64,000 nt of DNA from Candidatus Undinarchaeota archaeon (GTDB taxonomy: Archaea; SpSt-1190; JASMDC01). Position numbers and translations under genes: made by a program. The notes under the pieces are model-generated. The model was given only the letters and a program-made list of their open reading frames with translations. It did no database searches and had not been told where the DNA came from. The stretch spans positions 72,379 through 136,378 of the forward strand of contig CAZFHY010000010.1 of the NCBI GenBank assembly GCA_964519305.1. Reading direction: 5' to 3'. Shown here one piece after another: positions 1 through 64,000 of this stretch (position 1 is the first letter of the stretch; the number at the start of each line of letters is the position of its first letter).

Positions 1-856
1 TGAAGAACGCGCCGAGGATGAGGCCGCCCGCAAGGACGTGGTAGAGGCCCATGAACATGTGAGCGTTGAACGCCATCATGAGCACGAACACCGTGCCCAC
101 ATAGGAAAACGGGATGCGCCAGTCGATGATGTCCTTGTAGAATAGGTAGGCGGCACCCAATAGGAGCGCTGCCACCGAGGTCTCGCCGAGCACACCGCCA
201 ACGTTCCCCCAGAACGCGTCGGCGAAGGGCGGGAGGGGTCCTGCCGTGATGAACGGTTCGTGCGAGAAGTACGTTGTAAGGGGGCTTGCCTGCGTCACTG
301 CGTCCGAGGACGCTAAGCGGGCCGCGGTCTTGAGGTGCGACAACGGTGTCGCCATGGTCACGGCATCGACGCCCACGGGCATCCGGGCCGCCATGAGCAC
401 GGGCCAGGAGGCCACGAGGAACGCACGACCCGTGAGCGCTGGATTGAATATATTATAGCCCAGCCCGCCGAAGGCGAACTTCGCGACGATGATGGCGAAG
501 GCACTGCCGATCGCGGCCATCCACAGCGGGACACCGGAGGAGAGGGTGAGGGCGAGCAGGAGGCCTGTGAGCACTGCTGAACCATCGTTCACGGTGACGG
601 GCTTGCAGAACCACTTCTGGAGCGCGGCCTCGGTGGCCACGCACGCGACGATGCAAGTAAGGATGACAAGGAGCGCGTCAGCACCGAAGAAGTACACACC
701 GGCAGCGGCGGCCGGTACGAGGGCCAGTACGACGTCCCACATTATTGAACGGACGGTGTCGGGATTGCGCGCGTGGGGGCTCGTGGACAGGATGTACGGT
801 TCTTCTACCTTCTTCTCGGCCTTCTTCTCAGTCTTCTTCTCGTCTGCCATCTTCAT
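1..856 (-). CDS. rnfD: Rnf electron transport complex subunit D (runs off the window start)
   Basis: Manual translation gives STSPH..IMWDVVLALVPA, DGSAVLTGLLLAL, KFAFGGLGYNIFNPALTGRAFL, the FMN site DAVTMATPL and GVLGETS. ATGA overlap with the rnfC stop at 853-856. Confidence 0.95.
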   Translation of the reverse strand, partial: MKMADEKKTEKKAEKKVEEPYILSTSPHARNPDTVRSIMWDVVLALVPAAAAGVYFFGADALLVILTCIVACVATEAALQKWFCKPVTVNDGSAVLTGLLLALTLSSGVPLWMAAIGSAFAIIVAKFAFGGLGYNIFNPALTGRAFLVASWPVLMAARMPVGVDAVTMATPLSHLKTAARLASSDAVTQASPLTTYFSHEPFITAGPLPPFADAFWGNVGGVLGETSVAALLLGAAYLFYKDIIDWRIPFSYVGTVFVLMMAFNAHMFMGLYHVLAGGLILGAFF

Positions 857-2172
857 CCCCCCTTGCATGTCTTGGTGAACATGTTCTTTGCATGCTTGAT
901 CCAGTGCACCAGCGGGATGCGCGAGGGGCACGAGAAAGCGCACGAACCGCACTCGAAGCAGTCCATTGCATGCGCGTCCGCGGCCTCCTGGAACCGGTCC
1001 TTGCGCGCCAGTCGGGCGATGAGGCTCGGCATAAGGTACATGGGGCATGCGTCGACGCACCGGGCGCACTTGATGCAGGGACGTTCTGGTGAATCGTCGA
1101 TGTCGGTCTCGATCTGGACGAGAACACCAGAGGAACCCTTGATGATAGGTATGTCGGTAGTGGTCTGGGCGATGCCCATCATGGGTCCGCCGCTGATGAG
1201 CTTCCTGATCGGACCTTTGGCGCCACCGCAGAGTTCGATGAGCTCTGCTGCCGAGGCACCGATGCGCACCACGATGTTCTTGGGCGTTCCGACAGCCCCG
1301 GTCACGGTGACCGCTCGCTCCACCAATGGCTTCCCATCGTGGACCGCTTCGTGGATGGCCTTGCATGTGCCCACATTGGACACGACGCATCCCACGTCCA
1401 TGGGGAGGCCACCGGTCGGTACCTTTCGGCCGCTGGCGGCATAGATTAGCATCTTCTCGGCACCCTGGGGATACTTGACATCCATGGGCACGAGTTCGAA
1501 ACCTGAGTATTCCTTCCGCTCGAGGAGCTCGGAGAACGCTTCGAGCGCGTCAGGCTTGTTATTCTCGATGCATACGTAGGCCTTATCGGCACCAACGGCG
1601 CGCCTGACGATATCGAATCCGGAGAGCACCTTCTCAACCATCTCGAGCATAAGGCAATGGTCGCAGGTGAGGAACGGTTCGCACTCAGCCCCGTTCAGGA
1701 ACACCGCGTCGATGGGCTTGTCCTTTGGCGGGGACAGCTTCACGTGCGTTGGGAAGGCCGCACCTCCCAGACCGACGATTCCGGCGTTCTGGATGATGGA
1801 CCTGAGCTCCTCGACGGTGAGCTTCCCGGTCTCCTCCTTGGAGCGTGTCTTAAGCTCCACCCATGTGTCCTCCCCATCGCCCTCGATGACGATTGCCGCG
1901 CTCCTTCCCTTGGCAGGATGGGGGTGATTCGCGATCTCCTTTACCGTACCGCTGATAGTAGCATGGATGGGTACGCTCACGAACCCTCCGGCCTCGGCGA
2001 TAACCTGACCTACCTTGACTGTATCGCCCTTTTCGACGATGGCTTTTGCCGGAGCACCGATGTGCTGGGAGAGCGGGAGCACCACCTGTGCGGGCAGAGG
2101 TGCTGTCTCGGCCGGCTTGGAGGCAGACAGTTTATTGTACCGGGGGTGAACACCGCCGATGAAAGTGGCCAT
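853..2172 (-). CDS. rnfC: Rnf electron transport complex subunit C
   Basis: PLSQHIGAPA, AGIVGLGGAAFPTHVK, NGAECEPFLTCD, KYPQGAEK, GGPMMG and two 4Fe-4S motifs (CIKCARCVDACP, CFECGSCAFSCP). ATG at 2172 chosen from TATA spacing. Confidence 0.96.
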   Translation of the reverse strand: MATFIGGVHPRYNKLSASKPAETAPLPAQVVLPLSQHIGAPAKAIVEKGDTVKVGQVIAEAGGFVSVPIHATISGTVKEIANHPHPAKGRSAAIVIEGDGEDTWVELKTRSKEETGKLTVEELRSIIQNAGIVGLGGAAFPTHVKLSPPKDKPIDAVFLNGAECEPFLTCDHCLMLEMVEKVLSGFDIVRRAVGADKAYVCIENNKPDALEAFSELLERKEYSGFELVPMDVKYPQGAEKMLIYAASGRKVPTGGLPMDVGCVVSNVGTCKAIHEAVHDGKPLVERAVTVTGAVGTPKNIVVRIGASAAELIELCGGAKGPIRKLISGGPMMGIAQTTTDIPIIKGSSGVLVQIETDIDDSPERPCIKCARCVDACPMYLMPSLIARLARKDRFQEAADAHAMDCFECGSCAFSCPSRIPLVHWIKHAKNMFTKTCKGG

Positions 2173-2194
2173 TGCGAGGTTCACAATGATAAGT

Positions 2195-2210
2195 TGTTAT
2201 AAAAAGTTAC
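2195..2210 (-). promoter_or_regulatory. Archaeal-type TATA box for the rnf operon
   Basis: Minus-strand TTTTTATAAC about 26 nt upstream of the rnfC ATG. Confidence 0.55.
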
Positions 2211-2260
2211 TTTTCTCCCAAGCACTTCCCGTCGGAGCGGGAACGAAGGAGTGTCTTGTC

Positions 2261-3247
2261 ATGGACCGCAAAGGAATGGTTGTAGCGCTCGTCCTGTCGG
2301 TCCTGCTGCTCCATGCCGGTTGCCAGCAGCCCCCCACCGAGATCGTGCGCAACGAGTCGCTCATGGGAACCATCGTGACCATCAAGGTGGTCCACACCGA
2401 TGGTCAGGCGGCCAACGCCTCCATCGACAAGGCCTTCGCCGAGATGCGGCGGATCGAAGCGCTGCTCACGAACACGGCAACCGATAGCGAGGTGTCCCGC
2501 CTTAATACGCAGGGGGAAGTTAAGCCAGCCAGCCCTGAGCTAATCCAGGTCTTGCGTCTCTCCGTTGAGGCCGGTGAGCTCTCGGGCGGTGCCTTCGACG
2601 TGACCGTCCAGCCGCTCCTCGACCTCTACACCCACAGCTTCCGTGACCTCAAGCGCCCTCCCACCGGGGAAGAGATCAACACCACCCTCGAGGATGTCGA
2701 CTACCGGAAGATCGAGGTCCATGACGGATGGGCCGCTATTCCCACCAACATGTCGATCACGCTGGGCGGCATCGCGAAAGGATACATCATCGACGTCGCA
2801 TTCCGTGTGCTCCAGGCCGACGGTATCGAGAACATCCTCGTCAACGCCGGAGGCGACATCCGGGCTCGGGGCAGCAACGCGCAGAGGCTACCATGGACGC
2901 TCGCCCTCCAGAACCCCCGAGAGGCCACCGATTACATCACGCGCATCCATGCGTCCGATGTTGCAGTGGCAACGAGCGGGGATTACGAGCGGTACTACGA
3001 TGCTGAGAAGAAGTTCCACCACATCGTGAACCCCACGACCGGCTATTCCGCCCTCGGCCTCATCTCCGTGACCGTCATCGCCGACGAGGCGGTTCGCGCC
3101 GACTCCCTGGCAACGTCCGTTTTCGTGATGGGTAAGGACAAGGGGCTCACCCTCATCGATTCGCTGGAAGGTGTCGAAGCACTGGTCATCACCGAGGAGC
3201 GCGATGTGTTCCGCTCGAGCGGGTTCGCTTCCCACGAGCTGCCGTGA
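2261..3247 (+). CDS. apbE: FAD:protein FMN transferase ApbE (lipoprotein)
   Basis: Lipobox LHAGC, LMGT, SEVSRLN, GAFDVTV, LGGIAKGY, VNAGGD, ATSGDYERY, HHIVNPTTG. Divergent from its likely substrate operon rnf. Confidence 0.95.
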   Translation: MDRKGMVVALVLSVLLLHAGCQQPPTEIVRNESLMGTIVTIKVVHTDGQAANASIDKAFAEMRRIEALLTNTATDSEVSRLNTQGEVKPASPELIQVLRLSVEAGELSGGAFDVTVQPLLDLYTHSFRDLKRPPTGEEINTTLEDVDYRKIEVHDGWAAIPTNMSITLGGIAKGYIIDVAFRVLQADGIENILVNAGGDIRARGSNAQRLPWTLALQNPREATDYITRIHASDVAVATSGDYERYYDAEKKFHHIVNPTTGYSALGLISVTVIADEAVRADSLATSVFVMGKDKGLTLIDSLEGVEALVITEERDVFRSSGFASHELP

Positions 3248-3251
3248 GCGG

Positions 3252-3674
3252 TCACCAGTTGTACTTGAAATAGTTGATATCCACGTGCAGGTCGCGGTCC
3301 TTCGCGTCCACGTGGAGGCCCGGCGTCTCATGTCCCCAAGGCCCGGGCCAGGACGAAGTGCTCGTCTCCACCATCCCACGTGATGCCAGTTCGTCAACGA
3401 CCTTCTCTGCCGTCCGGTAGATGTCCAGGAAGTGGTACTTCTCACCGTGTACGTACGGACCGAAGGACAGCACGCTCTCCTTGACCTTCTCCTCGAGGTC
3501 CACGAGTGTATCGTAGAGCTCTATCTCGCTCTTATCTTCCAGATCCACCGTCAATTTGCCGTCTATGGACAGTCTCACATAGTCTTGGGCCAGAGGGTTC
3601 ATTCTAGTCCGGAACAGCTCATCCCACGAGTCGCCGTCGCCATTGGAGGCACTATCTACCGGATCACCATACAT
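3252..3674 (-). CDS. Small acidic hypothetical protein, tandem paralog 3 of 3
   Basis: Aligns with its two neighbours (IELYD.L..L, Y.TA..V..EL..RG.V, GP.G, VDA.DRDL.V). TATA-like ATTTAAT upstream. Confidence 0.85.
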   Translation of the reverse strand: MYGDPVDSASNGDGDSWDELFRTRMNPLAQDYVRLSIDGKLTVDLEDKSEIELYDTLVDLEEKVKESVLSFGPYVHGEKYHFLDIYRTAEKVVDELASRGMVETSTSSWPGPWGHETPGLHVDAKDRDLHVDINYFKYNW

Positions 3675-3729
3675 GAGTGGAGTGCCCTGGTTTAGGCGAG
3701 ATTAAATACCTGCCCTTGGGATTGTCGCC

Positions 3730-4071
3730 TCATCCCAGCGAGTGTACCTCGAACCAGTCCACGACCACATGAAGGTCACGGTCATGGGCATCGACGGCGT
3801 ACCCGGGGATCGGGACGCCGTACGGTCCCTTCCGAGGTGTGGTCTCCACATCGACCAGACCCCGCTCCTCAAGCTCACCGATCACTCGAACGGCCGTCTC
3901 GTAGACCTCCTGATATCGGTACACTGCTCCCTCGCACTGGGGCTGGCACCACATCACGCTCCGCTCGACCTTCTCAGAAAGGCCGATGAGCGCGTCATAT
4001 AGCTGGATGTCTGACATATCTCCGGGATTCTCCAAATAGGAGCTCTCGAGCGGTACGACCTCTTGGACCAT
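3730..4071 (-). CDS. Small acidic hypothetical protein, tandem paralog 2 of 3
   Basis: Clear paralogy with the flanking ORFs. Confidence 0.85.
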   Translation of the reverse strand: MVQEVVPLESSYLENPGDMSDIQLYDALIGLSEKVERSVMWCQPQCEGAVYRYQEVYETAVRVIGELEERGLVDVETTPRKGPYGVPIPGYAVDAHDRDLHVVVDWFEVHSLG

Positions 4072-4096
4072 GGGTGGACCCTCCCGATCCTACTGC

Positions 4097-4432
4097 CTAC
4101 GTCCGGTCGGCGAAGTAGTCGATGTCCACCGCAAGGTCGCGGTCCTTCGCTTCTACGTGTAGTGCGAAGGTGGTCGAGCCGTACGGTCCGGGTCGCGGGG
4201 TGCGCTCAACGTCCACTAGTTCCCTGGTCTCCAGCTCTCCGACCAGCTTGTTGGTCGCGCCGTAGACCTCCTGGAAGTGGTAGACCGAGCCGCCTGCCCG
4301 CGGATTGAGCAGCATCACGCTCTGCTCCATGATGCCGGGAAGCTCGTTCAACATATCGAAGAGCTCGACGTCGCTGTAGGAGGTAAGATCTCCCGTGTAC
4401 GCGGCGTCGAGGTGGAGGACCTCTTGGTACAT
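4097..4432 (-). CDS. Small acidic hypothetical protein, tandem paralog 1 of 3
   Basis: Clear paralogy. TTTATTAA box about 26 nt upstream. Confidence 0.85.
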   Translation of the reverse strand: MYQEVLHLDAAYTGDLTSYSDVELFDMLNELPGIMEQSVMLLNPRAGGSVYHFQEVYGATNKLVGELETRELVDVERTPRPGPYGSTTFALHVEAKDRDLAVDIDYFADRT

Positions 4433-4566
4433 GGATATCCCGCTGCCCCCAGGTCGGTTAATAAACGTTGCCTTTGCGGACGAGCATGATATCTGAGTGC
4501 ACGGATTGGGAGACGCATGCGTTTCTTTAAAAGGTTACTACTGACCAATGGTAACGTTTATATATC

Positions 4567-5193
4567 ATGCCCGACTACAATATCACGATGGGGCCGACAT
4601 TCCTTGATGGTGTGTCCGATGGCTATAGCGCTGTCAAGGAGAAGGTCGCCGATAACTACCACAATCATCCGGGCACATACAAGGCCGTGGGGACCGTGGC
4701 CGCGGGCGTGGGGGCCTACCTCCTTGCCAAGGAGGGCATGGACGCCATGGGATTCCAGGAGTATCTGGCCAACAGCATGCCCTGGCTCGGCCATTACGCT
4801 GATGCTGTCGCCAACGGCACCGCTGGTGTGCTCGCCGCCCTTGGGGCCAAGGCCCCTGTGGAGAAGACCATAAAGTACCTCGATGGCCAGCGGAAGCACG
4901 AGAAGGGCACGTATGCCGCTGACGCCAGCGAGAGCGGTGCCAAGGAGGTCGCGGAGGAGATCATCGAGGGGATGGACGGCACGGACCTCGGGTGCGCCGC
5001 CCTCGGTATGCCCGTGGGGCTCACCGACATGAAAGAGCTCTACGATGGCGTGAAGTCGGACTACCAGAAGAACCACGGCAAGGGTGTCTCGTACAAGGAG
5101 AAGGATCCAATCTTCGACGAGAATATCCTCGGTGCCAACCCGGCACCGTACCACGTGTTCACAAAGGAGAAGAGCGGGAAGTCCGCACCGTGA
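4567..5193 (+). CDS. Hypothetical protein with two Ala/Gly-rich hydrophobic segments
   Basis: 208-aa ORF with typical codon usage. TTTATATAT box at about 4557 suggests the true start may be 4588. Confidence 0.7.
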   Translation: MPDYNITMGPTFLDGVSDGYSAVKEKVADNYHNHPGTYKAVGTVAAGVGAYLLAKEGMDAMGFQEYLANSMPWLGHYADAVANGTAGVLAALGAKAPVEKTIKYLDGQRKHEKGTYAADASESGAKEVAEEIIEGMDGTDLGCAALGMPVGLTDMKELYDGVKSDYQKNHGKGVSYKEKDPIFDENILGANPAPYHVFTKEKSGKSAP

Positions 5194-5202
5194 GCCCGAC
5201 CA

Positions 5203-6534
5203 CTACTTATCTAGCACCTGCTCGGCATCGTCCATCATCTCGATGAACCAGAGCACGGCAGGAAGGTTGTTATCGACAACGTCGTCGATCTCATCCTCGT
5301 CGGGATTGAACTGGGTGAATGTGTTGCCCCACCCTCCACCGCCTTCCAGCTCAACGGTGTAGGCGAGCATCCCCTTGGAGTCCGCCCAGTCCGTGTAGGT
5401 GCCGCTGGCCAGCGCCGTGCGACCACCGTGGAGCACGTCGTAGGCCCGCTCCATGCGCTCGCTCATCCCATTGCCAATAGCGCGGTAGAGCTCCTCGCGT
5501 TCGCCATCCTCGGTGGTGTGGTCGGGAGCGTACTGGTATTCCCCGCCATAGGAGTGGAACGCCAGCGTTCCCTTGAAATCATGCTCGGCCACGAACTCGG
5601 CCATGGCCTTGGCCTCAGGCTCGCTCATGGCCTCGGGGCCACGGTAGGTCTGGTGCCAGTAGTTACCGCTCGCACCCGGTTTGCCCCAGGCCTCCGAGAA
5701 GTTGCGATTTAGGTCAACTCCGTGGAGAGAGGATGATTTCTCGGCCCAGGTCCCCTCCTCGACGAGCTCACTGTGGTCGCGGGCGGTCTTGCGGTGGTCC
5801 GAGTCACCGTACCGCCGCACCTGCTCGGCCACGATCATCCCGCCATCGGGATTGACGCTCGGGATTATCCATGTGTCCCTGCCGTCAACAAGCTGGGTGA
5901 TGTAGGCGTCCTTACCATAGCCGTCGACCATCGCCTTCGCCACGTCGAGTGGTACCTCCACAGCGATGGCCTCCCGGGCATGGAACTGTCCTACCAGCAG
6001 CACTTCGGTCCGCGACTCGCGGTCCTTCACACGAGCATCGCTGCCGATTCGTATCGCGTAGATGGGATTGCCGAGCCCGCTCTTTCCGATTATCTCGACA
6101 TGGGCTAGGTCGGGCGCCTTCTTCTCGAGGGCGTACAGTTCCTCTGCGACCTCCTCGGGAACGTGGTACTTGCCCAATCCCCCGTCCCTTAGCGGAGAAT
6201 CGGTGGGTATACGCTGCCAGGACCGGACGTACTGTCCCTGTTCGATGTATTTCTCAAGGGCATCGTCACGGTCGTAGGCGCCCCCTTCAGCGGGAAGCAC
6301 CATCTCCTTGGGAAGCCGTACCTCGTAATCGCCGACATCGATCCGGTAGTCGTCCCCCAGCTCGTGCTCCAGCAGTTCCTGGTGGGCGGGAGGCGTCGTG
6401 GCCGGATGGTCCGCCGCATACGCTATCGGTGCGAGAGAAGTAATGGCCGTGGCGCCGAGGACGGCATAGGTAGCGGCGCGCTTCACCACACGGGCGAGCA
6501 CACCCTCACCATCGCCGTCCCCGGCTTCTTCCAC
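5203..6534 (-). CDS. M14 zinc carboxypeptidase (carboxypeptidase T-like), exported or anchored
   Basis: HARE zinc motif, IIPSVNPDG, HRK, GVDLNRNF, YRGPEAMSEPE, FHSYG and catalytic VEL. N-terminal hydrophobic helix. Confidence 0.93.
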   Translation of the reverse strand: MEEAGDGDGEGVLARVVKRAATYAVLGATAITSLAPIAYAADHPATTPPAHQELLEHELGDDYRIDVGDYEVRLPKEMVLPAEGGAYDRDDALEKYIEQGQYVRSWQRIPTDSPLRDGGLGKYHVPEEVAEELYALEKKAPDLAHVEIIGKSGLGNPIYAIRIGSDARVKDRESRTEVLLVGQFHAREAIAVEVPLDVAKAMVDGYGKDAYITQLVDGRDTWIIPSVNPDGGMIVAEQVRRYGDSDHRKTARDHSELVEEGTWAEKSSSLHGVDLNRNFSEAWGKPGASGNYWHQTYRGPEAMSEPEAKAMAEFVAEHDFKGTLAFHSYGGEYQYAPDHTTEDGEREELYRAIGNGMSERMERAYDVLHGGRTALASGTYTDWADSKGMLAYTVELEGGGGWGNTFTQFNPDEDEIDDVVDNNLPAVLWFIEMMDDAEQVLDK

Positions 6535-6579
6535 GGCCTAAGTCCCCTGTTTCCCTTTATTCCCCTTTCAGATCGGACC

Positions 6580-8280
6580 TTACTCGTCGTCCCAGAAGGT
6601 CTCGAGCTCGTCCGTTTTGTTGGTGACAACCCACTCGTTCGCCGAGACCTCTTCGAGGTGGTACCCGTTCTTGCCGAACCGGGATACCTCCACCTTGTCC
6701 TGGCCGTCATCCAGCTTCCAGAGCTCTTTCTCTCCCATGGCCTTGATGCTCTTGACCACGGGGATGAAGTCCTTGATGCGGCGCTTGTGGGTTAGGTCGA
6801 CGGTCTCCTCTTCGGAGCCGTTGTGTTTGATGTACAGATCACCATCGTTGAAGGCGACGGAGTAGTGGTTGTCGTCCTCCCTGACGATCTTACCCTGTTC
6901 ACCCTTGAACGACACTTCCCAACCGGAGTCGAATATGTACCGGTCACCATCATGGATGAAGGCAGTGCCCTCGATGGTGGTCTTGACCTCGGGCTTCTCG
7001 TTGTAGAGCGAGAAGAGGAAGTTGGAACCCACCCAGAGGGCGGCGCCGGCGGCGGCCACAGGCACGCTTGAGACGGGCCAGGCCTTGGTGGCGGCCACAG
7101 TGCCCGAATAGGTACCAAGATAGATGCCGCTGCCGATGGACGACTCTACGCCCATGATCTGCCAGAAGTTCTCCGAGTAGTCGTCGTGCTCATGCTCCTT
7201 CTTGTTGATGAGCTGGTCGTGGATGGCGATGTTGGCCTTGCCGCTCATGACACCGGAGATAGCGCTGGCCACGGTTGCCGCGCCGTATATACCGATGAAC
7301 GCATAGCCGGGGTTCTCTCCGAAGCGCTTGAGGATGTCAGGGTGGAGGGCGAAGTAGCTGGCGCCGGTGACGGTGCCTAGTCCGGCCGTGTAGAGGTTGA
7401 CCTTCTTTAGCGCCTCCATGGGCTTTTCGGAGTTGACGGCGTTGTCGACAACACTCCCCAGTACGCTCTCTCCGAGGATACTGAGCGCGGGGCTGCCGAT
7501 GTTACCGATCGAGGTGATTGTGCTGGCGATACCGTAGGCGGCGCCCTGCTCCCACAGCTTGGGCGTGATGACGCCCAAGAGCATGGCAGCACCGACGTTC
7601 CCCATCAGGTCACCGACCTTCAGGACGGCGTACTCGGGATCCTCCTTGAACAGTCGGTAGAACACCTTGAACTTGTCCATGAAGGACTTCTCATCCATCT
7701 GGTACATCTCAAGGGAGAGGTCGTCAGGGATGCCAAAGAAGCTCTTGAAGTCCTCGTTGAAACCGAACTCCTCGAACTCCACGGTCTCTTTGAGGTTGAA
7801 GCCGTTCTCCTTGAGGTACTCCTTGAGGCCAGGATCAGCATCATCGGGGACCGGCAGTTTCTTGGTGCCGATCAGCGAGCCGAAGAACTTACCTTCGCCC
7901 CGTTCGGTGATGACCTCGGTGCGGTATGCCATGGCCGGGTGGAAGGCAGGGTCCTTGACGTCGTACGCCGTGAAGACAGCGTCCTTGCCGGCGGCCGCAG
8001 CGGCACGGTAGGCGTCCACATGGATGCCCTCCTCGTCGGTGTGGTACACCACGGAGAACCGCGCGCCATCGTACCCGGCGTTCACCAGATCGATGTACTG
8101 CTCCTCAATCCCGAAGTTGGCCTTCGCGAACTCGATATTGTTCGGGTTCAGTTGGAACTCGTCGTACTGCGTTCCCGCTACGAAGAGCGGGTTCGCATCG
8201 AGCTTGCGAGTAAAGATCTCAGAGGCAGTGTTGTTCTCCTCATGAAAATCCTCTTCGGAGAGGACTGCTGCATCATACAT
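6580..8280 (-). CDS. Hypothetical membrane protein: about six central TM helices (half-MFS-like) between soluble domains
   Basis: Long ORF with a hydrophobic central block. Start set at ATG 8280 from the TTTTTAAA box at about 8305-8313. Confidence 0.65.
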   Translation of the reverse strand: MYDAAVLSEEDFHEENNTASEIFTRKLDANPLFVAGTQYDEFQLNPNNIEFAKANFGIEEQYIDLVNAGYDGARFSVVYHTDEEGIHVDAYRAAAAAGKDAVFTAYDVKDPAFHPAMAYRTEVITERGEGKFFGSLIGTKKLPVPDDADPGLKEYLKENGFNLKETVEFEEFGFNEDFKSFFGIPDDLSLEMYQMDEKSFMDKFKVFYRLFKEDPEYAVLKVGDLMGNVGAAMLLGVITPKLWEQGAAYGIASTITSIGNIGSPALSILGESVLGSVVDNAVNSEKPMEALKKVNLYTAGLGTVTGASYFALHPDILKRFGENPGYAFIGIYGAATVASAISGVMSGKANIAIHDQLINKKEHEHDDYSENFWQIMGVESSIGSGIYLGTYSGTVAATKAWPVSSVPVAAAGAALWVGSNFLFSLYNEKPEVKTTIEGTAFIHDGDRYIFDSGWEVSFKGEQGKIVREDDNHYSVAFNDGDLYIKHNGSEEETVDLTHKRRIKDFIPVVKSIKAMGEKELWKLDDGQDKVEVSRFGKNGYHLEEVSANEWVVTNKTDELETFWDDE

Positions 8281-8478
8281 GAAGGCCACGGGCACCATCG
8301 ACGGTTTAAAAAAGGTTTTCCTACGCGAACCGGAAAACTCGTGTGTCACTACCGCAGAGACACACCACAAATCGCGAAAAGGAAAGGCATTATCACCCGG
8401 AATAGGGTGGTTCGCGAATGTCCGGCCAGAACCGGAATAAGGTGTCACCCGCGAGTAGGAACAAAAGGGAGGGGATAT

Positions 8479-10941
8479 CTAGGCGGTCGCCTCAGCGCCC
8501 TCAGGCGCTCCCTCGCTCGACGTCTCATCCTCTTTCTTCGTGATCTGGAAGTGGAAGAGAGACCTCGTCGACTGCCAGCGGATCCCGCTCTGCATCCCCT
8601 GGTACATGTTGAACGCCTCGGTCTGGTACTCGATGAACGGGTCCTTCTGAGCATAGGCCCTAAGGTGTACACCGCGCTTCATCTCATCCATACCCAGGAG
8701 GTGGTCCTTCCACGACATGTCAGCAGAGTGCAGAAGGACCTGTCGCTCCACCTGTCGGATGACATCCGTCCCTATCTCGGCCTCGCGTTCGTGGTAGCGT
8801 CGCATGGCCTCGTTCGTGAGGTTCTCGGTCAGCTCGTCAGCGTTCTTGACCGAGGCCACGTTGAGGTCGGCCACGTCGATGCCGAAGAGCGCCTGACAGT
8901 TATACGCGAACTGCTTCTGAAGGAACTCGTTCTCCCACTGGTGGGGCTTGGGGCCCTCGGCGGCGAACGATTCCACGACCTCCTCTGCCGTCCGCTCGAT
9001 GACGTTGTACACGTCCTGCTGCAGGTCAGGCCGCTCGAGGATGACGTTGCGGTCCTCGTAGAAGATCTCCCGCTGCGTGTTCATGACCTCGTCGTACTTC
9101 AGCAGGTTCTTGCGCATCTCGAAGTGCATGCCCTCGACCTTGACTTGGGCTTGTCGGACGACCTTGTCGATGAGCTTGCCCGACAGCGGCTCGTCCTTGT
9201 GGGCGCCTGAGAAGTACTTCTCCATGTTCTCCGGTCCGTAGAACCGTAGAAGTTCGTCCTCAGCGGACAGGTAGAACCGGCAGGAACCAGGATCTCCCTG
9301 GCGACCCTCGCGTCCCAGGAGCTGGTCGTCGATGCGACGCGAGTCGTGGCGCTCGGTGCCGATGACATGGAGACCTCCGATGTCGGCCACGCCTTCTCCG
9401 AGCTTGATGTCGGTACCGCGACCGGCCATGTTAGTGGCGACGGTCACTGCACCCTTCTGCCCGGCCCGGCCAATTATGTCGGCCTCCTGCTTATGGTGTT
9501 TGGCGTGGAGCACCTGGTGGTCGATGCCGCGGGCGATGAGCATATCGCTCAGGTGCTCGGACACATCGATGGAACGGGTGCCAACGAGCACGGGGCGGCC
9601 TGCCTCGTGCTGGGCCACGATGTCGTCAACGATCGCGTCGTACTTCTCCTCGGCTGTGCGGTACACCAGGTCGGGCTGGATGTCCCGCTGCATGGGCTCG
9701 TTCGTCGGTATCTGGGAGACGTCCATGCCATAGAGGGAGATGAACTCGCCCTCCTCGGTCTTTGCGGTCCCGGTCATGCCCGAGACGCGGTCGTACATCC
9801 GGAAGAAGTTGGGGAACGTGATGGAAGCGTAGGTCTGGGAAGGCTCGCGGACCTTCATTTCGGTCTTCCCGGTGGCTAGAAGGTCGTTGTTGGCCTCTTT
9901 CGCCTCCAGGGCCTCGTGCAGCCCGGCCTCGTACCGCCTGCCGTGCATGAGGCGACCGGTGAACTCGTCGACGATTAGCAGCTCACCGTCCGAGACTACG
10001 TAGTTCTTGTCCTTTGTGAAGAGCGAGTGGGCGGCGATGCACTGGCGTGCCGAGTGGTAGAGATGCATGGTCCGCTCGTCCGTGGGCGAGTCCACCCCGA
10101 GGGCCTTGGCCAGCTTGTCATCCCCGCGCTCCGTGAAGAATACGATATGGTCCTTCTCGTGCACCTCATAGTCGCGCCCGGGTTCGAAGTCGCGGACGAT
10201 ACGGTCCATGATGAGGTACTCGCGGGCAGAGGTGCCCGTGCGTCCAGAGATGATGAGAGGAGTTCTCCCCTCGTCGATGAGGATGGAGTCGACCTCGTCG
10301 ATGATAGCATAATGCATGCCCCGCATGACCCGGTCCTCGGGCCGGCGGACCATGTTGTCTTTGAGATGGTCGAATCCGAACTCGTTGTTCGTCCCGTAGG
10401 TGATGTCCGACTGGTATGCCGCCCTGCGGTCCTCGGGGGACTGGTCGTGCTGGATGGTACCGACGGACATCCCCATGAACTCGTAGACCGGAGCCATCTC
10501 CTCGGCGTCGCGACCGGCCAGATAATCGTTGGCGGTGATGACGTGGACGCCCTTTCCTTCCAATGCATGGAGGTACCCGGAGAGGGTCGCCACCAGTGTC
10601 TTGCCCTCACCGGTCTGCATCTCGGCGATGCGGCCCTCGTGGAGGATCACGCCGCCCTTGACCTGGACGTCGTAATGGCGCATCCCGGTCACGCGGCTGC
10701 TCGCCTCGCGCACAGCAGCATAGGCCTCGGGCATGAGGTCGTCCAGGCTCTCGCCCTCCGCGTATCTATCCCGGAACTCGTTGGTCTTGCCTGCGAGCTC
10801 CTCGTCCGAGAGTGCCGCCATCTCGTCAGCGTAACCGTTGACCTCATCGACGATGTCGTCCAGACGCCGCTGCTCGCGATGGCTGTAGGAGAAGAAGGAC
10901 TTCACGCCGTCGTAGAATCGATCGAGCAACCCGTCCTCCAT
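8479..10941 (-). CDS. secA: Preprotein translocase ATPase SecA (no C-terminal zinc finger)
   Basis: MQTGEGKT, YGTNNEFGFD, IIDEVDSILIDE, VDEFTGR, GMTGTAKTE, ATNMAGRGTDI, GRQGDPG, YAQKDP. Confidence 0.97.
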   Translation of the reverse strand: MEDGLLDRFYDGVKSFFSYSHREQRRLDDIVDEVNGYADEMAALSDEELAGKTNEFRDRYAEGESLDDLMPEAYAAVREASSRVTGMRHYDVQVKGGVILHEGRIAEMQTGEGKTLVATLSGYLHALEGKGVHVITANDYLAGRDAEEMAPVYEFMGMSVGTIQHDQSPEDRRAAYQSDITYGTNNEFGFDHLKDNMVRRPEDRVMRGMHYAIIDEVDSILIDEGRTPLIISGRTGTSAREYLIMDRIVRDFEPGRDYEVHEKDHIVFFTERGDDKLAKALGVDSPTDERTMHLYHSARQCIAAHSLFTKDKNYVVSDGELLIVDEFTGRLMHGRRYEAGLHEALEAKEANNDLLATGKTEMKVREPSQTYASITFPNFFRMYDRVSGMTGTAKTEEGEFISLYGMDVSQIPTNEPMQRDIQPDLVYRTAEEKYDAIVDDIVAQHEAGRPVLVGTRSIDVSEHLSDMLIARGIDHQVLHAKHHKQEADIIGRAGQKGAVTVATNMAGRGTDIKLGEGVADIGGLHVIGTERHDSRRIDDQLLGREGRQGDPGSCRFYLSAEDELLRFYGPENMEKYFSGAHKDEPLSGKLIDKVVRQAQVKVEGMHFEMRKNLLKYDEVMNTQREIFYEDRNVILERPDLQQDVYNVIERTAEEVVESFAAEGPKPHQWENEFLQKQFAYNCQALFGIDVADLNVASVKNADELTENLTNEAMRRYHEREAEIGTDVIRQVERQVLLHSADMSWKDHLLGMDEMKRGVHLRAYAQKDPFIEYQTEAFNMYQGMQSGIRWQSTRSLFHFQITKKEDETSSEGAPEGAEATA

Positions 10942-10965
10942 CAAGTTGGCCTCGGCCCCGTACGG

Positions 10966-10982
10966 CCTTAATAAAGGTTTCT
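10966..10982 (-). promoter_or_regulatory. BRE/TATA promoter of secA
   Basis: Minus-strand AAACCTTTATTAA ending 27 nt upstream of the ATG at 10941. Confidence 0.6.
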
Positions 10983-11016
10983 CTGCGGGGGACTGGAAAA
11001 CGGCATACGTAGGTCC

Positions 11017-11640
11017 TCACCCCCCCAGAATCGGCTGGACGTCCGACACCTTATCGAACGCGTACCCACCATCCTCGGGGCCCCAGACCTGTTCGTCTCG
11101 CTCGTTGTAACCCCGGTCCCAGGCGTACATCCCGCTCTCGTCGATGACAAGCTCGGTCGTGGCGTACACGGCCCCGCCATAGCTGTTCTCGCACTCCTTG
11201 CCCCGGGTACCACCCACGAAGGCGTCGTTCTCCCGGTGGAGGTAGACGACGTTCCCGCGGAAGCCCTCCAGGTCATCGGTTGTGAGGTCGCGGGCCAGCC
11301 TACCGTCCTCCCATGTGCCGACGAGCTCCTCGCCGTCCCGGATGCGGTAGATGTGGCTCTCGAGGGTACCGTCATCACCGGAAGTCAGCCGGTACGCCCG
11401 CTGACGGTAGGGGGAGCCCTCCATTCCGGCCATGGCCTGCTCGACGTAGACCCAGTGGTCACTGTCGCTACCACCCTCTACCTCGATGGGGAGCATCTTG
11501 AGGCGGATGTCGTAGTAGCTGGGGTCCTTTTCGGACTGTCGCTGGCTGGAGAACTCGCCCGTCATCCACGCATGGAGCGTGTCGAGGTCGTTCCTCCCTT
11601 CGTTCACTTCAGGCACCATGGTCCCGATATTCCGTGCCAC
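11017..11640 (-). CDS. CpcT/CpeT family (bilin chromophore lyase-like) protein
   Basis: WMTGEFSS..Q, WVYVEQA, PYRQRAYRL, FVGGT.GKEC, YATTE, WDRGY, QVWG. Confidence 0.88.
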   Translation of the reverse strand: MARNIGTMVPEVNEGRNDLDTLHAWMTGEFSSQRQSEKDPSYYDIRLKMLPIEVEGGSDSDHWVYVEQAMAGMEGSPYRQRAYRLTSGDDGTLESHIYRIRDGEELVGTWEDGRLARDLTTDDLEGFRGNVVYLHRENDAFVGGTRGKECENSYGGAVYATTELVIDESGMYAWDRGYNERDEQVWGPEDGGYAFDKVSDVQPILGG

Positions 11641-11644
11641 TCGA

Positions 11645-12025
11645 TCAGAACCTTATCCTGAAGAGCGGGACCGCATGCGGGGCCCGGGGGTCGCTGTCCC
11701 ACCTGTAGACTTCCAGGTCCACGCCGGGCGACTCGCCCCTAGTGATATCGAGGTCCACTCCGATGCCCTCTTGTGGCATGTTGTCCATGTCGATCGTCTC
11801 GAGGTCGCTGGCATACACCGGGGCCTCGGCCTTCTCGACATAGGTGTTCGTCTCTTGCGTCATTACGCTCCCGGCCATGGCACCGACGCCCACCAGGAGA
11901 CCGGCCGCAAGAGCACCTCCGGCCAGACCGTAGGTGGAAAGGTCGTCTGCCGCAGTATATCCGTCGGCCATCACCGCCGAGGCGGTTCCGGTCGTCTCAA
12001 GTTCTTCCATGTACATCATGATCAC
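11645..12025 (-). CDS. Small single-pass membrane protein with conserved acidic leader
   Basis: ELETTG..DGYTAADDL leader, Gly-rich TM helix and short acidic domain. GGAGTGA RBS at the start. Confidence 0.8.
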   Translation of the reverse strand: MIMMYMEELETTGTASAVMADGYTAADDLSTYGLAGGALAAGLLVGVGAMAGSVMTQETNTYVEKAEAPVYASDLETIDMDNMPQEGIGVDLDITRGESPGVDLEVYRWDSDPRAPHAVPLFRIRF

Positions 12026-12062
12026 TCCTTTCAGTTCTTACAGTATGATATCGTTCGCGGCC

Positions 12063-12602
12063 TCATCGGATACGGAAGTCGAATCCGGGGATACGGATCC
12101 GGATGTCAACATCGCTCTGCTCGTAGGAGGGGTGGCTGTCAGGGGCCAAAGGGTCCGAACCGAACCCGAGCTCGTCCATGTCGGTGTAGCCGTCGTGATC
12201 GGTGTCGAACCAGTTCGGGTCCGTACCGAGCTCCATGACCTCAACACGGTCACTGATGCCGTCAGCGTCGGAGTCCCATTCCAACGTGCTCGTCCTGTAC
12301 ACACTGAGCTCCTTCGAGTCAGCGAGGCCGTCGTTGTCCGCGTCGGGTACGCCCCGGGCGTAGTCCATGCTGTCGATGAGCCCATCGCCGTCAGTGTCGG
12401 CGCTGAAGGGGTTGTTCCCGGTGACGATATCCTTGGCGGTCGAGTAGCCATCCTTGTCGAAGTCTACCGCGAGCACACCCGTGAGGGCGCCCACGGCTCC
12501 CAGGAGGGCGAGCCCCCGACCGTCCATATCGTCCGTGCTGCTGTATGCGTCGGCGGCCGATGCGCCGTAGCTTCCGTTCGTCTCAAGCTCGTATGCGATC
12601 AT
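12063..12602 (-). CDS. Membrane-anchored protein with DxDxDG calcium-binding (TSP3-like) repeats and conserved acidic leader
   Basis: Start MIAYELE at ATG 12602. Repeats DFDKDG, DTDGDGL, DADNDGL, DSDADGI, DTDHDGY. Confidence 0.85.
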   Translation of the reverse strand: MIAYELETNGSYGASAADAYSSTDDMDGRGLALLGAVGALTGVLAVDFDKDGYSTAKDIVTGNNPFSADTDGDGLIDSMDYARGVPDADNDGLADSKELSVYRTSTLEWDSDADGISDRVEVMELGTDPNWFDTDHDGYTDMDELGFGSDPLAPDSHPSYEQSDVDIRIRIPGFDFRIR

Positions 12603-12752
12603 GTCCGGCCCTGCCCCTTGTCCCCTTTTTATACCTTTCTTTGGTATACCTAATATATTGGGACTGCCTAATATATAGGGCTCTGAGCACAGCTTACCGA
12701 CATACACAGTAATGTTAGGGGATACGAATACATGCAGAGCCGATGAACGGCA

Positions 12753-13724
12753 TCATGCGTCTTCGGAGAGGGCCCAGCACCGGTCGAAGTACTCGATGAG
12801 CACCGGGATCAGAACGTTGCCTGTGGAGCTATGCCACCAGGGAGCGTCGTCGCCAAGCTCCACATCGATGAACGGCAGGCCCTCGGCCTTGAAGGCCAGA
12901 TCCCGAACACGCCCTTCGGCCATCGAATCGCCTGAGATCACCAGCTCACCATCCCCCCATGAGACAGATGCCCGCTTGACGGGGAAGTCGATCTCAATGA
13001 AGGGGAGCACCGGACGCTTCTCCGCGATGTAATAGGTCGCCGAGGCGGGCTCGTGGATTTCGTTGTCGTATTTCACGTCGAATACCTCGGTCACCCTGCC
13101 CTTCGGCCCGCGATACAGGAACGACATGGACATGTGCGAGTCGCCATCCCGATCCCTGAATAAGTGATGGAACTCGTGGACCGTGAAGGAACCCTTGGTA
13201 TAGCTGGTCGCCCGTAGGGGGACCGCTGGGTGATTCACCAGGTTCTGGACTAGGGGTACACCCAGAGCAGGATGGCGCTCAAGGCCTCGTGCCACTTTCT
13301 CCGGATCACGGAGCCGCCAGCGCGCATAGGATGGCTGGGCGGCGTGCCGCAGCTTGAATGTGACGTCGTAACCATATATCCCATCGGTCTCGTCGTCCAC
13401 GGCGACCAGATAGTGATGATAGGGCGATGGGAACACGGTGCGCTCCTCGACCAGATATGCGTTCTCGATGCCCGCGGCCTTGGCGAGCGAGAGCCAGACC
13501 AGGGATTGCTCAAGGCAGTTCCCCTCGCCTTGGGCAACGCACTCTTCCACTGAGCGGAGCCGGTACGGATCATCTGTCTTCAGCAGCTCCTCGTAGCCGT
13601 ATTGGACGTTCTCCAAGACCCAGTCGTAGATGATATCTGCCTTCTCCCCATCGTCCATGTCCTGTGTAACAAGGGATTCGATGATTGGTTTGACTGACTC
13701 GGGATCCAGGTACTGTCCGTCCAA
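12753..13724 (-). CDS. Transglutaminase-like (papain-fold) domain protein
   Basis: IYDWV..NVQY, GEGNCLEQSLVWLSLAKAAGI, then HY and YDVT, consistent with a Cys-His-Asp triad. Confidence 0.82.
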   Translation of the reverse strand: MDGQYLDPESVKPIIESLVTQDMDDGEKADIIYDWVLENVQYGYEELLKTDDPYRLRSVEECVAQGEGNCLEQSLVWLSLAKAAGIENAYLVEERTVFPSPYHHYLVAVDDETDGIYGYDVTFKLRHAAQPSYARWRLRDPEKVARGLERHPALGVPLVQNLVNHPAVPLRATSYTKGSFTVHEFHHLFRDRDGDSHMSMSFLYRGPKGRVTEVFDVKYDNEIHEPASATYYIAEKRPVLPFIEIDFPVKRASVSWGDGELVISGDSMAEGRVRDLAFKAEGLPFIDVELGDDAPWWHSSTGNVLIPVLIEYFDRCWALSEDA

Positions 13725-13881
13725 GGCGGTCTTAAAAATTTAGGCGTGCTTAATAATATTCCCTTTGGACACGTCGACTGTGTTCTGGTGCTCAAGGAAA
13801 AGTTTAAGTATGCCTAACTTAGGTGGCCCTAACTCAAACCGCAAGGAACGCGGACCGGATGATTATCGAAGGTGATCTGAA

Positions 13882-14337
13882 ATGTTCGAAATGGAACTCG
13901 AGTCGGAAGGGTACGGTGCTACCAACACCACGCAGGCCTATGGACAGGTGGATGACCTGAACCTCAGGGGTGCCGCCGTGGGTGCAGCTATCGGGGGTGC
14001 CGTCGGATTTGGCATGGCAGGCCTCGCCGGTTACGGCCTGGCAAACCACATCAGTGATCACTATCTTCAGGACGTCGGCCCTCTGCCGCAAGTGCTCCTT
14101 GAGGTGGACGCTACCATCGCCGGCCTCTACGTGCTCGGCGTGCCATTCGCTATCGGTGGCGCGCTGACCGCTGGTGCAGCCGGTGCTACCTCCACCCTAT
14201 TCAGGGGCGAGGAGGAGGCACCTAACGATGGTGCGGCCTACGACTGGAACGGTGAGCAGGACCTCGACCGTGTCCCCCTCCGGCGCCAGGTACGGTACAC
14301 GTATCCTCGCAGAGACGCGAACGAACTGGACTGGTAA
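13882..14337 (+). CDS. Membrane protein with conserved acidic leader and two Gly-zipper helices
   Basis: ELESEG..QAYGQVDDL leader, GxxxG-rich helices and an AGGTGA RBS. Confidence 0.8.
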   Translation: MFEMELESEGYGATNTTQAYGQVDDLNLRGAAVGAAIGGAVGFGMAGLAGYGLANHISDHYLQDVGPLPQVLLEVDATIAGLYVLGVPFAIGGALTAGAAGATSTLFRGEEEAPNDGAAYDWNGEQDLDRVPLRRQVRYTYPRRDANELDW

Positions 14338-14347
14338 CGGGATACCT

Positions 14348-15901
14348 GTGTACGAGCCCGAAGGGGACGGACAGTTGGAGGAGAGGCCTGAGGACGGAGA
14401 GAATCCGGTCGGGCAAGTCCTTACCTACCAGAACCCTATCGACTATACGGTCACACATGACCTATTATCGCAGGATCCCGCATACTGTATGATGACGTTC
14501 GAGATGTATCGGCCCCTGTCGGACGCGCTGGGCTTCCCGATCGCCAGCGATATGACACTCAGTGCCACGTACCATCCTGATCCATATGATCCGCCCCCGG
14601 GACAATCCCTTACTTTCGACCGCGTCACCCTCGCTAAGAAGCCTGGGGCCGCATGGCTCACCCCTGTGGACCTGGACGGTGACGGGTACGACGAACTGGT
14701 GCTCTCCACCCTCTTCGAAGGGCTCGCAGTGGCCATCCCCCCTATCGGGAACGGAGGGGCGTACATACTCTCAAGAGATGGCGGAGCATCGACGGACGAC
14801 TCCATCGGCCAGTGGTCGGTCGATCCGCTCTTCACGCCCAAGGACGGGATCGGCTTCCCGAACAGTCCGGTCCTCATGGATGTGGACAACGACGGTGTGG
14901 AGGACATAGTGGTCCCGTGCGGTTTCCTCCTAAAACCAACCGGTCGGATCGTGTGGATGAAGGGCGAACCGGTCGACGGTCAGCTCACCTACGGCCCACC
15001 ACAGGACATCCCCATCCCGGACAGCTCCCGCTGGTACCATGCCATCGTACCGGCGGACCTCACCGGCAATGGCCGTATGGACTTCGTCACCACCAACCAC
15101 GACGGAACGCTCCTATCCCCGGGCACCAGCAAGGTGGAATGGTTCGAGAACGTGGGCGGTCCTGGTGAGGCCAGGTTCGTCCACCACCATATCGCGGATA
15201 GGGGCGGATCCCACCTTGCCCTCTACGATATGACCGGTAATGGTAAACAGGACATCATCCTCCCCCAATACTTCGATGGCCCGTCGCTCATATGGCTCGA
15301 ACAGCCCGATACTCCCGACAGTGACTGGAAGGAGCACGTCATCAACGACACCACCGGTAGAGGATTCGGGATCGAGGTCGTCGATATCGATGGTGACGGT
15401 AGACCGGAACTTGTCTACGGCAACCACAACCACCAAGGTGCAGCCGATCCCGCTCACCGGACCATGGGTGTGTACTGGTTCGATATCCCCGCCCCCTCCG
15501 AGGTCCGCGACCTCAATAACTGGGACGACCATATGCATGTAGTCCATGAGGGTTTCCATGTCCGTGCCCGGGATCCCAATGCCAACGCCGCTCCAGGGGT
15601 CGTGCACGTGGGGGACGTCACCGGGAACGGTAGGATGGACATCACCGTGTCAGGTGACGGGGACGACGGGCTTTACATATTCACACAGCAGGACGACGGC
15701 ACTTTCGAGAAGGTTGTTGTCGATCGTCAGCCCATGTCCGGCGACCATCACCTGATGGACGTCAACGGGGATGGACGGATGGACGTGGTATGGACCGTGT
15801 TCGGGGAGGTCGGCCTCCGCGGCCCGCGTTCAATGGTGTACGCCTACATCCAGAAAGAGAACGGACAAGCAGACAATGAAAAGAGTAGTGACAAGGAGTG
15901 A
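14348..15901 (+). CDS. FG-GAP/VCBS repeat beta-propeller protein
   Basis: Seven D-x-[DT]-[GN]-[DN]-G-x-x-[DE] blade motifs (DLDGDGYDE, DVDNDGVED, DLTGNGRMD, DMTGNGKQD, DIDGDGRPE, DVTGNGRMD, DVNGDGRMD). Start placed at the in-frame GTG 14348. Confidence 0.88.
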   Translation: MYEPEGDGQLEERPEDGENPVGQVLTYQNPIDYTVTHDLLSQDPAYCMMTFEMYRPLSDALGFPIASDMTLSATYHPDPYDPPPGQSLTFDRVTLAKKPGAAWLTPVDLDGDGYDELVLSTLFEGLAVAIPPIGNGGAYILSRDGGASTDDSIGQWSVDPLFTPKDGIGFPNSPVLMDVDNDGVEDIVVPCGFLLKPTGRIVWMKGEPVDGQLTYGPPQDIPIPDSSRWYHAIVPADLTGNGRMDFVTTNHDGTLLSPGTSKVEWFENVGGPGEARFVHHHIADRGGSHLALYDMTGNGKQDIILPQYFDGPSLIWLEQPDTPDSDWKEHVINDTTGRGFGIEVVDIDGDGRPELVYGNHNHQGAADPAHRTMGVYWFDIPAPSEVRDLNNWDDHMHVVHEGFHVRARDPNANAAPGVVHVGDVTGNGRMDITVSGDGDDGLYIFTQQDDGTFEKVVVDRQPMSGDHHLMDVNGDGRMDVVWTVFGEVGLRGPRSMVYAYIQKENGQADNEKSSDKE

Positions 15902-15904
15902 TAC

Positions 15905-16666
15905 ATGATGGAGACCGAAGACATGCTCACTAATGATACGAAAAAGACCGGGATTGACACACAAACGGTGTTGGGGGACCCTCGGGCGGCCAGGTTCGTG
16001 GAGGACCTTGTGCTGTACTCGAAGCACACGTTAGATCCATCATTGCTCGAGTTGGATGGAGGTTCGCGATCAGCAGAGGGCCTCCCGCCGGTCAACGAGA
16101 GCAACATCGTAGAGCTCATCGAGTTCTACCGCATGGACCCAGAGCGGGTTAACGGTTTCTTCGAATCCCTGTACGAGGCCCATGAGGGCGATCCGGATGC
16201 CCGGGGTTACCTCCACGCTGCGTACGGCATCGTGGGCGGGAAGGCCGGGCAGGTCGACCGGATAGAGATGCGGTACAAGGAAGGGGTTGAACAGCTGCTC
16301 CGTCAGTATGACAGCGAGCTCACCGAGATCATCGACTGGATGGACAACATGGACAGCAGGAGCCCCTATCTCGGCCTGCTGACCGGTGTTAGCGCGAGCA
16401 CTGTGTTCGGGTACATCACCGATCATGGAGCGGGAGTGACCGCTGCCGTTGCCGCAGGTCTGGCCCTTGGAGGAACGCTCCTGGGATACATGATCCCCCA
16501 CGCTTGGGGCAACCACCGCATAGCTGTCGGCTGGAAGCGCATCACGTCAGAGACCGAGCGAATCGACGGACAGTTCTGCGAGCGAAGAGAAGAGCTCTAC
16601 GAGCGTGCCGTAGAGAACATCGGTCAACTCCGGGGCGAGTACGACCTCGAAGAGATTATCTGCTGA
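15905..16666 (+). CDS. Hypothetical helical protein with a hydrophobic hairpin
   Basis: 253-aa ORF with GGAGTGA RBS and two adjacent Gly/Ala-rich TM segments. Confidence 0.75.
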   Translation: MMETEDMLTNDTKKTGIDTQTVLGDPRAARFVEDLVLYSKHTLDPSLLELDGGSRSAEGLPPVNESNIVELIEFYRMDPERVNGFFESLYEAHEGDPDARGYLHAAYGIVGGKAGQVDRIEMRYKEGVEQLLRQYDSELTEIIDWMDNMDSRSPYLGLLTGVSASTVFGYITDHGAGVTAAVAAGLALGGTLLGYMIPHAWGNHRIAVGWKRITSETERIDGQFCERREELYERAVENIGQLRGEYDLEEIIC

Positions 16667-16672
16667 GCCGGC

Positions 16673-17476
16673 CTAGATGCCATCCCCTCTCTCGGCCTCC
16701 TTCAGCTTCTTGAAGTAGGTCCAGCTCGTCTCGTTGGGCGTTGTGAAGGTGTCAGGTGCGTGCTCGAACTTCGGCGCCTGTGCGCGCACTTCGTCCTTTA
16801 TGCGCTGTGGGAGGTCCTCGAAGCCACATTCCAGCTTGTGGCCCCGACAGTGGTACACCAGCTGTCCTGGCCGATCGCCCATGCCCATCCAGGGCAGCCA
16901 CTGTCCCGTCCGCGTCCAGCTGAACGTCATGGGTACGCTGTCCAAGTCATCGTTCTCCAGCTCGTCCTTTCGCACGATGAAGTTGAACAGCTCGGCCGAC
17001 TCGTACATGTCGCTCTGGGCGTTGTCAGGGTACTCGTCGCGGGTGAGGGGCGAGGGATAGCGGAGGAACATCTCCGCATGCCAGGCGACGTCATCCCCCA
17101 GGTCTGTGGTGGGCACCTTGAAGTAGGTCTCTCCAAACTCCATGTTCACGGGATCGTTCCACACATGGACCACGTCCTCCCGCCGGCCGGTGTAGGGATT
17201 GCTCCACGTATCAAGGAGCTCATCGGTGTGCGGATCGTAGTAGAAGGACACCTCGCGGGTGAGCAGCTGGTAGACGCCGTTCACCTTCTCGACGCGGGCG
17301 ATGTTGTACCCCTCGAAGTGGAAGAGACGATCGGCTGTCATGTCAGGACGCTTGGCATAGACCTCACCCGACCAGTAGGTGACGACCTCGCTGCCGTCGA
17401 GAGATGCCCGTGTGCGCAGGAAGTCGTGGAGGTTCCCTGCTGAACCCTCAAGGTCATAGTGGTCCATCGCGTCCAT
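16673..17476 (-). CDS. DUF1838-like protein
   Basis: YWSGEVY, LFHFEGYN, REVSFYYDP, W.NPYTG, VHVWNDPVN, WTR...WLPWMGMG, recalled as the DUF1838 pattern. Confidence 0.8.
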   Translation of the reverse strand: MDAMDHYDLEGSAGNLHDFLRTRASLDGSEVVTYWSGEVYAKRPDMTADRLFHFEGYNIARVEKVNGVYQLLTREVSFYYDPHTDELLDTWSNPYTGRREDVVHVWNDPVNMEFGETYFKVPTTDLGDDVAWHAEMFLRYPSPLTRDEYPDNAQSDMYESAELFNFIVRKDELENDDLDSVPMTFSWTRTGQWLPWMGMGDRPGQLVYHCRGHKLECGFEDLPQRIKDEVRAQAPKFEHAPDTFTTPNETSWTYFKKLKEAERGDGI

Positions 17477-17477
17477 C

Positions 17478-18293
17478 TCAGAGCAGTTCCTCGAGCGTTC
17501 GCGGCATGTCGTTCAGGAGGTCGTCCATACTGATGCTCTCCCAGGTCACCCGCTCGGCCACGTAGCCGTAACCGATGCCGTAAGCGTGGTACGACGCGTT
17601 CAGGGCCGTTGCGACCGCATCCATATCGATCACACCACTGGCCAGCGTCTCGCGTGCGGCCATAAGCTCTCGCACCGCAGGACGTCGATCCCGCTCGCCC
17701 CATGCCAGACGCTCCTCGAAGGCAGTTTCGGCGAACTCGGCCCCTGCGGGTAGCTCCGTGGCGCGCGCCCGGAACATGTTGGTCGCCATGTACTCTGCCT
17801 GCCCCTCAAGTGCGGCGAGGACAGGTACAGCATCGATGAGGGAGCGGATGTAGTCGCCATGGGTCTCGTCCCGTTGCCGGGCCAGCTCCTTCTGGAGCCC
17901 CGCGCCGATGAGCGCGCCGTGGTTCGCCTGGTAGGCATGGACGAGCTCGTGAGCGAGCACGTACACCAGCTCGCCATCCTGCTCAGGATCAGTGAGGTCC
18001 GGTGTTACGACACGGTCCGATATGAGCACCCGGTGGTTCAGGTCGTCGTACATACCTTTGTTGCCATGGTAATGTACCGCGGCGTCATGGATGGTCGCCT
18101 CATCGGCCTCTACACCCAGGTGATCGCAGATATCACGGGCCAATCCTTCATACACGGCAACATCGGCGATGACCACTTCCGGTAGCGGGCCGAAAGCGAT
18201 CCCGAACTCATCCTCGTAAGCGGTGACTATGTCATCCATAAGCGAATCGTAGGCATCCACGACAGGACGCCCGTCCCTTTCAATGTCGTACAT
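17478..18293 (-). CDS. Zincin-type metalloprotease
   Basis: LAHELVHAYQ (HExxH) with downstream LEGQAEY as third ligand. Confidence 0.82.
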   Translation of the reverse strand: MYDIERDGRPVVDAYDSLMDDIVTAYEDEFGIAFGPLPEVVIADVAVYEGLARDICDHLGVEADEATIHDAAVHYHGNKGMYDDLNHRVLISDRVVTPDLTDPEQDGELVYVLAHELVHAYQANHGALIGAGLQKELARQRDETHGDYIRSLIDAVPVLAALEGQAEYMATNMFRARATELPAGAEFAETAFEERLAWGERDRRPAVRELMAARETLASGVIDMDAVATALNASYHAYGIGYGYVAERVTWESISMDDLLNDMPRTLEELL

Positions 18294-18362
18294 GTCGCAG
18301 GTAAATTTAGGCTTACCTTATATTCGTTACTATTCTGTACAAGAATCGCTCCGGAAGATCCC

Positions 18363-20186
18363 TCAGCAGCCCTCGATGCGTGTCACGTACTCGTACCCCT
18401 TGCTCGTATGCACGGGGATGAGCGGATACATCTCAACGGGGACGTTCGTATCGCCCCGTACCCGCACGACTATACCGCGCGACCGCACCTTGTAGGCAGG
18501 ACGATCGGCCGTGTCGGTCGTGGCGTGGGCAAGGAGAAGGTACGTACCTGCGTCCACCTCGGGGAACTCGTACTTACCCTCCTCGTCGGCGACCACTGTG
18601 ACAACGGAGCCCGGGTAGCCGTCCAAGGGTACCATGTGGAGGCGGACGGCACGGGGCGGCACTCCGTCCACGTAGGCCAGCGTGCGCTCGCCCACTGCTT
18701 TCGTACGCCGGTCACCTGAGCACGATATCCGGTCCTTGACGAACACGCGGCCGTGCACCCTGCCCTTGTTCCCCAGCTCCACGTCCTTTGTGAGATGGCC
18801 GGAGAGCTCTACACGCTCGATGAGACGACCAAGCCCGGGAGGACTGCTTGCCTCAACGACAAGGGTGTGCTCACCACAGGGTACCTTCGTCCGCTCCAGA
18901 CGGCCTCCCTCGAATGGATGGAGACAGGTGTCCAGCCATGCCTGACCGTCAACGGGAGCGTTCCCAGGTCCGGTAACGGTGAGCTCCAGCTCGCATCCGC
19001 CGCTCCCGCACAGGTCATCCACTGCTGGCGGGTGCTCCTGGCCGAACCGGGCATAAGGATCCACACCGGTTAAGTAGGGGTCGAGCACGAAGGCGAACTC
19101 AAGCGGTCGTCCCTCTGTCCGGACGCCCATAGCCACCGGTCTGAGGTCCCGCAGGACCATCATAACATTGAACTGGGCGGTATAGCTCACGTTGTACCTG
19201 CTCAGGCAGATGGGCTCGTCGGCATCGCGTCGGTCGATGAACGGGAAAGGGACAGGTACGTATTCCACGTGCTTCGTGCTCTCCTGCTGGGTACCAGGAT
19301 TGGCCGACAGTGTCATATCGACATGCTCTCGTACCATCTCCATGGACCACTCGATGTCAGGCTCGTCCTTTGCAGCGCTACGCTGTCGCTGAAGCTCCTT
19401 TGCTACCGACAGCTGTGCGTTCTCCACGAAGGGCTGGGCCATGTCGCGCTTAGTGGCGATGATACGCTGTTTGTTGCACGCCATGGTCTCGCCGATGCCA
19501 CCAGGTGGGCTGGGGATACGGTCGTCGTTGATGATACCGGAAAGGAGGTTGCGTTCCATGTACCGCTCCTTCTCGTACGTCTCAAGATAGGCCTTGGCCC
19601 GGGACCAAAGGGTACGCAGACGCAGGGGAAGGGTGATGGTCATGTCCTCCACCGAACGGATCGCCTTATCGTCCCCCTGGAGGTGGTAGGTGAGCTCGAG
19701 CGTCGCCTCAACCCCCTCCTCCTGTAGCGTCGCTATGATCCGTGGCGCGCCGAAGACGACCTGGGCCTTCTCGCCCGCGCGGATCGCCTCGAGGCGCGGG
19801 ACCAAGCGTCGGGTGGACTCCTGAGAGAGGAGACCCTCCATGACCTGCACCGATGGGAAGAGCACCAAACGGCCCTTCTGAAGATAGACGGGGCGTTTGT
19901 TCACCACAGGCCCCGGTAACGAGTTGGACGTGTAGCCACCGCGCCGTCCCAGCTCGTACACGGACTCCTCCACAGAGTCGCGGAGAGCGCTCTCGATGAC
20001 GTCAGAAAGGTCGCGTAGGCGGTCCACGGTCGCCTTCACCTCCCCTGCCGCGGTCCGGGCCTCACGCTCGGTCTTGCTACCGCGCAGGACGAAGGAGACG
20101 ATCACAAGAACGGCAATGGAGATAGCTATGAGGCCGATGAGGCTTATCTGGGCACGCGCACGTTCCCGTACGATCCGGCCGCGCAT
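18363..20186 (-). CDS. Large pilin-like protein with class III signal peptide and C-terminal beta-sandwich domains
   Basis: RERARA|QISLIGLIAISIAVLVIVSFVL. C-terminal ADEEGKYEF..V.AGTY.L resembles a carboxypeptidase regulatory-like domain. TGATG overlap with the upstream gene. Confidence 0.72.
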   Translation of the reverse strand: MRGRIVRERARAQISLIGLIAISIAVLVIVSFVLRGSKTEREARTAAGEVKATVDRLRDLSDVIESALRDSVEESVYELGRRGGYTSNSLPGPVVNKRPVYLQKGRLVLFPSVQVMEGLLSQESTRRLVPRLEAIRAGEKAQVVFGAPRIIATLQEEGVEATLELTYHLQGDDKAIRSVEDMTITLPLRLRTLWSRAKAYLETYEKERYMERNLLSGIINDDRIPSPPGGIGETMACNKQRIIATKRDMAQPFVENAQLSVAKELQRQRSAAKDEPDIEWSMEMVREHVDMTLSANPGTQQESTKHVEYVPVPFPFIDRRDADEPICLSRYNVSYTAQFNVMMVLRDLRPVAMGVRTEGRPLEFAFVLDPYLTGVDPYARFGQEHPPAVDDLCGSGGCELELTVTGPGNAPVDGQAWLDTCLHPFEGGRLERTKVPCGEHTLVVEASSPPGLGRLIERVELSGHLTKDVELGNKGRVHGRVFVKDRISCSGDRRTKAVGERTLAYVDGVPPRAVRLHMVPLDGYPGSVVTVVADEEGKYEFPEVDAGTYLLLAHATTDTADRPAYKVRSRGIVVRVRGDTNVPVEMYPLIPVHTSKGYEYVTRIEGC

Positions 20187-23023
20187 CAGCAAACCACCCC
20201 CTCAAGATTGCGCCAGTTACCCGGATTACCGGAGAGCTGGACCCGTGTCGTGTCCGAGGTCTCGTCCCCGGTGTTATCGCGGACCGTCACCACCACATCG
20301 AGCGGCATGGCATGCTCGGGTGTCGGACAAAGGCGGATGGCTGACAGGTGGAGACGGACTCCGACACTGGTGCGATAAACGAAAGCGACGGTGTCGCTCA
20401 CGTCATGCGCACCCACCCTGACGGAGAAGCTATCCTTGTCGATCGTCTCTCCGCCCTCGAGGTCCATCAGGACGTCCATATCGAACCCGAGCCCCGCCAG
20501 GAGCAGGAATAGTGGCCGCTCCTTGGTCCCCGGCTCCACGCTCAGGATGCGCATGGACAAGGGGACGTGCTCAAGCACTTCCAGCTGGGTCCGGGCCTGA
20601 CCGGTCCGTCCGAGGTGGTTCACCGCAAGTGTCAGGTGGTCCGCCTCCGTGCTCTCCCCATGGAGGTACACGACAACGGTCCAGGTGCCGGTGTGCCGGT
20701 CATAGGTGGCCGAGGTCACGTCCGCCCGAACTGTACTATCGCCACCGCCCAGGTGCGCGGTCATGGCCGAGACGGGTACGTACGGGATATCCTTGTCACC
20801 GGTGTCGGTTATGCGCAGACCGAGACGCACAGTGGCCCCATGCTCCACCGATGCTCGCGATAACCTGCGCGGTGCCACCGAGATCACCTCGATGTCCATC
20901 TCGCTCTGCTCCAGGGGGTACCATACCTCGAACGGCCTGCGGACGAGGTGCATATCGTCACCGACATTGAGCATGAGGAACGCGTCGTAACGTCCCGGTG
21001 CGAGCGTGTGGTTGAAGGCCGTGGTGAAGGTCCACTCGTTGACGCTTCCGTCGAAGGAGATTCCTGGCGGAGGCCCGCCCGTGCCGCCCAGGAAGCTAGA
21101 CGCTTCCAGCTCCTCGTGGACGCGCTTGTCGGCCACGCGATCGTCCATCTTCACGACCCCGGTCCAGGTCAAGGCCACACCATCGCCCATGTCATTGGTG
21201 CGCACGTGGATGGGTTTGAAGTCCTTGACCTCGAAGGTGAAATCCGGTAGCTGGCATCCGGCGAGAGTGCACACCTGACCCGCGGTACATGGGGAGAGCG
21301 CCTGGTCCGACGGATCGAGGCACACGCACGTGCCTGAGCAGATCTCGCCCACCTCCACGCACGAGAGGGTCTCCACTCCCCGCTTGGCCACGCAGGCACC
21401 GCGGGTCCGGACGACCGTGAACGGCGATGTCGAGGCAGAGGGGGATGAACATGCAGTGGCGCTCCCTGGCATCGGGAGGCAGGTGTCCTGATATTCGCAC
21501 ACGTCCCGCGGCATACCGTTCTCATCGAAGCATAGGCAGAGAGGGAAGGCGGAAGACGTGGGATGGCAGGTCATCCGGGGGCCGATGCATGGGATACTGG
21601 TGTCGAGCACGGGAAGGGAGCCTCCGAAGCAAAGGTCGGAGTGCACGGAATCCTGCCTAGGTCGCCAATCCACAATCTCGAACGTCTTGATACCGGTGGC
21701 GACCTTCTCACCACCCTGGTAGACCTCCATCTCGACCTCGTACATCCCAGGATCTAGCTCCTCCTCAAGTTCGAGGTCGGCGGGCTCGCAGCCGCCGGAG
21801 CTCGTCCGGGTCACGATGTTGCCATCGCTGTCGGTGATAGTGACTTCGCACAGCTCACCTTCTCCGGTGGGGAACACGGCGAGGTTCTCTCCCGGCGAGT
21901 ACACATCCTTGTCCGTCGTGATCTCGACAGTCCCCTCTCCCGTCTCGGCGAAGGTGAACGTTGCTGTACCCGTGCTCGTCGAATCGCCCCGGGTGGCACG
22001 TGCGCGGACCAGGTAGTCGCCGGGGACCAGCCCGGCCGTGCCCAACCGGACATTGTCGCACGAGGCGAGGTCGAGCTCATCCCATCGATGCCCCTCCAGG
22101 TCGAGCACGGTAACCTCGCACCGGTCTACATCACCATCGACGGACAGGTCGACCTCGAAGGACGAACCGGTGACCGTGGTACTGCCGACGTCCACTGAGA
22201 CCGTCAGGTCCGCACGGGTGGATTCCAGAGGTGTGCGCGCGGTGGATATCCGGGGCAGGTCGCCCCATGTGTCAATCGCGATCAATACCAGCTCGGCCCC
22301 TTCCTCGACAAGGAGCCCTGTCGTCGGGAGCACGAAGGGATCACAGGCCGGTGAGACCGCGCTCAGCGCAGGGCGCGCCTCTCCCGATTGCATGATGGCG
22401 GCGATGCAGAGCGATCCCTGGAGACGGGGGATGTTGAACGCGTCGCCGATGACGAGCGCACCAGCGAGCTCCTTTACTGAGGAAGGGATGTCCAGCGGGT
22501 TGTTCTTGCCTGATACAGTGAAGGTGGAGAGGGTGGGCGAATCGCGCACGTCCTCGACGACCGCGCGGTAGGCCGGATAGCGGATCGAGAGCTCGCGTTT
22601 CTGAGCAAGCATCCCGGGAGCGAGGGTGAACTGTCGGGACCGGTACTCGTGGGAGAGCCGGACGCGGACACCATCTTCGCCCCATACGTCCTCCCAGCCG
22701 ATCTCCTCGATGCCGAAGGCTGGCTCATCGTTCACCGTGAAGATGATCCTGCCCGTTGAAGTATCACGCCAGGGTTTGCAGTCCGCAGCCGGAGCAGCGA
22801 TACGGCACCGCGTCTGCAGGTCGGCGTCCGTCAGTGCAGCAGCTGCGGTCGGCTCGAGGTTGAAGGTGATGATGGCGGTCTGTCCATCGAGCGACGCGAA
22901 GTCCACTTCCTCCGTCACCGATGAGGAGATGATGGCCATCACAGGCACGGATACGAGCAGGAGCGTAACGAGCAGTGGAAGGAAAGGGAAATTCATCCGG
23001 TCCTTCTTCGCAGGAGGCACCAT
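20186..23023 (-). CDS. Large secreted protein with Ig-like domains and a Cys-rich insert
   Basis: Signal peptide FLPLLVTLLLVSVPVMA; TDKDVYSPGE (MG2-like), PGDYLV and PGMYEV; C-x-C repeats. TTTTATAAA box upstream of ATG 23023. Confidence 0.75.
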   Translation of the reverse strand: MVPPAKKDRMNFPFLPLLVTLLLVSVPVMAIISSSVTEEVDFASLDGQTAIITFNLEPTAAAALTDADLQTRCRIAAPAADCKPWRDTSTGRIIFTVNDEPAFGIEEIGWEDVWGEDGVRVRLSHEYRSRQFTLAPGMLAQKRELSIRYPAYRAVVEDVRDSPTLSTFTVSGKNNPLDIPSSVKELAGALVIGDAFNIPRLQGSLCIAAIMQSGEARPALSAVSPACDPFVLPTTGLLVEEGAELVLIAIDTWGDLPRISTARTPLESTRADLTVSVDVGSTTVTGSSFEVDLSVDGDVDRCEVTVLDLEGHRWDELDLASCDNVRLGTAGLVPGDYLVRARATRGDSTSTGTATFTFAETGEGTVEITTDKDVYSPGENLAVFPTGEGELCEVTITDSDGNIVTRTSSGGCEPADLELEEELDPGMYEVEMEVYQGGEKVATGIKTFEIVDWRPRQDSVHSDLCFGGSLPVLDTSIPCIGPRMTCHPTSSAFPLCLCFDENGMPRDVCEYQDTCLPMPGSATACSSPSASTSPFTVVRTRGACVAKRGVETLSCVEVGEICSGTCVCLDPSDQALSPCTAGQVCTLAGCQLPDFTFEVKDFKPIHVRTNDMGDGVALTWTGVVKMDDRVADKRVHEELEASSFLGGTGGPPPGISFDGSVNEWTFTTAFNHTLAPGRYDAFLMLNVGDDMHLVRRPFEVWYPLEQSEMDIEVISVAPRRLSRASVEHGATVRLGLRITDTGDKDIPYVPVSAMTAHLGGGDSTVRADVTSATYDRHTGTWTVVVYLHGESTEADHLTLAVNHLGRTGQARTQLEVLEHVPLSMRILSVEPGTKERPLFLLLAGLGFDMDVLMDLEGGETIDKDSFSVRVGAHDVSDTVAFVYRTSVGVRLHLSAIRLCPTPEHAMPLDVVVTVRDNTGDETSDTTRVQLSGNPGNWRNLEGVVC

Positions 23024-23122
23024 CCGCCCATCACCACCGCGCATTCCTTTATAAAACGAAGGAGAGAGAACGCACGTCGGCCCCCCCTCTCCGTGTCCCC
23101 CTTCATCGTTAACCATTCATCA

Positions 23123-26100
23123 TTACCTCCGTGTTGTGCATGTGCACTCGCACTTGTCGGTCACGAGAGTGCAGCTCTCGGGCTCGATGGTGAGCGTACA
23201 GGTCGGCAGACAGGCGTCGCACGATACCTCCAGGTAGCAGTCGCCCACGGTGAAGGACGCGTCGATGGGCTGGCGCGGACCCTCGCCCTCCCAGACACCT
23301 TCTTCGAGCTCCAGGCGGGAGTAAGGATGGGCCGTCGAGTCCATATCCTCATCCAGCCAGGTCGTGCCGTCCCTATCACGGACAATGACGTGGAGGCCCA
23401 TGGTGCTGCCACCGGGCGGATCGTTGAACGCTCCGAAGACCGGGCCCTGGAGGGCGAAGACATCGTTGTGCTCAAGGCCGGTGACGTCCTGCGTGACACG
23501 GGAATTGGTGACCTCACGCCCGTCGGCCAGCTGCGCCCATGCCTCGATCGTGCCCGCGAACATCGTACTCGCGGAATTCTCCACGGTCACCTCGAACGTG
23601 ACGGGCTCACGGACAGCGGCAGCGTCCATGGCCATACCATCGCTGTCCAGGAACGCGGCCTTGGTCACCCTGGCCCGTCCCTCCTTGACCTCGATGTGTC
23701 CCTGTGGGAACTCGGGAACTGCCCGTTCCCGCTCATACAGACACCCGGCCGTCATCTCCGGACCCGTGCAGCTGTCATGATCGAATCCCTTCTCGGGCAG
23801 GACCATGTCCAGGACCGGCTGGCCATCGCTGTCGAGCAGACGGACGCCGATCTGGAGCGGCCAGCCAAGATGGTCTTCTGTCAGGGCGACCGGCTCGGTC
23901 ATGAGCTCGATGTGCTCACCGGTCCCGTTGAGTACGGTCACGGTCCTGCTCCCGGCGAGCTCCTGCCCTGCTCCGAGCACTGCGTAGACCTCTGCCGTAA
24001 CGGGCGCCTTTGTGTTGGAGATACGGACTCGACCTGCCACCTCCATCCCGGGGTTGCCCTCAGAGATAGGGGTCCCGAGTTCAGCATCCACGAACGAGCC
24101 ATGGACGACCGCTGCGTCACCGATCTCGACAATATGAGATAGCACCCCGTCGGCCCAGGCCACGCCCTCACCTTCGGTGTCCAGGACGTCGATCTCGAGC
24201 TGGATTGTAGTGCCTGACAGCCCGTGTTCGAGCGTGAACGGGTCAGAGAGGTAGTCCCAGGACTCACCGGGTGGTAGCAGTGGCATGCGGATAGCGCCTA
24301 GTTCGATGAATCCCTCCTCGCACGTACAGGGGCAGGAACCGCCCCCGGTGCAAGCAGAGCAGTCGCACTCCCCAATGACGCGGAGCCGTGCGTTCGCACG
24401 GCCTAGTTCGAAGGTGCCATCGCCAGTGTTCTCCACCTCTGCGTACACTCGGACGAGGTCTCCTGCATGGAAGGTGCGGACCGCGGTCGGGTTCACCCGG
24501 AGTATGTTGAGGGTGGGTATCTTGAGCCACGATGGGACCATCTTCCGTATGAATTCCATTGGCCTCGGGGCGGGTCTGTTACGGGGGGCCGTACTGCTGC
24601 CCGGGGAGCTGTCGGGCTTCGTACCACCACCCGAGCTCCCACTGCTGGACGACGAGGGCCTCCCCCCCCTACGGTATTGCCTCCTACGGTCACCCACCCC
24701 TCGTGGCGTTGAGTACCGGAAGCACTGGTCCATGTTCAAGAACAGCTTGTTAGGATCCAGTCGGGCAAGGTTGCCCAGTGCCATCCGTTGCCCCTTGGCC
24801 CAGGTGTCGGTCTCCCGGACCTGGAGCTGTGCACCACCCTTCAGTTCGGACTCGCACCGGCCCGGAGGTTTCCCGCATCCGGCCTTCGGTGCGTCCTTGA
24901 CGATCCTCTGGACGGTCTGCTTGACCTGCTGGGGGGACTTGCCTCCACTGCTGCTGCCTGCCTGCTTGTCCTTCCCCTCGTCCTTGAGGTTGAACCTGCC
25001 GCAGTACTTGGACCACTCCTTGTCACCCCGGTAACCAACCGTGGCGACCATCAGGCCACGGGCCTTGCGCACGTGTTCAGCGGCCTGGTCCAGGGTGGCC
25101 GCATGGGCAGGGGCCATGCCGAGCCGCTTCTGGAGCCAGCCGCCAGCGGCCTGCATGCGCTGTCCCCAGCCGCCTCCACCGATGCCCCCGCCCACGTCGC
25201 GTGCCATGGGACCCTTGGTGAGGGTCACCAGCTTGGTTATGTCGGTCTGGAACGCGGCGAGCCCGGCACCGTCCTTGGCGTTCGCCGAGGCCGTGTTCAC
25301 CAGGGCGTCGATGCGGCTCTGAGCCCCGGCCACGGGTTGCCCTGTCCGCATGGCCGTCCCGACGTCGCCGGCCACGCCCCTGAGCCCGGAGCTCACTGGA
25401 CCGAGGTTCCCGGTGAGCCCGTCGAGCTTCCCGCGGTCAGAGGACACACGCTGCTGGAGGCTGCAGGGATCGAGGGTGGCGCCACCCAGGGAGGCGGACC
25501 CGTCCACGGTGCAGGCGTCCTTGACGTCGGCGAGCGCCTGCTGGCAGGCCGCGAGCATTGCAGGGACGGTGATGACCGTGCGCGAGGGCGCGGTGACCAG
25601 CGTCGCCTTGGGCTGACTGCACGACTTGTCCTTCCCGCGTCCTGCCTTGCACGTGTGGACGCCATCCTTTCGCTCGACCTTCGTGACCTCGCCGCAGCCC
25701 TTGGAGGCGTCGCACTTCTCGCCCGAGGAGGACGGCCCCCCGACCTCGCACGCGTCGGCATAAGCGCACGGCACGACCGCGCAGAGCGGGCACTTCGCCG
25801 CGTTCTTCTCGGCCTCCCCCGGCGGTGGCGGGGTGGCCGCAGACGAGCCTGTGTCGCTCGGATATGACCCTTTCCCGGCCGTCATCGGATTGGGCTTCCC
25901 GCCCATCTCGCGGCAGGCGCGTTCGAGCCGTTCCGCGATGAGCTCGGGGTAGCGCGGGCCCATCCCTTTCTTCCTGCAATAGTAGTTGGCGTTGTTCCAC
26001 CTAGTGCCGGGGCCGTAGTAGTGGACGCACGACGCCATCATGGCATCGTACAGCCCCATGCCACGCTTCCGGTTACTGATGGCCCGGGTCATGGCGCTGC

Positions 26101-27079
26101 CCCCGCGGTTGAACCCGAACTCCACGAGGGCCAGCGCCTCGCTGGGTGACGCGCCGAGCTTCTGGGCCTTGTCCAGCTGGTGCCGCAACTCCTTCATCCC
26201 GAGGTCGATGCCGATCCTTGCGTTCCCCTTGCACTTGCAGTACAGCGGATGGCCCTTCTGCACCCGACACGGGTAGTCCACCTGCATGATGCCACCGCAG
26301 TTCGCACTGGGATTGCACGTCGACTCCTGCATCATGAGCGCGGTCGCCTGGAGGGGGTCGACGCGCCCTGCGAGGCCGTGCTTGGCCAGATGCTCCTTGA
26401 CGAGCCCGAGGTACGGTGCACACCTCCCAAGGCTGGTCTGGGGCAGCTTGCTCAGGTCGCCGCCCTCGCAGCTAGGAAGCTCGCCCTTGCCCTCATTCTG
26501 ATCTCCCCCCTCGTCCTTCTTCTCGTCACCCTTGCACGTCTTGAGATCCTTGCGCTCGCACGTCTGCTTGACAGCGCGGTCGCACACGGTAGGACCGAAC
26601 CCCGTATCCGCGGCCACCTTGGCTGCCGTGAGACCGGCGAGGGCCGGGTCACAGCCATCGAGCCCCAGCGCCTTCACCTTCTGGAGGGCGGCCTGGCATC
26701 CCTGGCACTGCTTGGCGAACCCCGCCTCTATCAGAGCGAGGTTGCCTGAGAGCGCTTTATAGTGCCCCGCCATCTTGTCGATCGCCCCTGCCATGTCATT
26801 GAGGTATCCGGGCATGTTCCGGTAGGTCCGCCCGCACTGGACGTTCAGGTCAGAGACGGACATTGGGCCCGGGCCGGCACCAGGGTCACCGGGCGCTTTC
26901 CCGGAAACATCGGCGCGTGTGAACTCCCCGCTCCCACTGTCGGCATTCTTCAACGAGCCCTGCTCGTGGCCGTCAGTGATATCCTTGCGCGTCTGGCCGG
27001 CCGCTGTGACGAACGGTAGGAGCGCGATGACAAGTAGGAGCGTCAGGAGCACTGCTGCGCGACGCTCGCGGACCGCCAT
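23123..27079 (-). CDS. Giant secreted Cys-rich protein with lytic transglycosylase (SLT-like) and CARDB/Ig-like domains
   Basis: Signal peptide; ALMMQESTCNP, GGIMQV, FNRG; VENTG. Paralog of the upstream gene. Confidence 0.82.
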   Translation of the reverse strand: MAVRERRAAVLLTLLLVIALLPFVTAAGQTRKDITDGHEQGSLKNADSGSGEFTRADVSGKAPGDPGAGPGPMSVSDLNVQCGRTYRNMPGYLNDMAGAIDKMAGHYKALSGNLALIEAGFAKQCQGCQAALQKVKALGLDGCDPALAGLTAAKVAADTGFGPTVCDRAVKQTCERKDLKTCKGDEKKDEGGDQNEGKGELPSCEGGDLSKLPQTSLGRCAPYLGLVKEHLAKHGLAGRVDPLQATALMMQESTCNPSANCGGIMQVDYPCRVQKGHPLYCKCKGNARIGIDLGMKELRHQLDKAQKLGASPSEALALVEFGFNRGGSAMTRAISNRKRGMGLYDAMMASCVHYYGPGTRWNNANYYCRKKGMGPRYPELIAERLERACREMGGKPNPMTAGKGSYPSDTGSSAATPPPPGEAEKNAAKCPLCAVVPCAYADACEVGGPSSSGEKCDASKGCGEVTKVERKDGVHTCKAGRGKDKSCSQPKATLVTAPSRTVITVPAMLAACQQALADVKDACTVDGSASLGGATLDPCSLQQRVSSDRGKLDGLTGNLGPVSSGLRGVAGDVGTAMRTGQPVAGAQSRIDALVNTASANAKDGAGLAAFQTDITKLVTLTKGPMARDVGGGIGGGGWGQRMQAAGGWLQKRLGMAPAHAATLDQAAEHVRKARGLMVATVGYRGDKEWSKYCGRFNLKDEGKDKQAGSSSGGKSPQQVKQTVQRIVKDAPKAGCGKPPGRCESELKGGAQLQVRETDTWAKGQRMALGNLARLDPNKLFLNMDQCFRYSTPRGVGDRRRQYRRGGRPSSSSSGSSGGGTKPDSSPGSSTAPRNRPAPRPMEFIRKMVPSWLKIPTLNILRVNPTAVRTFHAGDLVRVYAEVENTGDGTFELGRANARLRVIGECDCSACTGGGSCPCTCEEGFIELGAIRMPLLPPGESWDYLSDPFTLEHGLSGTTIQLEIDVLDTEGEGVAWADGVLSHIVEIGDAAVVHGSFVDAELGTPISEGNPGMEVAGRVRISNTKAPVTAEVYAVLGAGQELAGSRTVTVLNGTGEHIELMTEPVALTEDHLGWPLQIGVRLLDSDGQPVLDMVLPEKGFDHDSCTGPEMTAGCLYERERAVPEFPQGHIEVKEGRARVTKAAFLDSDGMAMDAAAVREPVTFEVTVENSASTMFAGTIEAWAQLADGREVTNSRVTQDVTGLEHNDVFALQGPVFGAFNDPPGGSTMGLHVIVRDRDGTTWLDEDMDSTAHPYSRLELEEGVWEGEGPRQPIDASFTVGDCYLEVSCDACLPTCTLTIEPESCTLVTDKCECTCTTRR

Positions 27080-27082
27080 CGA

Positions 27083-30000
27083 TCATCCTCTCCGTGGTGC
27101 ACAAGTGCATCCGCACGAACGTGTCTCGATAGTACAATCGTCGTTGTCGATATGGAGCTCGCAGGTGGGAAGACAGCCCTCGCACACGACCTCGATCCGG
27201 CATCCGCCCATGTCGAACGTGGCGTCTATGGTCTGACGCGCAGCGTCCTCGAGCTCGATCTTCTCTCCCATAGTGACCCAGGCATTAGGGTAGAGCGAGG
27301 GATCTGCATCATCGTCGAGCCATAGGGCGCCGTCCCCGTCCGTGGCGGTGACGTGCAGCCCCATCGCGTTACCTCTTCCGGTATCCCCGAACGCGCCGAA
27401 CACCGACGAGCGGAGCTTGATGGTACCCCCTCGTTCCAGCTCAGTGACGTCCTCTCGCACGTGTCCGCCGACGACGTTCATGCCATACTCGAGCCGTGAG
27501 GCTGCCTCGATGCTCCCGGAGAACGGGACGTGGGCGAGGTTCCTGACATCGATCTCGAACGACACGGGCTGGCGCAGTACCGCCGTGGTGATGGGCTGGC
27601 CGTCAGCGTCGCGGTACACCGCTTCGGCGATCCTCAGACGGGGCCGCTTCACCTCGAGGTAGGCCAGGGGATAGCCGAGCTTGACGCGGGAGCGCTCCTG
27701 GACGCACCAAGAGGTCATGAGGCGTCCTGTGCACCTCTCCGGATCGAATCCCTGCTCGTCTAAGATCATGTCCAGGAGTAGGTCGCCGGCCCCGTCGGTG
27801 ACACGGACGCCTATATGGAGGACCCAGCCGAGCTGGTCTTCCATTAGCTGGAACGGCGCGGTCTCCACCACTAGTTCCTCACCAGGTGCATCGATCGTCC
27901 TTGTCGCGTGCGTTCCCGCCAGCTCCTGTGATGCACCGATGACCGCGTATGTTTCCACCGATATCGGGAACACCTTGGTCGTCACGACCAGTCGGCCGAC
28001 GACCTGCATCCCGGGATTGCCGTCGGTCACCTCCTCGTCACGGTCCGTGGCCACGAATGCACCATGGGTGATGCTCACCTCGCCCATTTCGACTACGTGC
28101 GTCAGCGGTCCGGCGGCAGTGGCGACACCCTCGCCCTCATCATCGAACACTTCCAGCTGGAGCTGTACGGTGGCGTTGGCCATCCCCGGATCTAGGAGGA
28201 TGGGATCGGAGATATACGCCCATGAGTCACCAGGGGCCAGCGGACGGATGGGGATGTCCCGCAGCTCGATGATCTGCTCCTCGCACTCGCATCCGCACTC
28301 GTACGACTCGGGGCATGTCGGACAGTCGCACTCACCGATGATCCTGAGCTGTGCCTTCGCGCGTCCCGTGAAGGGATAATCTCCGGTGTTGTTGACCACA
28401 GCACGGATCCTGACGCTCTCGTTGGCATAGAAGGTCAGGGACTCCTCGTCGTCGCGGAGGAGAGCGACGTCTGACACGACGACCTCGGAAGCAGTGGCCT
28501 TGCAGAGCTTAGCGCACTCCTTCTCGTTCCCGCCCGAGCTCGTGCAGTTTTCCATGCACGCGATGGTGGCGTTGGCCGGATCGCATCCCTTGAAGCAACG
28601 ATCACGGCCGTCCCTGTCGTTCGGGAATCGCACGTTGCAGTCGGTCACGCACGCAGGATCCCTCCCGCACTCGACGAGGCAGTCATGCTGGATATCTAGG
28701 TCGTCCTCGCCCAGGCATCGCTCCTCGCAGGCGACCTGCACCTCGTCGCACTTCCGCATACATGTCCGTGCGTCGCCCGAGCTGGTCCCGAACTTGATGA
28801 TGCACCCCTCCTCGCAGACTATGTCAGCCCCTCCGTCACCAAGGCCCACGCACGCTTCCAGACAGGGGCGGAGAAGGACAGGATCAGGCCGCTCTCGTGC
28901 GCACGTGTCCTCACACGTCGAGTTGCTGGGATCACATTCGCGCATGCAGTCAAGGGCCACACTGACATCGTTCTCGGAAAGGCAGTCCTGTTTGCACTCG
29001 ATACTATCGTTGAGCTCCTCCTCGGGCTCGGGTGTCGGTGTCGGCATCACCGAGGGCGAGGGGGAAGGTGTGACCGTAGCGTTGGGTGTCGGGCTGGGAG
29101 TGACCGTGGCGTTGGGTGTAGGCGAGGGTGTCGGGGACGGCGTTGGTGTGGGGGTTGCCGTGACGTTCCCCATGTTGCACTTCTTGATGCACTCACGTGC
29201 TGCTGTGCTGTTATCCTTGTGCTGGTCCAGACACGCCTCATCGCACGGCACCTCACGCGGCTCGCACTCGATCTTGCCCACAGGACGCTCGGCAAGCCCC
29301 TCAAGGCAGCATAGTCCGGTTTCGGACGTCCTCCCGACGCAAACGTCGTAGGTCATGCCCGCGGCCCTTATAGGCGTCTGACAAACGCTCGCTCCGCTCG
29401 TGGGCCCGGAGGGGGCATTATAGGATGGCGGCGGGAGCGTTCCTGTCCCAGGCTGGCCTGCAGCACCTCCCATCCCCTCCGGTGCACAGCACTCCCTGGC
29501 CAGCTCAAGCGCCTCCTGTCCCCAGTTTATTGGACAGTTCATGTCGATGGGGTGGTGACCGCTCCCGGTATGGCAAACGCACAGGCTGAGCTCGGGGTGA
29601 CAGTGGGAGCCTTTCGCTCCGAAACATAGCTGGCACGCCTCCTGACACTGTCCCGGGGACAGCTGTGATTCATCCGGAGGTGTCGGCGGGCGATGGGTCT
29701 TGTATCTGAAGCAGTCCTGCATGTCCATGAAGAGCGTGTCCGGGTCCAGGCGGGCAAGGTTCCGGAGCGCTGCGACGTGCCCGGACGGCCACGAGTCGAC
29801 GTTCAGGTCCAGCAGCTCCGCACCGTCCACCAGCTCGGACTCGCACCGGCCCGGTGCTTGGCCGTACCCGGCGACAGGTGCATCGCTGGTGATACGTCGT
29901 GACAGCTGGCGGAGTTCGGGTACCTGCTTGCTCCCACCGGACGATGTGGACGTACCGCCGCTCGCTCGCTCCTTCGCCACAGCGGTCCGGTTCTTGACGC

Positions 30001-32734
30001 TGTACCGCCCGCAGAAGCCGTCCCATGGACCTGACCCACGGTAACCCATCCGCGCGCTCTGGAGCTCACTCTTGACGACTATCCCGATGTCCTCGCGTGA
30101 CGCATCCTGGCCGGTCGTACTGTCGCTGACATCGTACCGTCGCCACGAGCTGGAAACCGGGGATGAGCTGCCGGTCGTGGGGCCTGCGTTGGCGTCAGTG
30201 TACCCTATCGCATCGCTGTTACCTGGTGTCCTAGGACTGGCAACGTCGCGGATGATTGGGTCCCCGGTGAGGGTGACGAGGGTGGTGAGCTCGTACTGGA
30301 ACGTTGTGACCGGCGTGTTGGCGCCCGCTTCCAGCGTCCCGACCAGGTCGTTCACGTGCTGCTCGAGCTCGGGCGGCGGGGCACCGGTCCGCATGGAACC
30401 GCGCACGTCGCTGGCGAGCGTGCGCAGTTGTCGTGCGAGCACCGTCATCATCTGCGTCCGCTGGTCGAGGGCCGCCATGTTCTTACCAATAATCTCTGCC
30501 AGCGAGCAGGGATCGAGCACACGCTCCCCGATGACGTCGGACCCTCCGGCGGAGCACGCGTCATGGAGGTCCGCCATGGCACGCTGACATGCCACGAGCA
30601 CGGACGGTAGGGTGATGGTCGCCCGGGAGGAGAGGGTGCGCAGGGTCGCGTTCGCGATGTCGCAGTCGCCCTTGCACTTCGAGGGGCAGGTCGCATCCTT
30701 GCGGATGCAGCAGTCGCCCTGCTCCCCGGGCTTGACGACGCACTTGTAGTTGCCTGTTTTGTCGTCCTTCTCCGCCCGCAGGACCTCACCGCACGTGTCC
30801 TTCGTGTCGAGGGTCCCGCCCTCCCCGGGATTGCCGATCCTGCATTCCATCCCGTACGAGCAGGGCACCGCCGCGCAGAGCGGGCACGTCACCGACTCGT
30901 CGACGCTCTTGGCCTTTGTTATCTTGTGGACAGGACCGCTCGTGCCATGGGTCGCCGGGCCGCCATGAGCTGGTGTCCCCCCTATCTGCCGGCAGGCCTC
31001 TTCGAACCGCTCCTGGATGATCTCCGGGTAGCGGGGACCGTGACCCTTCTTCCGACAGTAGTAGTCGGCATCGTTCCACTTGGTTCCCGGGCCGTAGTAC
31101 TTCTCGCAGGACCGCATCATGGCGTCGTAGGTCGACGCACCGCCCTTGCTGTACCCGATGGCGCTCTCCATGGCGCCCATGCCGCGATTGTACCCGAACT
31201 GGACGAATGTGAGCGCATCCGACTGGGACGCTCCCATCGACTGTGCCTTGTTGAGGTTGGCCGCCAGCTCCTTGAGCCCCAGGTCGATGCCCAGGTCCGC
31301 GTTGCCCTTGCACGCGCAGTATAGCGGTGACGATTTTTCCACCCGGCACGGGTAGTCCACCTGCATGATGCCACCGCAGTTCACGCTCGGGTTGCAGCTG
31401 GACTCCTGCATCATCAATGCGGCTACCTGGAGCGGGTCGATGCGACCGTGGAGGCCGTGCTTGCCCATGTACTTGTCGACGATGTCCATATAGGGAGCGC
31501 AGGCCCCGAGGCTGGTCGAACCGAGCTTGCTCATGTCACCGCCCTGACATCCATAGGCACCACTGGCCTCTTCCGAGCCGTCGTCACCAGTACTTTCACC
31601 CGAACTATCCGCGCCTCCACTGAAGAACATGTCCCTGATCTCCAATGGGTCCATGTACTGCCCGGGCCCCTGGGGACGGGCTATGAGGATGCCGAAGTGT
31701 AGGTGAGGGACCTTGTTGCCCAGACCGACGGTCCCCACGTTCGTCCCCTTTGTGACATGCCTGCCACCGCTCCCATCGGGGACGTGGAACGCCAGGCTCT
31801 TCATATGGGTGTACCATGCGAAATAGTACGTCTTCCCCTTGTTCTTGATGGGCTTGTCGAACTTGAGGAGGATGCTGTTGGGCGTGTCCGGGGGCGTGGT
31901 CCATGTCGTATGGCCGCGCTCGCTGTAGATGAGCGTACCATCAGCGACGGCATAGGCGGGGGTGCCTGCATGGACGTGGATGTCGATGCCCCGATGCGCC
32001 CCTGGGGCACCGTACGTCTTCCACTGGGATTGGCTCGTCCCCTTTATGGGCATATGGAGGTCGCCACTTGAGCCCTGGCCGCCTGAGGGTGACTGCTGCT
32101 CGCTCCCGGTGGTGTCACTTCCACTTCCATCGCCATCACCCTCGCTCGCGCTATCGTCCTCCTCGATCTCCCGCTCGTCGTCAGGACGGCACTCCTTGAG
32201 CCCCTTCACCTCGCACTTGGCCTGCGTCACCATATGGCAGAGCGCAGGGCCGACCCCCTCGCCCGCGACCTGTGCGGCAGTGAGCCCCTCGCCACCAAGA
32301 CGCGGATCGCACTCACCAAGCCCGAGCCCCTTCACCTGCTGGATCGCCTTCTGGCACACGAGGCACTGCTGGACGAACCCGTCCTGGGCGATGAGCATGT
32401 TAGTTGAAATCGTCCTGTAATGCCAGGCCATCTGCTCGTACGCGGACGCCATGGCATCAAGGTAATCGGCCATGTTATCGAACACTTGGCCCGTACAGGG
32501 GATTGCGAGGTTGGAGATTGGCGGACCGGCGGCCCCGGAGCCGCCGATGCCATCGAGGTTGAGGCCGCCGATCTCGCTGGTGGAAACCTCCTCGTTACCC
32601 GCCGTGACGTTCGTGAGCTCCCCCTGCTCATGTCCGTCCTCTACCTCGAGGCTCGTGACCGAAAGGGCGGGTGTGATGAGTAGGAGGACTATAATGAACG
32701 CATACAGTGCCTTTGTTTCACCCATTTTCACCAC
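27083..32734 (-). CDS. Giant secreted protein with M23 peptidase, SLT-like transglycosylase, Cys-rich repeats, P/T linker and CARDB/Ig-like domains
   Basis: M23 motifs HRGIDI, YTHM, PHLHF. SLT motifs ALMMQESSCNP, GGIMQV, YNRG. Cx3C repeats and VNNTG. Confidence 0.88.
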   Translation of the reverse strand: MVKMGETKALYAFIIVLLLITPALSVTSLEVEDGHEQGELTNVTAGNEEVSTSEIGGLNLDGIGGSGAAGPPISNLAIPCTGQVFDNMADYLDAMASAYEQMAWHYRTISTNMLIAQDGFVQQCLVCQKAIQQVKGLGLGECDPRLGGEGLTAAQVAGEGVGPALCHMVTQAKCEVKGLKECRPDDEREIEEDDSASEGDGDGSGSDTTGSEQQSPSGGQGSSGDLHMPIKGTSQSQWKTYGAPGAHRGIDIHVHAGTPAYAVADGTLIYSERGHTTWTTPPDTPNSILLKFDKPIKNKGKTYYFAWYTHMKSLAFHVPDGSGGRHVTKGTNVGTVGLGNKVPHLHFGILIARPQGPGQYMDPLEIRDMFFSGGADSSGESTGDDGSEEASGAYGCQGGDMSKLGSTSLGACAPYMDIVDKYMGKHGLHGRIDPLQVAALMMQESSCNPSVNCGGIMQVDYPCRVEKSSPLYCACKGNADLGIDLGLKELAANLNKAQSMGASQSDALTFVQFGYNRGMGAMESAIGYSKGGASTYDAMMRSCEKYYGPGTKWNDADYYCRKKGHGPRYPEIIQERFEEACRQIGGTPAHGGPATHGTSGPVHKITKAKSVDESVTCPLCAAVPCSYGMECRIGNPGEGGTLDTKDTCGEVLRAEKDDKTGNYKCVVKPGEQGDCCIRKDATCPSKCKGDCDIANATLRTLSSRATITLPSVLVACQRAMADLHDACSAGGSDVIGERVLDPCSLAEIIGKNMAALDQRTQMMTVLARQLRTLASDVRGSMRTGAPPPELEQHVNDLVGTLEAGANTPVTTFQYELTTLVTLTGDPIIRDVASPRTPGNSDAIGYTDANAGPTTGSSSPVSSSWRRYDVSDSTTGQDASREDIGIVVKSELQSARMGYRGSGPWDGFCGRYSVKNRTAVAKERASGGTSTSSGGSKQVPELRQLSRRITSDAPVAGYGQAPGRCESELVDGAELLDLNVDSWPSGHVAALRNLARLDPDTLFMDMQDCFRYKTHRPPTPPDESQLSPGQCQEACQLCFGAKGSHCHPELSLCVCHTGSGHHPIDMNCPINWGQEALELARECCAPEGMGGAAGQPGTGTLPPPSYNAPSGPTSGASVCQTPIRAAGMTYDVCVGRTSETGLCCLEGLAERPVGKIECEPREVPCDEACLDQHKDNSTAARECIKKCNMGNVTATPTPTPSPTPSPTPNATVTPSPTPNATVTPSPSPSVMPTPTPEPEEELNDSIECKQDCLSENDVSVALDCMRECDPSNSTCEDTCARERPDPVLLRPCLEACVGLGDGGADIVCEEGCIIKFGTSSGDARTCMRKCDEVQVACEERCLGEDDLDIQHDCLVECGRDPACVTDCNVRFPNDRDGRDRCFKGCDPANATIACMENCTSSGGNEKECAKLCKATASEVVVSDVALLRDDEESLTFYANESVRIRAVVNNTGDYPFTGRAKAQLRIIGECDCPTCPESYECGCECEEQIIELRDIPIRPLAPGDSWAYISDPILLDPGMANATVQLQLEVFDDEGEGVATAAGPLTHVVEMGEVSITHGAFVATDRDEEVTDGNPGMQVVGRLVVTTKVFPISVETYAVIGASQELAGTHATRTIDAPGEELVVETAPFQLMEDQLGWVLHIGVRVTDGAGDLLLDMILDEQGFDPERCTGRLMTSWCVQERSRVKLGYPLAYLEVKRPRLRIAEAVYRDADGQPITTAVLRQPVSFEIDVRNLAHVPFSGSIEAASRLEYGMNVVGGHVREDVTELERGGTIKLRSSVFGAFGDTGRGNAMGLHVTATDGDGALWLDDDADPSLYPNAWVTMGEKIELEDAARQTIDATFDMGGCRIEVVCEGCLPTCELHIDNDDCTIETRSCGCTCAPRRG
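28480..29260 (-). repeat. Coding repeats: Cx3C-x(8-12)-Cx3C units and a (TP/SP)n linker with duplicated TPNATVTPSP
   Basis: Visible in the translation. Linker at about 29030-29165. Confidence 0.85.
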
Positions 32735-32750
32735 GCTTCCAGTACACTAT

Positions 32751-32769
32751 GTCACTACTTACTAGTGAC
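32751..32769. promoter_or_regulatory. Perfect 7-5-7 inverted repeat (candidate operator) upstream of the murein-hydrolase genes
   Basis: GTCACTA-CTTAC-TAGTGAC between the TATATATA box (about 32795-32802) and the start at 32734. Confidence 0.45.
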
Positions 32770-32920
32770 TGTTACTATATTATCTGTCGTTTCCTATATA
32801 TACGGCTTTCGGTACCGTCATGTTCGAACAGGTGATCAGTCCCCGTACTACACCTATTCCTATCACTTGACAGCCCATAACCGGGCTATCTTTAAACACC
32901 TACTGCGTCGGGCCAAGGCC

Positions 32921-34435
32921 TCACTGTGATGGTGGAGAGACACCGTTCATCAGGTAGAAGAACAGGAGCATCTCATAGAGCGCCTGGTTCTCAGTGCTCG
33001 AGGGATGGTTCTCATCGGCCATGGTGTCGTGGAACTCGTCCCAGCGGGTGTCGCGGGCAAAGGGCGTCGCCTTGTATGCCGATGTGGCCTTATCGAACTC
33101 CTCCTGCATCCTTGGCAGGTAGATGTGGAGCCCGTGGGCGCGCTCGTGGAACTCGCTGTTCCTGTTGTCGAGAACAGCATCCTCAACGGTGGTGAGCACG
33201 TCCTTGGCGGTCGCTCGTACGGCACCTTCGATGTTACCGTTGGCCACGATCTTGTGTGCGAGATCATAGACGTCGACCATGGAAGTGCCGCCGAAGTACG
33301 TGTTCGTCAGCTGGTGTGTAGCGAAGAATACTTCCTTGAGCTCGGTGTACGGCGTATCGTACTCGATGATGGCCCCTGCCATCCGGTCGATGGCCTCGGC
33401 CACGGCGGGCATCTTCTCGATGTCGATTGCCGACATGGTACTGACACCGTCCTTCTCCGATGCGACCTCGTCCACTACGAGAAGGGCCATCTGACGGGGC
33501 GTGAGCTCCGTTCCAGCGGTTTGCTTCTCCATCATGATGAGTGACGCCTCGTTGAGCAGGCCCTCGTAGTCCCAACCCCCTGCATTGATGACCGACTCAC
33601 TGGCGACCATGTAGCGAGCCACACCGCGGACGGCGTAGGCGCCTTCCGTGGAGGCCATGAGGCATGCATCGAAGCCCAGAACGTCGATCTTCTCGCCCGT
33701 GGTCCGCTGGACGGAGGTGAGCGCTTGTCGGATGCCCTCCCAGCTCAGGGGTCCTGAATCCGCCGACTGGTCGTCAATGACACCCAACCATCCTGCACCA
33801 TGGTCGGCGATGATGAGCATGTAGTTCTCGGCAGGGTAGTTCTTCACACCCCAGGAGACGAAGTCATAGAGGGTCTTCGGGCTGGCCATGTCGACCTGTC
33901 CGAGCTCGCCCAGCACCGGCGATGTGACGATATCATCCTTACCCTCCTTCTGGATGAGGTAGCGTCGGGCCCCGCTCCAGGAGTCGCCTTCGTTCGTGGT
34001 GATGTTGTTGCCACGGTCGTACTGTACAACGACGTTCATCTGGTCCGTGGAACCGACGGCCTCCATCTCGTCGATGTTCTGATACATATGGGTCGAGAGG
34101 TTGTTGTCGGCGGCGGAGTAGACGAGGACCGTCCACGGCTTCTCTTGGGCGATGCGCTCGCGCTGCCCAGGAACACCCGCCATCTCGGTCGGCAGGGATA
34201 CCTGATAGCCGTCGATGTTGAACTGTGAACCTTGCTCCAGGGAGGTGTACGAGCCCTGCTCGAGCACGTAGGCGGGCCGTTCGGACATCCTGCCTGATGT
34301 AATGAGATCATCGATGGCCCCCGTAGGTGGTGCTATATCTGATGCAAGACCCATGCCTCCGTAGAGGAGGCCGAGCCCCAAGCTAGCGACCCTTTGTGCC
34401 GTCCGTCCGATATCATGATTAGCATCGTTCTCCAT
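32921..34435 (-). CDS. Clostripain (peptidase C11) family, membrane-anchored
   Basis: WTVLVYSAADNNL, ADHGAGW (His), GFDACLM (Cys), ASE. Start MENDA at 34435. Confidence 0.93.
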   Translation of the reverse strand: MENDANHDIGRTAQRVASLGLGLLYGGMGLASDIAPPTGAIDDLITSGRMSERPAYVLEQGSYTSLEQGSQFNIDGYQVSLPTEMAGVPGQRERIAQEKPWTVLVYSAADNNLSTHMYQNIDEMEAVGSTDQMNVVVQYDRGNNITTNEGDSWSGARRYLIQKEGKDDIVTSPVLGELGQVDMASPKTLYDFVSWGVKNYPAENYMLIIADHGAGWLGVIDDQSADSGPLSWEGIRQALTSVQRTTGEKIDVLGFDACLMASTEGAYAVRGVARYMVASESVINAGGWDYEGLLNEASLIMMEKQTAGTELTPRQMALLVVDEVASEKDGVSTMSAIDIEKMPAVAEAIDRMAGAIIEYDTPYTELKEVFFATHQLTNTYFGGTSMVDVYDLAHKIVANGNIEGAVRATAKDVLTTVEDAVLDNRNSEFHERAHGLHIYLPRMQEEFDKATSAYKATPFARDTRWDEFHDTMADENHPSSTENQALYEMLLFFYLMNGVSPPSQ

Positions 34436-34601
34436 GGTTGTCACCTTCAGTTCTTGTTCACGTTCAGCAAGTTCTCTACGAACCGTGCTGCCTCTGAAAC
34501 GGCAGCGATACCGCTGTAGAGAATACCTAGCCCGATAATCTTGGAGCGTCGCCCCGTCAACTTTGGACAATACATTTCTACGCGCTTCATGGCCGTCACC
34601 T

Positions 34602-35714
34602 TCACCTCTCGTTCACGTCCAGCAGATGATCCACGAACCGCGCCACCGCAGCGTCCATGGCGACCCTGCGGGTGCCGGTGTCACCTGACATGGGATCGGT
34701 GGGGTCGAGCAGGTGATGGCCCCCAGGGACGAGCAAGAGCTCAGCATGTCCTCCGGAGGCCTGATGGATCGACTCTGCGTTGTACATGGGCACCACGTCG
34801 TCATCAGTGCCGTGAATGATCGTGTACGGGACCTTGATATCTGCTGCCATCTCCTTGAGGTTTGGTTGTGCCGGGTCCATAATCTCGTTCACAAGGCACC
34901 CGACGGAGTCCACCTGGATGAACTCCTTTCCGAAGGGGATGTGTAGGATACGAGAGAGACCGGATTGGTACAGGAAGCGGGAGAGCTTGCCGTCCGGGTG
35001 GTCCATGGTGGAATCGCGCATGCTGGTGGGCGCGCCCCAGGTCACTAGGACCTCGGGATCGGCACCCTCGGCAACGCTGCGTGCCGTCAGGTAGCCGCCC
35101 ATGCTGTGACCGAATAGCCCGACCTTGCCACCGCCGAGCTGTTCGCGCAGGTAGTCCACGGCGAAGTCAGCGTCATTGGCCATGCTCTGGAGGTGGAAGT
35201 CGTCCGTTGATGTGGCGTGTGCCCGCTGGTCGTAGAGGAGGACGGTGAACCCCTCGTCGTAGAGCATCTGTGCGAGGTCGTAGTGGTTCGCGCGTGTTCC
35301 ATTGTAGCCATGGGCGATCACGACACCAGCACCATTAGCGTTCGGCGGGGACCAGACCTCGCCGTGGATTGTGACGCCGTTCGCATCGAGGTGCACCTGC
35401 TCGACCATGTAACCGGCCGGGACGGCCAGGGGATCGGCCTGCTGGTGCTCGACCTGTGCGACCGCCTCTGGCAGGTTGACCGTGTATCCGTCGACGGTAA
35501 GCTCCTGTCCGGCCTGGACGTCCGGGTGCTCTACTATATAGGCAGGTGTCTCGGCGTACATACCGTCATGTCCAGGGACCATCGGTCCGGGCTCTGTCAC
35601 CATCGACCCAGCGCATGACGCGGCCATGAGCGCTGCCATCCCCGCTCCGAGATACCGCCTGAACTGCGGGCGGTTCTCCCCCGCGTCATCCTGGTACGAT
35701 ACGCCTTCAACCAT
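34602..35714 (-). CDS. Alpha/beta-fold hydrolase, membrane-anchored
   Basis: AHGY, YDQRAHA, GHSMGG nucleophile elbow, HGTDDDVVP, GGHH. Confidence 0.92.
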   Translation of the reverse strand: MVEGVSYQDDAGENRPQFRRYLGAGMAALMAASCAGSMVTEPGPMVPGHDGMYAETPAYIVEHPDVQAGQELTVDGYTVNLPEAVAQVEHQQADPLAVPAGYMVEQVHLDANGVTIHGEVWSPPNANGAGVVIAHGYNGTRANHYDLAQMLYDEGFTVLLYDQRAHATSTDDFHLQSMANDADFAVDYLREQLGGGKVGLFGHSMGGYLTARSVAEGADPEVLVTWGAPTSMRDSTMDHPDGKLSRFLYQSGLSRILHIPFGKEFIQVDSVGCLVNEIMDPAQPNLKEMAADIKVPYTIIHGTDDDVVPMYNAESIHQASGGHAELLLVPGGHHLLDPTDPMSGDTGTRRVAMDAAVARFVDHLLDVNER

Positions 35715-35932
35715 TAGGTCTGCCTAAGCTTAAGGGTCACCTAATAAATGTTTCCTTTCTCCCAAGAGAAGCTACCATTAAAGCTAACAGGTGACCAAAT
35801 TGTGGCCTGGGGCGGCGGCCGGGCATGGCATGCCCAGGTGACGTGGTGGCCACCGGCCCCAGACCTATGGTGTCCCCCATGGGGACAATCCCCTATCCTG
35901 TTCTCCTTTCTACTGTTCCTGACTGTAGCGAT

Positions 35933-36715
35933 TCACGCCACGAGGGCCTTCTCGAGATCGTCGATGATGGCCTCTTTCCTTTCCCGTTCGCGCCAGAGAC
36001 TGTTGAGCTGTCGTTCGCGGGCCGCTTCGCCCACGACGGGCAGCTTGGTGAGCGTGGATTCATCGATGCGCTCACGGGTTTCGGTCATCGTGTCGTCGAG
36101 CTTGGATCGCAGCGCCGTATAGGTGTCTGCACTGGTGAGGTCGAACACATCCGTGGTGTTCCCCCTCCTGTTAGCATAACCCTCAAGATGGTCGATGAGG
36201 TCGAAGAGGACCTGTTCCTGACCGGCGAACTGGAGAGCAAGCCGTACGCGTTCCGTGTGCGCAAGACCATCGAGGGTCTCGGTGATGGTCTCGGGGAGCG
36301 CACCGTACTCGGCTACGTTGAACGAGTGGTCGTCCGTGTAACGCGTCCCGATGTAGTGGTCTGTGCTGACGTCCTTGGTCACCAGGTTCCGCGTCTCGAT
36401 GACCTCGTACCGCGAACATAGTAGTCCGCTCACGAGATCACTGTCGAACCGGGCTTGGAGCCCCAGCTCGGCGGCCCGCTCCTCGACCTCGACCAACGTC
36501 CGCTCAGCATCGTCCTTGGTCTGACCATAGACGTGGACCTCTTCACAATAGCTCCCGTCGCTCCACAGCTCGTGGATCTCGGTGAAGTGGTAGTTAGTCC
36601 TCAGACGGTTCTCGTACGCGACCTCGGCACCGACGGCGCCAAGGAACTCGCAGGTCCCGGGGCTCACTTGCCCTTCGTAGGGCATGGTCACCCTCTCTTC
36701 GTTCTCGATTATCAT
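35933..36715 (-). CDS. Hypothetical acidic protein with C-terminal coiled coil
   Basis: 260-aa ORF with a TTATTTAA box about 30 nt upstream. Confidence 0.7.
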   Translation of the reverse strand: MIIENEERVTMPYEGQVSPGTCEFLGAVGAEVAYENRLRTNYHFTEIHELWSDGSYCEEVHVYGQTKDDAERTLVEVEERAAELGLQARFDSDLVSGLLCSRYEVIETRNLVTKDVSTDHYIGTRYTDDHSFNVAEYGALPETITETLDGLAHTERVRLALQFAGQEQVLFDLIDHLEGYANRRGNTTDVFDLTSADTYTALRSKLDDTMTETRERIDESTLTKLPVVGEAARERQLNSLWRERERKEAIIDDLEKALVA

Positions 36716-36804
36716 TTTAGACGCGCCTAAACGTTTAGGTCGTCCTTAAATAAGTTCCCTTGGTTACTGAGCGAACTATATTATTGGGGGGAATTGACCC
36801 TTTC

Positions 36805-38103
36805 TCACACGTCCTTGAGCCGTGCCGAGAAGGAGGAGTCCTCGCCCGAGATGTTAGTGACCACCAGCCAGAGGACCCCGTCCTCGGCGATGTCGATGTC
36901 CGTCACACCACCATCGAAGGAGTCGGCCACGAGGGTTGGCCCCGAAGGCGCCACGACGCCAGCGCGCAACCGGAGCCTTCCGGGGGCAGGGCTCTCCACC
37001 CGCACCGTGTCCCCCGCAGTGACGCTGGTCTTCATGAACGACATCCCACCACGACCGGACACGTCGACATAGGTACTCGCAGAGAGCCCGGTCGCCGTCA
37101 CCTCGCCGAGATTGAGCCGCTCGAACCCGTACACGCCTCCATCGAACGAGGTGTCGTTCACCGCGATGGCCAAGCCCAGGTCAGCGTACACGGTGTCGAG
37201 GTCGAGCGTAGGATCGATATCCCCGAGACGTGCGTCCAGCGAATCCTTCCCATGCAGCGGATCGGCCGTGATCTCCTTGACGAAGCCGTTCCCGAACCGC
37301 TCCCAGAGGTAGTCGCCGAAGAGCATATAGAGACCGTAGTGCCCCTGCCCGATTTGATCGGGGATGAGCGGATGGGACGGGTCGCGCAACCATGCGTCGA
37401 CCCACTTCTCGTCCGCACCATACCCGGTGACCACCATCGCCACCTCGCTCATGGCCTCGTTTAGCCAGCTCTCCTCCTCCGCGTCGTGGCCCCAGTGGAT
37501 GAGGTGCTGTAGCTCATGGGCCTGTACTGAGAGCATGTAGTCCGAGTCGGGAGCGTAATGGAGCGTGTTGATATGGAGGGTCTCGTGACGGTTGGACACG
37601 GGGACGTCGAGCTGGTCCTCGACCTTGAAGTAGCCGTCGAACCCGTGCCCGTTGTACGATCCCATCTCGTACAGGAACAGGTATACCTTCGGATCGTTGT
37701 CGAACTCATCCGGTGGATCCCCGAACAGTCCGGTGACCTGGTCGTAGATACCACGCTCGGGATCAGAGGGCGTTCCCTCGTCCCATGCCTTGATGAGATT
37801 GTCCACCGTTCTCTCATCGACGGAGTGGCCCCAGGCCGCGTCCTCGACGACGACGTAGACGTTCCTCCCCTCACCGCGGACGCTGGCCGCGATCTGCTTG
37901 TCCCGGGGAGGCATCACCGAGAGGTCCCACACCCACCACATATCGTTGGCAGGAGCGTACGGTCCAGAAGGTGTCACACCGCGGTCATCATAGGCCGGAG
38001 GGTACTGACAGAAGGGCCGGTGGGCCGCTCCATATTCCGGGATCGGGTCCCCTGGCTCTGGAACGTACTCCACGACCTCGTCAACGGGACCTGTGTCCTC
38101 CAT
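36805..38103 (-). CDS. Neutral zinc metalloprotease (M30/hyicolysin-like)
   Basis: LFG.PPD.FD.DPKVYL, DGYF, AHELQHLIH, WLNEAMS. Start MEDTG at 38103. Confidence 0.85.
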   Translation of the reverse strand: MEDTGPVDEVVEYVPEPGDPIPEYGAAHRPFCQYPPAYDDRGVTPSGPYAPANDMWWVWDLSVMPPRDKQIAASVRGEGRNVYVVVEDAAWGHSVDERTVDNLIKAWDEGTPSDPERGIYDQVTGLFGDPPDEFDNDPKVYLFLYEMGSYNGHGFDGYFKVEDQLDVPVSNRHETLHINTLHYAPDSDYMLSVQAHELQHLIHWGHDAEEESWLNEAMSEVAMVVTGYGADEKWVDAWLRDPSHPLIPDQIGQGHYGLYMLFGDYLWERFGNGFVKEITADPLHGKDSLDARLGDIDPTLDLDTVYADLGLAIAVNDTSFDGGVYGFERLNLGEVTATGLSASTYVDVSGRGGMSFMKTSVTAGDTVRVESPAPGRLRLRAGVVAPSGPTLVADSFDGGVTDIDIAEDGVLWLVVTNISGEDSSFSARLKDV

Positions 38104-38111
38104 CGGACCGC

Positions 38112-39659
38112 TCACTGGTTGCCCTGCTGCGACTGCAGGTAGATCTGGAGCCACAGAGGGATCTCGAAGGCCTCCTCGATGGTGGGGTTCCGCTTCTGCA
38201 TGAGCTCATCCCACGAGGTGTCCTCAGCGAATCCTGTCTTCTCATACAGCTCCTTGTAGTGATCGTACTCCCGCTGCACGCTGGGGACGTAGATGTGGAG
38301 CCCCGTCGCAGTCCCATGGGACTGGGCGTTGTGCTGCTCGGCGACGACCACCTGTCCGATGGACTCGAGCACCTTGTTGGCAGCATCGCGCACCGCGGGT
38401 TCGTACTTCTCGTTAGCAGCGAGCCGCTCGGCCAGGTCACCCAGGTCCACTAGAGGCTCCGGGAAACCGAGAAGAGGATGGGTACCGAAATGGAGGCTGG
38501 CGTCGTTGGCCTTGTTGAACTCCTCCATGGGGACCTTGGATTCGAGAAGAGCATCGGCCAGTCCGTCCACGGCCTCGGCCACCTTGGGCATCTTGCCCAC
38601 TTCGGTGGCGGAAAGGGTCCTGAGGTTCTGCTGGTCGTTCTCGGCCTCCTTTACTATAAGGTAGCTCATCAGCTTGGGCGAGAGCTCGGGGCGCTGCCCG
38701 TCCTTGAACGCCTTGGAGTACTTCTCCATGACCACGAGCGCACGGTTGCCCATGATACCCTCGTAGGGCCAGCCTTCGGCGCCCTCCAGCTCCTCGCTGG
38801 CCACCAGGAAGTCGGTGACGCTCCGTACCTGGTAGGCACCCTCGGTTGAGGCCATCAGGCACGCATCGTACCCGAGCACGTCGATCTTGACGCCCGTCTT
38901 CTGCTTGACCTTGCCCAGGGCCTCCTGGACCTGTGCCCAGGTCATGGAATCGCTACCCGCAGAGTCGTCGGTGATGGAGCCTGTCCAGCCCATACCGTGG
39001 TCCGAGATGACGACCATGTAGTTCTTCGCGGGGAAGTTCTGGACGCCCCACTCCACGAAGTCCTGAAGGTTGGCGGGATCGGCCATGTCGATCTGACCTA
39101 GCTCGCCCAGAACTGGGGAGTTGAGCTCGCCCTTCGTAGCATCCTTCTGGAGGTGGTAGCGCCGGGCGCCGGTCCAAGCCCGCTTCGCCATGTCCGTCTT
39201 GCCCTCGGCCTTCTCGCCGCGGTCGAGCTGAACGACCACGTCCGCGTTGTCGGTGGAACCGATCTTCTCCATATCGTCCACGTCGGCGACCTGATAGGCC
39301 TCGAGGTTGTTGTCGGCAGCGGAGTAGACCAGGATGGTCCATTCCTTGCCTTCGGCCTGGTCGTCCTGGGCAGCATAATTGAGCGGGATGGAGGACGGGA
39401 GGGTGACCTGGTAATCGCCCATATCGATGACGTTGCCCTGCTTGGTCTGCTCGGTCTCGATGACGTACGCCGGCTGGGGGTCCGTGCCGGGAGGCGGGAG
39501 CGTGTTGGGGAGCATGCCGCCACCGATGCCGACAATAGCACCACCGATGGTGGCTACAAGTCCAAGTCCTGCGGCGGCGTAGGTGGCCACCTGCTTGGTA
39601 GTAAGCCCCTCTTCCTTCTCGTTCGCTTCCGGTTCAGGTTCCTGCTCGACGTACATCAT
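38112..39659 (-). CDS. Clostripain (C11) family peptidase, membrane-anchored
   Basis: ADNNLE, SDHGMGW, GYDACLM. Confidence 0.94.
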   Translation of the reverse strand: MMYVEQEPEPEANEKEEGLTTKQVATYAAAGLGLVATIGGAIVGIGGGMLPNTLPPPGTDPQPAYVIETEQTKQGNVIDMGDYQVTLPSSIPLNYAAQDDQAEGKEWTILVYSAADNNLEAYQVADVDDMEKIGSTDNADVVVQLDRGEKAEGKTDMAKRAWTGARRYHLQKDATKGELNSPVLGELGQIDMADPANLQDFVEWGVQNFPAKNYMVVISDHGMGWTGSITDDSAGSDSMTWAQVQEALGKVKQKTGVKIDVLGYDACLMASTEGAYQVRSVTDFLVASEELEGAEGWPYEGIMGNRALVVMEKYSKAFKDGQRPELSPKLMSYLIVKEAENDQQNLRTLSATEVGKMPKVAEAVDGLADALLESKVPMEEFNKANDASLHFGTHPLLGFPEPLVDLGDLAERLAANEKYEPAVRDAANKVLESIGQVVVAEQHNAQSHGTATGLHIYVPSVQREYDHYKELYEKTGFAEDTSWDELMQKRNPTIEEAFEIPLWLQIYLQSQQGNQ

Positions 39660-39667
39660 TATCCCTC

Positions 39668-41149
39668 CTACTGGTCTCCCTTACTCTGATTCGCCCGCTC
39701 CTGGAGGAACTCGTCCCACTGGGTGTCCTCTGCGAAGTCGAGCTCACCGTACCTCTCACCCTCGAAGGAGTACTTGCCCTCGAAGGGCACGTAGATGTGC
39801 AGACCATGGGCGTTGGGATGAGTGGCCTCGTTGTTCTGCTCGGCGACGACGACCTGGTCAACGGCCTCGATGACCTTTGCCGCGGCCTCGCGCACATCAG
39901 CGCCGTAGGCGTCATTGGCAGATACCTTCTCGGCCAGTTCTACTGCGTCCACGAGCGGCTCCACGGACCACCACTGCCTCCCGAAGTGGAAGGATTCCTC
40001 GGCGATCTGGTTGAACTCGCTTATTGGTACCTTGGACCCTCGCAGGGCCTCGGCGAACCCGTCCATGGCCTCGGCGACCTTGGGCATCTTCTCGACCTCG
40101 ACGGCAGAGAGGGTGGGTAGGTTCCGCTGGTCGTTCTCGGCCTCCTTGACGATGAGGAAGCTCATCAGCTTGGGTGTGAGCTCTGGGCGCTTTCCATCCT
40201 TGAAGGCCGTAGAGAACTTCTCCATGACCACAAGGGCGCGGTTGCCCATGATGCCCTCGTATGGCCAGCCCTCGGCGCCCTCAAGCTCCTGGCTCGCCAC
40301 CAGGTAGTCCGTCACGGACCGGACCTGGTAGGCGCCCTCGGCAGATGCCATGAGGCATGCATCGTACCCGAGAACGTCGATCTTCGCACCGGTCTTCTGC
40401 ATGACCTTGCCCAGGGCTTCCTGGACCTCGACCCATGTCATCTCGTGGTCCCCGGAGGAGTCGTCCCCGATGGCACCAGTCCATCCGGCGCCGTGGTCCG
40501 AGATGACGAGCATGTAGTTCTTGGCCGGGTAGTTCTGGACACCCCACTCGAGGAAGTCCGCCAGCACATCGGGATCGGCCATGTTGACCTGCCCGAGCTC
40601 GCCCATCATGGGGGAGTTGAGCTTCCCTTTCTCGGCGTCCTTCTGGAGGTGGTAGCGCCGGGCACCGGTCCAGGCCCTCTCTCCCGAGTCGACCTGACCC
40701 TCGGCGACCGTGCCGCGGTCGACCTGGACCACGACGTCCACGTACTTGTCCGAACCGACCGTCTCCATGTCGTCGTTGTCGGCCATGAGATAGGGCTCGA
40801 GGTTGTTGTCGGCGGCCGAGTAGACGAGGATGGTCCACTCCTTGCCCTGTGTTCGGGCGTCCTCTGCCGCGTAGTTCAGCGGGATGGACGAGGGGAGGGT
40901 GACTGAGTAGTTACCCATGTCGATGACGTTCCCCTGTGTGCTCTGCTCGGTCTCGGTCACATAGGCCGGTCTCGGGGTCGTGCCCGGGGGCGGCTGGAAC
41001 GGAGGTAGGATATTTATGGCGCCACCGATGGCGGCCACGAGGCCCAGGCCCACAGCGCTGTAGGTAGCTACCTGCTTGAGCGTGAGCCCTTCCTCTTCTT
41101 CTCGTTCCGGTACTTCATCATTCTCGTTCTCGATGTACATCATGATCAC
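39668..41149 (-). CDS. Clostripain (C11) family peptidase, membrane-anchored
   Basis: ADNNLE, SDHGAGW, GYDACLM. Confidence 0.94.
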   Translation of the reverse strand: MIMMYIENENDEVPEREEEEGLTLKQVATYSAVGLGLVAAIGGAINILPPFQPPPGTTPRPAYVTETEQSTQGNVIDMGNYSVTLPSSIPLNYAAEDARTQGKEWTILVYSAADNNLEPYLMADNDDMETVGSDKYVDVVVQVDRGTVAEGQVDSGERAWTGARRYHLQKDAEKGKLNSPMMGELGQVNMADPDVLADFLEWGVQNYPAKNYMLVISDHGAGWTGAIGDDSSGDHEMTWVEVQEALGKVMQKTGAKIDVLGYDACLMASAEGAYQVRSVTDYLVASQELEGAEGWPYEGIMGNRALVVMEKFSTAFKDGKRPELTPKLMSFLIVKEAENDQRNLPTLSAVEVEKMPKVAEAMDGFAEALRGSKVPISEFNQIAEESFHFGRQWWSVEPLVDAVELAEKVSANDAYGADVREAAAKVIEAVDQVVVAEQNNEATHPNAHGLHIYVPFEGKYSFEGERYGELDFAEDTQWDEFLQERANQSKGDQ

Positions 41150-42410
41150 CTATTGAACATCACTGACCCGACGGGGTCTGCTTCATCTTCTCTGCTCGGT
41201 CCTTGAGCCACTCGTCCCACTGGGTGTCCTCGGCGAACTCCATCTGCTCGTACGCCTCACCGTCGTAGGATCCTGCCCACCAGCTCGACGGTACGTAGAT
41301 GTGCAGCCCGTGGGAACCGGGATGGCTCGAGTTGTGGTGCTCGGCCACGATCGCCTGGTCAACGGCCTCGATGACCTTGTTGGCAGCGAGCTTCACGTCC
41401 TTGCCGTACTGCTCGTTGGCAGCAAGGTTCTTTGCCAGGTCGACCACGTCCACCAGGGGCGATCCCCAGCCGTAATCCTGGCTGTTGCCCTCCACGGTGT
41501 TGAACTCGGTAACGGGTACCTCGGACGCGCGCAGCGCCTCGGCCAGCCCGTTCACGGCTGATGCCACCTTGGGCATCTTCTCGAGCTCTGTTGAGGAGAG
41601 CGTGTCGAAAGTGGCGGTATCGTTAGCGCCTTCCTTGACTATTAGATAGGAGTAGAGCTTGGGCGAGAGCGCGGGGCGGTCAGCGTCCTTGAAGGAGCGG
41701 TTGAACTTCTCCATGACGTCCAGGGCCCGCTGGCTGATGATGCCCTCGAAGGGCCAGCCCTCGACGCCCTCCAGCTCCTCGCTGGCCACCAGGAACCCGG
41801 CCGCGTCGCGGACCTGGTAGGCTACCTCGGTCGAGCCCATGAGGCACGCGTCGAAGCCGAGGATGTCGATCTGTGCGCCGGTGCGCTCCTTGACCTGCTC
41901 GAGCGCCTGGTCGAGCTCCGGCGTGGACATCTGTCCTGCGTGGTGTGAGCTGTCGTCGATGAAGCCCTCCCAGCCCGAACCATGGTCGGCGATGATGAGC
42001 ATGTAGTGCTTGGCAGGGAAGTTGTTGACGGTGAACTCCACGAACTCCGCCAGTGTCTCAGGAGCGGCCATGTCCACCTGTCCGAGCTCCTCCAGCACCG
42101 GTGAGTTGTAGTTGATAGGGTCCGTGTCCTTCTGGATGTGATAGCGCCGGGCACCGGTCCAGTCACCGCCTTGCGGTGTGTCGGCGGTGTAACCGCGGTC
42201 CACCTGGACCACGATGTCCATGTAGTCGTTGGACCCCAGCTTCTCCATGTCGTTGATGTCGGTGAGCTGGTCGTTCTCGAGGTTGTTGTCAGAGGCGGAG
42301 TAGATCATGACGGTCCATTCCTTGGCCTCGGAGGGAACCCGGGCATCCTCGCCATACACAAGGGGGATGTCCTCGGGCAGGGTGACCTGGTATTCGCCCA
42401 TGTCGATGGC
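40870..42410. repeat. Direct repeat copy 1 (about 1.5 kb), near-identical to 43786-45322
   Basis: Long near-identical stretches at offset about 2913, including the intergenic ATCACCTATTGAACATCACTGACCCGACGGGG. Confidence 0.9.
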
Positions 42411-42578
42411 ATCGGGACCGGTGACGGTCCCCTGCTGGTGGACGTAGGCGGGCTGCACCGGCGCGGCGCCCATGACTGGCGCCATCACGCCGCCGACGGC
42501 CGAGAGCACGCCCGCTGCAAGAGCGGCGTAGCCCGCGACCTTCCCGACAGGTGCTCCGTCACCGTCGGCCTCCTCCAT
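41160..42578 (-). CDS. Clostripain (C11) family peptidase, membrane-anchored
   Basis: SDNNLE, ADHGSGW, GFDACLM. Start MEEADG at 42578. Confidence 0.94.
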   Translation of the reverse strand: MEEADGDGAPVGKVAGYAALAAGVLSAVGGVMAPVMGAAPVQPAYVHQQGTVTGPDAIDMGEYQVTLPEDIPLVYGEDARVPSEAKEWTVMIYSASDNNLENDQLTDINDMEKLGSNDYMDIVVQVDRGYTADTPQGGDWTGARRYHIQKDTDPINYNSPVLEELGQVDMAAPETLAEFVEFTVNNFPAKHYMLIIADHGSGWEGFIDDSSHHAGQMSTPELDQALEQVKERTGAQIDILGFDACLMGSTEVAYQVRDAAGFLVASEELEGVEGWPFEGIISQRALDVMEKFNRSFKDADRPALSPKLYSYLIVKEGANDTATFDTLSSTELEKMPKVASAVNGLAEALRASEVPVTEFNTVEGNSQDYGWGSPLVDVVDLAKNLAANEQYGKDVKLAANKVIEAVDQAIVAEHHNSSHPGSHGLHIYVPSSWWAGSYDGEAYEQMEFAEDTQWDEWLKDRAEKMKQTPSGQ

Positions 42579-42579
42579 C

Positions 42580-44052
42580 CTAGGTACCCCCGTCCCGCTC
42601 GTTGGTCTCGGCCACCGCCCGCTCCACGAGCTCGTCCCAGTGGGTGTCCCGGGCGAACGCAGTGGCGCGGTACTCGTCACCATACTTCCCGAACACCCGA
42701 TCGTCGAACGTGAGGAACACCTGCAGCCCGTGCGCGTCCCGGTTCTCCTCGTTGTGCTGCTCCGCGACGACCGTCTTCGCGAGTGCGTCGAGCACGCCCC
42801 GGGCAGCGTCCCGGACCACCTCGTCGCCGGCGTACGCGTCGCTTGCGAGAATCCTCTCAGCGAGGTCGCCCGTGTCCACGACCACGCCGTTGGCGTACCA
42901 CCATAAGGTGTTGTCCCCCACCTCCTCGAACGTGCTCATGGACACGCCCGATGCATCGAGCGCCCTGGCGAGCGAGTCCATCGCCTCGACCACGTCGGGC
43001 ATCCCGGACAGCTCGACCGCGGACAGTGTCTCGATCACGTCCTGATGACGCTCGGCCTCGCTCACGATGAGGTACGACATGATCCGTGGTGTGAGCTCGG
43101 GCCGCTCGCCGTCCTTGAACGCATCGGTGAACCTCTTGCCGACCCCCACGGCGGCTCTTCCAAGGAACCCGTCGTAGGACCAGCCGTCCGCCCACTCGAC
43201 CGCCTCGCTGGCCACCATGTAGTCTGCCGAGCCACGCAGCCGGTACGCGACCTCGGTGGAGGCCATGAGGCACATGTCGAACCCGAGGACGTCGATTTTC
43301 ACGCCCGTCCTCTCCTTCACCACCGCCAGTGCTTCCTGCATCTGCGCCGGCGTCATCAGGGTCGACCCGCTGGCCGAGTAGTCCACTATGGCACCGTGCC
43401 AGCCGAGGCCGTGGTCGTGGATGACGAGCAGGTAGTGCTCGGCGGGGAAGCTCGAGAGGCCCCAGGTGACGAAGTCCGCGAGCGTCGCCGGGTCGGCCAT
43501 ATCGACCTGCCCGAGCTCGGCCAGCACCGGCGACGTGATACCCACCTCGCCGTCGTCCCTCTGGAGGCGGTACCGCCGGGCGCCGGTCCACTCGCCGTGC
43601 CCCTCGGCCACAGCATCGGCCTCCACGCCCCGGTCCATCTGGACGACGACGTCCATGTACTCGCTGGAGCCCACGCTCTCCATCTCGTCGATGTTGTCCA
43701 TCAGGTAGTGCTCCAGATCGTTGTCTCCTGCGGCGTAGACGAGCACGGTCCACTCCTTGCCCTCGGCCCTTTCGCCGTCTGCTTCATAGTTCAGCGGGAT
43801 GGACGAGGGGAGGGTGACAGAATAGTTGCCCATGTCGATGACGTTCCCCTGGGTGCTCTGCTCGACCTCAGTCACATAGGCCGGCTGCGGGGTAGTGCCC
43901 GGGGGCGGCTGTACTGGCGGGAGGATGCTTAAGGCGCCGCCGATGGCGGCCACAAGTCCTAGGCCAGCTGCACCGTAGGTCGCGACCTGTTTGAGCGTGA
44001 GTCCTTCCTCTTCTCGTTCCGGCGTTTCATCCTGCTCGTTCTCGATATACAG
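42580..44052 (-). CDS. Clostripain (C11) family peptidase with disrupted start (1-nt insertion; CTG start or incipient pseudogene)
   Basis: GDNDLE, HDHGLGW, GFDMCLM. Frame is open up to CTG 44052, preceded by an in-frame TGA; the paralog-equivalent ATG (44056) is out of frame. Confidence 0.85.
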   Translation of the reverse strand: MYIENEQDETPEREEEGLTLKQVATYGAAGLGLVAAIGGALSILPPVQPPPGTTPQPAYVTEVEQSTQGNVIDMGNYSVTLPSSIPLNYEADGERAEGKEWTVLVYAAGDNDLEHYLMDNIDEMESVGSSEYMDVVVQMDRGVEADAVAEGHGEWTGARRYRLQRDDGEVGITSPVLAELGQVDMADPATLADFVTWGLSSFPAEHYLLVIHDHGLGWHGAIVDYSASGSTLMTPAQMQEALAVVKERTGVKIDVLGFDMCLMASTEVAYRLRGSADYMVASEAVEWADGWSYDGFLGRAAVGVGKRFTDAFKDGERPELTPRIMSYLIVSEAERHQDVIETLSAVELSGMPDVVEAMDSLARALDASGVSMSTFEEVGDNTLWWYANGVVVDTGDLAERILASDAYAGDEVVRDAARGVLDALAKTVVAEQHNEENRDAHGLQVFLTFDDRVFGKYGDEYRATAFARDTHWDELVERAVAETNERDGGT

Positions 44053-45322
44053 TCATAATCACCTATTGAACATCACTGACCCGACGGGGTCTGCTTCATC
44101 TTCTCTACTCGGTCCTTGAGCCACTCGTCCCACTGGGTGTCCTCGGCGAACTCCATCTGCTCGTACGCCTCGCCGTCGTAGGACCCTGCCCAATAGCTCG
44201 ACGGGACGTAGATGTGCAGCCCATGGGAACCGGGATGGCTCGAGTTGTGGTGCTCGGCCACGATCGCCTGGTCTACGGCCTCGATCACCTTGTTGGCCGC
44301 GAGCTTCACGTCCTTACCGTACTGCTCGTTGGCAGCAAGGTTCTTTGCCAGGTCCACCACGTCCACCAGGGGCGAGCCCCAGCCGTAGTCCTGGCTGTTG
44401 CCCTCCACTGTGTTGAACTCGGTGACGGGTACCTCGGACGCACGCAGCGCCTCGGCTAGCCCGTTCACGGCTGATGCCACCTTGGGCATCTTCTCAAGTT
44501 CAGTGGAGGAAAGGGTGTCGAAGGTGGCGGTATCGTTGGCGCCCTCCTTGACGATTAAGTAGGAGTATAGCTTGGGCGTGAGCGCGGGACGGTCGGCGTC
44601 CTTGAACGATTGGTTGAACTTCTCCATGACGTCCAGGGCCCGCTGGCTGATGATGCCCTCGAAGGGCCAGCCCTCGACGCCCTCCAGCTCCTCGCTGGCC
44701 ACCAGGAACCCGGCCGCGTCGCGGACCTGGTAGGCTACCTCGGTCGAGCCCATGAGGCACGCGTCGAAGCCGAGGATGTCGATCTGTGCGCCGGTGCGCT
44801 CCTTGACCTGCTCGAGCGCCTGGTCGAGCTCCGGCGTGGACATCTGTCCTGCGTGGTGTGAGCTGTCGTCGATGAAGCCCTCCCAGCCCGAACCATGGTC
44901 GGCGATGATGAGCATGTAGTGCTTGGCAGGGAAGTTGTTGACGGTGAACTCCACGAACTCCGCCAGTGTCTCCGGGGCGGCCATGTCCACCTGTCCCAGT
45001 TCCGCCAGGATTGGTGAGTTGTAGTTGATGGGATCCGTGTCCTTCTGGATCAGATAGCGTCGGGCGCCGGTCCAGTCGCCGCCCTGAGGCGTGTCAGCGG
45101 TGTAGCCGCGGTCCACCTGGACCACTATGTCCATGTAGTCGTTGGATCCCAGTTTCTCCATGTCGTTGATATCGGTGAGCTGGTCGTTCTCGAGGTTGTT
45201 GTCCGACGCGGAGTAGATCATGATGGTCCATTCCTTGGCCTCGGAGGGCACGCGGGCATCCTCGCCGTAAACGAGGGGGATGTCCTCGGGCAGGGTGACC
45301 TGGTATTCGCCCATGTCGATGG
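43786..45322. repeat. Direct repeat copy 2 (about 1.5 kb), near-identical to 40870-42410
   Basis: Direct nucleotide comparison. Confidence 0.9.
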
Positions 45323-45545
45323 TACGGGACTTGACGACATCCTGGGCCTCCGTGATGAAGGCGGGCCTGTGAGGCCCGGTCCCCGGAGCGGGCGCGGTAT
45401 CGCCGGGACCCGCGGTGACGCCGATGGCGCCGCCCACGGCTGCAGCGAGGCCGAGGCCCAGTGCGACATACCCGCCGACCTTCTTGAGGGTGAGCCCTTC
45501 CTTCTCGTTCTCCAAGTCAGTTTCGTACTCTACGTCCATGATCAT
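44073..45545 (-). CDS. Clostripain (C11) family peptidase, membrane-anchored
   Basis: Catalytic domain almost identical to 41160-42578. TGATG overlap with the upstream gene. Confidence 0.94.
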   Translation of the reverse strand: MIMDVEYETDLENEKEGLTLKKVGGYVALGLGLAAAVGGAIGVTAGPGDTAPAPGTGPHRPAFITEAQDVVKSRTIDMGEYQVTLPEDIPLVYGEDARVPSEAKEWTIMIYSASDNNLENDQLTDINDMEKLGSNDYMDIVVQVDRGYTADTPQGGDWTGARRYLIQKDTDPINYNSPILAELGQVDMAAPETLAEFVEFTVNNFPAKHYMLIIADHGSGWEGFIDDSSHHAGQMSTPELDQALEQVKERTGAQIDILGFDACLMGSTEVAYQVRDAAGFLVASEELEGVEGWPFEGIISQRALDVMEKFNQSFKDADRPALTPKLYSYLIVKEGANDTATFDTLSSTELEKMPKVASAVNGLAEALRASEVPVTEFNTVEGNSQDYGWGSPLVDVVDLAKNLAANEQYGKDVKLAANKVIEAVDQAIVAEHHNSSHPGSHGLHIYVPSSYWAGSYDGEAYEQMEFAEDTQWDEWLKDRVEKMKQTPSGQ

Positions 45546-46603
45546 CACTCCCACTCTACCCAGTCAGGGTTGTAGGTGCCCAGGGGCAGGTCGTCCCCGA
45601 ACATCGATTGTGGTGAATATCCTAGTTGAGAATAAGCGACATCCCGGGGGATGAGCAGGTCGCGAACGTTGTTATCGGTGAGATAGGCCTTGCCGTCGAT
45701 GATGGTCTCGGTCCAGGCATGACCTCCGCCCTTCATCGTCCCGAGCACGACCACCGAATCGTATCCCTTGGCCTCGAGCAGTGAGTTCGATGCGAGCGCG
45801 TAGTCCTCGCAGTCGCCCCGGGAGAGGCCTGTGAGGAAGTGATCAGGGTTCTGCCAGTAATCGGTGTGACCTAGATGATCGGCGTCGAAGAAGTACTTCC
45901 CCATGAGCGGATTGCCGTCGGCGAACCGCATGAACTTGATACCGGATATGTTGTTCCCACCGATGTTGATCGCGGCGGGATAGTCGCGGACCTCGAGGTT
46001 GTTGGCGAAACCCTGGACCACCTCGTTGTCCGGTGTGATGTAGGACGAGGGATTATTGGGCATGTAGAAGCCCCGCTGCTCGCCGATCTCCTGGTGCCGG
46101 AGCGAGGGGAAGCCGTCGGGGATCCCGTCGCTGTTGGCGTCGGGATTATCAGGGTGAAGGTCGTAGCCGTCAGCGAGCCCGTCGCCGTCCCGATCGAGGA
46201 CCATGAAGTCGGGATCCTTGCCGTCGATGATACCGTCAGCGTCCACGTCGGGATTGGACCAGTCCCAGTCCCTACCGTCGAGGATACCGTCCCCGTCGAT
46301 GTCGGGATTACCGGGATGAGGGTCGATGGAATCGTAGAGGTGGTCGCCGTCAGCGTCCGCCATGGCCTGCTCGGGGGAGAGCGTGGGAACGCTGTCGTCG
46401 CCCAGCACACGGGCCTTGGGCGGACCGGGTTCGGCCTCTTTGCCGAGCAGTGCACCGAGGACGAGCCCACCGGTGATTGTGAGTCCGACCGCGATGAAGC
46501 CCTTGGCCACCGACTCGGCGTTCAGGTCCTCGGTGACCATGTAGCCGTCGGCCGCCGTGGCGGTCCCGGCATCATCGGTCTCGAGGTCGATGTCCATAGC
46601 CAT
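45545..46603 (-). CDS. Membrane-anchored transglutaminase-like cysteine protease with DxDxDG repeats and conserved acidic leader
   Basis: DYWQNP, RGDCEDYALAS, GGHAW; five DxDxDG-type repeats; DLETDD..DGYMVTEDL leader. Confidence 0.88.
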   Translation of the reverse strand: MAMDIDLETDDAGTATAADGYMVTEDLNAESVAKGFIAVGLTITGGLVLGALLGKEAEPGPPKARVLGDDSVPTLSPEQAMADADGDHLYDSIDPHPGNPDIDGDGILDGRDWDWSNPDVDADGIIDGKDPDFMVLDRDGDGLADGYDLHPDNPDANSDGIPDGFPSLRHQEIGEQRGFYMPNNPSSYITPDNEVVQGFANNLEVRDYPAAINIGGNNISGIKFMRFADGNPLMGKYFFDADHLGHTDYWQNPDHFLTGLSRGDCEDYALASNSLLEAKGYDSVVVLGTMKGGGHAWTETIIDGKAYLTDNNVRDLLIPRDVAYSQLGYSPQSMFGDDLPLGTYNPDWVEWE

Positions 46604-47583
46604 CAGTTCCCCTCCCTGACTTCAAGCTCGTAGCCACCGTTATCGATGTCGTACACCTGGACACCGTACACGTCCTCGAACGAGGGGATGATGTGCATGT
46701 CCTGGCCCTGACCCCGCATGTGGAGCGAGGCCTCGAAATCCTCGATGACCTTTGAAGGATCGTTCTGGATATCCTGGTAGAACTGCTGGGCGGCCTTCTT
46801 GAGCTCGCCCTTGAAGTAGGGGACTCGGTCGCGTTCGAAGGTCTTGACCGCCTCCTCGCCCCCGAAAGCAGCAAGTGTGGCCTCGTCCTTGTACTGTTTC
46901 TGTACGGGTTCGAGGTACTCGTTCAGCGTCGCCTGGACAACCTGGGCACCCACGTACTCGAGCGTTGTCTTCAGTGCCCCCTCGCGTGAGGAGAACTGCA
47001 TCCAGATGGCGTCCTTCTCCTGCTCGGAGAGCGGGCCGTTGCCACCGTTGATCCGGGCGGTCTCGATGGTCTCGATGAGGTTGTGATAGTCGGTCCGGGC
47101 ATCGAACTGCGCCAGGTTCTCTACGCTGTAGGACACCTGGCCATGGATGAAGACATCCTTGGCGGCGTCTGCCTTCTGGCCGGTGTAGGTGGCGAGCTGC
47201 CCGACGGGGATGTCGATGTCGACCGTCTGCCGCTCAAGGGACACCTCCTCGTAGCTGGAGAAGGGGACAGGGAGACGAAGGACGAACTTGCTCCCATCGG
47301 TCTCGTTCTCGATGTAGCGGGTACCACCTTCGAAGTCGAGGATGCCTCGTTCATCGAGCTGGACGGACTCGTGGATGATGGCGCCGGTGTTGGGGGGGAC
47401 GATACCGACCGTGGACACCATACCGAAACCGACACCGAGGGAGGCGAGACCGAGGCCGATGTACTTGCCGACGGTCATGGCCTGCGCGCCCAGCGGCAGG
47501 TCCGAGAACTTAGTTGCTTCCTCCTCACGGTTGTCCGGTTGTAGGTCTTCCTCTTTGAGCTTCTCGTCCTCAATGTCCCTCAT
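46603..47583 (-). CDS. Probable SPFH/band-7-like membrane protein
   Basis: TM helix followed by VGIVPPNTGAII, LPVPFSSYEEVSLERQTVDI and DVFIHGQVSYSV, the order typical of SPFH domains; divergent. Confidence 0.55.
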   Translation of the reverse strand: MRDIEDEKLKEEDLQPDNREEEATKFSDLPLGAQAMTVGKYIGLGLASLGVGFGMVSTVGIVPPNTGAIIHESVQLDERGILDFEGGTRYIENETDGSKFVLRLPVPFSSYEEVSLERQTVDIDIPVGQLATYTGQKADAAKDVFIHGQVSYSVENLAQFDARTDYHNLIETIETARINGGNGPLSEQEKDAIWMQFSSREGALKTTLEYVGAQVVQATLNEYLEPVQKQYKDEATLAAFGGEEAVKTFERDRVPYFKGELKKAAQQFYQDIQNDPSKVIEDFEASLHMRGQGQDMHIIPSFEDVYGVQVYDIDNGGYELEVREGN

Positions 47584-47803
47584 ATCGGTTACCCCCAATG
47601 TTTCATACGTCCGTCCCCGTAGCCACGGCTGCGGCATGCCATACTGTACCGTGGCGTCCGGACCTAAATCGCCACCCTCCCGCCCTTATATAGGTTGTTC
47701 CTCCATATATCGGAAAAACTTACGAGAAACGCATCACTACGGCTTAGTTACAACTCCGAAGTACGGCGGAAAAATACACATTTCAAGTGGGGATCTTCAG
47801 TCC

Positions 47804-48595
47804 CTACACGGGCTTCCCGAGCGAGTCCCAGTAGGTATCGAAGATGCCACAGAACAGGGAGACGAAGTCTGCGTTCTTGGAGAAGAGCACGATATCCTCT
47901 CCCTTGCTTATAGTGAGGCTGTCACGTGTTGTCCGCAGGAGCATGGCCATCTCGGACTTGTCGACGATCACGATGCGGGGGAGCGGGGCGTCGAGCATCC
48001 GCACCTCAGCGAACCGCTTCGCACGCTCCAGCTGCTCTGGATGCGTGATGTCGAACACCAGCATCCTGATCTTCTTCCCCTCGTCGCGGAGGCGCTGGTG
48101 GACGCTGCTCTTCGACTCGTAGAGCAGCATCTTCCCCAGACCCGCCTCGTTGACGGTGATGCGCACCTCGTTCTCGGTGGTGTTCATCATCTTGTCGATG
48201 CGCAGGTACTTCTTGGACCTGCCATGGATGAACCAGAACTCGGGGATACTGGCCGACTCATCGCTCTTCGCAGCGAAGGACGCGAGCTGGGCGCGAGCGG
48301 TCTCGTGGCTCTGCTCCAGCGCGTCTATCATCGAGCGCGTGTGCTCCTTGAGCGCGATGTCGGGCTCCACGGCGATGTAGCGGATGGGCTTGATATCCTG
48401 CTTGTAGATGAACCCGCGCTTCTCGAGCATGTCGAGCGCCTCGTAGATGCGGGCCTTTGGGATCTTGAGCATGTCGTAGAGGTCCGAAACGGTGGCGCTC
48501 TCCCTCATCAGGAGATGGGGGTACACGAGCACCTCGTACCGTCCAAGGCCGAGGTTGGTCATAGCGTTCAATAGGCGCTCACTGATCTTGAGCAT
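47804..48595 (-). CDS. TrmB family transcriptional regulator
   Basis: LGLGRYEVLVY..LL, IPKARIYEALDMLEKRGFI, PIRYIAVEP and an effector domain with IVDKSE. Confidence 0.92.
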   Translation of the reverse strand: MLKISERLLNAMTNLGLGRYEVLVYPHLLMRESATVSDLYDMLKIPKARIYEALDMLEKRGFIYKQDIKPIRYIAVEPDIALKEHTRSMIDALEQSHETARAQLASFAAKSDESASIPEFWFIHGRSKKYLRIDKMMNTTENEVRITVNEAGLGKMLLYESKSSVHQRLRDEGKKIRMLVFDITHPEQLERAKRFAEVRMLDAPLPRIVIVDKSEMAMLLRTTRDSLTISKGEDIVLFSKNADFVSLFCGIFDTYWDSLGKPV

Positions 48596-48653
48596 CTAAG
48601 TGACAGTATGCTGCATCACTCTTTTATTCTTTAGGCCGAGCCGGCCGGTCCCG

Positions 48654-49601
48654 CTACTGCTGGGCCAGCATCCGTTCGACGTACGAGCGGACGTGTGGTG
48701 TGTTGTTCACGGCCTGCTCGACGAGATCAGGGTTCCGATCTGAGAACTCCTGGATTATGTCACCGTGCATCCCCAAACCCTCCAGGCCCACCGACGCGCG
48801 CACGCTCTCCTCGAACTCGGCCCCTGCCACGATGAGGGAGAACTGGAAGTCCGAGATGTCCACGTCCACCTTGGATAGGCCCTTAGGTGTGAGCTTGGCG
48901 ACCCGCATGGAGTTCAGCCGCTTGTGTCCTTCACCTGTCCCAATCTTCTCTACGAACTCGCCCACGTTGACGCCCTCCGGTGCATAGCCCTGCCTGAGCA
49001 ACGCCTTGAACGAGATGGGTGACGTCGCGTCAGCGAAGGTCTTCTCAAGTCCGAGCTCCTCTGCGTACGTGTCGAGCAGGGCGATGGCCTTCCCGCCGAT
49101 GTGGCTCCCCTGGTACTCCTTCTTGATGGCGAACCGCGCCATCTCACCGGAGAGGTCGTCGCTATGGACGTTGATCGCGAAGGAGCCGACCATCTCGGCG
49201 TACTCGCCGGGAGCGGTCTCCTTCTCCACGACGAACCAGAGGTCGAAGTTAGGGATTTGCCCGCCGCCCTTGGTGAGGTAGTCCGAGCCGTAGAAGGACA
49301 TGGTCTTGTGGTCCTTCTGGAACCTCTCGGCCTTGAATATCGATTTATCGCAGTGCTCCTGGTTGGAGTACACGTTGTTGTAGACCTCGGCCAGGCCGTC
49401 CGCGTCGTCGGCCTCCCAGAGGCGCATCCGGTAGGTCTCGCCCAGGTCGTTGGAGAACGTATGGGTCTCCATTGAGGCCAGGTTGACCAGGATCGTCTCC
49501 TGGGCGGATGGTATGTGCAGGGTGTAGGACTCCTTCACGGAGGAGTCGTACGGTTCAAGAATGACCGCTTCAACAGCCCCGGCAACGTAATTCATGTCCA
49601 T
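48654..49601 (-). CDS. GNAT family N-acetyltransferase
   Basis: EMARFAIKKEYQGSHIG acetyl-CoA motif A; L.RQGY..EG. Confidence 0.8.
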   Translation of the reverse strand: MDMNYVAGAVEAVILEPYDSSVKESYTLHIPSAQETILVNLASMETHTFSNDLGETYRMRLWEADDADGLAEVYNNVYSNQEHCDKSIFKAERFQKDHKTMSFYGSDYLTKGGGQIPNFDLWFVVEKETAPGEYAEMVGSFAINVHSDDLSGEMARFAIKKEYQGSHIGGKAIALLDTYAEELGLEKTFADATSPISFKALLRQGYAPEGVNVGEFVEKIGTGEGHKRLNSMRVAKLTPKGLSKVDVDISDFQFSLIVAGAEFEESVRASVGLEGLGMHGDIIQEFSDRNPDLVEQAVNNTPHVRSYVERMLAQQ

Positions 49602-49739
49602 CCAGCCCCCCACAGGGAACGCCCCTGCGATGGTAACACATCGGGCGGCCCCGTGGCCGCTATATAAGCCTTTTGATTTTCCTCCGGTCGCCGGTGGAAC
49701 GAGCTTTATAAACCGGGTAATATTAGACCGGTACGGGAC

Positions 49740-50369
49740 ATGGAAGGGGAAGACATCCTAGATACGTGCATCGACGGCCTCTACGCCCGTCGCTCCTTGG
49801 AGCTCGATGTGTACGCCGAGGGTGTTTTCCTAGGTGACTACATGGCAGATCTTGCCCGGAAGCTCAGTGAGGAGGGGAAAAGGCAGCTCCCGGACCTTCT
49901 CAATGGTAAGATCGACGAAGACGAGGCCTATGAACGCACTATCTCGTCCTTCATTGGTCTGTACGAGCACTGCGGAGAAACGTTACTGGAACAGATGGTC
50001 TCATACATCAAGCCCCATGTCCACAATCCAGCGGTCAAGGCATTCGCTCAGGCCGAGCTCAAGCTCAACACATACGTCATCCGCACCTACGAGCGGGCCC
50101 TTGACGCCCAGCCCGAAGCGGCCTGCGACGACCTCTTCCTTGACGATGACATCTACTGCTCCGTCATGGCCTTCGAAGGTGATGTCGATACGTACGAGTC
50201 GTTGGTCGAGCGACGGGACAAGGCCTCACAAGGGTTCGTTGACATGGTTGTCGATGAGGCTGGGTACTTCCGAGGACGCATCATCAAGGGGCCGCTCACG
50301 ACCATTCTCGTCGACCGTCCCGGTGAGCGTGAGAGGGAGCTCGTGCAGCGGATGCGGTCGAGCGACTAG
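49740..50369 (+). CDS. Hypothetical protein
   Basis: 209-aa ORF with a TTTATAAA box at about 49705. Confidence 0.7.
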   Translation: MEGEDILDTCIDGLYARRSLELDVYAEGVFLGDYMADLARKLSEEGKRQLPDLLNGKIDEDEAYERTISSFIGLYEHCGETLLEQMVSYIKPHVHNPAVKAFAQAELKLNTYVIRTYERALDAQPEAACDDLFLDDDIYCSVMAFEGDVDTYESLVERRDKASQGFVDMVVDEAGYFRGRIIKGPLTTILVDRPGERERELVQRMRSSD

Positions 50370-50968
50370 TCCTCAAGGGGCCTTGTACTATCCTCGATGG
50401 TGAGGACCTCGATGTTGTTCCGCACTAGAAGGGCTGCGGCCACGCCCCGGCCCGGGACCACTTTTCCCTTGAACGTGCCATCGTGGACGTTCTTCGGTCC
50501 ACATGCGGGGCTCCGATCCATGAGGACCGCGGTCCTCGCCCCCACTGCCTTGGCCAACGCGAGCGTCTGCAGGGAACCAAGCAGATAGGGTTCAGTCACG
50601 TCGTCCCCGAGCTTCGTGAGCACCTGTGCGACGCCTCCTACCACGTGATCCCCGTTCCTGCCCGGCTCGATCTCTGCGGGTGCATGGGGAACGGGCAGCC
50701 CGCCCAGGGACTCGGGGCAGGCGAACACCAGAGCGTACCGCCGGGCGAGGCGGGCGATGGCAGGATCGTACCGAGCGGTGCCATCATAGCGTGTCGGGCA
50801 CCCGCCCAGGCATGCGCTCACAAGCACGACCTCCTTCTCGGCCGGGCCTGTCAGTCCCTTCCACGCTACGAGGTCGATTTTGTGCGTGAATTTGGGCCCG
50901 GCCTCGTACACTGGGATGAGCCGATCATTCCCCGCATACCAGTGACCGAGGACCTCCCGTGTCGTCAC
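50366..50968 (-). CDS. DUF523 family (2-thiouracil desulfurase-like) Fe-S protein
   Basis: VSACLGG..RYDG, CPESLGGLPVP, RSPACG, GRGVAAALL. GTGA overlap with the ogg stop. Confidence 0.9.
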   Translation of the reverse strand: MTTREVLGHWYAGNDRLIPVYEAGPKFTHKIDLVAWKGLTGPAEKEVVLVSACLGGCPTRYDGTARYDPAIARLARRYALVFACPESLGGLPVPHAPAEIEPGRNGDHVVGGVAQVLTKLGDDVTEPYLLGSLQTLALAKAVGARTAVLMDRSPACGPKNVHDGTFKGKVVPGRGVAAALLVRNNIEVLTIEDSTRPLED

Positions 50969-51615
50969 TTGAACACCTCGCCCGTGGCCCGTGCCCAGAA
51001 CACCAGGTCCAGATGGTCGAGCGGGATGCCCTCGCGTTCGGCGAAAGCGGCCATGTCCCGCTCGATGTCGAGGTACCTGCGGCGCGTGACGCTCTTGGGC
51101 ACCTCTGGGATTACCTCTAGCTCCTTGAGGCAGCGGAGGATGTGGCGGTCGAGGATCGCTAGGTCCGATCCCATGCCCAGGTTGCGCAGGAGGTGACCCG
51201 CTTCCTTGTACCCGAGACCGTTCACGTGCTCGACCAGCCACTCCCGTGCCTTCTTGGGGGCCTTGAACTGGCCGAGCACGGTGCGGACGGACGGCCTACC
51301 CTCCGGTGCGAAGAGCAGGCGGGCGGCCACCACCCGGCGTGCCTTGGTATGGTGGAACCGCACACCAGTGCTCGCCAGTGCCGCGGCCACTTCCTCCGCG
51401 GTACCTGTTAGGAGCAGGCCCACGTCATCTAGGCCACAGGCTGCGTCCCAGCATGCCCGACCCTTCGACTGAGGGGTGAGCAGGCAGAACACTACCTCGC
51501 GGAACAGCTCCTCCTCGGAGGCGCTCTCCCATTGTTCGCGGAATCCCTGCAGGCGCTCCTCGATGATCGGGCGGAGGGTGCGGTGGAGCTCGTGAAGGTC
51601 GGTCAAGGAGACCAC
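50965..51615 (-). CDS. ogg: 8-oxoguanine N-glycosylase/DNA lyase (archaeal/Ogg2 type)
   Basis: LFREVVFCLLTPQ, HhH GLGYKEAGHLLRN, AILDRHI, YLDIE, LDLVFW...TGEVFK. Confidence 0.93.
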   Translation of the reverse strand: MVSLTDLHELHRTLRPIIEERLQGFREQWESASEEELFREVVFCLLTPQSKGRACWDAACGLDDVGLLLTGTAEEVAAALASTGVRFHHTKARRVVAARLLFAPEGRPSVRTVLGQFKAPKKAREWLVEHVNGLGYKEAGHLLRNLGMGSDLAILDRHILRCLKELEVIPEVPKSVTRRRYLDIERDMAAFAEREGIPLDHLDLVFWARATGEVFK

Positions 51616-52497
51616 CTATCGGTCGACCGGAAGGATGTCGGTCCGCACGGCATCGAGCCGCTCCCGGTTCTCTCCCTCCCAGGGCACACGTATGCCCAGC
51701 TCGTCGAGCACGGCATCGATCAGCACCAGATGATGGGCGAAACCGACCGGCTCCTTCGCGAGCTGCGAGACCGGTACGACCAGGGCGTGGGACGCGTCGT
51801 CGCCGGGCGAGATCCGGGCGGCCAGCCGCTCGGACGGGCCGTCCAGCTCCAGCATGAAGAGGGACGTGCGCACGGCCCCGCGCGGGAACCGTGGGTCGTC
51901 CCAGCCGTCAATGACCCGCTCCAGGTAGATGGCCCCTACGACGGGGCCGTCGGGCTTGAGCGACACCTCCTGTTCGATGGAACCGAAGGTGGCGGACCGG
52001 CGGGCGAGCTCGTCCAGGGAGAGCAGGGAGAGCTCACGGTCGCGAGGGTAGAGCAGGAGCCCGGTCTCCTCGGCGAGCTCCCGTACAGCTGCCCCCTGGG
52101 GGGGCTCACGGTACTCGACGAAGCCACCGGGAAGGGCCAGCATCCCCTCGTACGGTGGGCGTCCGCGCCGGATGAGGAGAACCGCTGGTTCCTCGCCATA
52201 GCACTTGGTGAGCACGAGGACGTCCACGGTCTCGGCGTTCCTGCGGAACTCAAGGGCCACTGGGAGGACCGGACAGCGCCCGTCCACCCGCTCGCCCAGG
52301 GAGACGAACTTGCATCCTGCAGGCAGGGCCGCAGCAACGTCCCGGGCAAGGTCCGCGTCCCCATCGCACCGGACCACGAGGGGAGGTCCTGAGGCAACCG
52401 CCCGCTTCCCGGACGGGACGGTCACGGATTCGAGCGCTGGCCCCTCGTCCCCCATCACCACGCGGAGGACATGGAGCTCGACGCCCTCAGAATCCAT
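51616..52497 (-). CDS. NUDIX hydrolase
   Basis: ALPGGFVE.RE....AAVRELAEETGL Nudix box; DPR; GDDA. Confidence 0.88.
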   Translation of the reverse strand: MDSEGVELHVLRVVMGDEGPALESVTVPSGKRAVASGPPLVVRCDGDADLARDVAAALPAGCKFVSLGERVDGRCPVLPVALEFRRNAETVDVLVLTKCYGEEPAVLLIRRGRPPYEGMLALPGGFVEYREPPQGAAVRELAEETGLLLYPRDRELSLLSLDELARRSATFGSIEQEVSLKPDGPVVGAIYLERVIDGWDDPRFPRGAVRTSLFMLELDGPSERLAARISPGDDASHALVVPVSQLAKEPVGFAHHLVLIDAVLDELGIRVPWEGENRERLDAVRTDILPVDR

Positions 52498-52541
52498 GGA
52501 CCGGCAGGTATGTCGAAGGTTTTTATACTTGCGCACGCCAC

Positions 52542-53165
52542 ATGGTGATGATGGGCCGGAAATCGGAACTCGGGCAAGCCGTCCTCTCCGACTTCGGCCG
52601 GGCCATCGTCGTGTTCTTCCTCGCGGGTATGTTCGCAGAGAGCATGCTTGCCGACATCCTCGTCATCTCTATGTTCTACTACGTGCTCCGGGGGGTGTTC
52701 CGTTCGTTCCTGCTGGCGGTCAGCATGCTCACCGACGAGGGAGAGAGCCCATTGGACAGCTTCATCCCTTCAGTGGAAGGACAGAACGATATCGAGGGTC
52801 TCGCCAAGGCCCTGATGCGCGAGGGGGAGTATGAGGAAGCGCTCGACTTCCTGGACAAGGCGCTCGAGGCGGATCCCACCGACGCCAGACGCTACCTCCT
52901 GCGCGGCTTGGTACTGCGACATTTGGCCGAGGATGGCGGTTCGGACGAGCTTGTGCGCAGCGCCATCCGTGACCTCCAGTCCGCCATGGTGCTATCCCGC
53001 ACCATCGCTGCCATCCCGCAGACTGACCTGCTCGTCGGCAGGCTGTTCACCAGGCTGGGGGAGAAGGAGAAGGCACGGCGTCATCTCCAGCGGGTACTGG
53101 CCCACAACGATGCGCCGGACCACGTTCTAGAAGAGGCGAAGCGCATGACAGCGTCGCTTTCATAG
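52542..53165 (+). CDS. Membrane protein with TPR repeats
   Basis: Two N-terminal hydrophobic helices; GEYEEALDFLDKALEADP; TTTTTATA box at about 52520. Confidence 0.82.
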   Translation: MVMMGRKSELGQAVLSDFGRAIVVFFLAGMFAESMLADILVISMFYYVLRGVFRSFLLAVSMLTDEGESPLDSFIPSVEGQNDIEGLAKALMREGEYEEALDFLDKALEADPTDARRYLLRGLVLRHLAEDGGSDELVRSAIRDLQSAMVLSRTIAAIPQTDLLVGRLFTRLGEKEKARRHLQRVLAHNDAPDHVLEEAKRMTASLS

Positions 53166-53179
53166 GAACCTGTGCGGGT

Positions 53180-54199
53180 TCACTGGCCGTTGGGGCGCAC
53201 CATGACCTTCATCACACCCTTCTTCCCGGACTCGATGAGTCCGATGCCGCGCTCGAGCTCCTCCAAAGGGATCCTGTGGGAGATCAGATCGTCCACACGC
53301 ACCCTCCCTGCCCGGAGAAGCGCCACCGCCTGGAGCGAGTTCCTCACCGAGGTAAAGGACGAGAGCAGGATCAGTCCTTTGTGAAAGAGCACGAAGGGGT
53401 CCAGCGCTATGGTCTGATCCACGGGCGGGACTCCGAACAGAAGGACAGTCCCCCCTCTGCGAGCAAGCGTGGGTGCCCGCTCCATCACCGGGACGGCCCC
53501 GGTGGCGTCCACCACAGCGTCGTAGGCGTCCTCGGGCAGGTCGGCAACGTCCTCCACCACCGTATCCGCTCCGGCCCTCTTGGCGAAGGCTGCTCGGTCC
53601 GGGATGCGCTCGGCCATGTCCACGGCCGCCGCTCCCCGCGCCAGCATCGTCCGCATGAGCAGGATACCGATCGGCCCTGCGCCCAGAACCGCCACACGGT
53701 CGCCAAGTGCGATCCCCGCCCGCTCCACGCCGTGGAGCACACAGGAAAGTGGTTCGACAAACGCCCCATGCTCGAAAGGGATGTCACCAATGGGGAACAC
53801 AGCGTTCTCAGGCGCCACAACGTACTGTGCCATCCCCCCGGACAGGGTCACACCGAGGGCCTGCCAGTTCTCGCAGAAGTTCTGGTGGTTGCTCAGGCAC
53901 GCAGGGCAGTCATCGCAGGCAATGTTGGGCTCGACGGTCACCCGACCCTCCAGGTCGATGCGGCGAACACCGGGACCCACCGCCGCTACTTCCCCTGCAA
54001 GTTCGTGGCCGGGTACGACGGGGTAGGTGCCCATATATCGGCCACGGAATATGTGGACATCGGTCCCGCAGATACCGCATGCCATGACCCGGATGAGCAC
54101 TTCGCCCTTCTCAGGCCTGGGCACGGGACGCTCCCGTACCTCGAACCTGCCAGGCGCCACCACCGTGGCGGCATGCATCCGCTCGGCTATACGGTTCAT
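53180..54199 (-). CDS. Zinc-dependent alcohol/polyol dehydrogenase (MDR family)
   Basis: CGICGTD, PGHE, CxxCxxCx7C, VEPLSC, GAGPIG. Confidence 0.95.
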   Translation of the reverse strand: MNRIAERMHAATVVAPGRFEVRERPVPRPEKGEVLIRVMACGICGTDVHIFRGRYMGTYPVVPGHELAGEVAAVGPGVRRIDLEGRVTVEPNIACDDCPACLSNHQNFCENWQALGVTLSGGMAQYVVAPENAVFPIGDIPFEHGAFVEPLSCVLHGVERAGIALGDRVAVLGAGPIGILLMRTMLARGAAAVDMAERIPDRAAFAKRAGADTVVEDVADLPEDAYDAVVDATGAVPVMERAPTLARRGGTVLLFGVPPVDQTIALDPFVLFHKGLILLSSFTSVRNSLQAVALLRAGRVRVDDLISHRIPLEELERGIGLIESGKKGVMKVMVRPNGQ

Positions 54200-56193
54200 C
54201 CCTTCTCGACCTGCAGGACCATGACCTCGTCGGGCTCTAGCTCGACGCTCAGAGCCCCGTTGTCGAGGGCGACCACATCGCCGGACTCCAGGTCGTAAGC
54301 GGCTGTGACTGTGTCAGAGATCGCGACGGCCGCGGACCGCCGCTCGCTTGTGAGGTTGCGAAGGAACACGACATCACGGTCACCGTCCCGGTGCTCCCAG
54401 TGCGCCACGTCCACGAACCGGTCATCGCAACGGTAGGCAGGGGTGATGCCCGCCAGCTCGGCGGCGTGCTGGTAGAGGGTATATGCCTCGTCCGTGGCAA
54501 AGGCGTTGGGCACCTGGCTGACGTGGTACTCGACGGGAGCGGTGACCAGCATTGTATGTCCCCGTCCGTGATCGTTCACCACCACGGCGGGATTCCCGTC
54601 AGCGTCCCGGCCGAGCGCCCGACCGGTGGTCGCCTCCACGATGCCTACCTTGGCCCGCCGGTCCCGCTCCAGGCCGTCATATGCCATGGTCATGGGCCCC
54701 TTGCCGAGGTCGACGTCGAGGGAAATGGGCCTGATGTCCAGCCGCTCGTACCCCACCTGCACCCCGAACATCTCGTTCACCTTCGGGGCACCGGGATTGC
54801 CCCAGGAGAGGTAGAGGCTGCCACCGTCCTTGACGAACGCGTCCAGCCGATCCCAGGCGACGGTCGACACGACCCCGGTGTTCTTGAGGATGGGTGAGGG
54901 CAGGAGCACCAGGCGGTACTCGTCCAGCGCACCCTCCTCTTCGATGTCCTCCTCGTCCACGAGGGCCACGTCGATACCGGCCATCCGCGCCATGCAGAAT
55001 GCATTGTAGAGGACGGGGGCCATGGTGTCCACGTTCTCGTAGTAGAACCGGGGCACGACGATGGCCGCTTCAGGCGCAGGTCGCCGGTACTCGCCAGGAC
55101 TGCCCAAGGCGTCGGTAAGCTGTCGGGCCCGTCGGACCTCGTCGACCACCGGCCGATCCCGCTCGTTCCCGTCCGCATCCACGGCGATGAGGCCGAACTC
55201 CAGCTCAAAGGGCTCCTTGCGGTAGGGGAGCCGGTCCCTGATGGGTGTGAAATCCTTGGCGCACCAGGACCATGCGCTGGCTGCGCCGTACATCAGGGCC
55301 GAGGTCACGGTCTGGCGATAGAGCACCGCCTGGAAGCGCTCGTCCGTGGTCGCGAGGGTGGTACCGAACTCCTCAAGGTGGACGGGCGCGTCCCCCTTGG
55401 ACGCCATGGCGATGGAGAAGGCGGCCAGGTACTTGTGCCTGGTGGCCGGCGTCCAGGCGTCGTCGAGCATGGTGTTCTCGTCGTAGATGGTGTAGAAGTG
55501 GGTGGTGAGCGCGTCGAGCATGCCACCGTACTCGCGCTGGTGGAAGTTGACCTCTTTGAGCATGCAGGGATTGTCCAGTCCGTGGACCACCAGGTGGTTG
55601 GGATCGCTGCGCCGGACGGCCGACGTCAGCCGTCGCGTCCACTCCTCGCCCTTCTCGGGCGAGGGCGGGAGCTGGTAGGCCTCCTGCTCGTTGCCCAGCA
55701 CCCACATGGAGATGGCGGAGTGGTCCTTGAAGCGGGCGGCGATGGCACCCACGTACTCCTCCTGTGCCGAGAGCATGTCCTCGCTGTACAGGTCCACGTC
55801 CAACGGTGTTCCCATGTTCACTCCGTTCTCCCGCTGGACCCAGTCCGGACCATAGAGCGTGCCCGACATCTGGCCCACGACGAGCACGGGGGCAACGTAG
55901 ATGCCGACCCGTTCGGCGATGCCCAGGAAGGCGTCCAGCCGTTGGAGCGCTTCGGGGTTCACCGAGCCGCGCTGTGGGCTGAAGTAGTCCCAGAACAGGG
56001 GGACGCGGACGCTGTCGATGCCGATCTCCTTGAGGTGGGCCAGGTCGCTCTCGACCTCGCGGGCCTCCTCGTCGTCCCACTCCTGCCACATGTACGGGCC
56101 ATGGGAGGTGGGCATGTAATTAACGCCAAGGGAGAAGAAGCCCTCTCCCTCCTGCGAAAAGTACCCGTTATCGATCGTTACGTGGCCATCCAT
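54196..56193 (-). CDS. Glycoside hydrolase, clan GH-A (GH5/GH42-like, mannanase-like) with C-terminal trimerisation-like domain
   Basis: GVNY.P, WVLGNE acid/base, DPNHLV, HFY, LEEFG nucleophile. ATGA overlap with the ADH gene. Confidence 0.87.
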   Translation of the reverse strand: MDGHVTIDNGYFSQEGEGFFSLGVNYMPTSHGPYMWQEWDDEEAREVESDLAHLKEIGIDSVRVPLFWDYFSPQRGSVNPEALQRLDAFLGIAERVGIYVAPVLVVGQMSGTLYGPDWVQRENGVNMGTPLDVDLYSEDMLSAQEEYVGAIAARFKDHSAISMWVLGNEQEAYQLPPSPEKGEEWTRRLTSAVRRSDPNHLVVHGLDNPCMLKEVNFHQREYGGMLDALTTHFYTIYDENTMLDDAWTPATRHKYLAAFSIAMASKGDAPVHLEEFGTTLATTDERFQAVLYRQTVTSALMYGAASAWSWCAKDFTPIRDRLPYRKEPFELEFGLIAVDADGNERDRPVVDEVRRARQLTDALGSPGEYRRPAPEAAIVVPRFYYENVDTMAPVLYNAFCMARMAGIDVALVDEEDIEEEGALDEYRLVLLPSPILKNTGVVSTVAWDRLDAFVKDGGSLYLSWGNPGAPKVNEMFGVQVGYERLDIRPISLDVDLGKGPMTMAYDGLERDRRAKVGIVEATTGRALGRDADGNPAVVVNDHGRGHTMLVTAPVEYHVSQVPNAFATDEAYTLYQHAAELAGITPAYRCDDRFVDVAHWEHRDGDRDVVFLRNLTSERRSAAVAISDTVTAAYDLESGDVVALDNGALSVELEPDEVMVLQVEKG

Positions 56194-56284
56194 CGGCGTT
56201 CCCCGTCCTTATATGACAAAGACTGCGAGGATACCGGTTTAAATGTGTTTGCTCTTACTATAAGAGTGTTCGGAGCGACAGGGA

Positions 56285-57535
56285 CTATGCCCAGTCCACA
56301 TCGTAGTCGCTGTACTGGACCTCGTTGTTGAACGCGTAGAGCGGGTTCCAGTCGGTGTGTGACTCGTAGAATGCGTCCCGTTCCACCAGGCTGTCGTAGT
56401 CCACCACGTACCGGGTGCCGTTGATGTCCGTCTCCAGCCACGCGTGGCCGCCCTCGTTGTTGGGCTGGGTGAACCCCACGACGACCATGGACGGATTCCC
56501 CCGGGCGATGAGGAGGGACGAGGCGCTCAGAGCGTAATCCTCGCAGTCCCCCACCCGACCGTTGGCCAGGTAATGTTCAGGATTGACCCAGTAGTCGGAA
56601 TCGTTGAACTGGTCGATGTCGCGCTCGTAGCTCTGGAACAGATCGGTCCCGTCGGCGAGCTGGAGCTCGTCGTTCTCGATCTCCAGCCGGTTCGCGAAAC
56701 CCCGGACCACCGGGTCGTCGGGATCCACGTACTCGTGAGCGTCACGGGCATGCCGGAGCAGACCCGAGGACGAGGAGCGGTAGTCGCGGAGCGCAGGGCT
56801 CCCGTCCAGGTTCCCGTCACCGTCGTGGTCCGCCTCCCGCGGGTAGAGATCGAAGCCGTCCATGAGGCCATCACCGTCGCTGTCGGTGTTGTCCGGGTCC
56901 GGGTCCTCACCGTCTATGAGCAGGTCACCATCGTGGTCAGGTTCGTGGAGGTAGGTATCCTCACCGTCGAGGAGGCCGTCGCCGTCCACATCAGGGTTCT
57001 CCAGGTCGGGGTCCTGGCCGTCGAGCAGACCGTCCGCGTCATGGTCCGCCTCGGAGATATAAGGATCTGCGCCGTCGAGCAGGCCGTCACCATCGATATC
57101 GGGATTCTCCAGGTCAGGGTCCTTCCCGTCGAGGAGGCCATCGTTATCGTAGTCGGAGCGCATGGGGTATGGATCGATGGCGTCACCGATACCGTCACCG
57201 TCGGTGTCCGGGTTCCCGCTGTCCGGATCGAGGCCGTCGATGAGTCCGTCACCGTCGACGTCCGGATTCAGAGCGGCCGGGTCCGAGCCATCCATGATGC
57301 CATCGCCGTCCGAGTCGGGGACGAGCAGCTTCGTCCCGCCCGTGAGCTCGCGGATGTTGGACGCTCCGTCCTTGTCGAAGTCGGCCATGAGGAAGTAGCC
57401 GGCGCCCAGCGCACCGCCCATCACCGCACCGAATGTCAGATGTCTCCGGTCCAGGTCATCGGTGTCGCTGTACCCCTCCACCAGTTCGGACCTGCGTTCC
57501 CCGTCCGACTCCAGTTCGATCTCGCGCTTAAACAT
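56285..57535 (-). CDS. Membrane-anchored transglutaminase-like cysteine protease with about 11 DxDxDG repeats and conserved acidic leader
   Basis: DYWVNP, VGDCEDYALS, GGHAWLE; ELESDG..EGYSDTDDL leader. Confidence 0.88.
   Translation of the reverse strand: MFKREIELESDGERRSELVEGYSDTDDLDRRHLTFGAVMGGALGAGYFLMADFDKDGASNIRELTGGTKLLVPDSDGDGIMDGSDPAALNPDVDGDGLIDGLDPDSGNPDTDGDGIGDAIDPYPMRSDYDNDGLLDGKDPDLENPDIDGDGLLDGADPYISEADHDADGLLDGQDPDLENPDVDGDGLLDGEDTYLHEPDHDGDLLIDGEDPDPDNTDSDGDGLMDGFDLYPREADHDGDGNLDGSPALRDYRSSSSGLLRHARDAHEYVDPDDPVVRGFANRLEIENDELQLADGTDLFQSYERDIDQFNDSDYWVNPEHYLANGRVGDCEDYALSASSLLIARGNPSMVVVGFTQPNNEGGHAWLETDINGTRYVVDYDSLVERDAFYESHTDWNPLYAFNNEVQYSDYDVDWA
56800..57320 (-). repeat. 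Coding tandem repeat, 54-nt/18-aa unit DxDGDGLxDGxDPxxxNP
   Basis: About ten consecutive units in the translation. Confidence 0.9.
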
Positions 57536-57541
57536 GATTTC

Positions 57542-58360
57542 TCACCCCTCCAGTAATTCCTCGCCCTGAGGCGGGTCTATGTAGCGCTCCCTGATCTGGT
57601 TGGCAATGAACATGACGGCGCGGGGGATCCCGCCCACGAAGTAGTCCAGGTACTTGTGGACCTTCGTACCCGTCCGGTCGTTCACCGCAGGCTTGTGGCC
57701 CTCGGTCTTCCGGTCCCTGATGTTCTGGAGGAAGCCTTCCACGGTGTGGGTCTCGGGCATCACGGTGAGGCCGTGGCCCAGCGACCATGCATAGTGCGAG
57801 TCCGAGCCGCCCACGCGGGCCAGCTGGTACTTGTCCGCCAGCGCCGAAGCCAGCTCGTTGGCGTTCCCGGGGAAGAGCACGGAGGAGTTGTACACCTCGA
57901 CCCCGTCCAGGAGCGCGAGCTCCGCCTCCTCGATGTTGTCCAGGTCGAAGGGGTCCTGCGTGCCAAGATTGGCGGAGTAGGGGTGCGCCGCCACCGCCAC
58001 ACCGCCCTGGGCGTGGATGCGCTCGGTGGTCTCGGCCAGAGGGAGTCCTGCAGGGAGCTCCTCACGGATGCCGTAGGCTAGCACGTGGCCCGTGCCCGAG
58101 GATACCTCGGAGGCGGGGATGATCATGAAGTCGTCGTACTTCGCGGCCTCGGCGCACGCCCGCTCGTACGAGTCGGTGGAGTCGTGGTCCGTGATGGCGA
58201 TGCCCGAGAGTCCCAGCTCGTAGGCGGTCCGGACCATAGTCTCAGGGCTCCTTAGCCCGTCCGAGTACTGCGTGTGCGAGTGGAGGTCATAGACGCTCTG
58301 CCCCTGCGCCCTCAGCGAGGCGATTTCTTGCTGTAGCGAAAGCTCTTCCAGATCGAGCAT
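57542..58360 (-). CDS. PHP domain metal-dependent phosphoesterase
   Basis: DLHSHT.YSDG, AITDHD, GHVLAYG, AAHPY, GGSDSH. Confidence 0.93.
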   Translation of the reverse strand: MLDLEELSLQQEIASLRAQGQSVYDLHSHTQYSDGLRSPETMVRTAYELGLSGIAITDHDSTDSYERACAEAAKYDDFMIIPASEVSSGTGHVLAYGIREELPAGLPLAETTERIHAQGGVAVAAHPYSANLGTQDPFDLDNIEEAELALLDGVEVYNSSVLFPGNANELASALADKYQLARVGGSDSHYAWSLGHGLTVMPETHTVEGFLQNIRDRKTEGHKPAVNDRTGTKVHKYLDYFVGGIPRAVMFIANQIRERYIDPPQGEELLEG

Positions 58361-58475
58361 ACCCACATTCCCCTGTACCCTTTTTTCGGCAGTTCAGGGC
58401 GTATATATACTTTGTGGTAGTAACGCACGATCCACTCGTTCGGAACGGCATGCAGGTGACCATATGAGAGGGTCT

Positions 58476-59573
58476 CTACCGATGGCCCACCTGTTCCACA
58501 CGGTCCCGCCACATCAGCCGATAACAGAGCTCGTACTCCTTCCGAGAAGGAAGTCGATTGCATAGCTCGATGTCCTGGTTGTTCCGGGCGACGCCGTACA
58601 CGCAACGCGCGCGGACCTCCGGCTCGTCCGATCCAAGGCAGGATCCAAGCTGTCGGGCGATGTGGGGCGGGTCCTGCTCCCCGCCGGGCCGGTACCAGCC
58701 GAAGAGTAGGACGAACGCGAGGAGCACCACCACGGCGACGGTGCCAGCGATGACGAAGGTCTCCAGGTTCGAAAGGAGACGGACCTGCTCACGCTTCCCC
58801 GTGGGGAACTCGTCCTCCGGCCGACCGAAGACGGTCATGAGGATGCGGTCAAGGCGTTTCGTGTACTCACGACGCACCTTAGCCCGATCGTCCGGGTCCC
58901 GGGACATGGAATAGAAGGAGTTCCGGTTCTCGTCCAGGGCCCGCTTTATTACATAGAGCAGGTAGACGACGCCCAATATATAGGCGAACCACAGGACCTT
59001 GAAGGCCACCCAGAGGAGGCGGGCCACCTCGGGGATGACGATGATCATGCCCACCGCGAAGAATAGGAACCCGCGCCAGGCCGTATGGAGGCGGTCCAGC
59101 CGTCTCCAGCGCCGGACATAGAGGTCGCGGACGATGTAGACGACCATCACGGCCACGAGCACCATCGCCCGGACGGCCACCAGGCGTGTGCGGAACAAGG
59201 GATCCGGGCACGTCCCGTACCTGTTGGGGGTGCAGAGCGAGGCGATGACGAGGCCGGTGAGCAGGCACATCACCATGAGGAAGGCGTAGAAGGCTATGTT
59301 GGAGATGAAGGCGTTGAGGGCCATCTGGACGGCATGGGCGCAGCGCTTCGACCGGGTGGCCCATACAGTCTCGAGGTCCATGCCCTCGAGCTTGATCTCG
59401 GGATAGGCCATGAGGGCGGCCGTGCGCATGTCCAGTGTGATGTCCCAGAAGGCCAGGGTGAAGATGAGCCCCCACACCAGGGGATTATCGGTGAGGAAGG
59501 CCGCCACTATGATGAATAGCTTAAGTAATGGCTTGAAGGCGGGCGGAGTATCGATGGCCGATCGGGACGCCAT
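58476..59573 (-). CDS. Hypothetical polytopic membrane protein with Cys-rich C-terminus
   Basis: About seven hydrophobic helices; terminal C..C..LC..C motif. Confidence 0.7.
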   Translation of the reverse strand: MASRSAIDTPPAFKPLLKLFIIVAAFLTDNPLVWGLIFTLAFWDITLDMRTAALMAYPEIKLEGMDLETVWATRSKRCAHAVQMALNAFISNIAFYAFLMVMCLLTGLVIASLCTPNRYGTCPDPLFRTRLVAVRAMVLVAVMVVYIVRDLYVRRWRRLDRLHTAWRGFLFFAVGMIIVIPEVARLLWVAFKVLWFAYILGVVYLLYVIKRALDENRNSFYSMSRDPDDRAKVRREYTKRLDRILMTVFGRPEDEFPTGKREQVRLLSNLETFVIAGTVAVVVLLAFVLLFGWYRPGGEQDPPHIARQLGSCLGSDEPEVRARCVYGVARNNQDIELCNRLPSRKEYELCYRLMWRDRVEQVGHR

Positions 59574-59666
59574 GGTCGGAATGCGGGACAGGTCGTGCCC
59601 CCATGAAGTCGTGAACGCACACATATATTAAGTTCCGGTGGTCTGGCCCAAGTTCGGAGGGAGCGT

Positions 59667-62348
59667 ATGTCTGCAGAGCTCATCATCGCGCTCACGAGGG
59701 GTATCCTACTCCTGCTTTCCACCGTCGTCCTCCCGGGCGCCCTGCTCGAGCGGTTGCTCGTCCGCTCACGCCACCTCCATGAGGCATTATTCCTCACCCC
59801 GGTCCTGGGCACCGTGGCCACCGCATCCGTCGCGACATCCCTTGCCTTCCTCCTGGGCACGACCATCCACACCGGCATCCTCGCTGCTGCTGCGTTCGCT
59901 CCCGTGCTCCTGGCACTGGTCGCCGTGGGCCCATCGGCCGACTTTCTCGGATGGCCTGAGATGCCCGACCGGCGCCAGAGCGCCGCTCTGCTCGTGATGC
60001 TCGCCCTCGTCGCGACGTTCCACTGGTCCATCTACGACGCGTCCGATCCAACCATCTATTCTCGCTGCTCCTTCCGGGTGGAGCGGTACCTCCTGGGGCT
60101 GAAGGTGCCATGCCGCCAGGACACCGGCCTCATCGCCTTTCTCCCACCCCCGCAGCGGCTTCCCGAGGATATGACCCGGACATGCCCGGGCGACCCGGCC
60201 TGTCCCTATCTCAGGGACGTGGCCCCCGGCCCCCTTCGCGATCGCATGGAAGCGGGCGAGGCGGTGCGGCTCGCCCATCTCGGGGACGCCCAGTTCGGCT
60301 ACCCCGTCCTCCTGGCGCCCTATCTCGTAGCACTACGGTTCGCCGGGTTCCACGTGTTCTACCTTCTCACCCGGGTGCTGTGCGCTCTGGGGCTTTACGT
60401 CCTCGTCCGACGCGTGGTCGACAGGGATGCCATCGCCCTGCTGGTGGGCGCACTGGTGATGCTCAATCCGGTCGCTGCCTTCGCCACCACCCACAACGAG
60501 AACATGTTCGCGATGGTCCTGGCCACGGCCGCGGTGCTGCTCTCGCTCGACCACGGTCGCGATGCCCGACGTCGCGTCCTGGTCGCGGGCATGGTGCTCG
60601 GCGCCCTCATGGGCGTGCGCCACTTCGCTGTCGTGTGCCTCCCCGCGGTGCTCGTGCACATCGTCCTCACCCGTCCACCGGACCGACGCCTCCCCCAGCT
60701 GGCGCTACTCGCCGTGGGCGCGGGCGCCGCCCTCCTCCCATACATGTACTGGCACCAGTTCCTGTTCGGCGATCTGCTCACCAACGAGCTCGCATATAAG
60801 AACGACCCCCTGGACCACACGCTCCCCCTCCTCGGGACGCCGTTCCGGTCCCGCCTCATGCTTAACTGGCCGTTCCATACGACACTTGTCCGGCCCGCAG
60901 GCATGCCCTTCCCTACACCGGTGCTCCTCCTCGTCACCCTCCTGCGTACCTTCGGCCTCGCGCTGTCGGGCGTGGGCGTTCTGGGCCTGATAGCGCTTGC
61001 CCGTGAGCGCAGAGCGCTGGCCGTCACCCTCCTCCTCTGGTTCCTGCCCGCCGTCATGTTCATGGGAGCGGTCACCGACTGGTTCGACGACAAGTGCACA
61101 TACCTCTTCATCGTGATGGTCGCTCCTGCCGTGTGGGTCGCCGCTGGCCTCGACCGCCTGATGCGCGGGCCGGCCTGGCGCGACCTTGCCCTGGTCGCGG
61201 GGGCCGCCATCGTGCTGCTCGGGACCGTCTGGTGGGCTGGAGGTATGGCCCTGCCACCGGACGACCGCATCCCGGTCCTTAGCGAGAGCGACGCTGCCCT
61301 GGAGCGAGACAGGGCAGCCTGGGCCACGGTCCCCCTCCTCCACGGCGGTCTACGGCCCTTCGCGGTCCGTCCCCCCGAGGACGTGTTCTGGTCGCCGCCT
61401 TTCACCATCTTCCGGTGGTCGGACGTCCTCACCTTCAACGACGACCGCCTCCCGCCGACCCCATGCGTCCGCCTCCTGGGCTATGAGGGCGAGGACGCCC
61501 CTGCTGATGTGTACGTGCTCAACACTGACCGCATCTGGCAGTCCAGCCTCCTCCTCGCGACCAACCAGGTGACCACCGATCGACCGCCCTTCGGCCCGAC
61601 ATCGCCGCCCCCCAACATCATCGTCGTGAGCGAGCTCAGGGGAAGCACTCCTGACGAGCTCGACGACAGAATCGCCGAGATCGCGGAGGCGGCCCTCGGT
61701 GCGCCCGTCCTTCTCGTGCTCGGTGAGGTGTCCGCCAACGCTGAGCTGGCCACCGGGGCCATCGGGTTCCTGTCCCCCGTGGTCTTTCCCACGGGAGTGG
61801 TCGAGACCGGGCATTTCAAGATCCCCGACGGGACGTTCTCGCGGCCCGACGTGGTGAGGAGCCGAGCGAGGCCTGCCTTGACCCACAACGCGGAGGTCGT
61901 GTGGCGGTACGCCGACGATGTGCCCCTCTTCATCAGACGGACCGTGGACGGACGGGACGTGTGGTTCCTCAACGCCCAGCTCGACCCTGCCGATCCCCAT
62001 GGTGCCGCCACGGTGCTCAACGAGGCCATCGCCCGGGTCAAGGGGGGTGCGGTGATGGCGACAATCTCGGCCGCCGATGGGACGCTCACGGTAGACCTCA
62101 CACGGGTGTCCAACTCCGCGGTCCCCGACCACACATTGCCACCGTTGAAGTTGATCGACTCGAGGACGCCCTTGTCCGGTGGGATGACCGTGGCCACTCC
62201 CGACGGGACGGCGCGTCTGAGAGTGACCATCAGCGGGGCAGTGTTCGTTGACGAGCCGCTGGAAGCCACTGACATGCGCACGTACACCATCATGTCCGGC
62301 CCCGTGCCCGCGGGGACGATGACCGTCGCCGGAAGGTCCGTGGCGTGA
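59667..62348 (+). CDS. Large membrane protein, probable GT-C (ArnT/PMT-like) glycosyltransferase
   Basis: More than ten TM helices; GYPVLLA, HNEN, GVRH and KCTY at positions typical of GT-C enzymes; soluble C-terminal domain. Confidence 0.62.
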   Translation: MSAELIIALTRGILLLLSTVVLPGALLERLLVRSRHLHEALFLTPVLGTVATASVATSLAFLLGTTIHTGILAAAAFAPVLLALVAVGPSADFLGWPEMPDRRQSAALLVMLALVATFHWSIYDASDPTIYSRCSFRVERYLLGLKVPCRQDTGLIAFLPPPQRLPEDMTRTCPGDPACPYLRDVAPGPLRDRMEAGEAVRLAHLGDAQFGYPVLLAPYLVALRFAGFHVFYLLTRVLCALGLYVLVRRVVDRDAIALLVGALVMLNPVAAFATTHNENMFAMVLATAAVLLSLDHGRDARRRVLVAGMVLGALMGVRHFAVVCLPAVLVHIVLTRPPDRRLPQLALLAVGAGAALLPYMYWHQFLFGDLLTNELAYKNDPLDHTLPLLGTPFRSRLMLNWPFHTTLVRPAGMPFPTPVLLLVTLLRTFGLALSGVGVLGLIALARERRALAVTLLLWFLPAVMFMGAVTDWFDDKCTYLFIVMVAPAVWVAAGLDRLMRGPAWRDLALVAGAAIVLLGTVWWAGGMALPPDDRIPVLSESDAALERDRAAWATVPLLHGGLRPFAVRPPEDVFWSPPFTIFRWSDVLTFNDDRLPPTPCVRLLGYEGEDAPADVYVLNTDRIWQSSLLLATNQVTTDRPPFGPTSPPPNIIVVSELRGSTPDELDDRIAEIAEAALGAPVLLVLGEVSANAELATGAIGFLSPVVFPTGVVETGHFKIPDGTFSRPDVVRSRARPALTHNAEVVWRYADDVPLFIRRTVDGRDVWFLNAQLDPADPHGAATVLNEAIARVKGGAVMATISAADGTLTVDLTRVSNSAVPDHTLPPLKLIDSRTPLSGGMTVATPDGTARLRVTISGAVFVDEPLEATDMRTYTIMSGPVPAGTMTVAGRSVA

Positions 62349-62406
62349 GCGCCCACCAGAGCGTTTTTTAAGTTTCGCCCCTTTCAGTGCACCCGAGGTC
62401 ACGACC

Positions 62407-62688
62407 ATGGTTACGCAGGTACGCGCGAGCCACATCCTCGTGAAGAGCGAGGACGAGGCGAAGAGGCTCAAGGAGCTCATCGACAACGGGAAGAACTTCG
62501 GAGAAATGGCCAAGGAGAACTCCACGTGCCCCTCCGGCAAGAAGGGGGGGGACCTGGGGTGGTTCAAGCATGGCCAGATGGTGCGGCCCTTCGAGAAGAC
62601 CGCATTCAACATGAAGAAGGGCCAGATCTCCGAGCCGGTGAAGACCCAGTTCGGTTGGCACATCATCAAGCTGGTCGACACCAAGTAG
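62407..62688 (+). CDS. ppiC: Parvulin-type peptidyl-prolyl cis-trans isomerase
   Basis: ASHILVK, STCPSGKKGGDLGWF, MVRPFE, PVKTQFGWHII. Confidence 0.96.
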   Translation: MVTQVRASHILVKSEDEAKRLKELIDNGKNFGEMAKENSTCPSGKKGGDLGWFKHGQMVRPFEKTAFNMKKGQISEPVKTQFGWHIIKLVDTK

Positions 62689-62705
62689 ACCGCTGACAGT
62701 AGGAC

Positions 62706-62732
62706 CCCCCGGGCGTTTCCACCGTCCGGGGG
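62706..62732. terminator. GC-rich hairpin after ppiC
   Basis: CCCCCGGGCG-TTTCCAC-CGTCCGGGGG stem-loop. Confidence 0.35.
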
Positions 62733-62786
62733 ATTCAAAACCTTAATATACTCCCTGGGGCGCTTACATTCGGGTAGGGGGACCTC

Positions 62787-63728
62787 GTGGTGGAAGAGCC
62801 CGGTAACGACGGTGAGGAGTCACGTGACGTTACTTTCTACTTCCTCTCCGACGTACACCTGGCCAACGGCGATCCCAACCATGAGAACACCACGGACCCG
62901 GAGCAGCTGCACCGGTTCCTCCACTACATCAGGGACGCCCCCGACACCAAGTGTGTCATCGCCGGGGACGCGTTCGAGCTCTGGCAGTCCAACTTCAAGG
63001 AGATATACTCCGCACACCGTGACCTCGTGGAGGACCTGCTCGAGCTAGTAGAGCAAGAGAAGATCGTGTACACGATCGGCAACCACGACGGAGAGATCGC
63101 CACTGACATGCTCCTTTACTACGACGGTCCTGCTGACATCCAGAAGATCGCAGGGCTGCTCAAGGACGAATACCACGACGGATACGGGTTCGAGTCGCTG
63201 GGCGCCCGTCAGATCGAGGTCGTCCACGGCGACATCTGGGACAAGTGGAACCACGGACCATTTGAGTGGATCGGCCGCGGTATCGCTTACCTCGGCGGCC
63301 TTGTGGAGAAGGCCGGCTGGTACGACGTGGAGAAGTACTTCGGTAAGGTGCAGCGGTTCCTCAAGAAGTGGGGCAACAAACCGACTCCCGGTGGCTCCGA
63401 GTACGTTGGCGACTACCAGGAGTACATCGATGGCGCTCTGGACTGGATCCACCGTTACGGCGAGGACGTGGTCGTCTACGGCCACACCCACAACCCCCGC
63501 ATCCTACACTACGACGCCAAGGGCGAGAAGCTGCTCGAGGAGATCAAGGACTACAACGTCCCAATCGACGTGTCCAAGGACAAGTGGATCGCCAACACCG
63601 GCTCCCAGGTGAACGGCGCCACCGACGTCGTTGTCCTGCGCAACAACGTCCTGACACTCCAGAAGCTCGAGGACGTGCTGCCCGAAGGGTACCGCGAAGC
63701 CGAGGACGCTCCGTCGCCGGATTATTGA
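62787..63728 (+). CDS. Calcineurin-like metallophosphoesterase (LpxH/YbbF-like)
   Basis: SDVH, GDAFELW, GNHD, HGD, GHTH, NTGS. Confidence 0.9.
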   Translation: MVEEPGNDGEESRDVTFYFLSDVHLANGDPNHENTTDPEQLHRFLHYIRDAPDTKCVIAGDAFELWQSNFKEIYSAHRDLVEDLLELVEQEKIVYTIGNHDGEIATDMLLYYDGPADIQKIAGLLKDEYHDGYGFESLGARQIEVVHGDIWDKWNHGPFEWIGRGIAYLGGLVEKAGWYDVEKYFGKVQRFLKKWGNKPTPGGSEYVGDYQEYIDGALDWIHRYGEDVVVYGHTHNPRILHYDAKGEKLLEEIKDYNVPIDVSKDKWIANTGSQVNGATDVVVLRNNVLTLQKLEDVLPEGYREAEDAPSPDY

Positions 63729-63774
63729 TCCCCGCTGGGACCTATAACTCATCCTGGCACGAGAAGGAGCAAGG

Positions 63775-63859
63775 CGCCGGGGAAGGGATTTGAACCCTTG
63801 TGGTGCAAGCACCACCAGATCTCGAGTCTGGCGCGTTAGCCTGGCTCCGCTACCCCGGC
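63775..63859 (-). tRNA. tRNA-Ser(CGA)
   Basis: GCCGGGG/CCCCGGC acceptor stem, CCAGA-CTCGAGA-TCTGG anticodon arm, long variable arm, GGTTCAAATCC. CCA not fully encoded. Confidence 0.96.
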
Positions 63860-63885
63860 ACGGGGTTTCTTGGGCGGGTATGAAT

Positions 63886-63897
63886 AGCTTTAAATGT
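63886..63897. promoter_or_regulatory. Shared bidirectional TATA box between the divergent tRNAs
   Basis: Palindromic TTTAAA about 30 nt from the 5' end of each tRNA. Confidence 0.6.
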
Positions 63898-63925
63898 TAT
63901 CTACTGGAGTGGGGACAGCGCAAGT

Positions 63926-64000
63926 GCGCCGGTAGTCTAGTCTGGTCTAGGACCTTGGCCTTCCAAGCCAATGACTCGGGTTCAAATCCCGACCGGCGCA
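63926..64000 (+). tRNA. tRNA-Gly(TCC)
   Basis: GCGCCGG/CCGGCGC acceptor stem, TTGGC-CTTCCAA-GCCAA anticodon arm, GGTTCAAATCC. Confidence 0.96.

What the first reader, a model, noticed from the sequence alone, without database searches (positions are those of the whole stretch)
8479..10982. Bacterial-type SecA under an archaeal promoter in an apparently archaeal genome
Seen: an 820-aa SecA with all helicase motifs and a BRE/TATA-like element (AAACCTTTATTAA) 27 nt upstream. Its codon style looks like that of its neighbours. It has no C-terminal CPCGSG zinc finger and carries substitutions at normally conserved sites: QLLGREGR for QLRGRSGR, VLHAK for VLNAK, ITFPN for ITFQN, GLHEA for GLHQA. Established: SecA is regarded as bacterial/plastid and absent from characterised archaea. 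Inference: a domesticated, accessory SecA2-like motor for a special substrate set (the acidic-leader proteins around it), working with archaeal SecYEbeta or with a partner cell's translocon.
Basis: partly seen in the sequence, partly recalled or inferred. Interest (0 to 1): 0.88.

Follow-up and report, generated by a model that had tools for sequence, protein, structure and literature searches.

The report
Bacterial SecA motor in a marine archaeon
A marine archaeon carries two intact, well-conserved copies of SecA, the bacterial protein-export motor that archaea are said to lack, next to a purely archaeal export channel, so it may run a hybrid secretion machine.

Summary
Window 8479-10944 (minus strand) encodes a complete 821-aa SecA. 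All four SecA domains and the ATPase motifs are present, and there is no C-terminal zinc finger. The host is archaeal. The same contig carries MCM, topoisomerase VI, aIF-1A, Rpo4 and L21e. The genome's only SSU rRNA and only SecY are archaeal. Sec61-beta is present; bacterial YidC, Lgt, Lsp and SecB gave no match, and SecG none over its cut-off. A second SecA copy (63% identical) lies on contig C36. The archaeal SecAs form one clade, about 50% identical to any bacterial SecA. dN/dS against the ortholog of a sister species is 0.08. Both copies use the host's preferred codons, and a TATA-like box sits where this genome's promoters sit. SecA was found in 2 of 17 genomes of the phylum and in 0 of 541 genomes of four other archaeal phyla. 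This points to an old transfer, then duplication and fixation. Most likely it powers post-translational export through the archaeal SecYE-beta channel; that step is inferred. Expression could not be tested.

The parts
8479..10944 (-). SecA coding sequence, 821 aa (TTG start; ATG at 10941)
   Evidence: ORF list. Four SecA Pfam domains. NCBIfam SecA equivalog 1000.7 bits against cut-off 814. Best solved relative is B. subtilis SecA, 762 bits.
10970..10982 (-). TATA-like box with A-rich upstream flank (AAACCTTTATTAA). TTTATT starts at -31 from the TTG and -34 from the ATG.
   Evidence: Sequence. Genome-wide, TTTAWW starts peak at -32..-28 before ATG starts: 16-25 genes per position against about 1-6 per position further upstream, among 939 genes. 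The 80 nt upstream of the ATG match the sister species at 78 of 80 positions (my count), against 89% in the coding part.
10597..10620 (-). Walker A / motif I (MQTGEGKT, aa 109-116)
   Evidence: Alignment with bacterial SecA.
9904..10227 (-). Preprotein cross-linking domain (PPXD, aa 240-347)
   Evidence: Pfam PF01043, E 1.3e-31. The wider PPXD block, aa 233-375, is 96.5% identical to the sister species.
9859..9891 (-). 11-aa insertion (aa 352-362) in the PPXD stem. Both archaeal copies share it. Q344E, E368P and Q378P lie around it.
   Evidence: 1 of 234 bacterial SecAs has residues in these columns, and that one insert is unrelated. Substitutions.
9295..9324 (-). Motif VI, QLLGREGRQG (aa 541-550). 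R543L; the GR..GR arginines are kept.
8638..8667 (-). Tip of the two-helix finger (HLRAYAQKDP, aa 760-769), with Tyr764
   Evidence: Alignment. Block 736-800 is 96.9% identical to the sister species. The role of the tip tyrosine is recalled from the SecA literature and comes from no call.
6580..8448 (-). Downstream ORF, 622 aa, 30 nt after SecA. Hydrophobic stretches, no Pfam family. A possible operon partner; function unknown.
   Evidence: Colinear in the sister species. Three distant paralogs elsewhere in the genome. The atlas search gave nothing usable.
5203..6534 (-). M14 zinc carboxypeptidase, next gene downstream on the same strand. Its N-terminus looks like an export signal.
   Evidence: Pfam PF00246, E 1.8e-52. 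N-terminus read. Colinear in the sister species.

Best explanation
Shown:
- This is a genuine, full-length, bacterial-type SecA ATPase fixed in the chromosome of a marine archaeon. The genome is 3.6 Mb. A same-genus relative is labelled Candidatus Undinarchaeales at NCBI.
- The gene entered the lineage once from an unresolved bacterial donor, long ago. It then duplicated into two copies (window/C10 and C36, 63% identical).
- It took on the host's codon use and sits behind a host-type TATA element placed as in this genome's other genes.
- It has stayed under strong purifying selection.

Inferred: SecA acts as it does in bacteria. It would bind finished or nascent secretory proteins at the PPXD clamp, dock on the cytoplasmic face of the cell's only channel, and push the chain through with its two-helix finger using ATP. 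Here that channel is an archaeal, Sec61-like SecY-SecE-Sec61beta, helped by SecDF. That would make a hybrid translocase. It would give this protein-degrading, secretion-heavy archaeon a post-translational export motor that other archaea are not known to have. Lineage-specific changes in the PPXD stem, in motif VI and at the acidic N-terminus may be adaptations to the foreign channel, membrane or signal peptides.
For: The host is archaeal and the locus is soundly assembled.
- The SSU rRNA scores 1508 bits on the archaeal model and 1157 on the bacterial one.
- Contig C10 carries MCM, aIF-1A, RIO1, topoisomerase VI A and B, DUF655, Rpo4 and L21e, 53-68 kb from SecA.
- There is one SecY in 3.63 Mb. 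By my reading of the N-termini it sits in a ribosomal-protein operon. It matches archaeal SecY structures at E 1e-113 and bacterial ones at about 1e-7.
- Sec61-beta and SecDF are present. SecB, YidC, Lgt and Lsp gave no match, and SecG none over its cut-off, while the bacterial controls ring.
- A separately deposited, named MAG contig of a same-genus genome is colinear across SecA and both flanks.
- Per-run Logan contigs bridge both gene borders with 0 differences and equal depth (39 and 37). They break only at a 37-nt word shared exactly with the C36 copy, where depth doubles to 77.
- This SecA type occurs on contigs up to 258 kb in several collections.

The gene is old and maintained.
- The best bacterial identity is 53%, and 55% at most among 150 listed representatives.
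- The archaeal SecAs form one clade with SH-aLRT 100, and the C36 copy is sister to the C10 type.
- dN/dS is 0.076, with dS 0.49, against the sister species.
- Host-preferred codon use is at the 95th and 99th percentiles.
- The promoter region is more conserved than the coding sequence.

Translocase features are kept.
- All four domains are present and the ATPase motifs are intact.
- 194 of 224 bacterially conserved columns are kept in both copies.
- Between the two species, the substrate- and channel-facing parts are among the most conserved: PPXD 96.5%, scaffold helix 96.4%, two-helix finger 96.9%, against 89.0% for NBD1a.

Many likely substrates lie nearby. The window holds proteins of 1318 and 1883 aa with classical signal-peptide-like N-termini, five clostripain-family proteases and an M14 peptidase.
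Against: - No RNA or protein evidence: no RNA run was listed.
- No evidence of contact with SecY. SecA-SecY docking evolved with bacterial SecY. This SecY is only remotely similar to bacterial ones.
- At positions conserved in relatives, the cytoplasmic loops of this SecY show just two lineage-specific changes, R261K and G446N. There is no clear sign of co-adaptation.
- Two residues invariant in all 234 bacterial SecAs are replaced (Q378P, N480H), and R543 of motif VI is lost. Coupling could therefore be altered.
- The N-terminal segment is net acidic (-2), where bacterial ones are mostly 0 to +3. From memory, that segment tethers bacterial SecA to anionic lipids.
- The bacterial partners SecG and SecB are missing.
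Confidence: 0.6

Rival explanations
1. SecA is functional but does not drive export through SecY. It has been put to another use, for example as a cytosolic or ribosome-associated chaperone/holdase, a helper for membrane-protein insertion, or an RNA/protein ATPase, possibly with another membrane partner such as the conserved 622-aa protein encoded just downstream.
For: - Invariant bacterial residues are replaced (Q378P, N480H, R543L) and the PPXD stem carries an 11-aa insertion.
- The N-terminus is acidic.
- SecG and SecB are absent.
- The SecY is of the distant archaeal type, with few loop changes.
- A hydrophobic protein of unknown family follows SecA by 30 nt and is colinear in the sister species.
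Against: - The parts needed only for translocation (PPXD, scaffold helix, two-helix finger with its tip Tyr/Phe) are among the most conserved between species, at 96-97%.
- The protein still scores as a SecA equivalog.
- The downstream protein has three paralogs that are not next to a SecA.
Confidence: 0.2
2. One reading: an accessory, SecA2-like motor dedicated to a special substrate class, the proteins with the acidic DLETxGY...DDL leader followed by a membrane helix. One of the two copies might specialise in them.
For: - Two copies exist. They differ most in the substrate-facing domains: PPXD 55%, HWD 38%, finger 48% identical, against 74-80% in the motor domains.
- Two leader-family genes lie directly upstream of SecA in this genome. 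The gene after the C36 copy has an acidic N-terminus followed by a membrane helix but does not match the leader motif.
- The leader family is real: 22 proteins (23 pattern matches, one of which I judge false) against 0-1 in the controls.
Against: - Both copies fail all SecA2 models and pass the SecA models.
- There is no SecY2.
- Leader genes are spread over 12 contigs, and only 4 of 22 are in the window.
- The two next to SecA lie in a stretch that the sister species lacks.
- The same gradient of domain divergence is seen against ordinary bacterial SecA.
- From memory, SecA favours basic, not acidic, signal-peptide N-regions.
Confidence: 0.1
3. Artefact: the SecA genes belong to a bacterium and entered the archaeal bin through contamination or a chimeric contig.
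For: - The genome is a 42-contig assembly with 4.3% estimated contamination.
- C36 is only 8 kb.
- Per-run contigs break inside the gene.
Against: - Archaeal core genes lie on the same contig.
- The sister species is colinear.
- Both gene borders are bridged at equal depth, and the internal break is explained by a 37-nt word shared with the C36 copy.
- There is a single, archaeal SecY, and no bacterial YidC, Lgt, Lsp or SecB in 3.6 Mb.
- Genes on C36 have 50-78% identical paralogs on large contigs.
- The C10 type occurs on contigs up to 258 kb under archaeal labels.
- No bacterial SecA in two very large searches is closer than about 53-55%.
Confidence: 0.02
4. A recent, silent or decaying transfer with no function.
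For: No RNA evidence could be obtained.
Against: - dN/dS is 0.076 with dS 0.49.
- The frames are intact in three species-level lineages, and there is a retained duplicate.
- Host codon preference is at the 95th-99th percentile.
- The promoter is conserved.
- The gene is about 47% or more diverged from every bacterial SecA found.
Confidence: 0.02

Closest known systems
Housekeeping bacterial SecA, e.g. Bacillus subtilis SecA (PDB 1M6N, 1TF5, 3JV2; with SecY in 5EUL, 6ITC)
   Same: Same four-domain build and ATPase motifs. It aligns end to end (aa 17-798) at 762 bits and passes the NCBIfam SecA equivalogs.
   Different: - The host is an archaeon whose channel is Sec61-like SecYE-beta, with no SecG or SecB.
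- No C-terminal zinc finger.
- An 11-aa insertion in the PPXD stem.
- Q378P, N480H and R543L at sites that are invariant or nearly so in bacteria.
- An acidic N-terminus.
- An archaeal TATA-type promoter.
Accessory SecA2 of Gram-positive bacteria (e.g. Clostridioides difficile SecA2, PDB 6SXH; mycobacterial SecA2, 4UAQ)
   Same: Two SecA paralogs in one genome, and no zinc finger. C. difficile SecA2 is a strong structural relative at 730 bits.
   Different: Both copies score below every SecA2 model cut-off and above the SecA cut-offs. They are each other's closest relatives, not members of a SecA2 clade. There is no SecY2 and no accessory Sec gene set.
Chloroplast cpSecA (SecA outside free-living bacteria; recalled, no call)
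   Same: A SecA working in a non-bacterial cell after transfer of the gene to a new genome.
   Different: cpSecA came with the endosymbiont and still works with a bacterial-type cpSecY/E. Here SecA came alone and meets a Sec61-type channel.
Eukaryotic post-translational translocation (Sec61 with Sec62/63 and BiP), and the unknown archaeal counterpart
   Same: It addresses the same problem: how to move finished proteins through a Sec61-type channel. Reviews say the archaeal energy source is unidentified (passages read in PMC6098224, and PMC7613921).
   Different: BiP pulls from the far side. SecA would push from the cytoplasm. No Sec62/63 search was made here.

Membership tests
SecA preprotein translocase ATPase | DEAD-like NBD1 with Walker A and DEVD Walker B | tested here: met
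   PF07517, E 7e-120. MQTGEGKT and IIDEVDSIL seen in the alignment.
SecA preprotein translocase ATPase | Preprotein cross-linking domain inserted in NBD1 | tested here: met
   PF01043, aa 240-347, E 1.3e-31.
SecA preprotein translocase ATPase | NBD2 with motifs V and VI | tested here: met
   PF21090. TNMAGRGTDI is intact. Motif VI reads QLLGREGRQGD: the GR..GR arginines are kept and R543 is replaced by L.
SecA preprotein translocase ATPase | Helical scaffold and wing domains, with a two-helix finger bearing a bulky hydrophobic tip residue | tested here: met
   PF07516, aa 586-800. LRAYAQKDP has Tyr764; the C36 copy has Phe. The importance of the tip residue is recalled.
SecA preprotein translocase ATPase | Whole-protein score above the curated equivalog cut-off | tested here: met
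   NF009538 1000.7 against 814. TIGR00963 932.5 against 800. C36 copy 977.2 and 920.4.
SecA preprotein translocase ATPase | C-terminal zinc-binding SEC-C motif (common but not universal) | tested here: not met
   No PF02810. Some bacterial SecAs lack it too (Effusibacillus, Dialister rows), so it is not a defining feature.
SecA preprotein translocase ATPase | ATP-driven translocation through SecY | not testable with these tools
   Needs biochemistry.
Accessory SecA2 | Score above a SecA2 model cut-off | tested here: not met
   TIGR04397 854.6 below 1085. TIGR03714 764.6 below 930. NF012136 647.7 below 1100. TIGR04221 579.4 below 725. The C36 copy gives the same outcome.
Accessory SecA2 | Coexists with a distinct housekeeping SecA1, and/or with SecY2 and accessory Sec proteins | tested here: not met
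   The two copies are sister to each other. There is one SecY only.
Archaeal TATA/BRE promoter with a leaderless or near-leaderless transcript | A/T-rich box about 26-32 nt before the start, as in the genome's other genes | tested here: met
   The genome-wide peak of TTTAWW starts is at -32..-28. SecA's box is at -31 from the TTG and -34 from the ATG, and it is conserved in the sister species. The transcription start was not measured.

The most novel reading that the evidence does not exclude
A natural hybrid translocase. A bacterial SecA motor, in two diverged copies, drives post-translational export through a Sec61-type archaeal SecYE-beta channel. The lineage-specific changes would be mutual adaptations of motor and channel. 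On the SecA side these are the 11-aa PPXD-stem insertion, Q378P, N480H, R543L and the acidic N-terminus. On the SecY side they are R261K and G446N in the cytoplasmic loops, and a roughly 70-aa insertion found only in this genus. If true, this would be the first archaeon with an identified cytoplasmic export ATPase. It would also be a ready-made test of whether SecA can work on a Sec61-like channel.
Probability: 0.5. Interest if true: 0.88.

Novelty: new variant of a known kind. Interest (0 to 1): 0.78.

Why it matters
Reviews still state that archaea have no SecA homolog, or that it is unclear whether they do, and that the energy source for archaeal post-translational Sec export is unknown. 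I read passages in PMC13673990 (2026), PMC6098224 (2018) and PMC7613921 (2022).

Here an archaeal genus keeps two SecA genes under strong selection beside an archaeal channel and none of the other bacterial export parts. That is a clear exception to a domain-level rule. It is also a natural experiment on whether the bacterial push motor is compatible with a Sec61-type channel, and it can be tested with recombinant proteins.

It does not solve the general archaeal question. SecA was found only in this genus among the archaeal genomes searched: 2 of 17 in its phylum and 0 of 541 in four other phyla.

My searches for 'SecA' with 'Undinarchaeota' gave 0 papers. 'SecA' with 'DPANN' gave 14, none reporting it in title or abstract. 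The phrase search gave 70 papers, of which I saw 25 listed and none reported an archaeal SecA. Database annotations of these MAG proteins as SecA do exist. Supplementary files could not be opened and might mention it.

Tried and rejected
- Complex prediction of SecA 215-821 with SecY 200-529, using alignments A2 and A1: no answer, score 0.01 against a mark of 0.32, controls not run. The size limit forced cut chains. This is no evidence either way.
- Expression: no RNA holder was listed among 20 runs, so expression is untested.
- First tree run: not finished in time, and it included a wrong-strand ORF for L006. I discarded it and re-ran with the corrected row and a simpler model.
- Donor of the transfer: not resolved. 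In a quick LG+G4 tree the nearest row is a long-branched Armatimonadota SecA (SH-aLRT 89), while the best pairwise hits are Bacillota and Desulfobacterota.
- Atlas search for the 622-aa downstream protein: best score 0.83, below the useful range.
- AlphaFold model of SecY: good for the channel (mean pLDDT 73), but the insertion 333-400 is below 50, so its fold is unknown.
- Salt-in halophile idea, raised by the acidic proteins: rejected. The median predicted pI is 5.5 and the runs that hold the DNA are marine.
- Weak SecA_DEAD hits of about 35 bits in G005 and G007 fall in 1186-1461-aa frames and vanish at E 1e-10. They are not SecA.
Full report
**1. What is there.**

The ORF at window 8479-10944 (minus strand) gives 821 aa from a TTG, or 820 aa from the ATG one codon later.

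Pfam finds the full SecA build: SecA_DEAD (aa 16-401, E 7e-120), the preprotein cross-linking domain (240-347), the SecA P-loop domain, and the wing/scaffold domain (586-800). It finds no SEC-C zinc finger.

NCBIfam places the protein above the cut-offs of the housekeeping SecA equivalogs: 1000.7 bits against 814, and 932.5 against 800. It falls below the cut-offs of all four SecA2 models.

The best solved relative is B. subtilis SecA, aligned over aa 17-798 at 762 bits.

Walker A, DEVD, MTGTA, TNMAGRGTDI and the GR..GR part of motif VI are intact. The two-helix-finger tip keeps a tyrosine.

**2.

I aligned the archaeal SecAs with 234 bacterial SecAs. These were the 268 fetched proteins minus those of 1100 aa or more; P0001 and P0002 were treated as archaeal.

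- 224 columns are at least 90% conserved in bacteria, and 194 of them are kept in both archaeal copies.
- Shared changes include Q378P (Q in 234 of 234), N480H (N in 234 of 234), R543L (R in 226), Q344E (Q in 226), N126H, E368P, D422I/A, R195K and K386R.
- Both copies share an 11-aa insertion at aa 352-362. Only 1 of the 234 bacterial proteins has residues in those columns, and that insert is unrelated.
- Q344E, the insertion, E368P and Q378P all lie in or next to the PPXD stem.
- The N-terminal 20 residues carry a net charge of -2. Among the 169 bacterial rows whose N-terminal segment was 12-40 residues long, 159 are 0 or positive.

**3. The genome is archaeal and the locus is not an artefact.**

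The window is G000:C10:72379-136378. G000 has 3.63 Mb in 42 contigs, is 99.8% complete and has 4.3% estimated contamination.

- Its one SSU rRNA scores 1508 bits on the archaeal model and 1157 on the bacterial model.
- Contig C10 itself carries MCM, aIF-1A, RIO1, topoisomerase VI B and A, KsgA, DUF655, Rpo4 and ribosomal protein L21e at 14.6-27.4 kb. SecA is at 80.9-83.3 kb.
- The genome has a single SecY. By my reading of the N-termini it lies in a ribosomal-protein operon with S4e, L32e and L19e (those neighbours were not scanned against Pfam).
- That SecY matches archaeal SecY structures at E 1e-113 and 1e-103. It matches bacterial SecY only at about 1e-7.
- Sec61-beta and SecD/SecF are present.
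- SecB, YidC, Lgt and Lsp gave no match, and SecG gave none over its cut-off, while these searches ring in the bacterial control genomes. So there is no hidden bacterial genome in the bin, and SecA came without the rest of the bacterial export set.
- A named MAG contig of a same-genus genome (L013; its SecA is identical to that of G001) is colinear with window 1630-11019, 18360-22921 and 27083-30359. It lacks 11019-18360 and 22921-27083.
- Per-run Logan contigs in runs X3 and X5 cover 4159-10298 and 10276-21000+ with no differences and equal depth (39 and 37; 35.9 and 33.6). These runs may be the source samples, so they are not independent data, only an independent assembly.
- The only break is a 37-nt unitig at 10269-10305 with double depth (77). 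That 37-mer occurs exactly once more in the genome, in the C36 SecA copy. This explains the break and suggests both copies have the same abundance.
- Run X9, from another study, holds 90-95% similar pieces over 5170-10875.
- The C10-type protein cluster is recorded on contigs up to 258 kb. Its NCBI labels are 'Candidatus Undinarchaeales archaeon' and 'Methanopyri archaeon'. The C36 type is on contigs up to 32.5 kb.
- Genes on the 8-kb contig C36 have 50-78% identical paralogs on large G000 contigs.

**4. Age, duplication, selection.**

- The second copy (C36:3068-5542, 824 aa) is 62.7% identical to the window copy, and 50.6% identical to P0003, the closest bacterial SecA to the window copy. 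It carries the same hallmark substitutions and also scores as SecA, not SecA2.
- The best bacterial identity is 53% in the word-indexed search of 5.8 billion proteins. It is 55% at most among the 150 listed representatives of the exhaustive HMMER search, where 36,291 proteins reached E 0.001 or better.
- I built a quick LG+G4 tree of 66 rows. These were the 2 own copies, 11 loci, 14 of the 120 hits chosen for their names, and 39 of the 78 representatives of 1000 aa or less. The five archaeal rows form one clade (SH-aLRT 100), and the C36 copy is sister to the three C10-type lineages.
- The clade's next neighbour is a long-branched Armatimonadota SecA (SH-aLRT 89). The donor is therefore unresolved.
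- dN/dS between the window gene and its L013 ortholog is 0.076 (dN 0.037, dS 0.49, 821 codons).
- Between these orthologs, the PPXD (96.5%), scaffold helix (96.4%) and two-helix finger (96.9%) are better conserved than NBD1a (89.0%). This argues that the translocation-specific parts are under selection, not just the ATPase core.
- Both copies use the host's preferred synonymous codons more than most genes do: 95th and 99th percentiles of 565 genes of 500 aa or more, with GC3 0.85 and 0.93 against a median of 0.75.

**5. Promoter.**

I used my own crude ORF caller, which gave 2985 ORFs. I kept the 939 genes with an ATG start and at least 50 nt of upstream spacer.

- In these genes, A+T content rises from about 0.45 to 0.57-0.62 at -35..-25 (0.50 at -32).
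- TTTAWW starts peak at -32..-28, with 16-25 genes per position against about 1-6 per position further upstream.
- This is the pattern of archaeal TATA boxes in front of leaderless or near-leaderless genes.
- SecA's TTTATT starts at -31 from the TTG and -34 from the ATG, inside AAACCTTTATTAA.
- The 80 nt upstream of the ATG match L013 at 78 of 80 positions by my count, against 89% in the coding part.
- The C36 copy has TTAAAAAA about 34 nt before its GTG.
- Transcription was not measured.

**6. Distribution.**

- A SecA_DEAD match of SecA strength occurs in 2 of 17 genomes of the phylum, G000 and G001. The other 15 genomes are 0.6-1.2 Mb.
- In four other archaeal phyla it occurs in 0 of 2, 0 of 133, 0 of 5 and 0 of 401 sampled genomes at E 1e-30 or better.
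- These are samples, so the statement is 'not found in those searched'.

**7. How it most likely works.**

Shown: an intact, selected, host-adapted SecA pair; a single archaeal SecYE-beta with SecDF; and many large secreted proteins and proteases nearby.

Inferred: SecA docks on the archaeal channel and pushes preproteins through it with ATP.

Against this:
- There is no contact evidence.
- Only two lineage-specific changes were seen in SecY's cytoplasmic loops (R261K, G446N).
- Some bacterially invariant SecA residues are replaced.
- SecG and SecB are absent.

I put this reading at about 0.6.

**8. The acidic-leader idea.**

A real N-terminal family exists: roughly M..DLETxGY......GY...DDL, followed by a Gly/Ala-rich membrane helix. 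The pattern matched 23 proteins, one of which I judge false. Internal and reversed controls gave 0 and 1.

Its members sit on 12 contigs, and only 4 are in the window. The two next to SecA lie in the stretch that the sister species lacks. Nothing ties the family to SecA.

**9. Known or new.**

Reviews say archaea have no SecA homolog, or that it is unclear whether they do. I read passages in PMC13673990, PMC6098224 and PMC7613921.

My literature searches found no report of this. I saw listings and abstracts only, and supplements were closed. Automatic annotations of these MAG proteins as SecA do exist.

I rate it a new variant of a known kind: an ordinary SecA family member in an unprecedented cellular setting.

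Noticed in passing
G000:C25:29880-31469 (L027:7880-9469), SecY aa ~330-400: SecY of this genus carries an insertion of about 70 aa with two cysteines, just before TM8. By homology to M. jannaschii SecY (topology recalled) this is on the outer face. It is present in G000 and G001 only, out of 41 genomes, and those are the two genomes that have SecA. The AlphaFold model is below pLDDT 50 there, so the fold is unknown.
   Followed up: partly
window 11645-12025(-), 12063-12707(-), 45545-46603(-), 56285-57535(-), and 18 more on contigs C1, C3, C5, C7, C8, C9, C11, C12, C14, C16, C20: A conserved N-terminal leader family (about M..DLETxGY......GY...DDL, then a Gly/Ala-rich membrane helix) heads 22 otherwise different proteins. 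Controls gave 0-1 matches. It may be a sorting or anchoring signal of unknown kind.
   Followed up: partly
whole genome G000, and G001: A genus with genomes of 3.6-3.8 Mb sits in a phylum whose other 15 genomes in the collection are 0.6-1.2 Mb (DPANN-like). NCBI labels of relatives disagree (Undinarchaeales against Methanopyri). Either the genome expanded greatly or the lineage is misplaced.
   Followed up: no
window 32921-34570, 38112-39659, 39668-41149, 41160-42683, 44073-45554 (all -): Five clostripain-family (peptidase C11) paralogs lie close together. The three whose N-termini were read at the called starts (38112, 39668, 44073) have an acidic N-terminus followed by a membrane helix. Transglutaminase-like proteins flank them.
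   Followed up: no
window 20186-23116, 23123-27079, 27083-32734 (all -); C10:31514-48757: Runs of very large proteins (976-2224 aa), several with signal-peptide-like N-termini. The 1318-aa gene is absent from the sister species.
   Followed up: no
window 11017-11640 (-): A CpeT/CpcT-family protein (PF06206, E 1.6e-40), a family known from cyanobacterial phycobiliprotein lyases, lies directly upstream of SecA in an archaeon. It is in the 7.3-kb stretch that the sister species lacks.
   Followed up: no
C10:69471-72164 and window 853-3247: By my reading of the N-termini, an Rnf-like membrane complex operon (RnfB/A/E/G, then RnfC and an ApbE-like gene) runs across the window's start. It was not scanned against Pfam.
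   Followed up: no

Follow-up and report, generated by a model that had tools for sequence, protein, structure and literature searches.

Conserved leader motifs have repeatedly led to dedicated machines for export, localisation or anchoring, among them those of YSIRK, the accessory Sec system and the archaeosortase signals. YSIRK/GS, KxYKxGKxW (accessory Sec substrates) and ESPR (autotransporters) are n-region motifs of bacterial signal peptides. Class III signals, found on type IV pilins and archaellins, are processed by the prepilin peptidase, and tripartite C-terminal signals are known as PGF-CTERM with archaeosortase, PEP-CTERM with exosortase and LPXTG with sortase. Insertases of the YidC/Oxa1 type translocate short acidic N-tails with the membrane potential, as for the Pf3 coat protein.

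Here we describe, from an uncultured marine archaeon, an acidic peptide of ~26 residues (the tag) at the N-terminus of otherwise dissimilar proteins, followed by a Gly/Ala-rich membrane helix. The charge of the tag is opposite to that of every classical N-terminal signal: net charge is -5 to -8 and K/R are absent from 20 of 30 copies, in a proteome with 13.3% D+E and 10.4% K+R, and the basic n-region of a Sec-type (SPase I) signal peptide was not found in it. Like YSIRK, KxYKxGKxW and ESPR, it is a short conserved motif that occupies the very start of the protein, before a hydrophobic segment, in a subset of surface proteins with unrelated passengers. Unlike these motifs, which are basic, bacterial, cleaved and modelled in Pfam/NCBIfam, the tag is acidic, archaeal, without a model and followed by an apparently retained anchor. 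For the accessory Sec substrate GspB, one account assigns the Gly-containing hydrophobic core to the signal (PMC5578698).

The Tat motif S/T-R-R-x-F-L-K was represented by RR in the linker of one of 29 aligned copies, the remaining motif being absent. As in class III signals, a leader, here presumably facing the cytoplasm, adjoins a hydrophobic helix, and one shared N-terminal unit is followed by C-terminal domains of many kinds; the tag differs in being long and acidic, in its Gly/Ala-rich helix, in the hairpin or doubly anchored form of some members and in having no conserved [KR]G, and a class III signal was rejected since there is no conserved cleavage pair. As in tripartite sorting signals, a motif, a transmembrane helix and a charged flank recur on dozens of unrelated surface proteins in a restricted lineage. 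Those signals, however, are C-terminal, lie outside and co-occur with their enzyme, whereas all 34 genomic copies of the tag are N-terminal and would lie inside, and no gene family that might hold a partner enzyme recurred in more than 3 of 19 neighbourhoods. Acidic N-tails of the Pf3 type likewise precede a single membrane helix, but they have no conserved motif, are not shared across families and would have the opposite topology to that proposed here.

The tagged genes of the window

The window, i.e., the whole stretch of 64,000 nucleotides that was analysed, holds the following features.

8479-10944, secA
11019..18360, genome-specific block of ~7.3 kb that adjoins secA and holds tagged proteins 1-3 and six other genes
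11645..12025 (-), tagged protein 1, about 124-126 aa; tag at 11939-12016
12063..12605 (-), tagged protein 2, 180 aa from the ATG at 12605; tag at 12525-12602
13882..14337 (+), tagged protein 3, 151 aa; tag at 13882-13959
45545..46603 (-), tagged protein 4, 352 aa; tag at 46523-46600
56285..57535 (-), tagged protein 5, 416 aa; tag at 57452-57529

A preliminary description of this DNA had reported five ORFs that begin with the same leader, and all five are present, each with the 22-aa motif where it had been placed. In tagged protein 1, which had no match in Pfam or NCBIfam and whose public relative P0004 is 78% identical, the tag is followed by a Gly/Ala-rich helix, a short acidic domain and a C-terminal motif of alternating hydrophobic and Arg residues. 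Tagged protein 2 carries the helix and then TSP3-type Ca-binding repeats (Pfam TSP3_bac, E=2.4e-08); a TATA-like box lies ~43 nt upstream of its motif, and a longer GTG frame extends to 12707. Tagged protein 3, with an SD-like GGTG ahead of its ATG, continues into two membrane helices that form a hairpin and then into a disordered C-tail. In tagged protein 4 the helix is followed by repeats rich in Asp and by a Cys-protease domain of the transglutaminase-like/BTLCP-like kind (Transglut_core, 3.9e-05; Peptidase_C93, 1.8e-04). The sole homologue found for its cargo was P0022 of its own lineage; external cargo homologues that might reveal a leader swap were sought, and the own-lineage orthologue alone came up. 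In tagged protein 5 the helix leads into a long array of TSP3-like, Asp-rich repeats and then a transglutaminase-like/LapG-like domain (Peptidase_C93, 2e-06; Transglut_core, 5.6e-06), which also matched CystProtLapG of NCBIfam (5.6e-06) with a score far under that model's cutoff. Other proteins of the window carry classical basic signal peptides.

Conservation and taxonomic range of the tag

Twenty-nine copies from the whole genome align without a gap over 26 columns, which extends the identical spacing first noted for the five window ORFs. Their consensus is M-x-[YFM]-D-[MILV]-[DE]-L-[ED]-[TS]-x-G-Y-x4-A-A-x-G-Y-x3-[DE]-D-L, with D25 invariant and L6 and Y20 at least 90% conserved. Synonymous codons vary within the conserved columns (L6: CTT 12, CTC 9, CTG 8; Y20: TAC 16, TAT 11; D25: GAC 24, GAT 6) and mean nucleotide identity among copies is 52%, so the tag is conserved, and selected, as a peptide and not as DNA. 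The tagged genes are native to the genome, as their GC content (61.3%) is close to the genome-wide value (59.9%). When pre-helix peptides from 3400 ORFs were clustered without supervision, the tag formed the sole large cluster (n=25), the next largest having at most 4 members.

In a six-frame ORF set, a relaxed regular expression gave 12 matches and a profile 31 (E<=0.01), and five residue shuffles gave 0 matches each with either; the motif is statistically unambiguous. Scanning the genome and other archaeal genomes with a leader profile, a check that had been proposed together with strict N-terminal position, yielded clade-restricted N-terminal copies: 31-34 in the 3.63-Mb host genome, 27-28 in a sister genome of the same genus and zero in 39 other archaeal genomes. 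The idea of a lineage-specific tag therefore holds, the motif occurring in 2 of 41 archaeal genomes, both of one genus. In all 30 analysed copies an in-frame ATG, GTG or TTG lies 1-7 codons upstream of the motif (18 of 30 with an SD-like GGTG/GGAG before the start), and the four additional weak copies are N-terminal as well, making 34 of 34. In the sister genome, the module likewise occupies the extreme N-terminus of diverse cargo.

The module is essentially absent elsewhere in public data. Among 1.84 billion protein representatives there were 36 matches, comprising 34 N-terminal relatives, 33 of which begin their match at residue 1-5, and two spurious repeat proteins: P0010, in which only columns 11-36 matched, and P0038, of 3101 aa, were dismissed. 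The more divergent of the relatives in public data share 34-55% identity with their best counterparts in the host genome. A word-indexed homologue search gave nine matches, all from the own lineage, and a search of the protein Atlas with the tag gave no usable match. No family covered the first 30 residues of any of 30 tagged proteins in Pfam or of any of 29 in NCBIfam, where the models compared include YSIRK, KxYKxGKxW and ESPR; the tag has no model. Judged by title or abstract, nothing relevant to an acidic, conserved N-terminal signal-anchor motif in archaea was found among the literature matches listed. The taxonomic range is one narrow clade, and comparative tests therefore have no power. 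In short, the motif was not found away from N-termini, in paralogues of a single family alone, in a described domain or in a distribution independent of secA, any of which would have spoken against the preliminary description, the last against its SecA link alone.

Helix, topology and cargo

A Gly-rich helix shortly after the leader had also been described, and a Gly/Ala-rich hydrophobic segment indeed begins 0-9 residues after the tag; it was flagged by a Kyte-Doolittle scan in 28 of 30 proteins and judged by eye in the remaining two. Its G+A content is 45%, as against 22% in 4335 background hydrophobic segments, and residues 27-60 hold a mean of 5.5 small-xxx-small pairs (minimum 2). The hydrophobic segments of tagged proteins are 17-33 residues long and, rich in Gly/Ala as they are, look like an anchor; the core of a Sec-type (SPase I) signal peptide is 7-15 aa long and precedes an AxA-type cleavage site. 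AF2 modelled the module alone as one continuous helix (7-55) with pLDDT of 53-64 in the tag, and the whole of tagged protein 3 as two helices (15-61 and 67-104; pLDDT 72-81) with tag residues 1-22 below 50; the tag is without confident structure in both models and is predicted to be intrinsically disordered.

Charge rules suggest an N-in topology. A single K/R is common in the linker between tag and helix, acidic residues prevail just beyond helix 1 (+0-3/-1 to -6), and several two-helix members, P0008/P0009 among them, have basic tails (e.g., +4/-0, +3/-2); some two-helix members have acidic C-tails instead.

The cargo differs among members, as had been claimed: 30 tagged proteins fall into 17 BLAST clusters, the kinds recognised being transglutaminase-like, TSP3, LOR/scramblase-like and helical-repeat, and 19 of 30 have no Pfam match. 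Many tagged proteins are small (60-250 aa) and lie in tandem arrays, and some seemingly unrelated cargos may for that reason be paralogues that have diverged past the sensitivity of BLAST. Tagged genes often form co-oriented tandem sets of 2-3, in one case three translationally abutting genes. A recurrent partner gene was sought within 6 kb on either side (1405 ORFs, BLAST clustering), and no family occurred in more than 3 of 19 neighbourhoods, the family recurring in three being a Zn-dependent alcohol dehydrogenase. Any reader would consequently act in trans.

Reading of the module and its alternatives

What we observe is a clade-restricted, modular N-terminal module of two joined parts on ~34 proteins with at least 17 unrelated cargo types. 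The reading we prefer, at a probability of roughly 40%, is that a short linear motif facing the cytoplasm, together with a special anchor helix, sorts or assembles surface proteins through a putative reader. The first part is the ~26-residue peptide, strongly acidic, nearly free of K/R, with fixed anchor residues and predicted to be disordered, and the second, 0-9 residues on, a putative signal-anchor helix unusually rich in Gly/Ala (small-xxx-small). If the helix inserts N-in, the acidic peptide would remain exposed to the cytoplasm at a distance of a few residues from the membrane, and the cargo, which includes transglutaminase-like proteases, helical repeats and the TSP3 repeats that bind Ca, would face outward. 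The tag, presumably retained and not cleaved, could then serve as a docking site for a cytoplasmic or membrane-face reader that sorts, clusters or co-assembles this set of surface proteins. Counting against this reading, the tag is not better conserved between the two species than the remaining protein: identity is 76.5% for the tag and 81% for helix and cargo across 28 best-hit pairs, some of which are paralogous and from which two partial pairs were dropped.

The same lack of excess conservation would be expected if the tag had no special role and were simply the inherited N-terminal segment, compatible with insertion, of a single family of small membrane proteins that diverges fast and shuffles its domains. 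The share of members without a Pfam match (19/30) and the many proteins of 60-250 aa in tandem arrays fit such a history, but the tag alone keeps its residues and spacing across paralogues while all downstream sequence is unalignable, distinct Pfam families occur among the cargos, and the genome also encodes signal-anchor and secreted proteins that insert without a tag, all of which makes this improbable. Somewhat easier to accept, though still unlikely, is a shared oligomerisation module that needs no reader, in which the helix of the tag runs into the anchor and the different proteins bundle in one membrane complex, comparable to the N-terminal helix that pilins have in common. The continuous helix 7-55, the density of small-xxx-small pairs (mean 5.5, minimum 2) and the co-oriented sets of 2-3 genes agree with it; the low confidence of the tag (pLDDT 53-64 in the module, <50 in the full hairpin) does not, and the conserved Gly that precedes both Tyr speaks against a stable soluble helix. 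Alternatively, the tag, whose charge is -5 to -8 and which lacks K/R in 20 of 30 copies, could be driven across the membrane in the way that YidC-type insertases handle acidic N-tails, and act outside, for instance in binding Ca2+ or a surface layer, and on reading, the motif start (D-x-E-x-D-G) loosely resembles a Ca-binding loop. We consider this N-out arrangement quite unlikely, because TSP3 Ca-binding repeats and domains of LapG-like proteases would then be cytoplasmic and the basic C-tails of two-helix members extracellular, and because the only K/R often sits in the linker beside the helix. Little weight is likewise given to removal of the tag at the cytoplasmic face by a dedicated (class III-like) or other protease. 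The tag does resemble class III leaders in standing before a hydrophobic helix, and a [KR][GA] pair immediately precedes the helix in 5 of 29 rows (6 if a borderline case is counted); yet 23-24 rows lack such a site, several being acidic there, the 29 rows show no conserved cleavage motif in the linker, the leader is acidic and not basic, and the Gly/Ala-rich helices, with hairpins or C-terminal anchors in some members, are unlike pilins.

The preliminary description had gone further and suggested that the leader is possibly read by the SecA of the window. Three copies do lie within 3.4 kb of secA, in agreement with the ~3 kb that it gave, but this adjacency is specific to one genome: in blastn of window positions 1-24000 against the sister secA locus, 4534-11019 and 18360-22921 are contiguous at 83-89% identity, and the block at ~11019-18360 has no counterpart at that syntenic locus. 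We regard the block as context and not as part of the tag. A scan of metagenomes for a third syntenic locus gave one contig of 1146 nt, too short for use. With 3 of 34 copies near secA, the other 31 on 13 other contigs and the block missing from the sister locus, reading by this SecA was not supported. A broader route like accessory Sec, by which acidic tag and Gly-rich helix divert proteins to one or more horizontally acquired SecAs, gains from the co-occurrence of SecA (PF07517) and motif in the same 2 of 41 genomes and from the two SecA copies (63% identical) of the host. These two genomes, however, belong to one genus and so represent a single event; the lone SecY is of the archaeal/Sec61 type, and its 24 PDB matches include no bacterial SecY; SecA binds basic n-regions and the tag is acidic; and the second secA lies on an 8-kb contig of a bin with 4.29% estimated contamination. 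Such a route seems quite unlikely. Fainter still is the chance of a private sorting route, an archaeal counterpart of accessory Sec, in which acidic tag and Gly-zipper anchor on ~1% of genes are served by a dedicated machine, possibly the SecA paralogues of bacterial type, which no relative of this lineage would have acquired. The literature search found nothing joining Undinarchaeota with SecA, and nothing on such a case of horizontal SecA transfer in DPANN/archaea among the matches listed.

Two resemblances deserve mention. The A-A-x-G of the tag vaguely recalls what we take to be the di-alanine site of LapG, and a LapG/BTLCP self-substrate was rejected because in either topology the membrane would separate the tag from the protease domains. 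Y20-x3-D/E24 resembles what is presumably the type VII 'YxxxD/E', and no WXG-type fold was predicted by AF2 in the module or the hairpin member.

The tag seems to be a new label that addresses proteins or directs their assembly. A reader, should there be one, would represent a new archaeal principle of sorting or assembly, and the motif would be a handle with which to catalogue the surface proteome of the group; if none exists, the tag would be a clean example of an N-terminal module that was invented and then expanded rapidly. The immediate reach of either outcome is limited by the uncultured host and by how narrowly the tag is distributed. The tag is confined to a lineage with unusually large genomes (3.6-3.8 Mb) within a phylum of small ones, the other 15 sampled genomes being 0.6-1.2 Mb.

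The acidic tag, its position and its distribution

The five ORFs reported in the preliminary description to share an acidic N-terminal leader of 22 aa (here the tag, ~26 residues) are all present in the window, with starts that match those quoted:

11645-12025, reverse strand, tagged protein 1
12063-12605, reverse strand, tagged protein 2
13882-14337, forward strand, tagged protein 3
45545-46603, reverse strand, tagged protein 4
56285-57535, reverse strand, tagged protein 5

The whole genome was searched (3,634,172 bases, 42 contigs, 59.6% GC; the window corresponds to C10:72379-136378), and its six-frame translation gave 12 matches to a relaxed regular expression, 10 of which also fit the original strict pattern; by reading, a Met lies a few residues before every one. 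A tag profile seeded with these matches and iterated inside the genome, together with first-pass hits, yielded 31 rows, from which C37:840 was dropped as a truncated spurious match, leaving 30 copies for analysis. The spacing is as uniform as first described (26 columns without a gap in 29 of 30 copies), and within this alignment of 29, D25 never varies, while conservation of L6 and of Y20 is at least 90%. The real set of 67,893 ORFs contained 12 regex and 31 profile matches vs. 0 and 0 in five residue shuffles, and the motif is therefore real and far from chance. A longer profile spanning tag and following helix (A2) found 34 copies, the extra four being likewise N-terminal.

The claimed N-terminal placement also held, as in 30/30 copies an in-frame ATG, GTG, or TTG precedes the beginning of D-L-E-T by 1-7 codons. 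An SD-like GGTG or GGAG precedes this start codon in 18 of the 30, and several of the remaining copies have a TATA-like box ~41-50 nt upstream of the motif. One copy seemed to lie inside an 864-aa open frame, but this frame is a shadow over a repeat gene broken by an N run; the tagged gene itself begins directly after the preceding gene's stop.

The tag profile matched 31 times here and 27 times in the one sister genome of the same genus, in line with the lineage-specific motif initially proposed, and none in 39 other archaeal genomes (15 of the same class, 24 of other groups; completeness 72-100%). Across the phylum's 17 genomes, A2 matched 34 and 28 copies in the same pair and 0 in the other 15. 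A global HMMER pass over 1,835,955,588 representatives of ~15 billion proteins (E ≤ 1e-3) matched 36 proteins. Thirty-four were true members, with the match beginning at residue 1-5 in 33 and at residue 18, behind an apparently over-extended gene call, in the other; the two rejected matches were unrelated repeat proteins that fit only part of the profile. By BLAST, some members are orthologues belonging to these two genomes, and the others are relatives with 34-92% identity that represent at least one or two additional taxa. The motif is confined to one narrow archaeal clade; it was undescribed in the literature and profile libraries searched, and no Pfam or NCBIfam model covers it. The two tagged genomes measure 3.6-3.8 Mb vs. 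0.6-1.2 Mb for the phylum's other 15 sampled genomes.

Anatomy of the module and its cargo

The tag carries a net charge of -5 to -8 and lacks Lys and Arg in 20 of 30 copies, whereas the proteome is just mildly acidic (D+E 13.3%, K+R 10.4%). It is followed by a polar linker of 0-9 residues, often with one K/R, and then by a hydrophobic segment. Gly makes up 22.8% and Ala 22.5% of this first helix vs. 8.6% and 13.2% of 4335 hydropathy-matched background hydrophobic segments (Mann-Whitney p = 2e-16, though paralogues are not independent). Since synonymous codons are mixed at conserved columns and the tags average 52% nucleotide identity, it is the peptide that is kept rather than a DNA or RNA element or the product of recent gene conversion, and the pattern indicates selection at the peptide level. 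When, for 3400 ORFs, the 36-residue stretches preceding the first hydrophobic segment were clustered without supervision, one cluster of 25 proved to be the tag motif and no other exceeded 4 members. AF2 gave no confident structure for the tag: in a whole 151-aa member, residues 1-22 had pLDDT <50 and the two membrane helices 72-81, while a module-only model drew the tag as a helix extension (pLDDT 53-64).

The tag is modular. With it removed, BLAST at E < 1e-3 sorted the 30 proteins into 17 clusters (7 multi-member, 10 singletons), confirming the cargo diversity noted earlier. Pfam gave no match for 19 of the 30; the cargo recognized comprises:

transglutaminase-like/BTLCP-like domains
TSP3 Ca-binding repeats
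a LOR/scramblase-like domain
DUF4347 (weak match)
helical repeats with sub-threshold tape-measure-like matches

Small tagged proteins of the TSP3 group end in an alternating hydrophobic-Arg motif (window 11645-11665 and 12063-12090; contig C12 members in locus L022), which a genome-wide regex found only in this subgroup, chance-looking matches aside. Three abutting tagged genes in locus L027 (G000:C20:55816-61074, ~2900-3000) encode long arrays of ~37-residue helical repeats, the middle gene being interrupted by an N run (assembly gap).

Topology, SecA and possible function

We favor a topology with the N terminus in and the cargo out, because the sole basic residue near helix 1 is mostly on its N-side, an acidic flank follows the helix, several two-helix members have basic C-terminal tails, and the cargo domains are of types that are typically extracellular. 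Acidic C-tails on some hairpin members count against this orientation, and a strongly acidic tag could in principle cross the membrane; even so, a translocated tail with the N terminus out seems improbable. Our best reading, held tentatively (probability roughly 0.4), is that the tag is a short linear motif that would stay on the cytoplasmic side next to a special anchor helix, where a putative trans-acting reader would recognize it, so that a set of surface proteins is sorted, clustered, or assembled. The tag would work like bacterial conserved-leader signals and follow the same logic as tripartite sorting signals at the C terminus, although those membership tests that gave a clear answer placed it outside both classes.

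The preliminary description had suggested the window's SecA as a possible reader of the tag. The relevant features are:

8479-10944, reverse strand, bacterial-type, full-length SecA with four Pfam SecA domains and a TATA-like box just upstream
L078:3068-5542, on 8-kb contig C36 of the same genome, second SecA, 63% identical to the window copy
~11019-18360, block absent from the sister's syntenic locus, with a CpeT-like gene, three tagged genes, a transglutaminase-like gene, an FG-GAP protein, a DUF1838 gene, and two genes of unknown function

Three points favor this idea: of 41 archaeal genomes, the 2 with SecA (PF07517) are precisely the 2 with the tag; this genome has a second SecA; and there is a bacterial precedent, in which a substrate is directed to SecA2 by glycines within the hydrophobic core of its signal peptide (PMC5578698). 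However, both genomes belong to one lineage, just 3 of 34 copies lie near secA, and all three sit in the ~7.3-kb block, whose flanks abut in the sister, where their best counterparts are only 31-53% identical paralogues. Moreover, the genome has a single SecY, of archaeal/Sec61 type. The SecA link was thus not supported, and a SecA route for the tagged proteins is improbable. A module for self-assembly is an unlikely reading; there is little probability that the tag is a cleaved leader, and similarly little that it has no special role.

Neighboring genes

Tagged genes, with GC and GC3 typical of the genome, are spread over 19 neighborhoods on 14 contigs, frequently in tandem sets of 2-3. No gene family recurred in more than 3 of the 19, the one reaching 3 being alcohol dehydrogenase. 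An 18-nt element recurs between genes at 12640-12675, 13804-13821, and 18307-18324 (72-100% identity between copies), in each case upstream of a gene (tagged gene 2, tagged gene 3, and gene 17478-18293), and may be a promoter or operator that they share. The 7.3-kb block showed no clear terminal repeats; in this archaeon, it includes:

11017-11640, reverse strand, CpeT/CpcT-family gene (phycobilin-lyase-like, PF06206; E = 1.6e-40)

Among the other exported proteins of the window, six clostripain paralogues have a different acidic tail, and the rest use classical basic/hydrophobic signal peptides. Three giant proteins (20186-32734, reverse strand; 976, 1318, and 1883 aa) include one with an M23 peptidase domain, and two carry classical signal peptides, so ordinary Sec signals are also in use by this organism. 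The six clostripain-family (Peptidase_C11) paralogues are in tandem at 32921-45554 on the reverse strand (E ~1e-41 each), and several begin with an acidic tail particular to this family and, behind it, a Gly/Ala-rich anchor.
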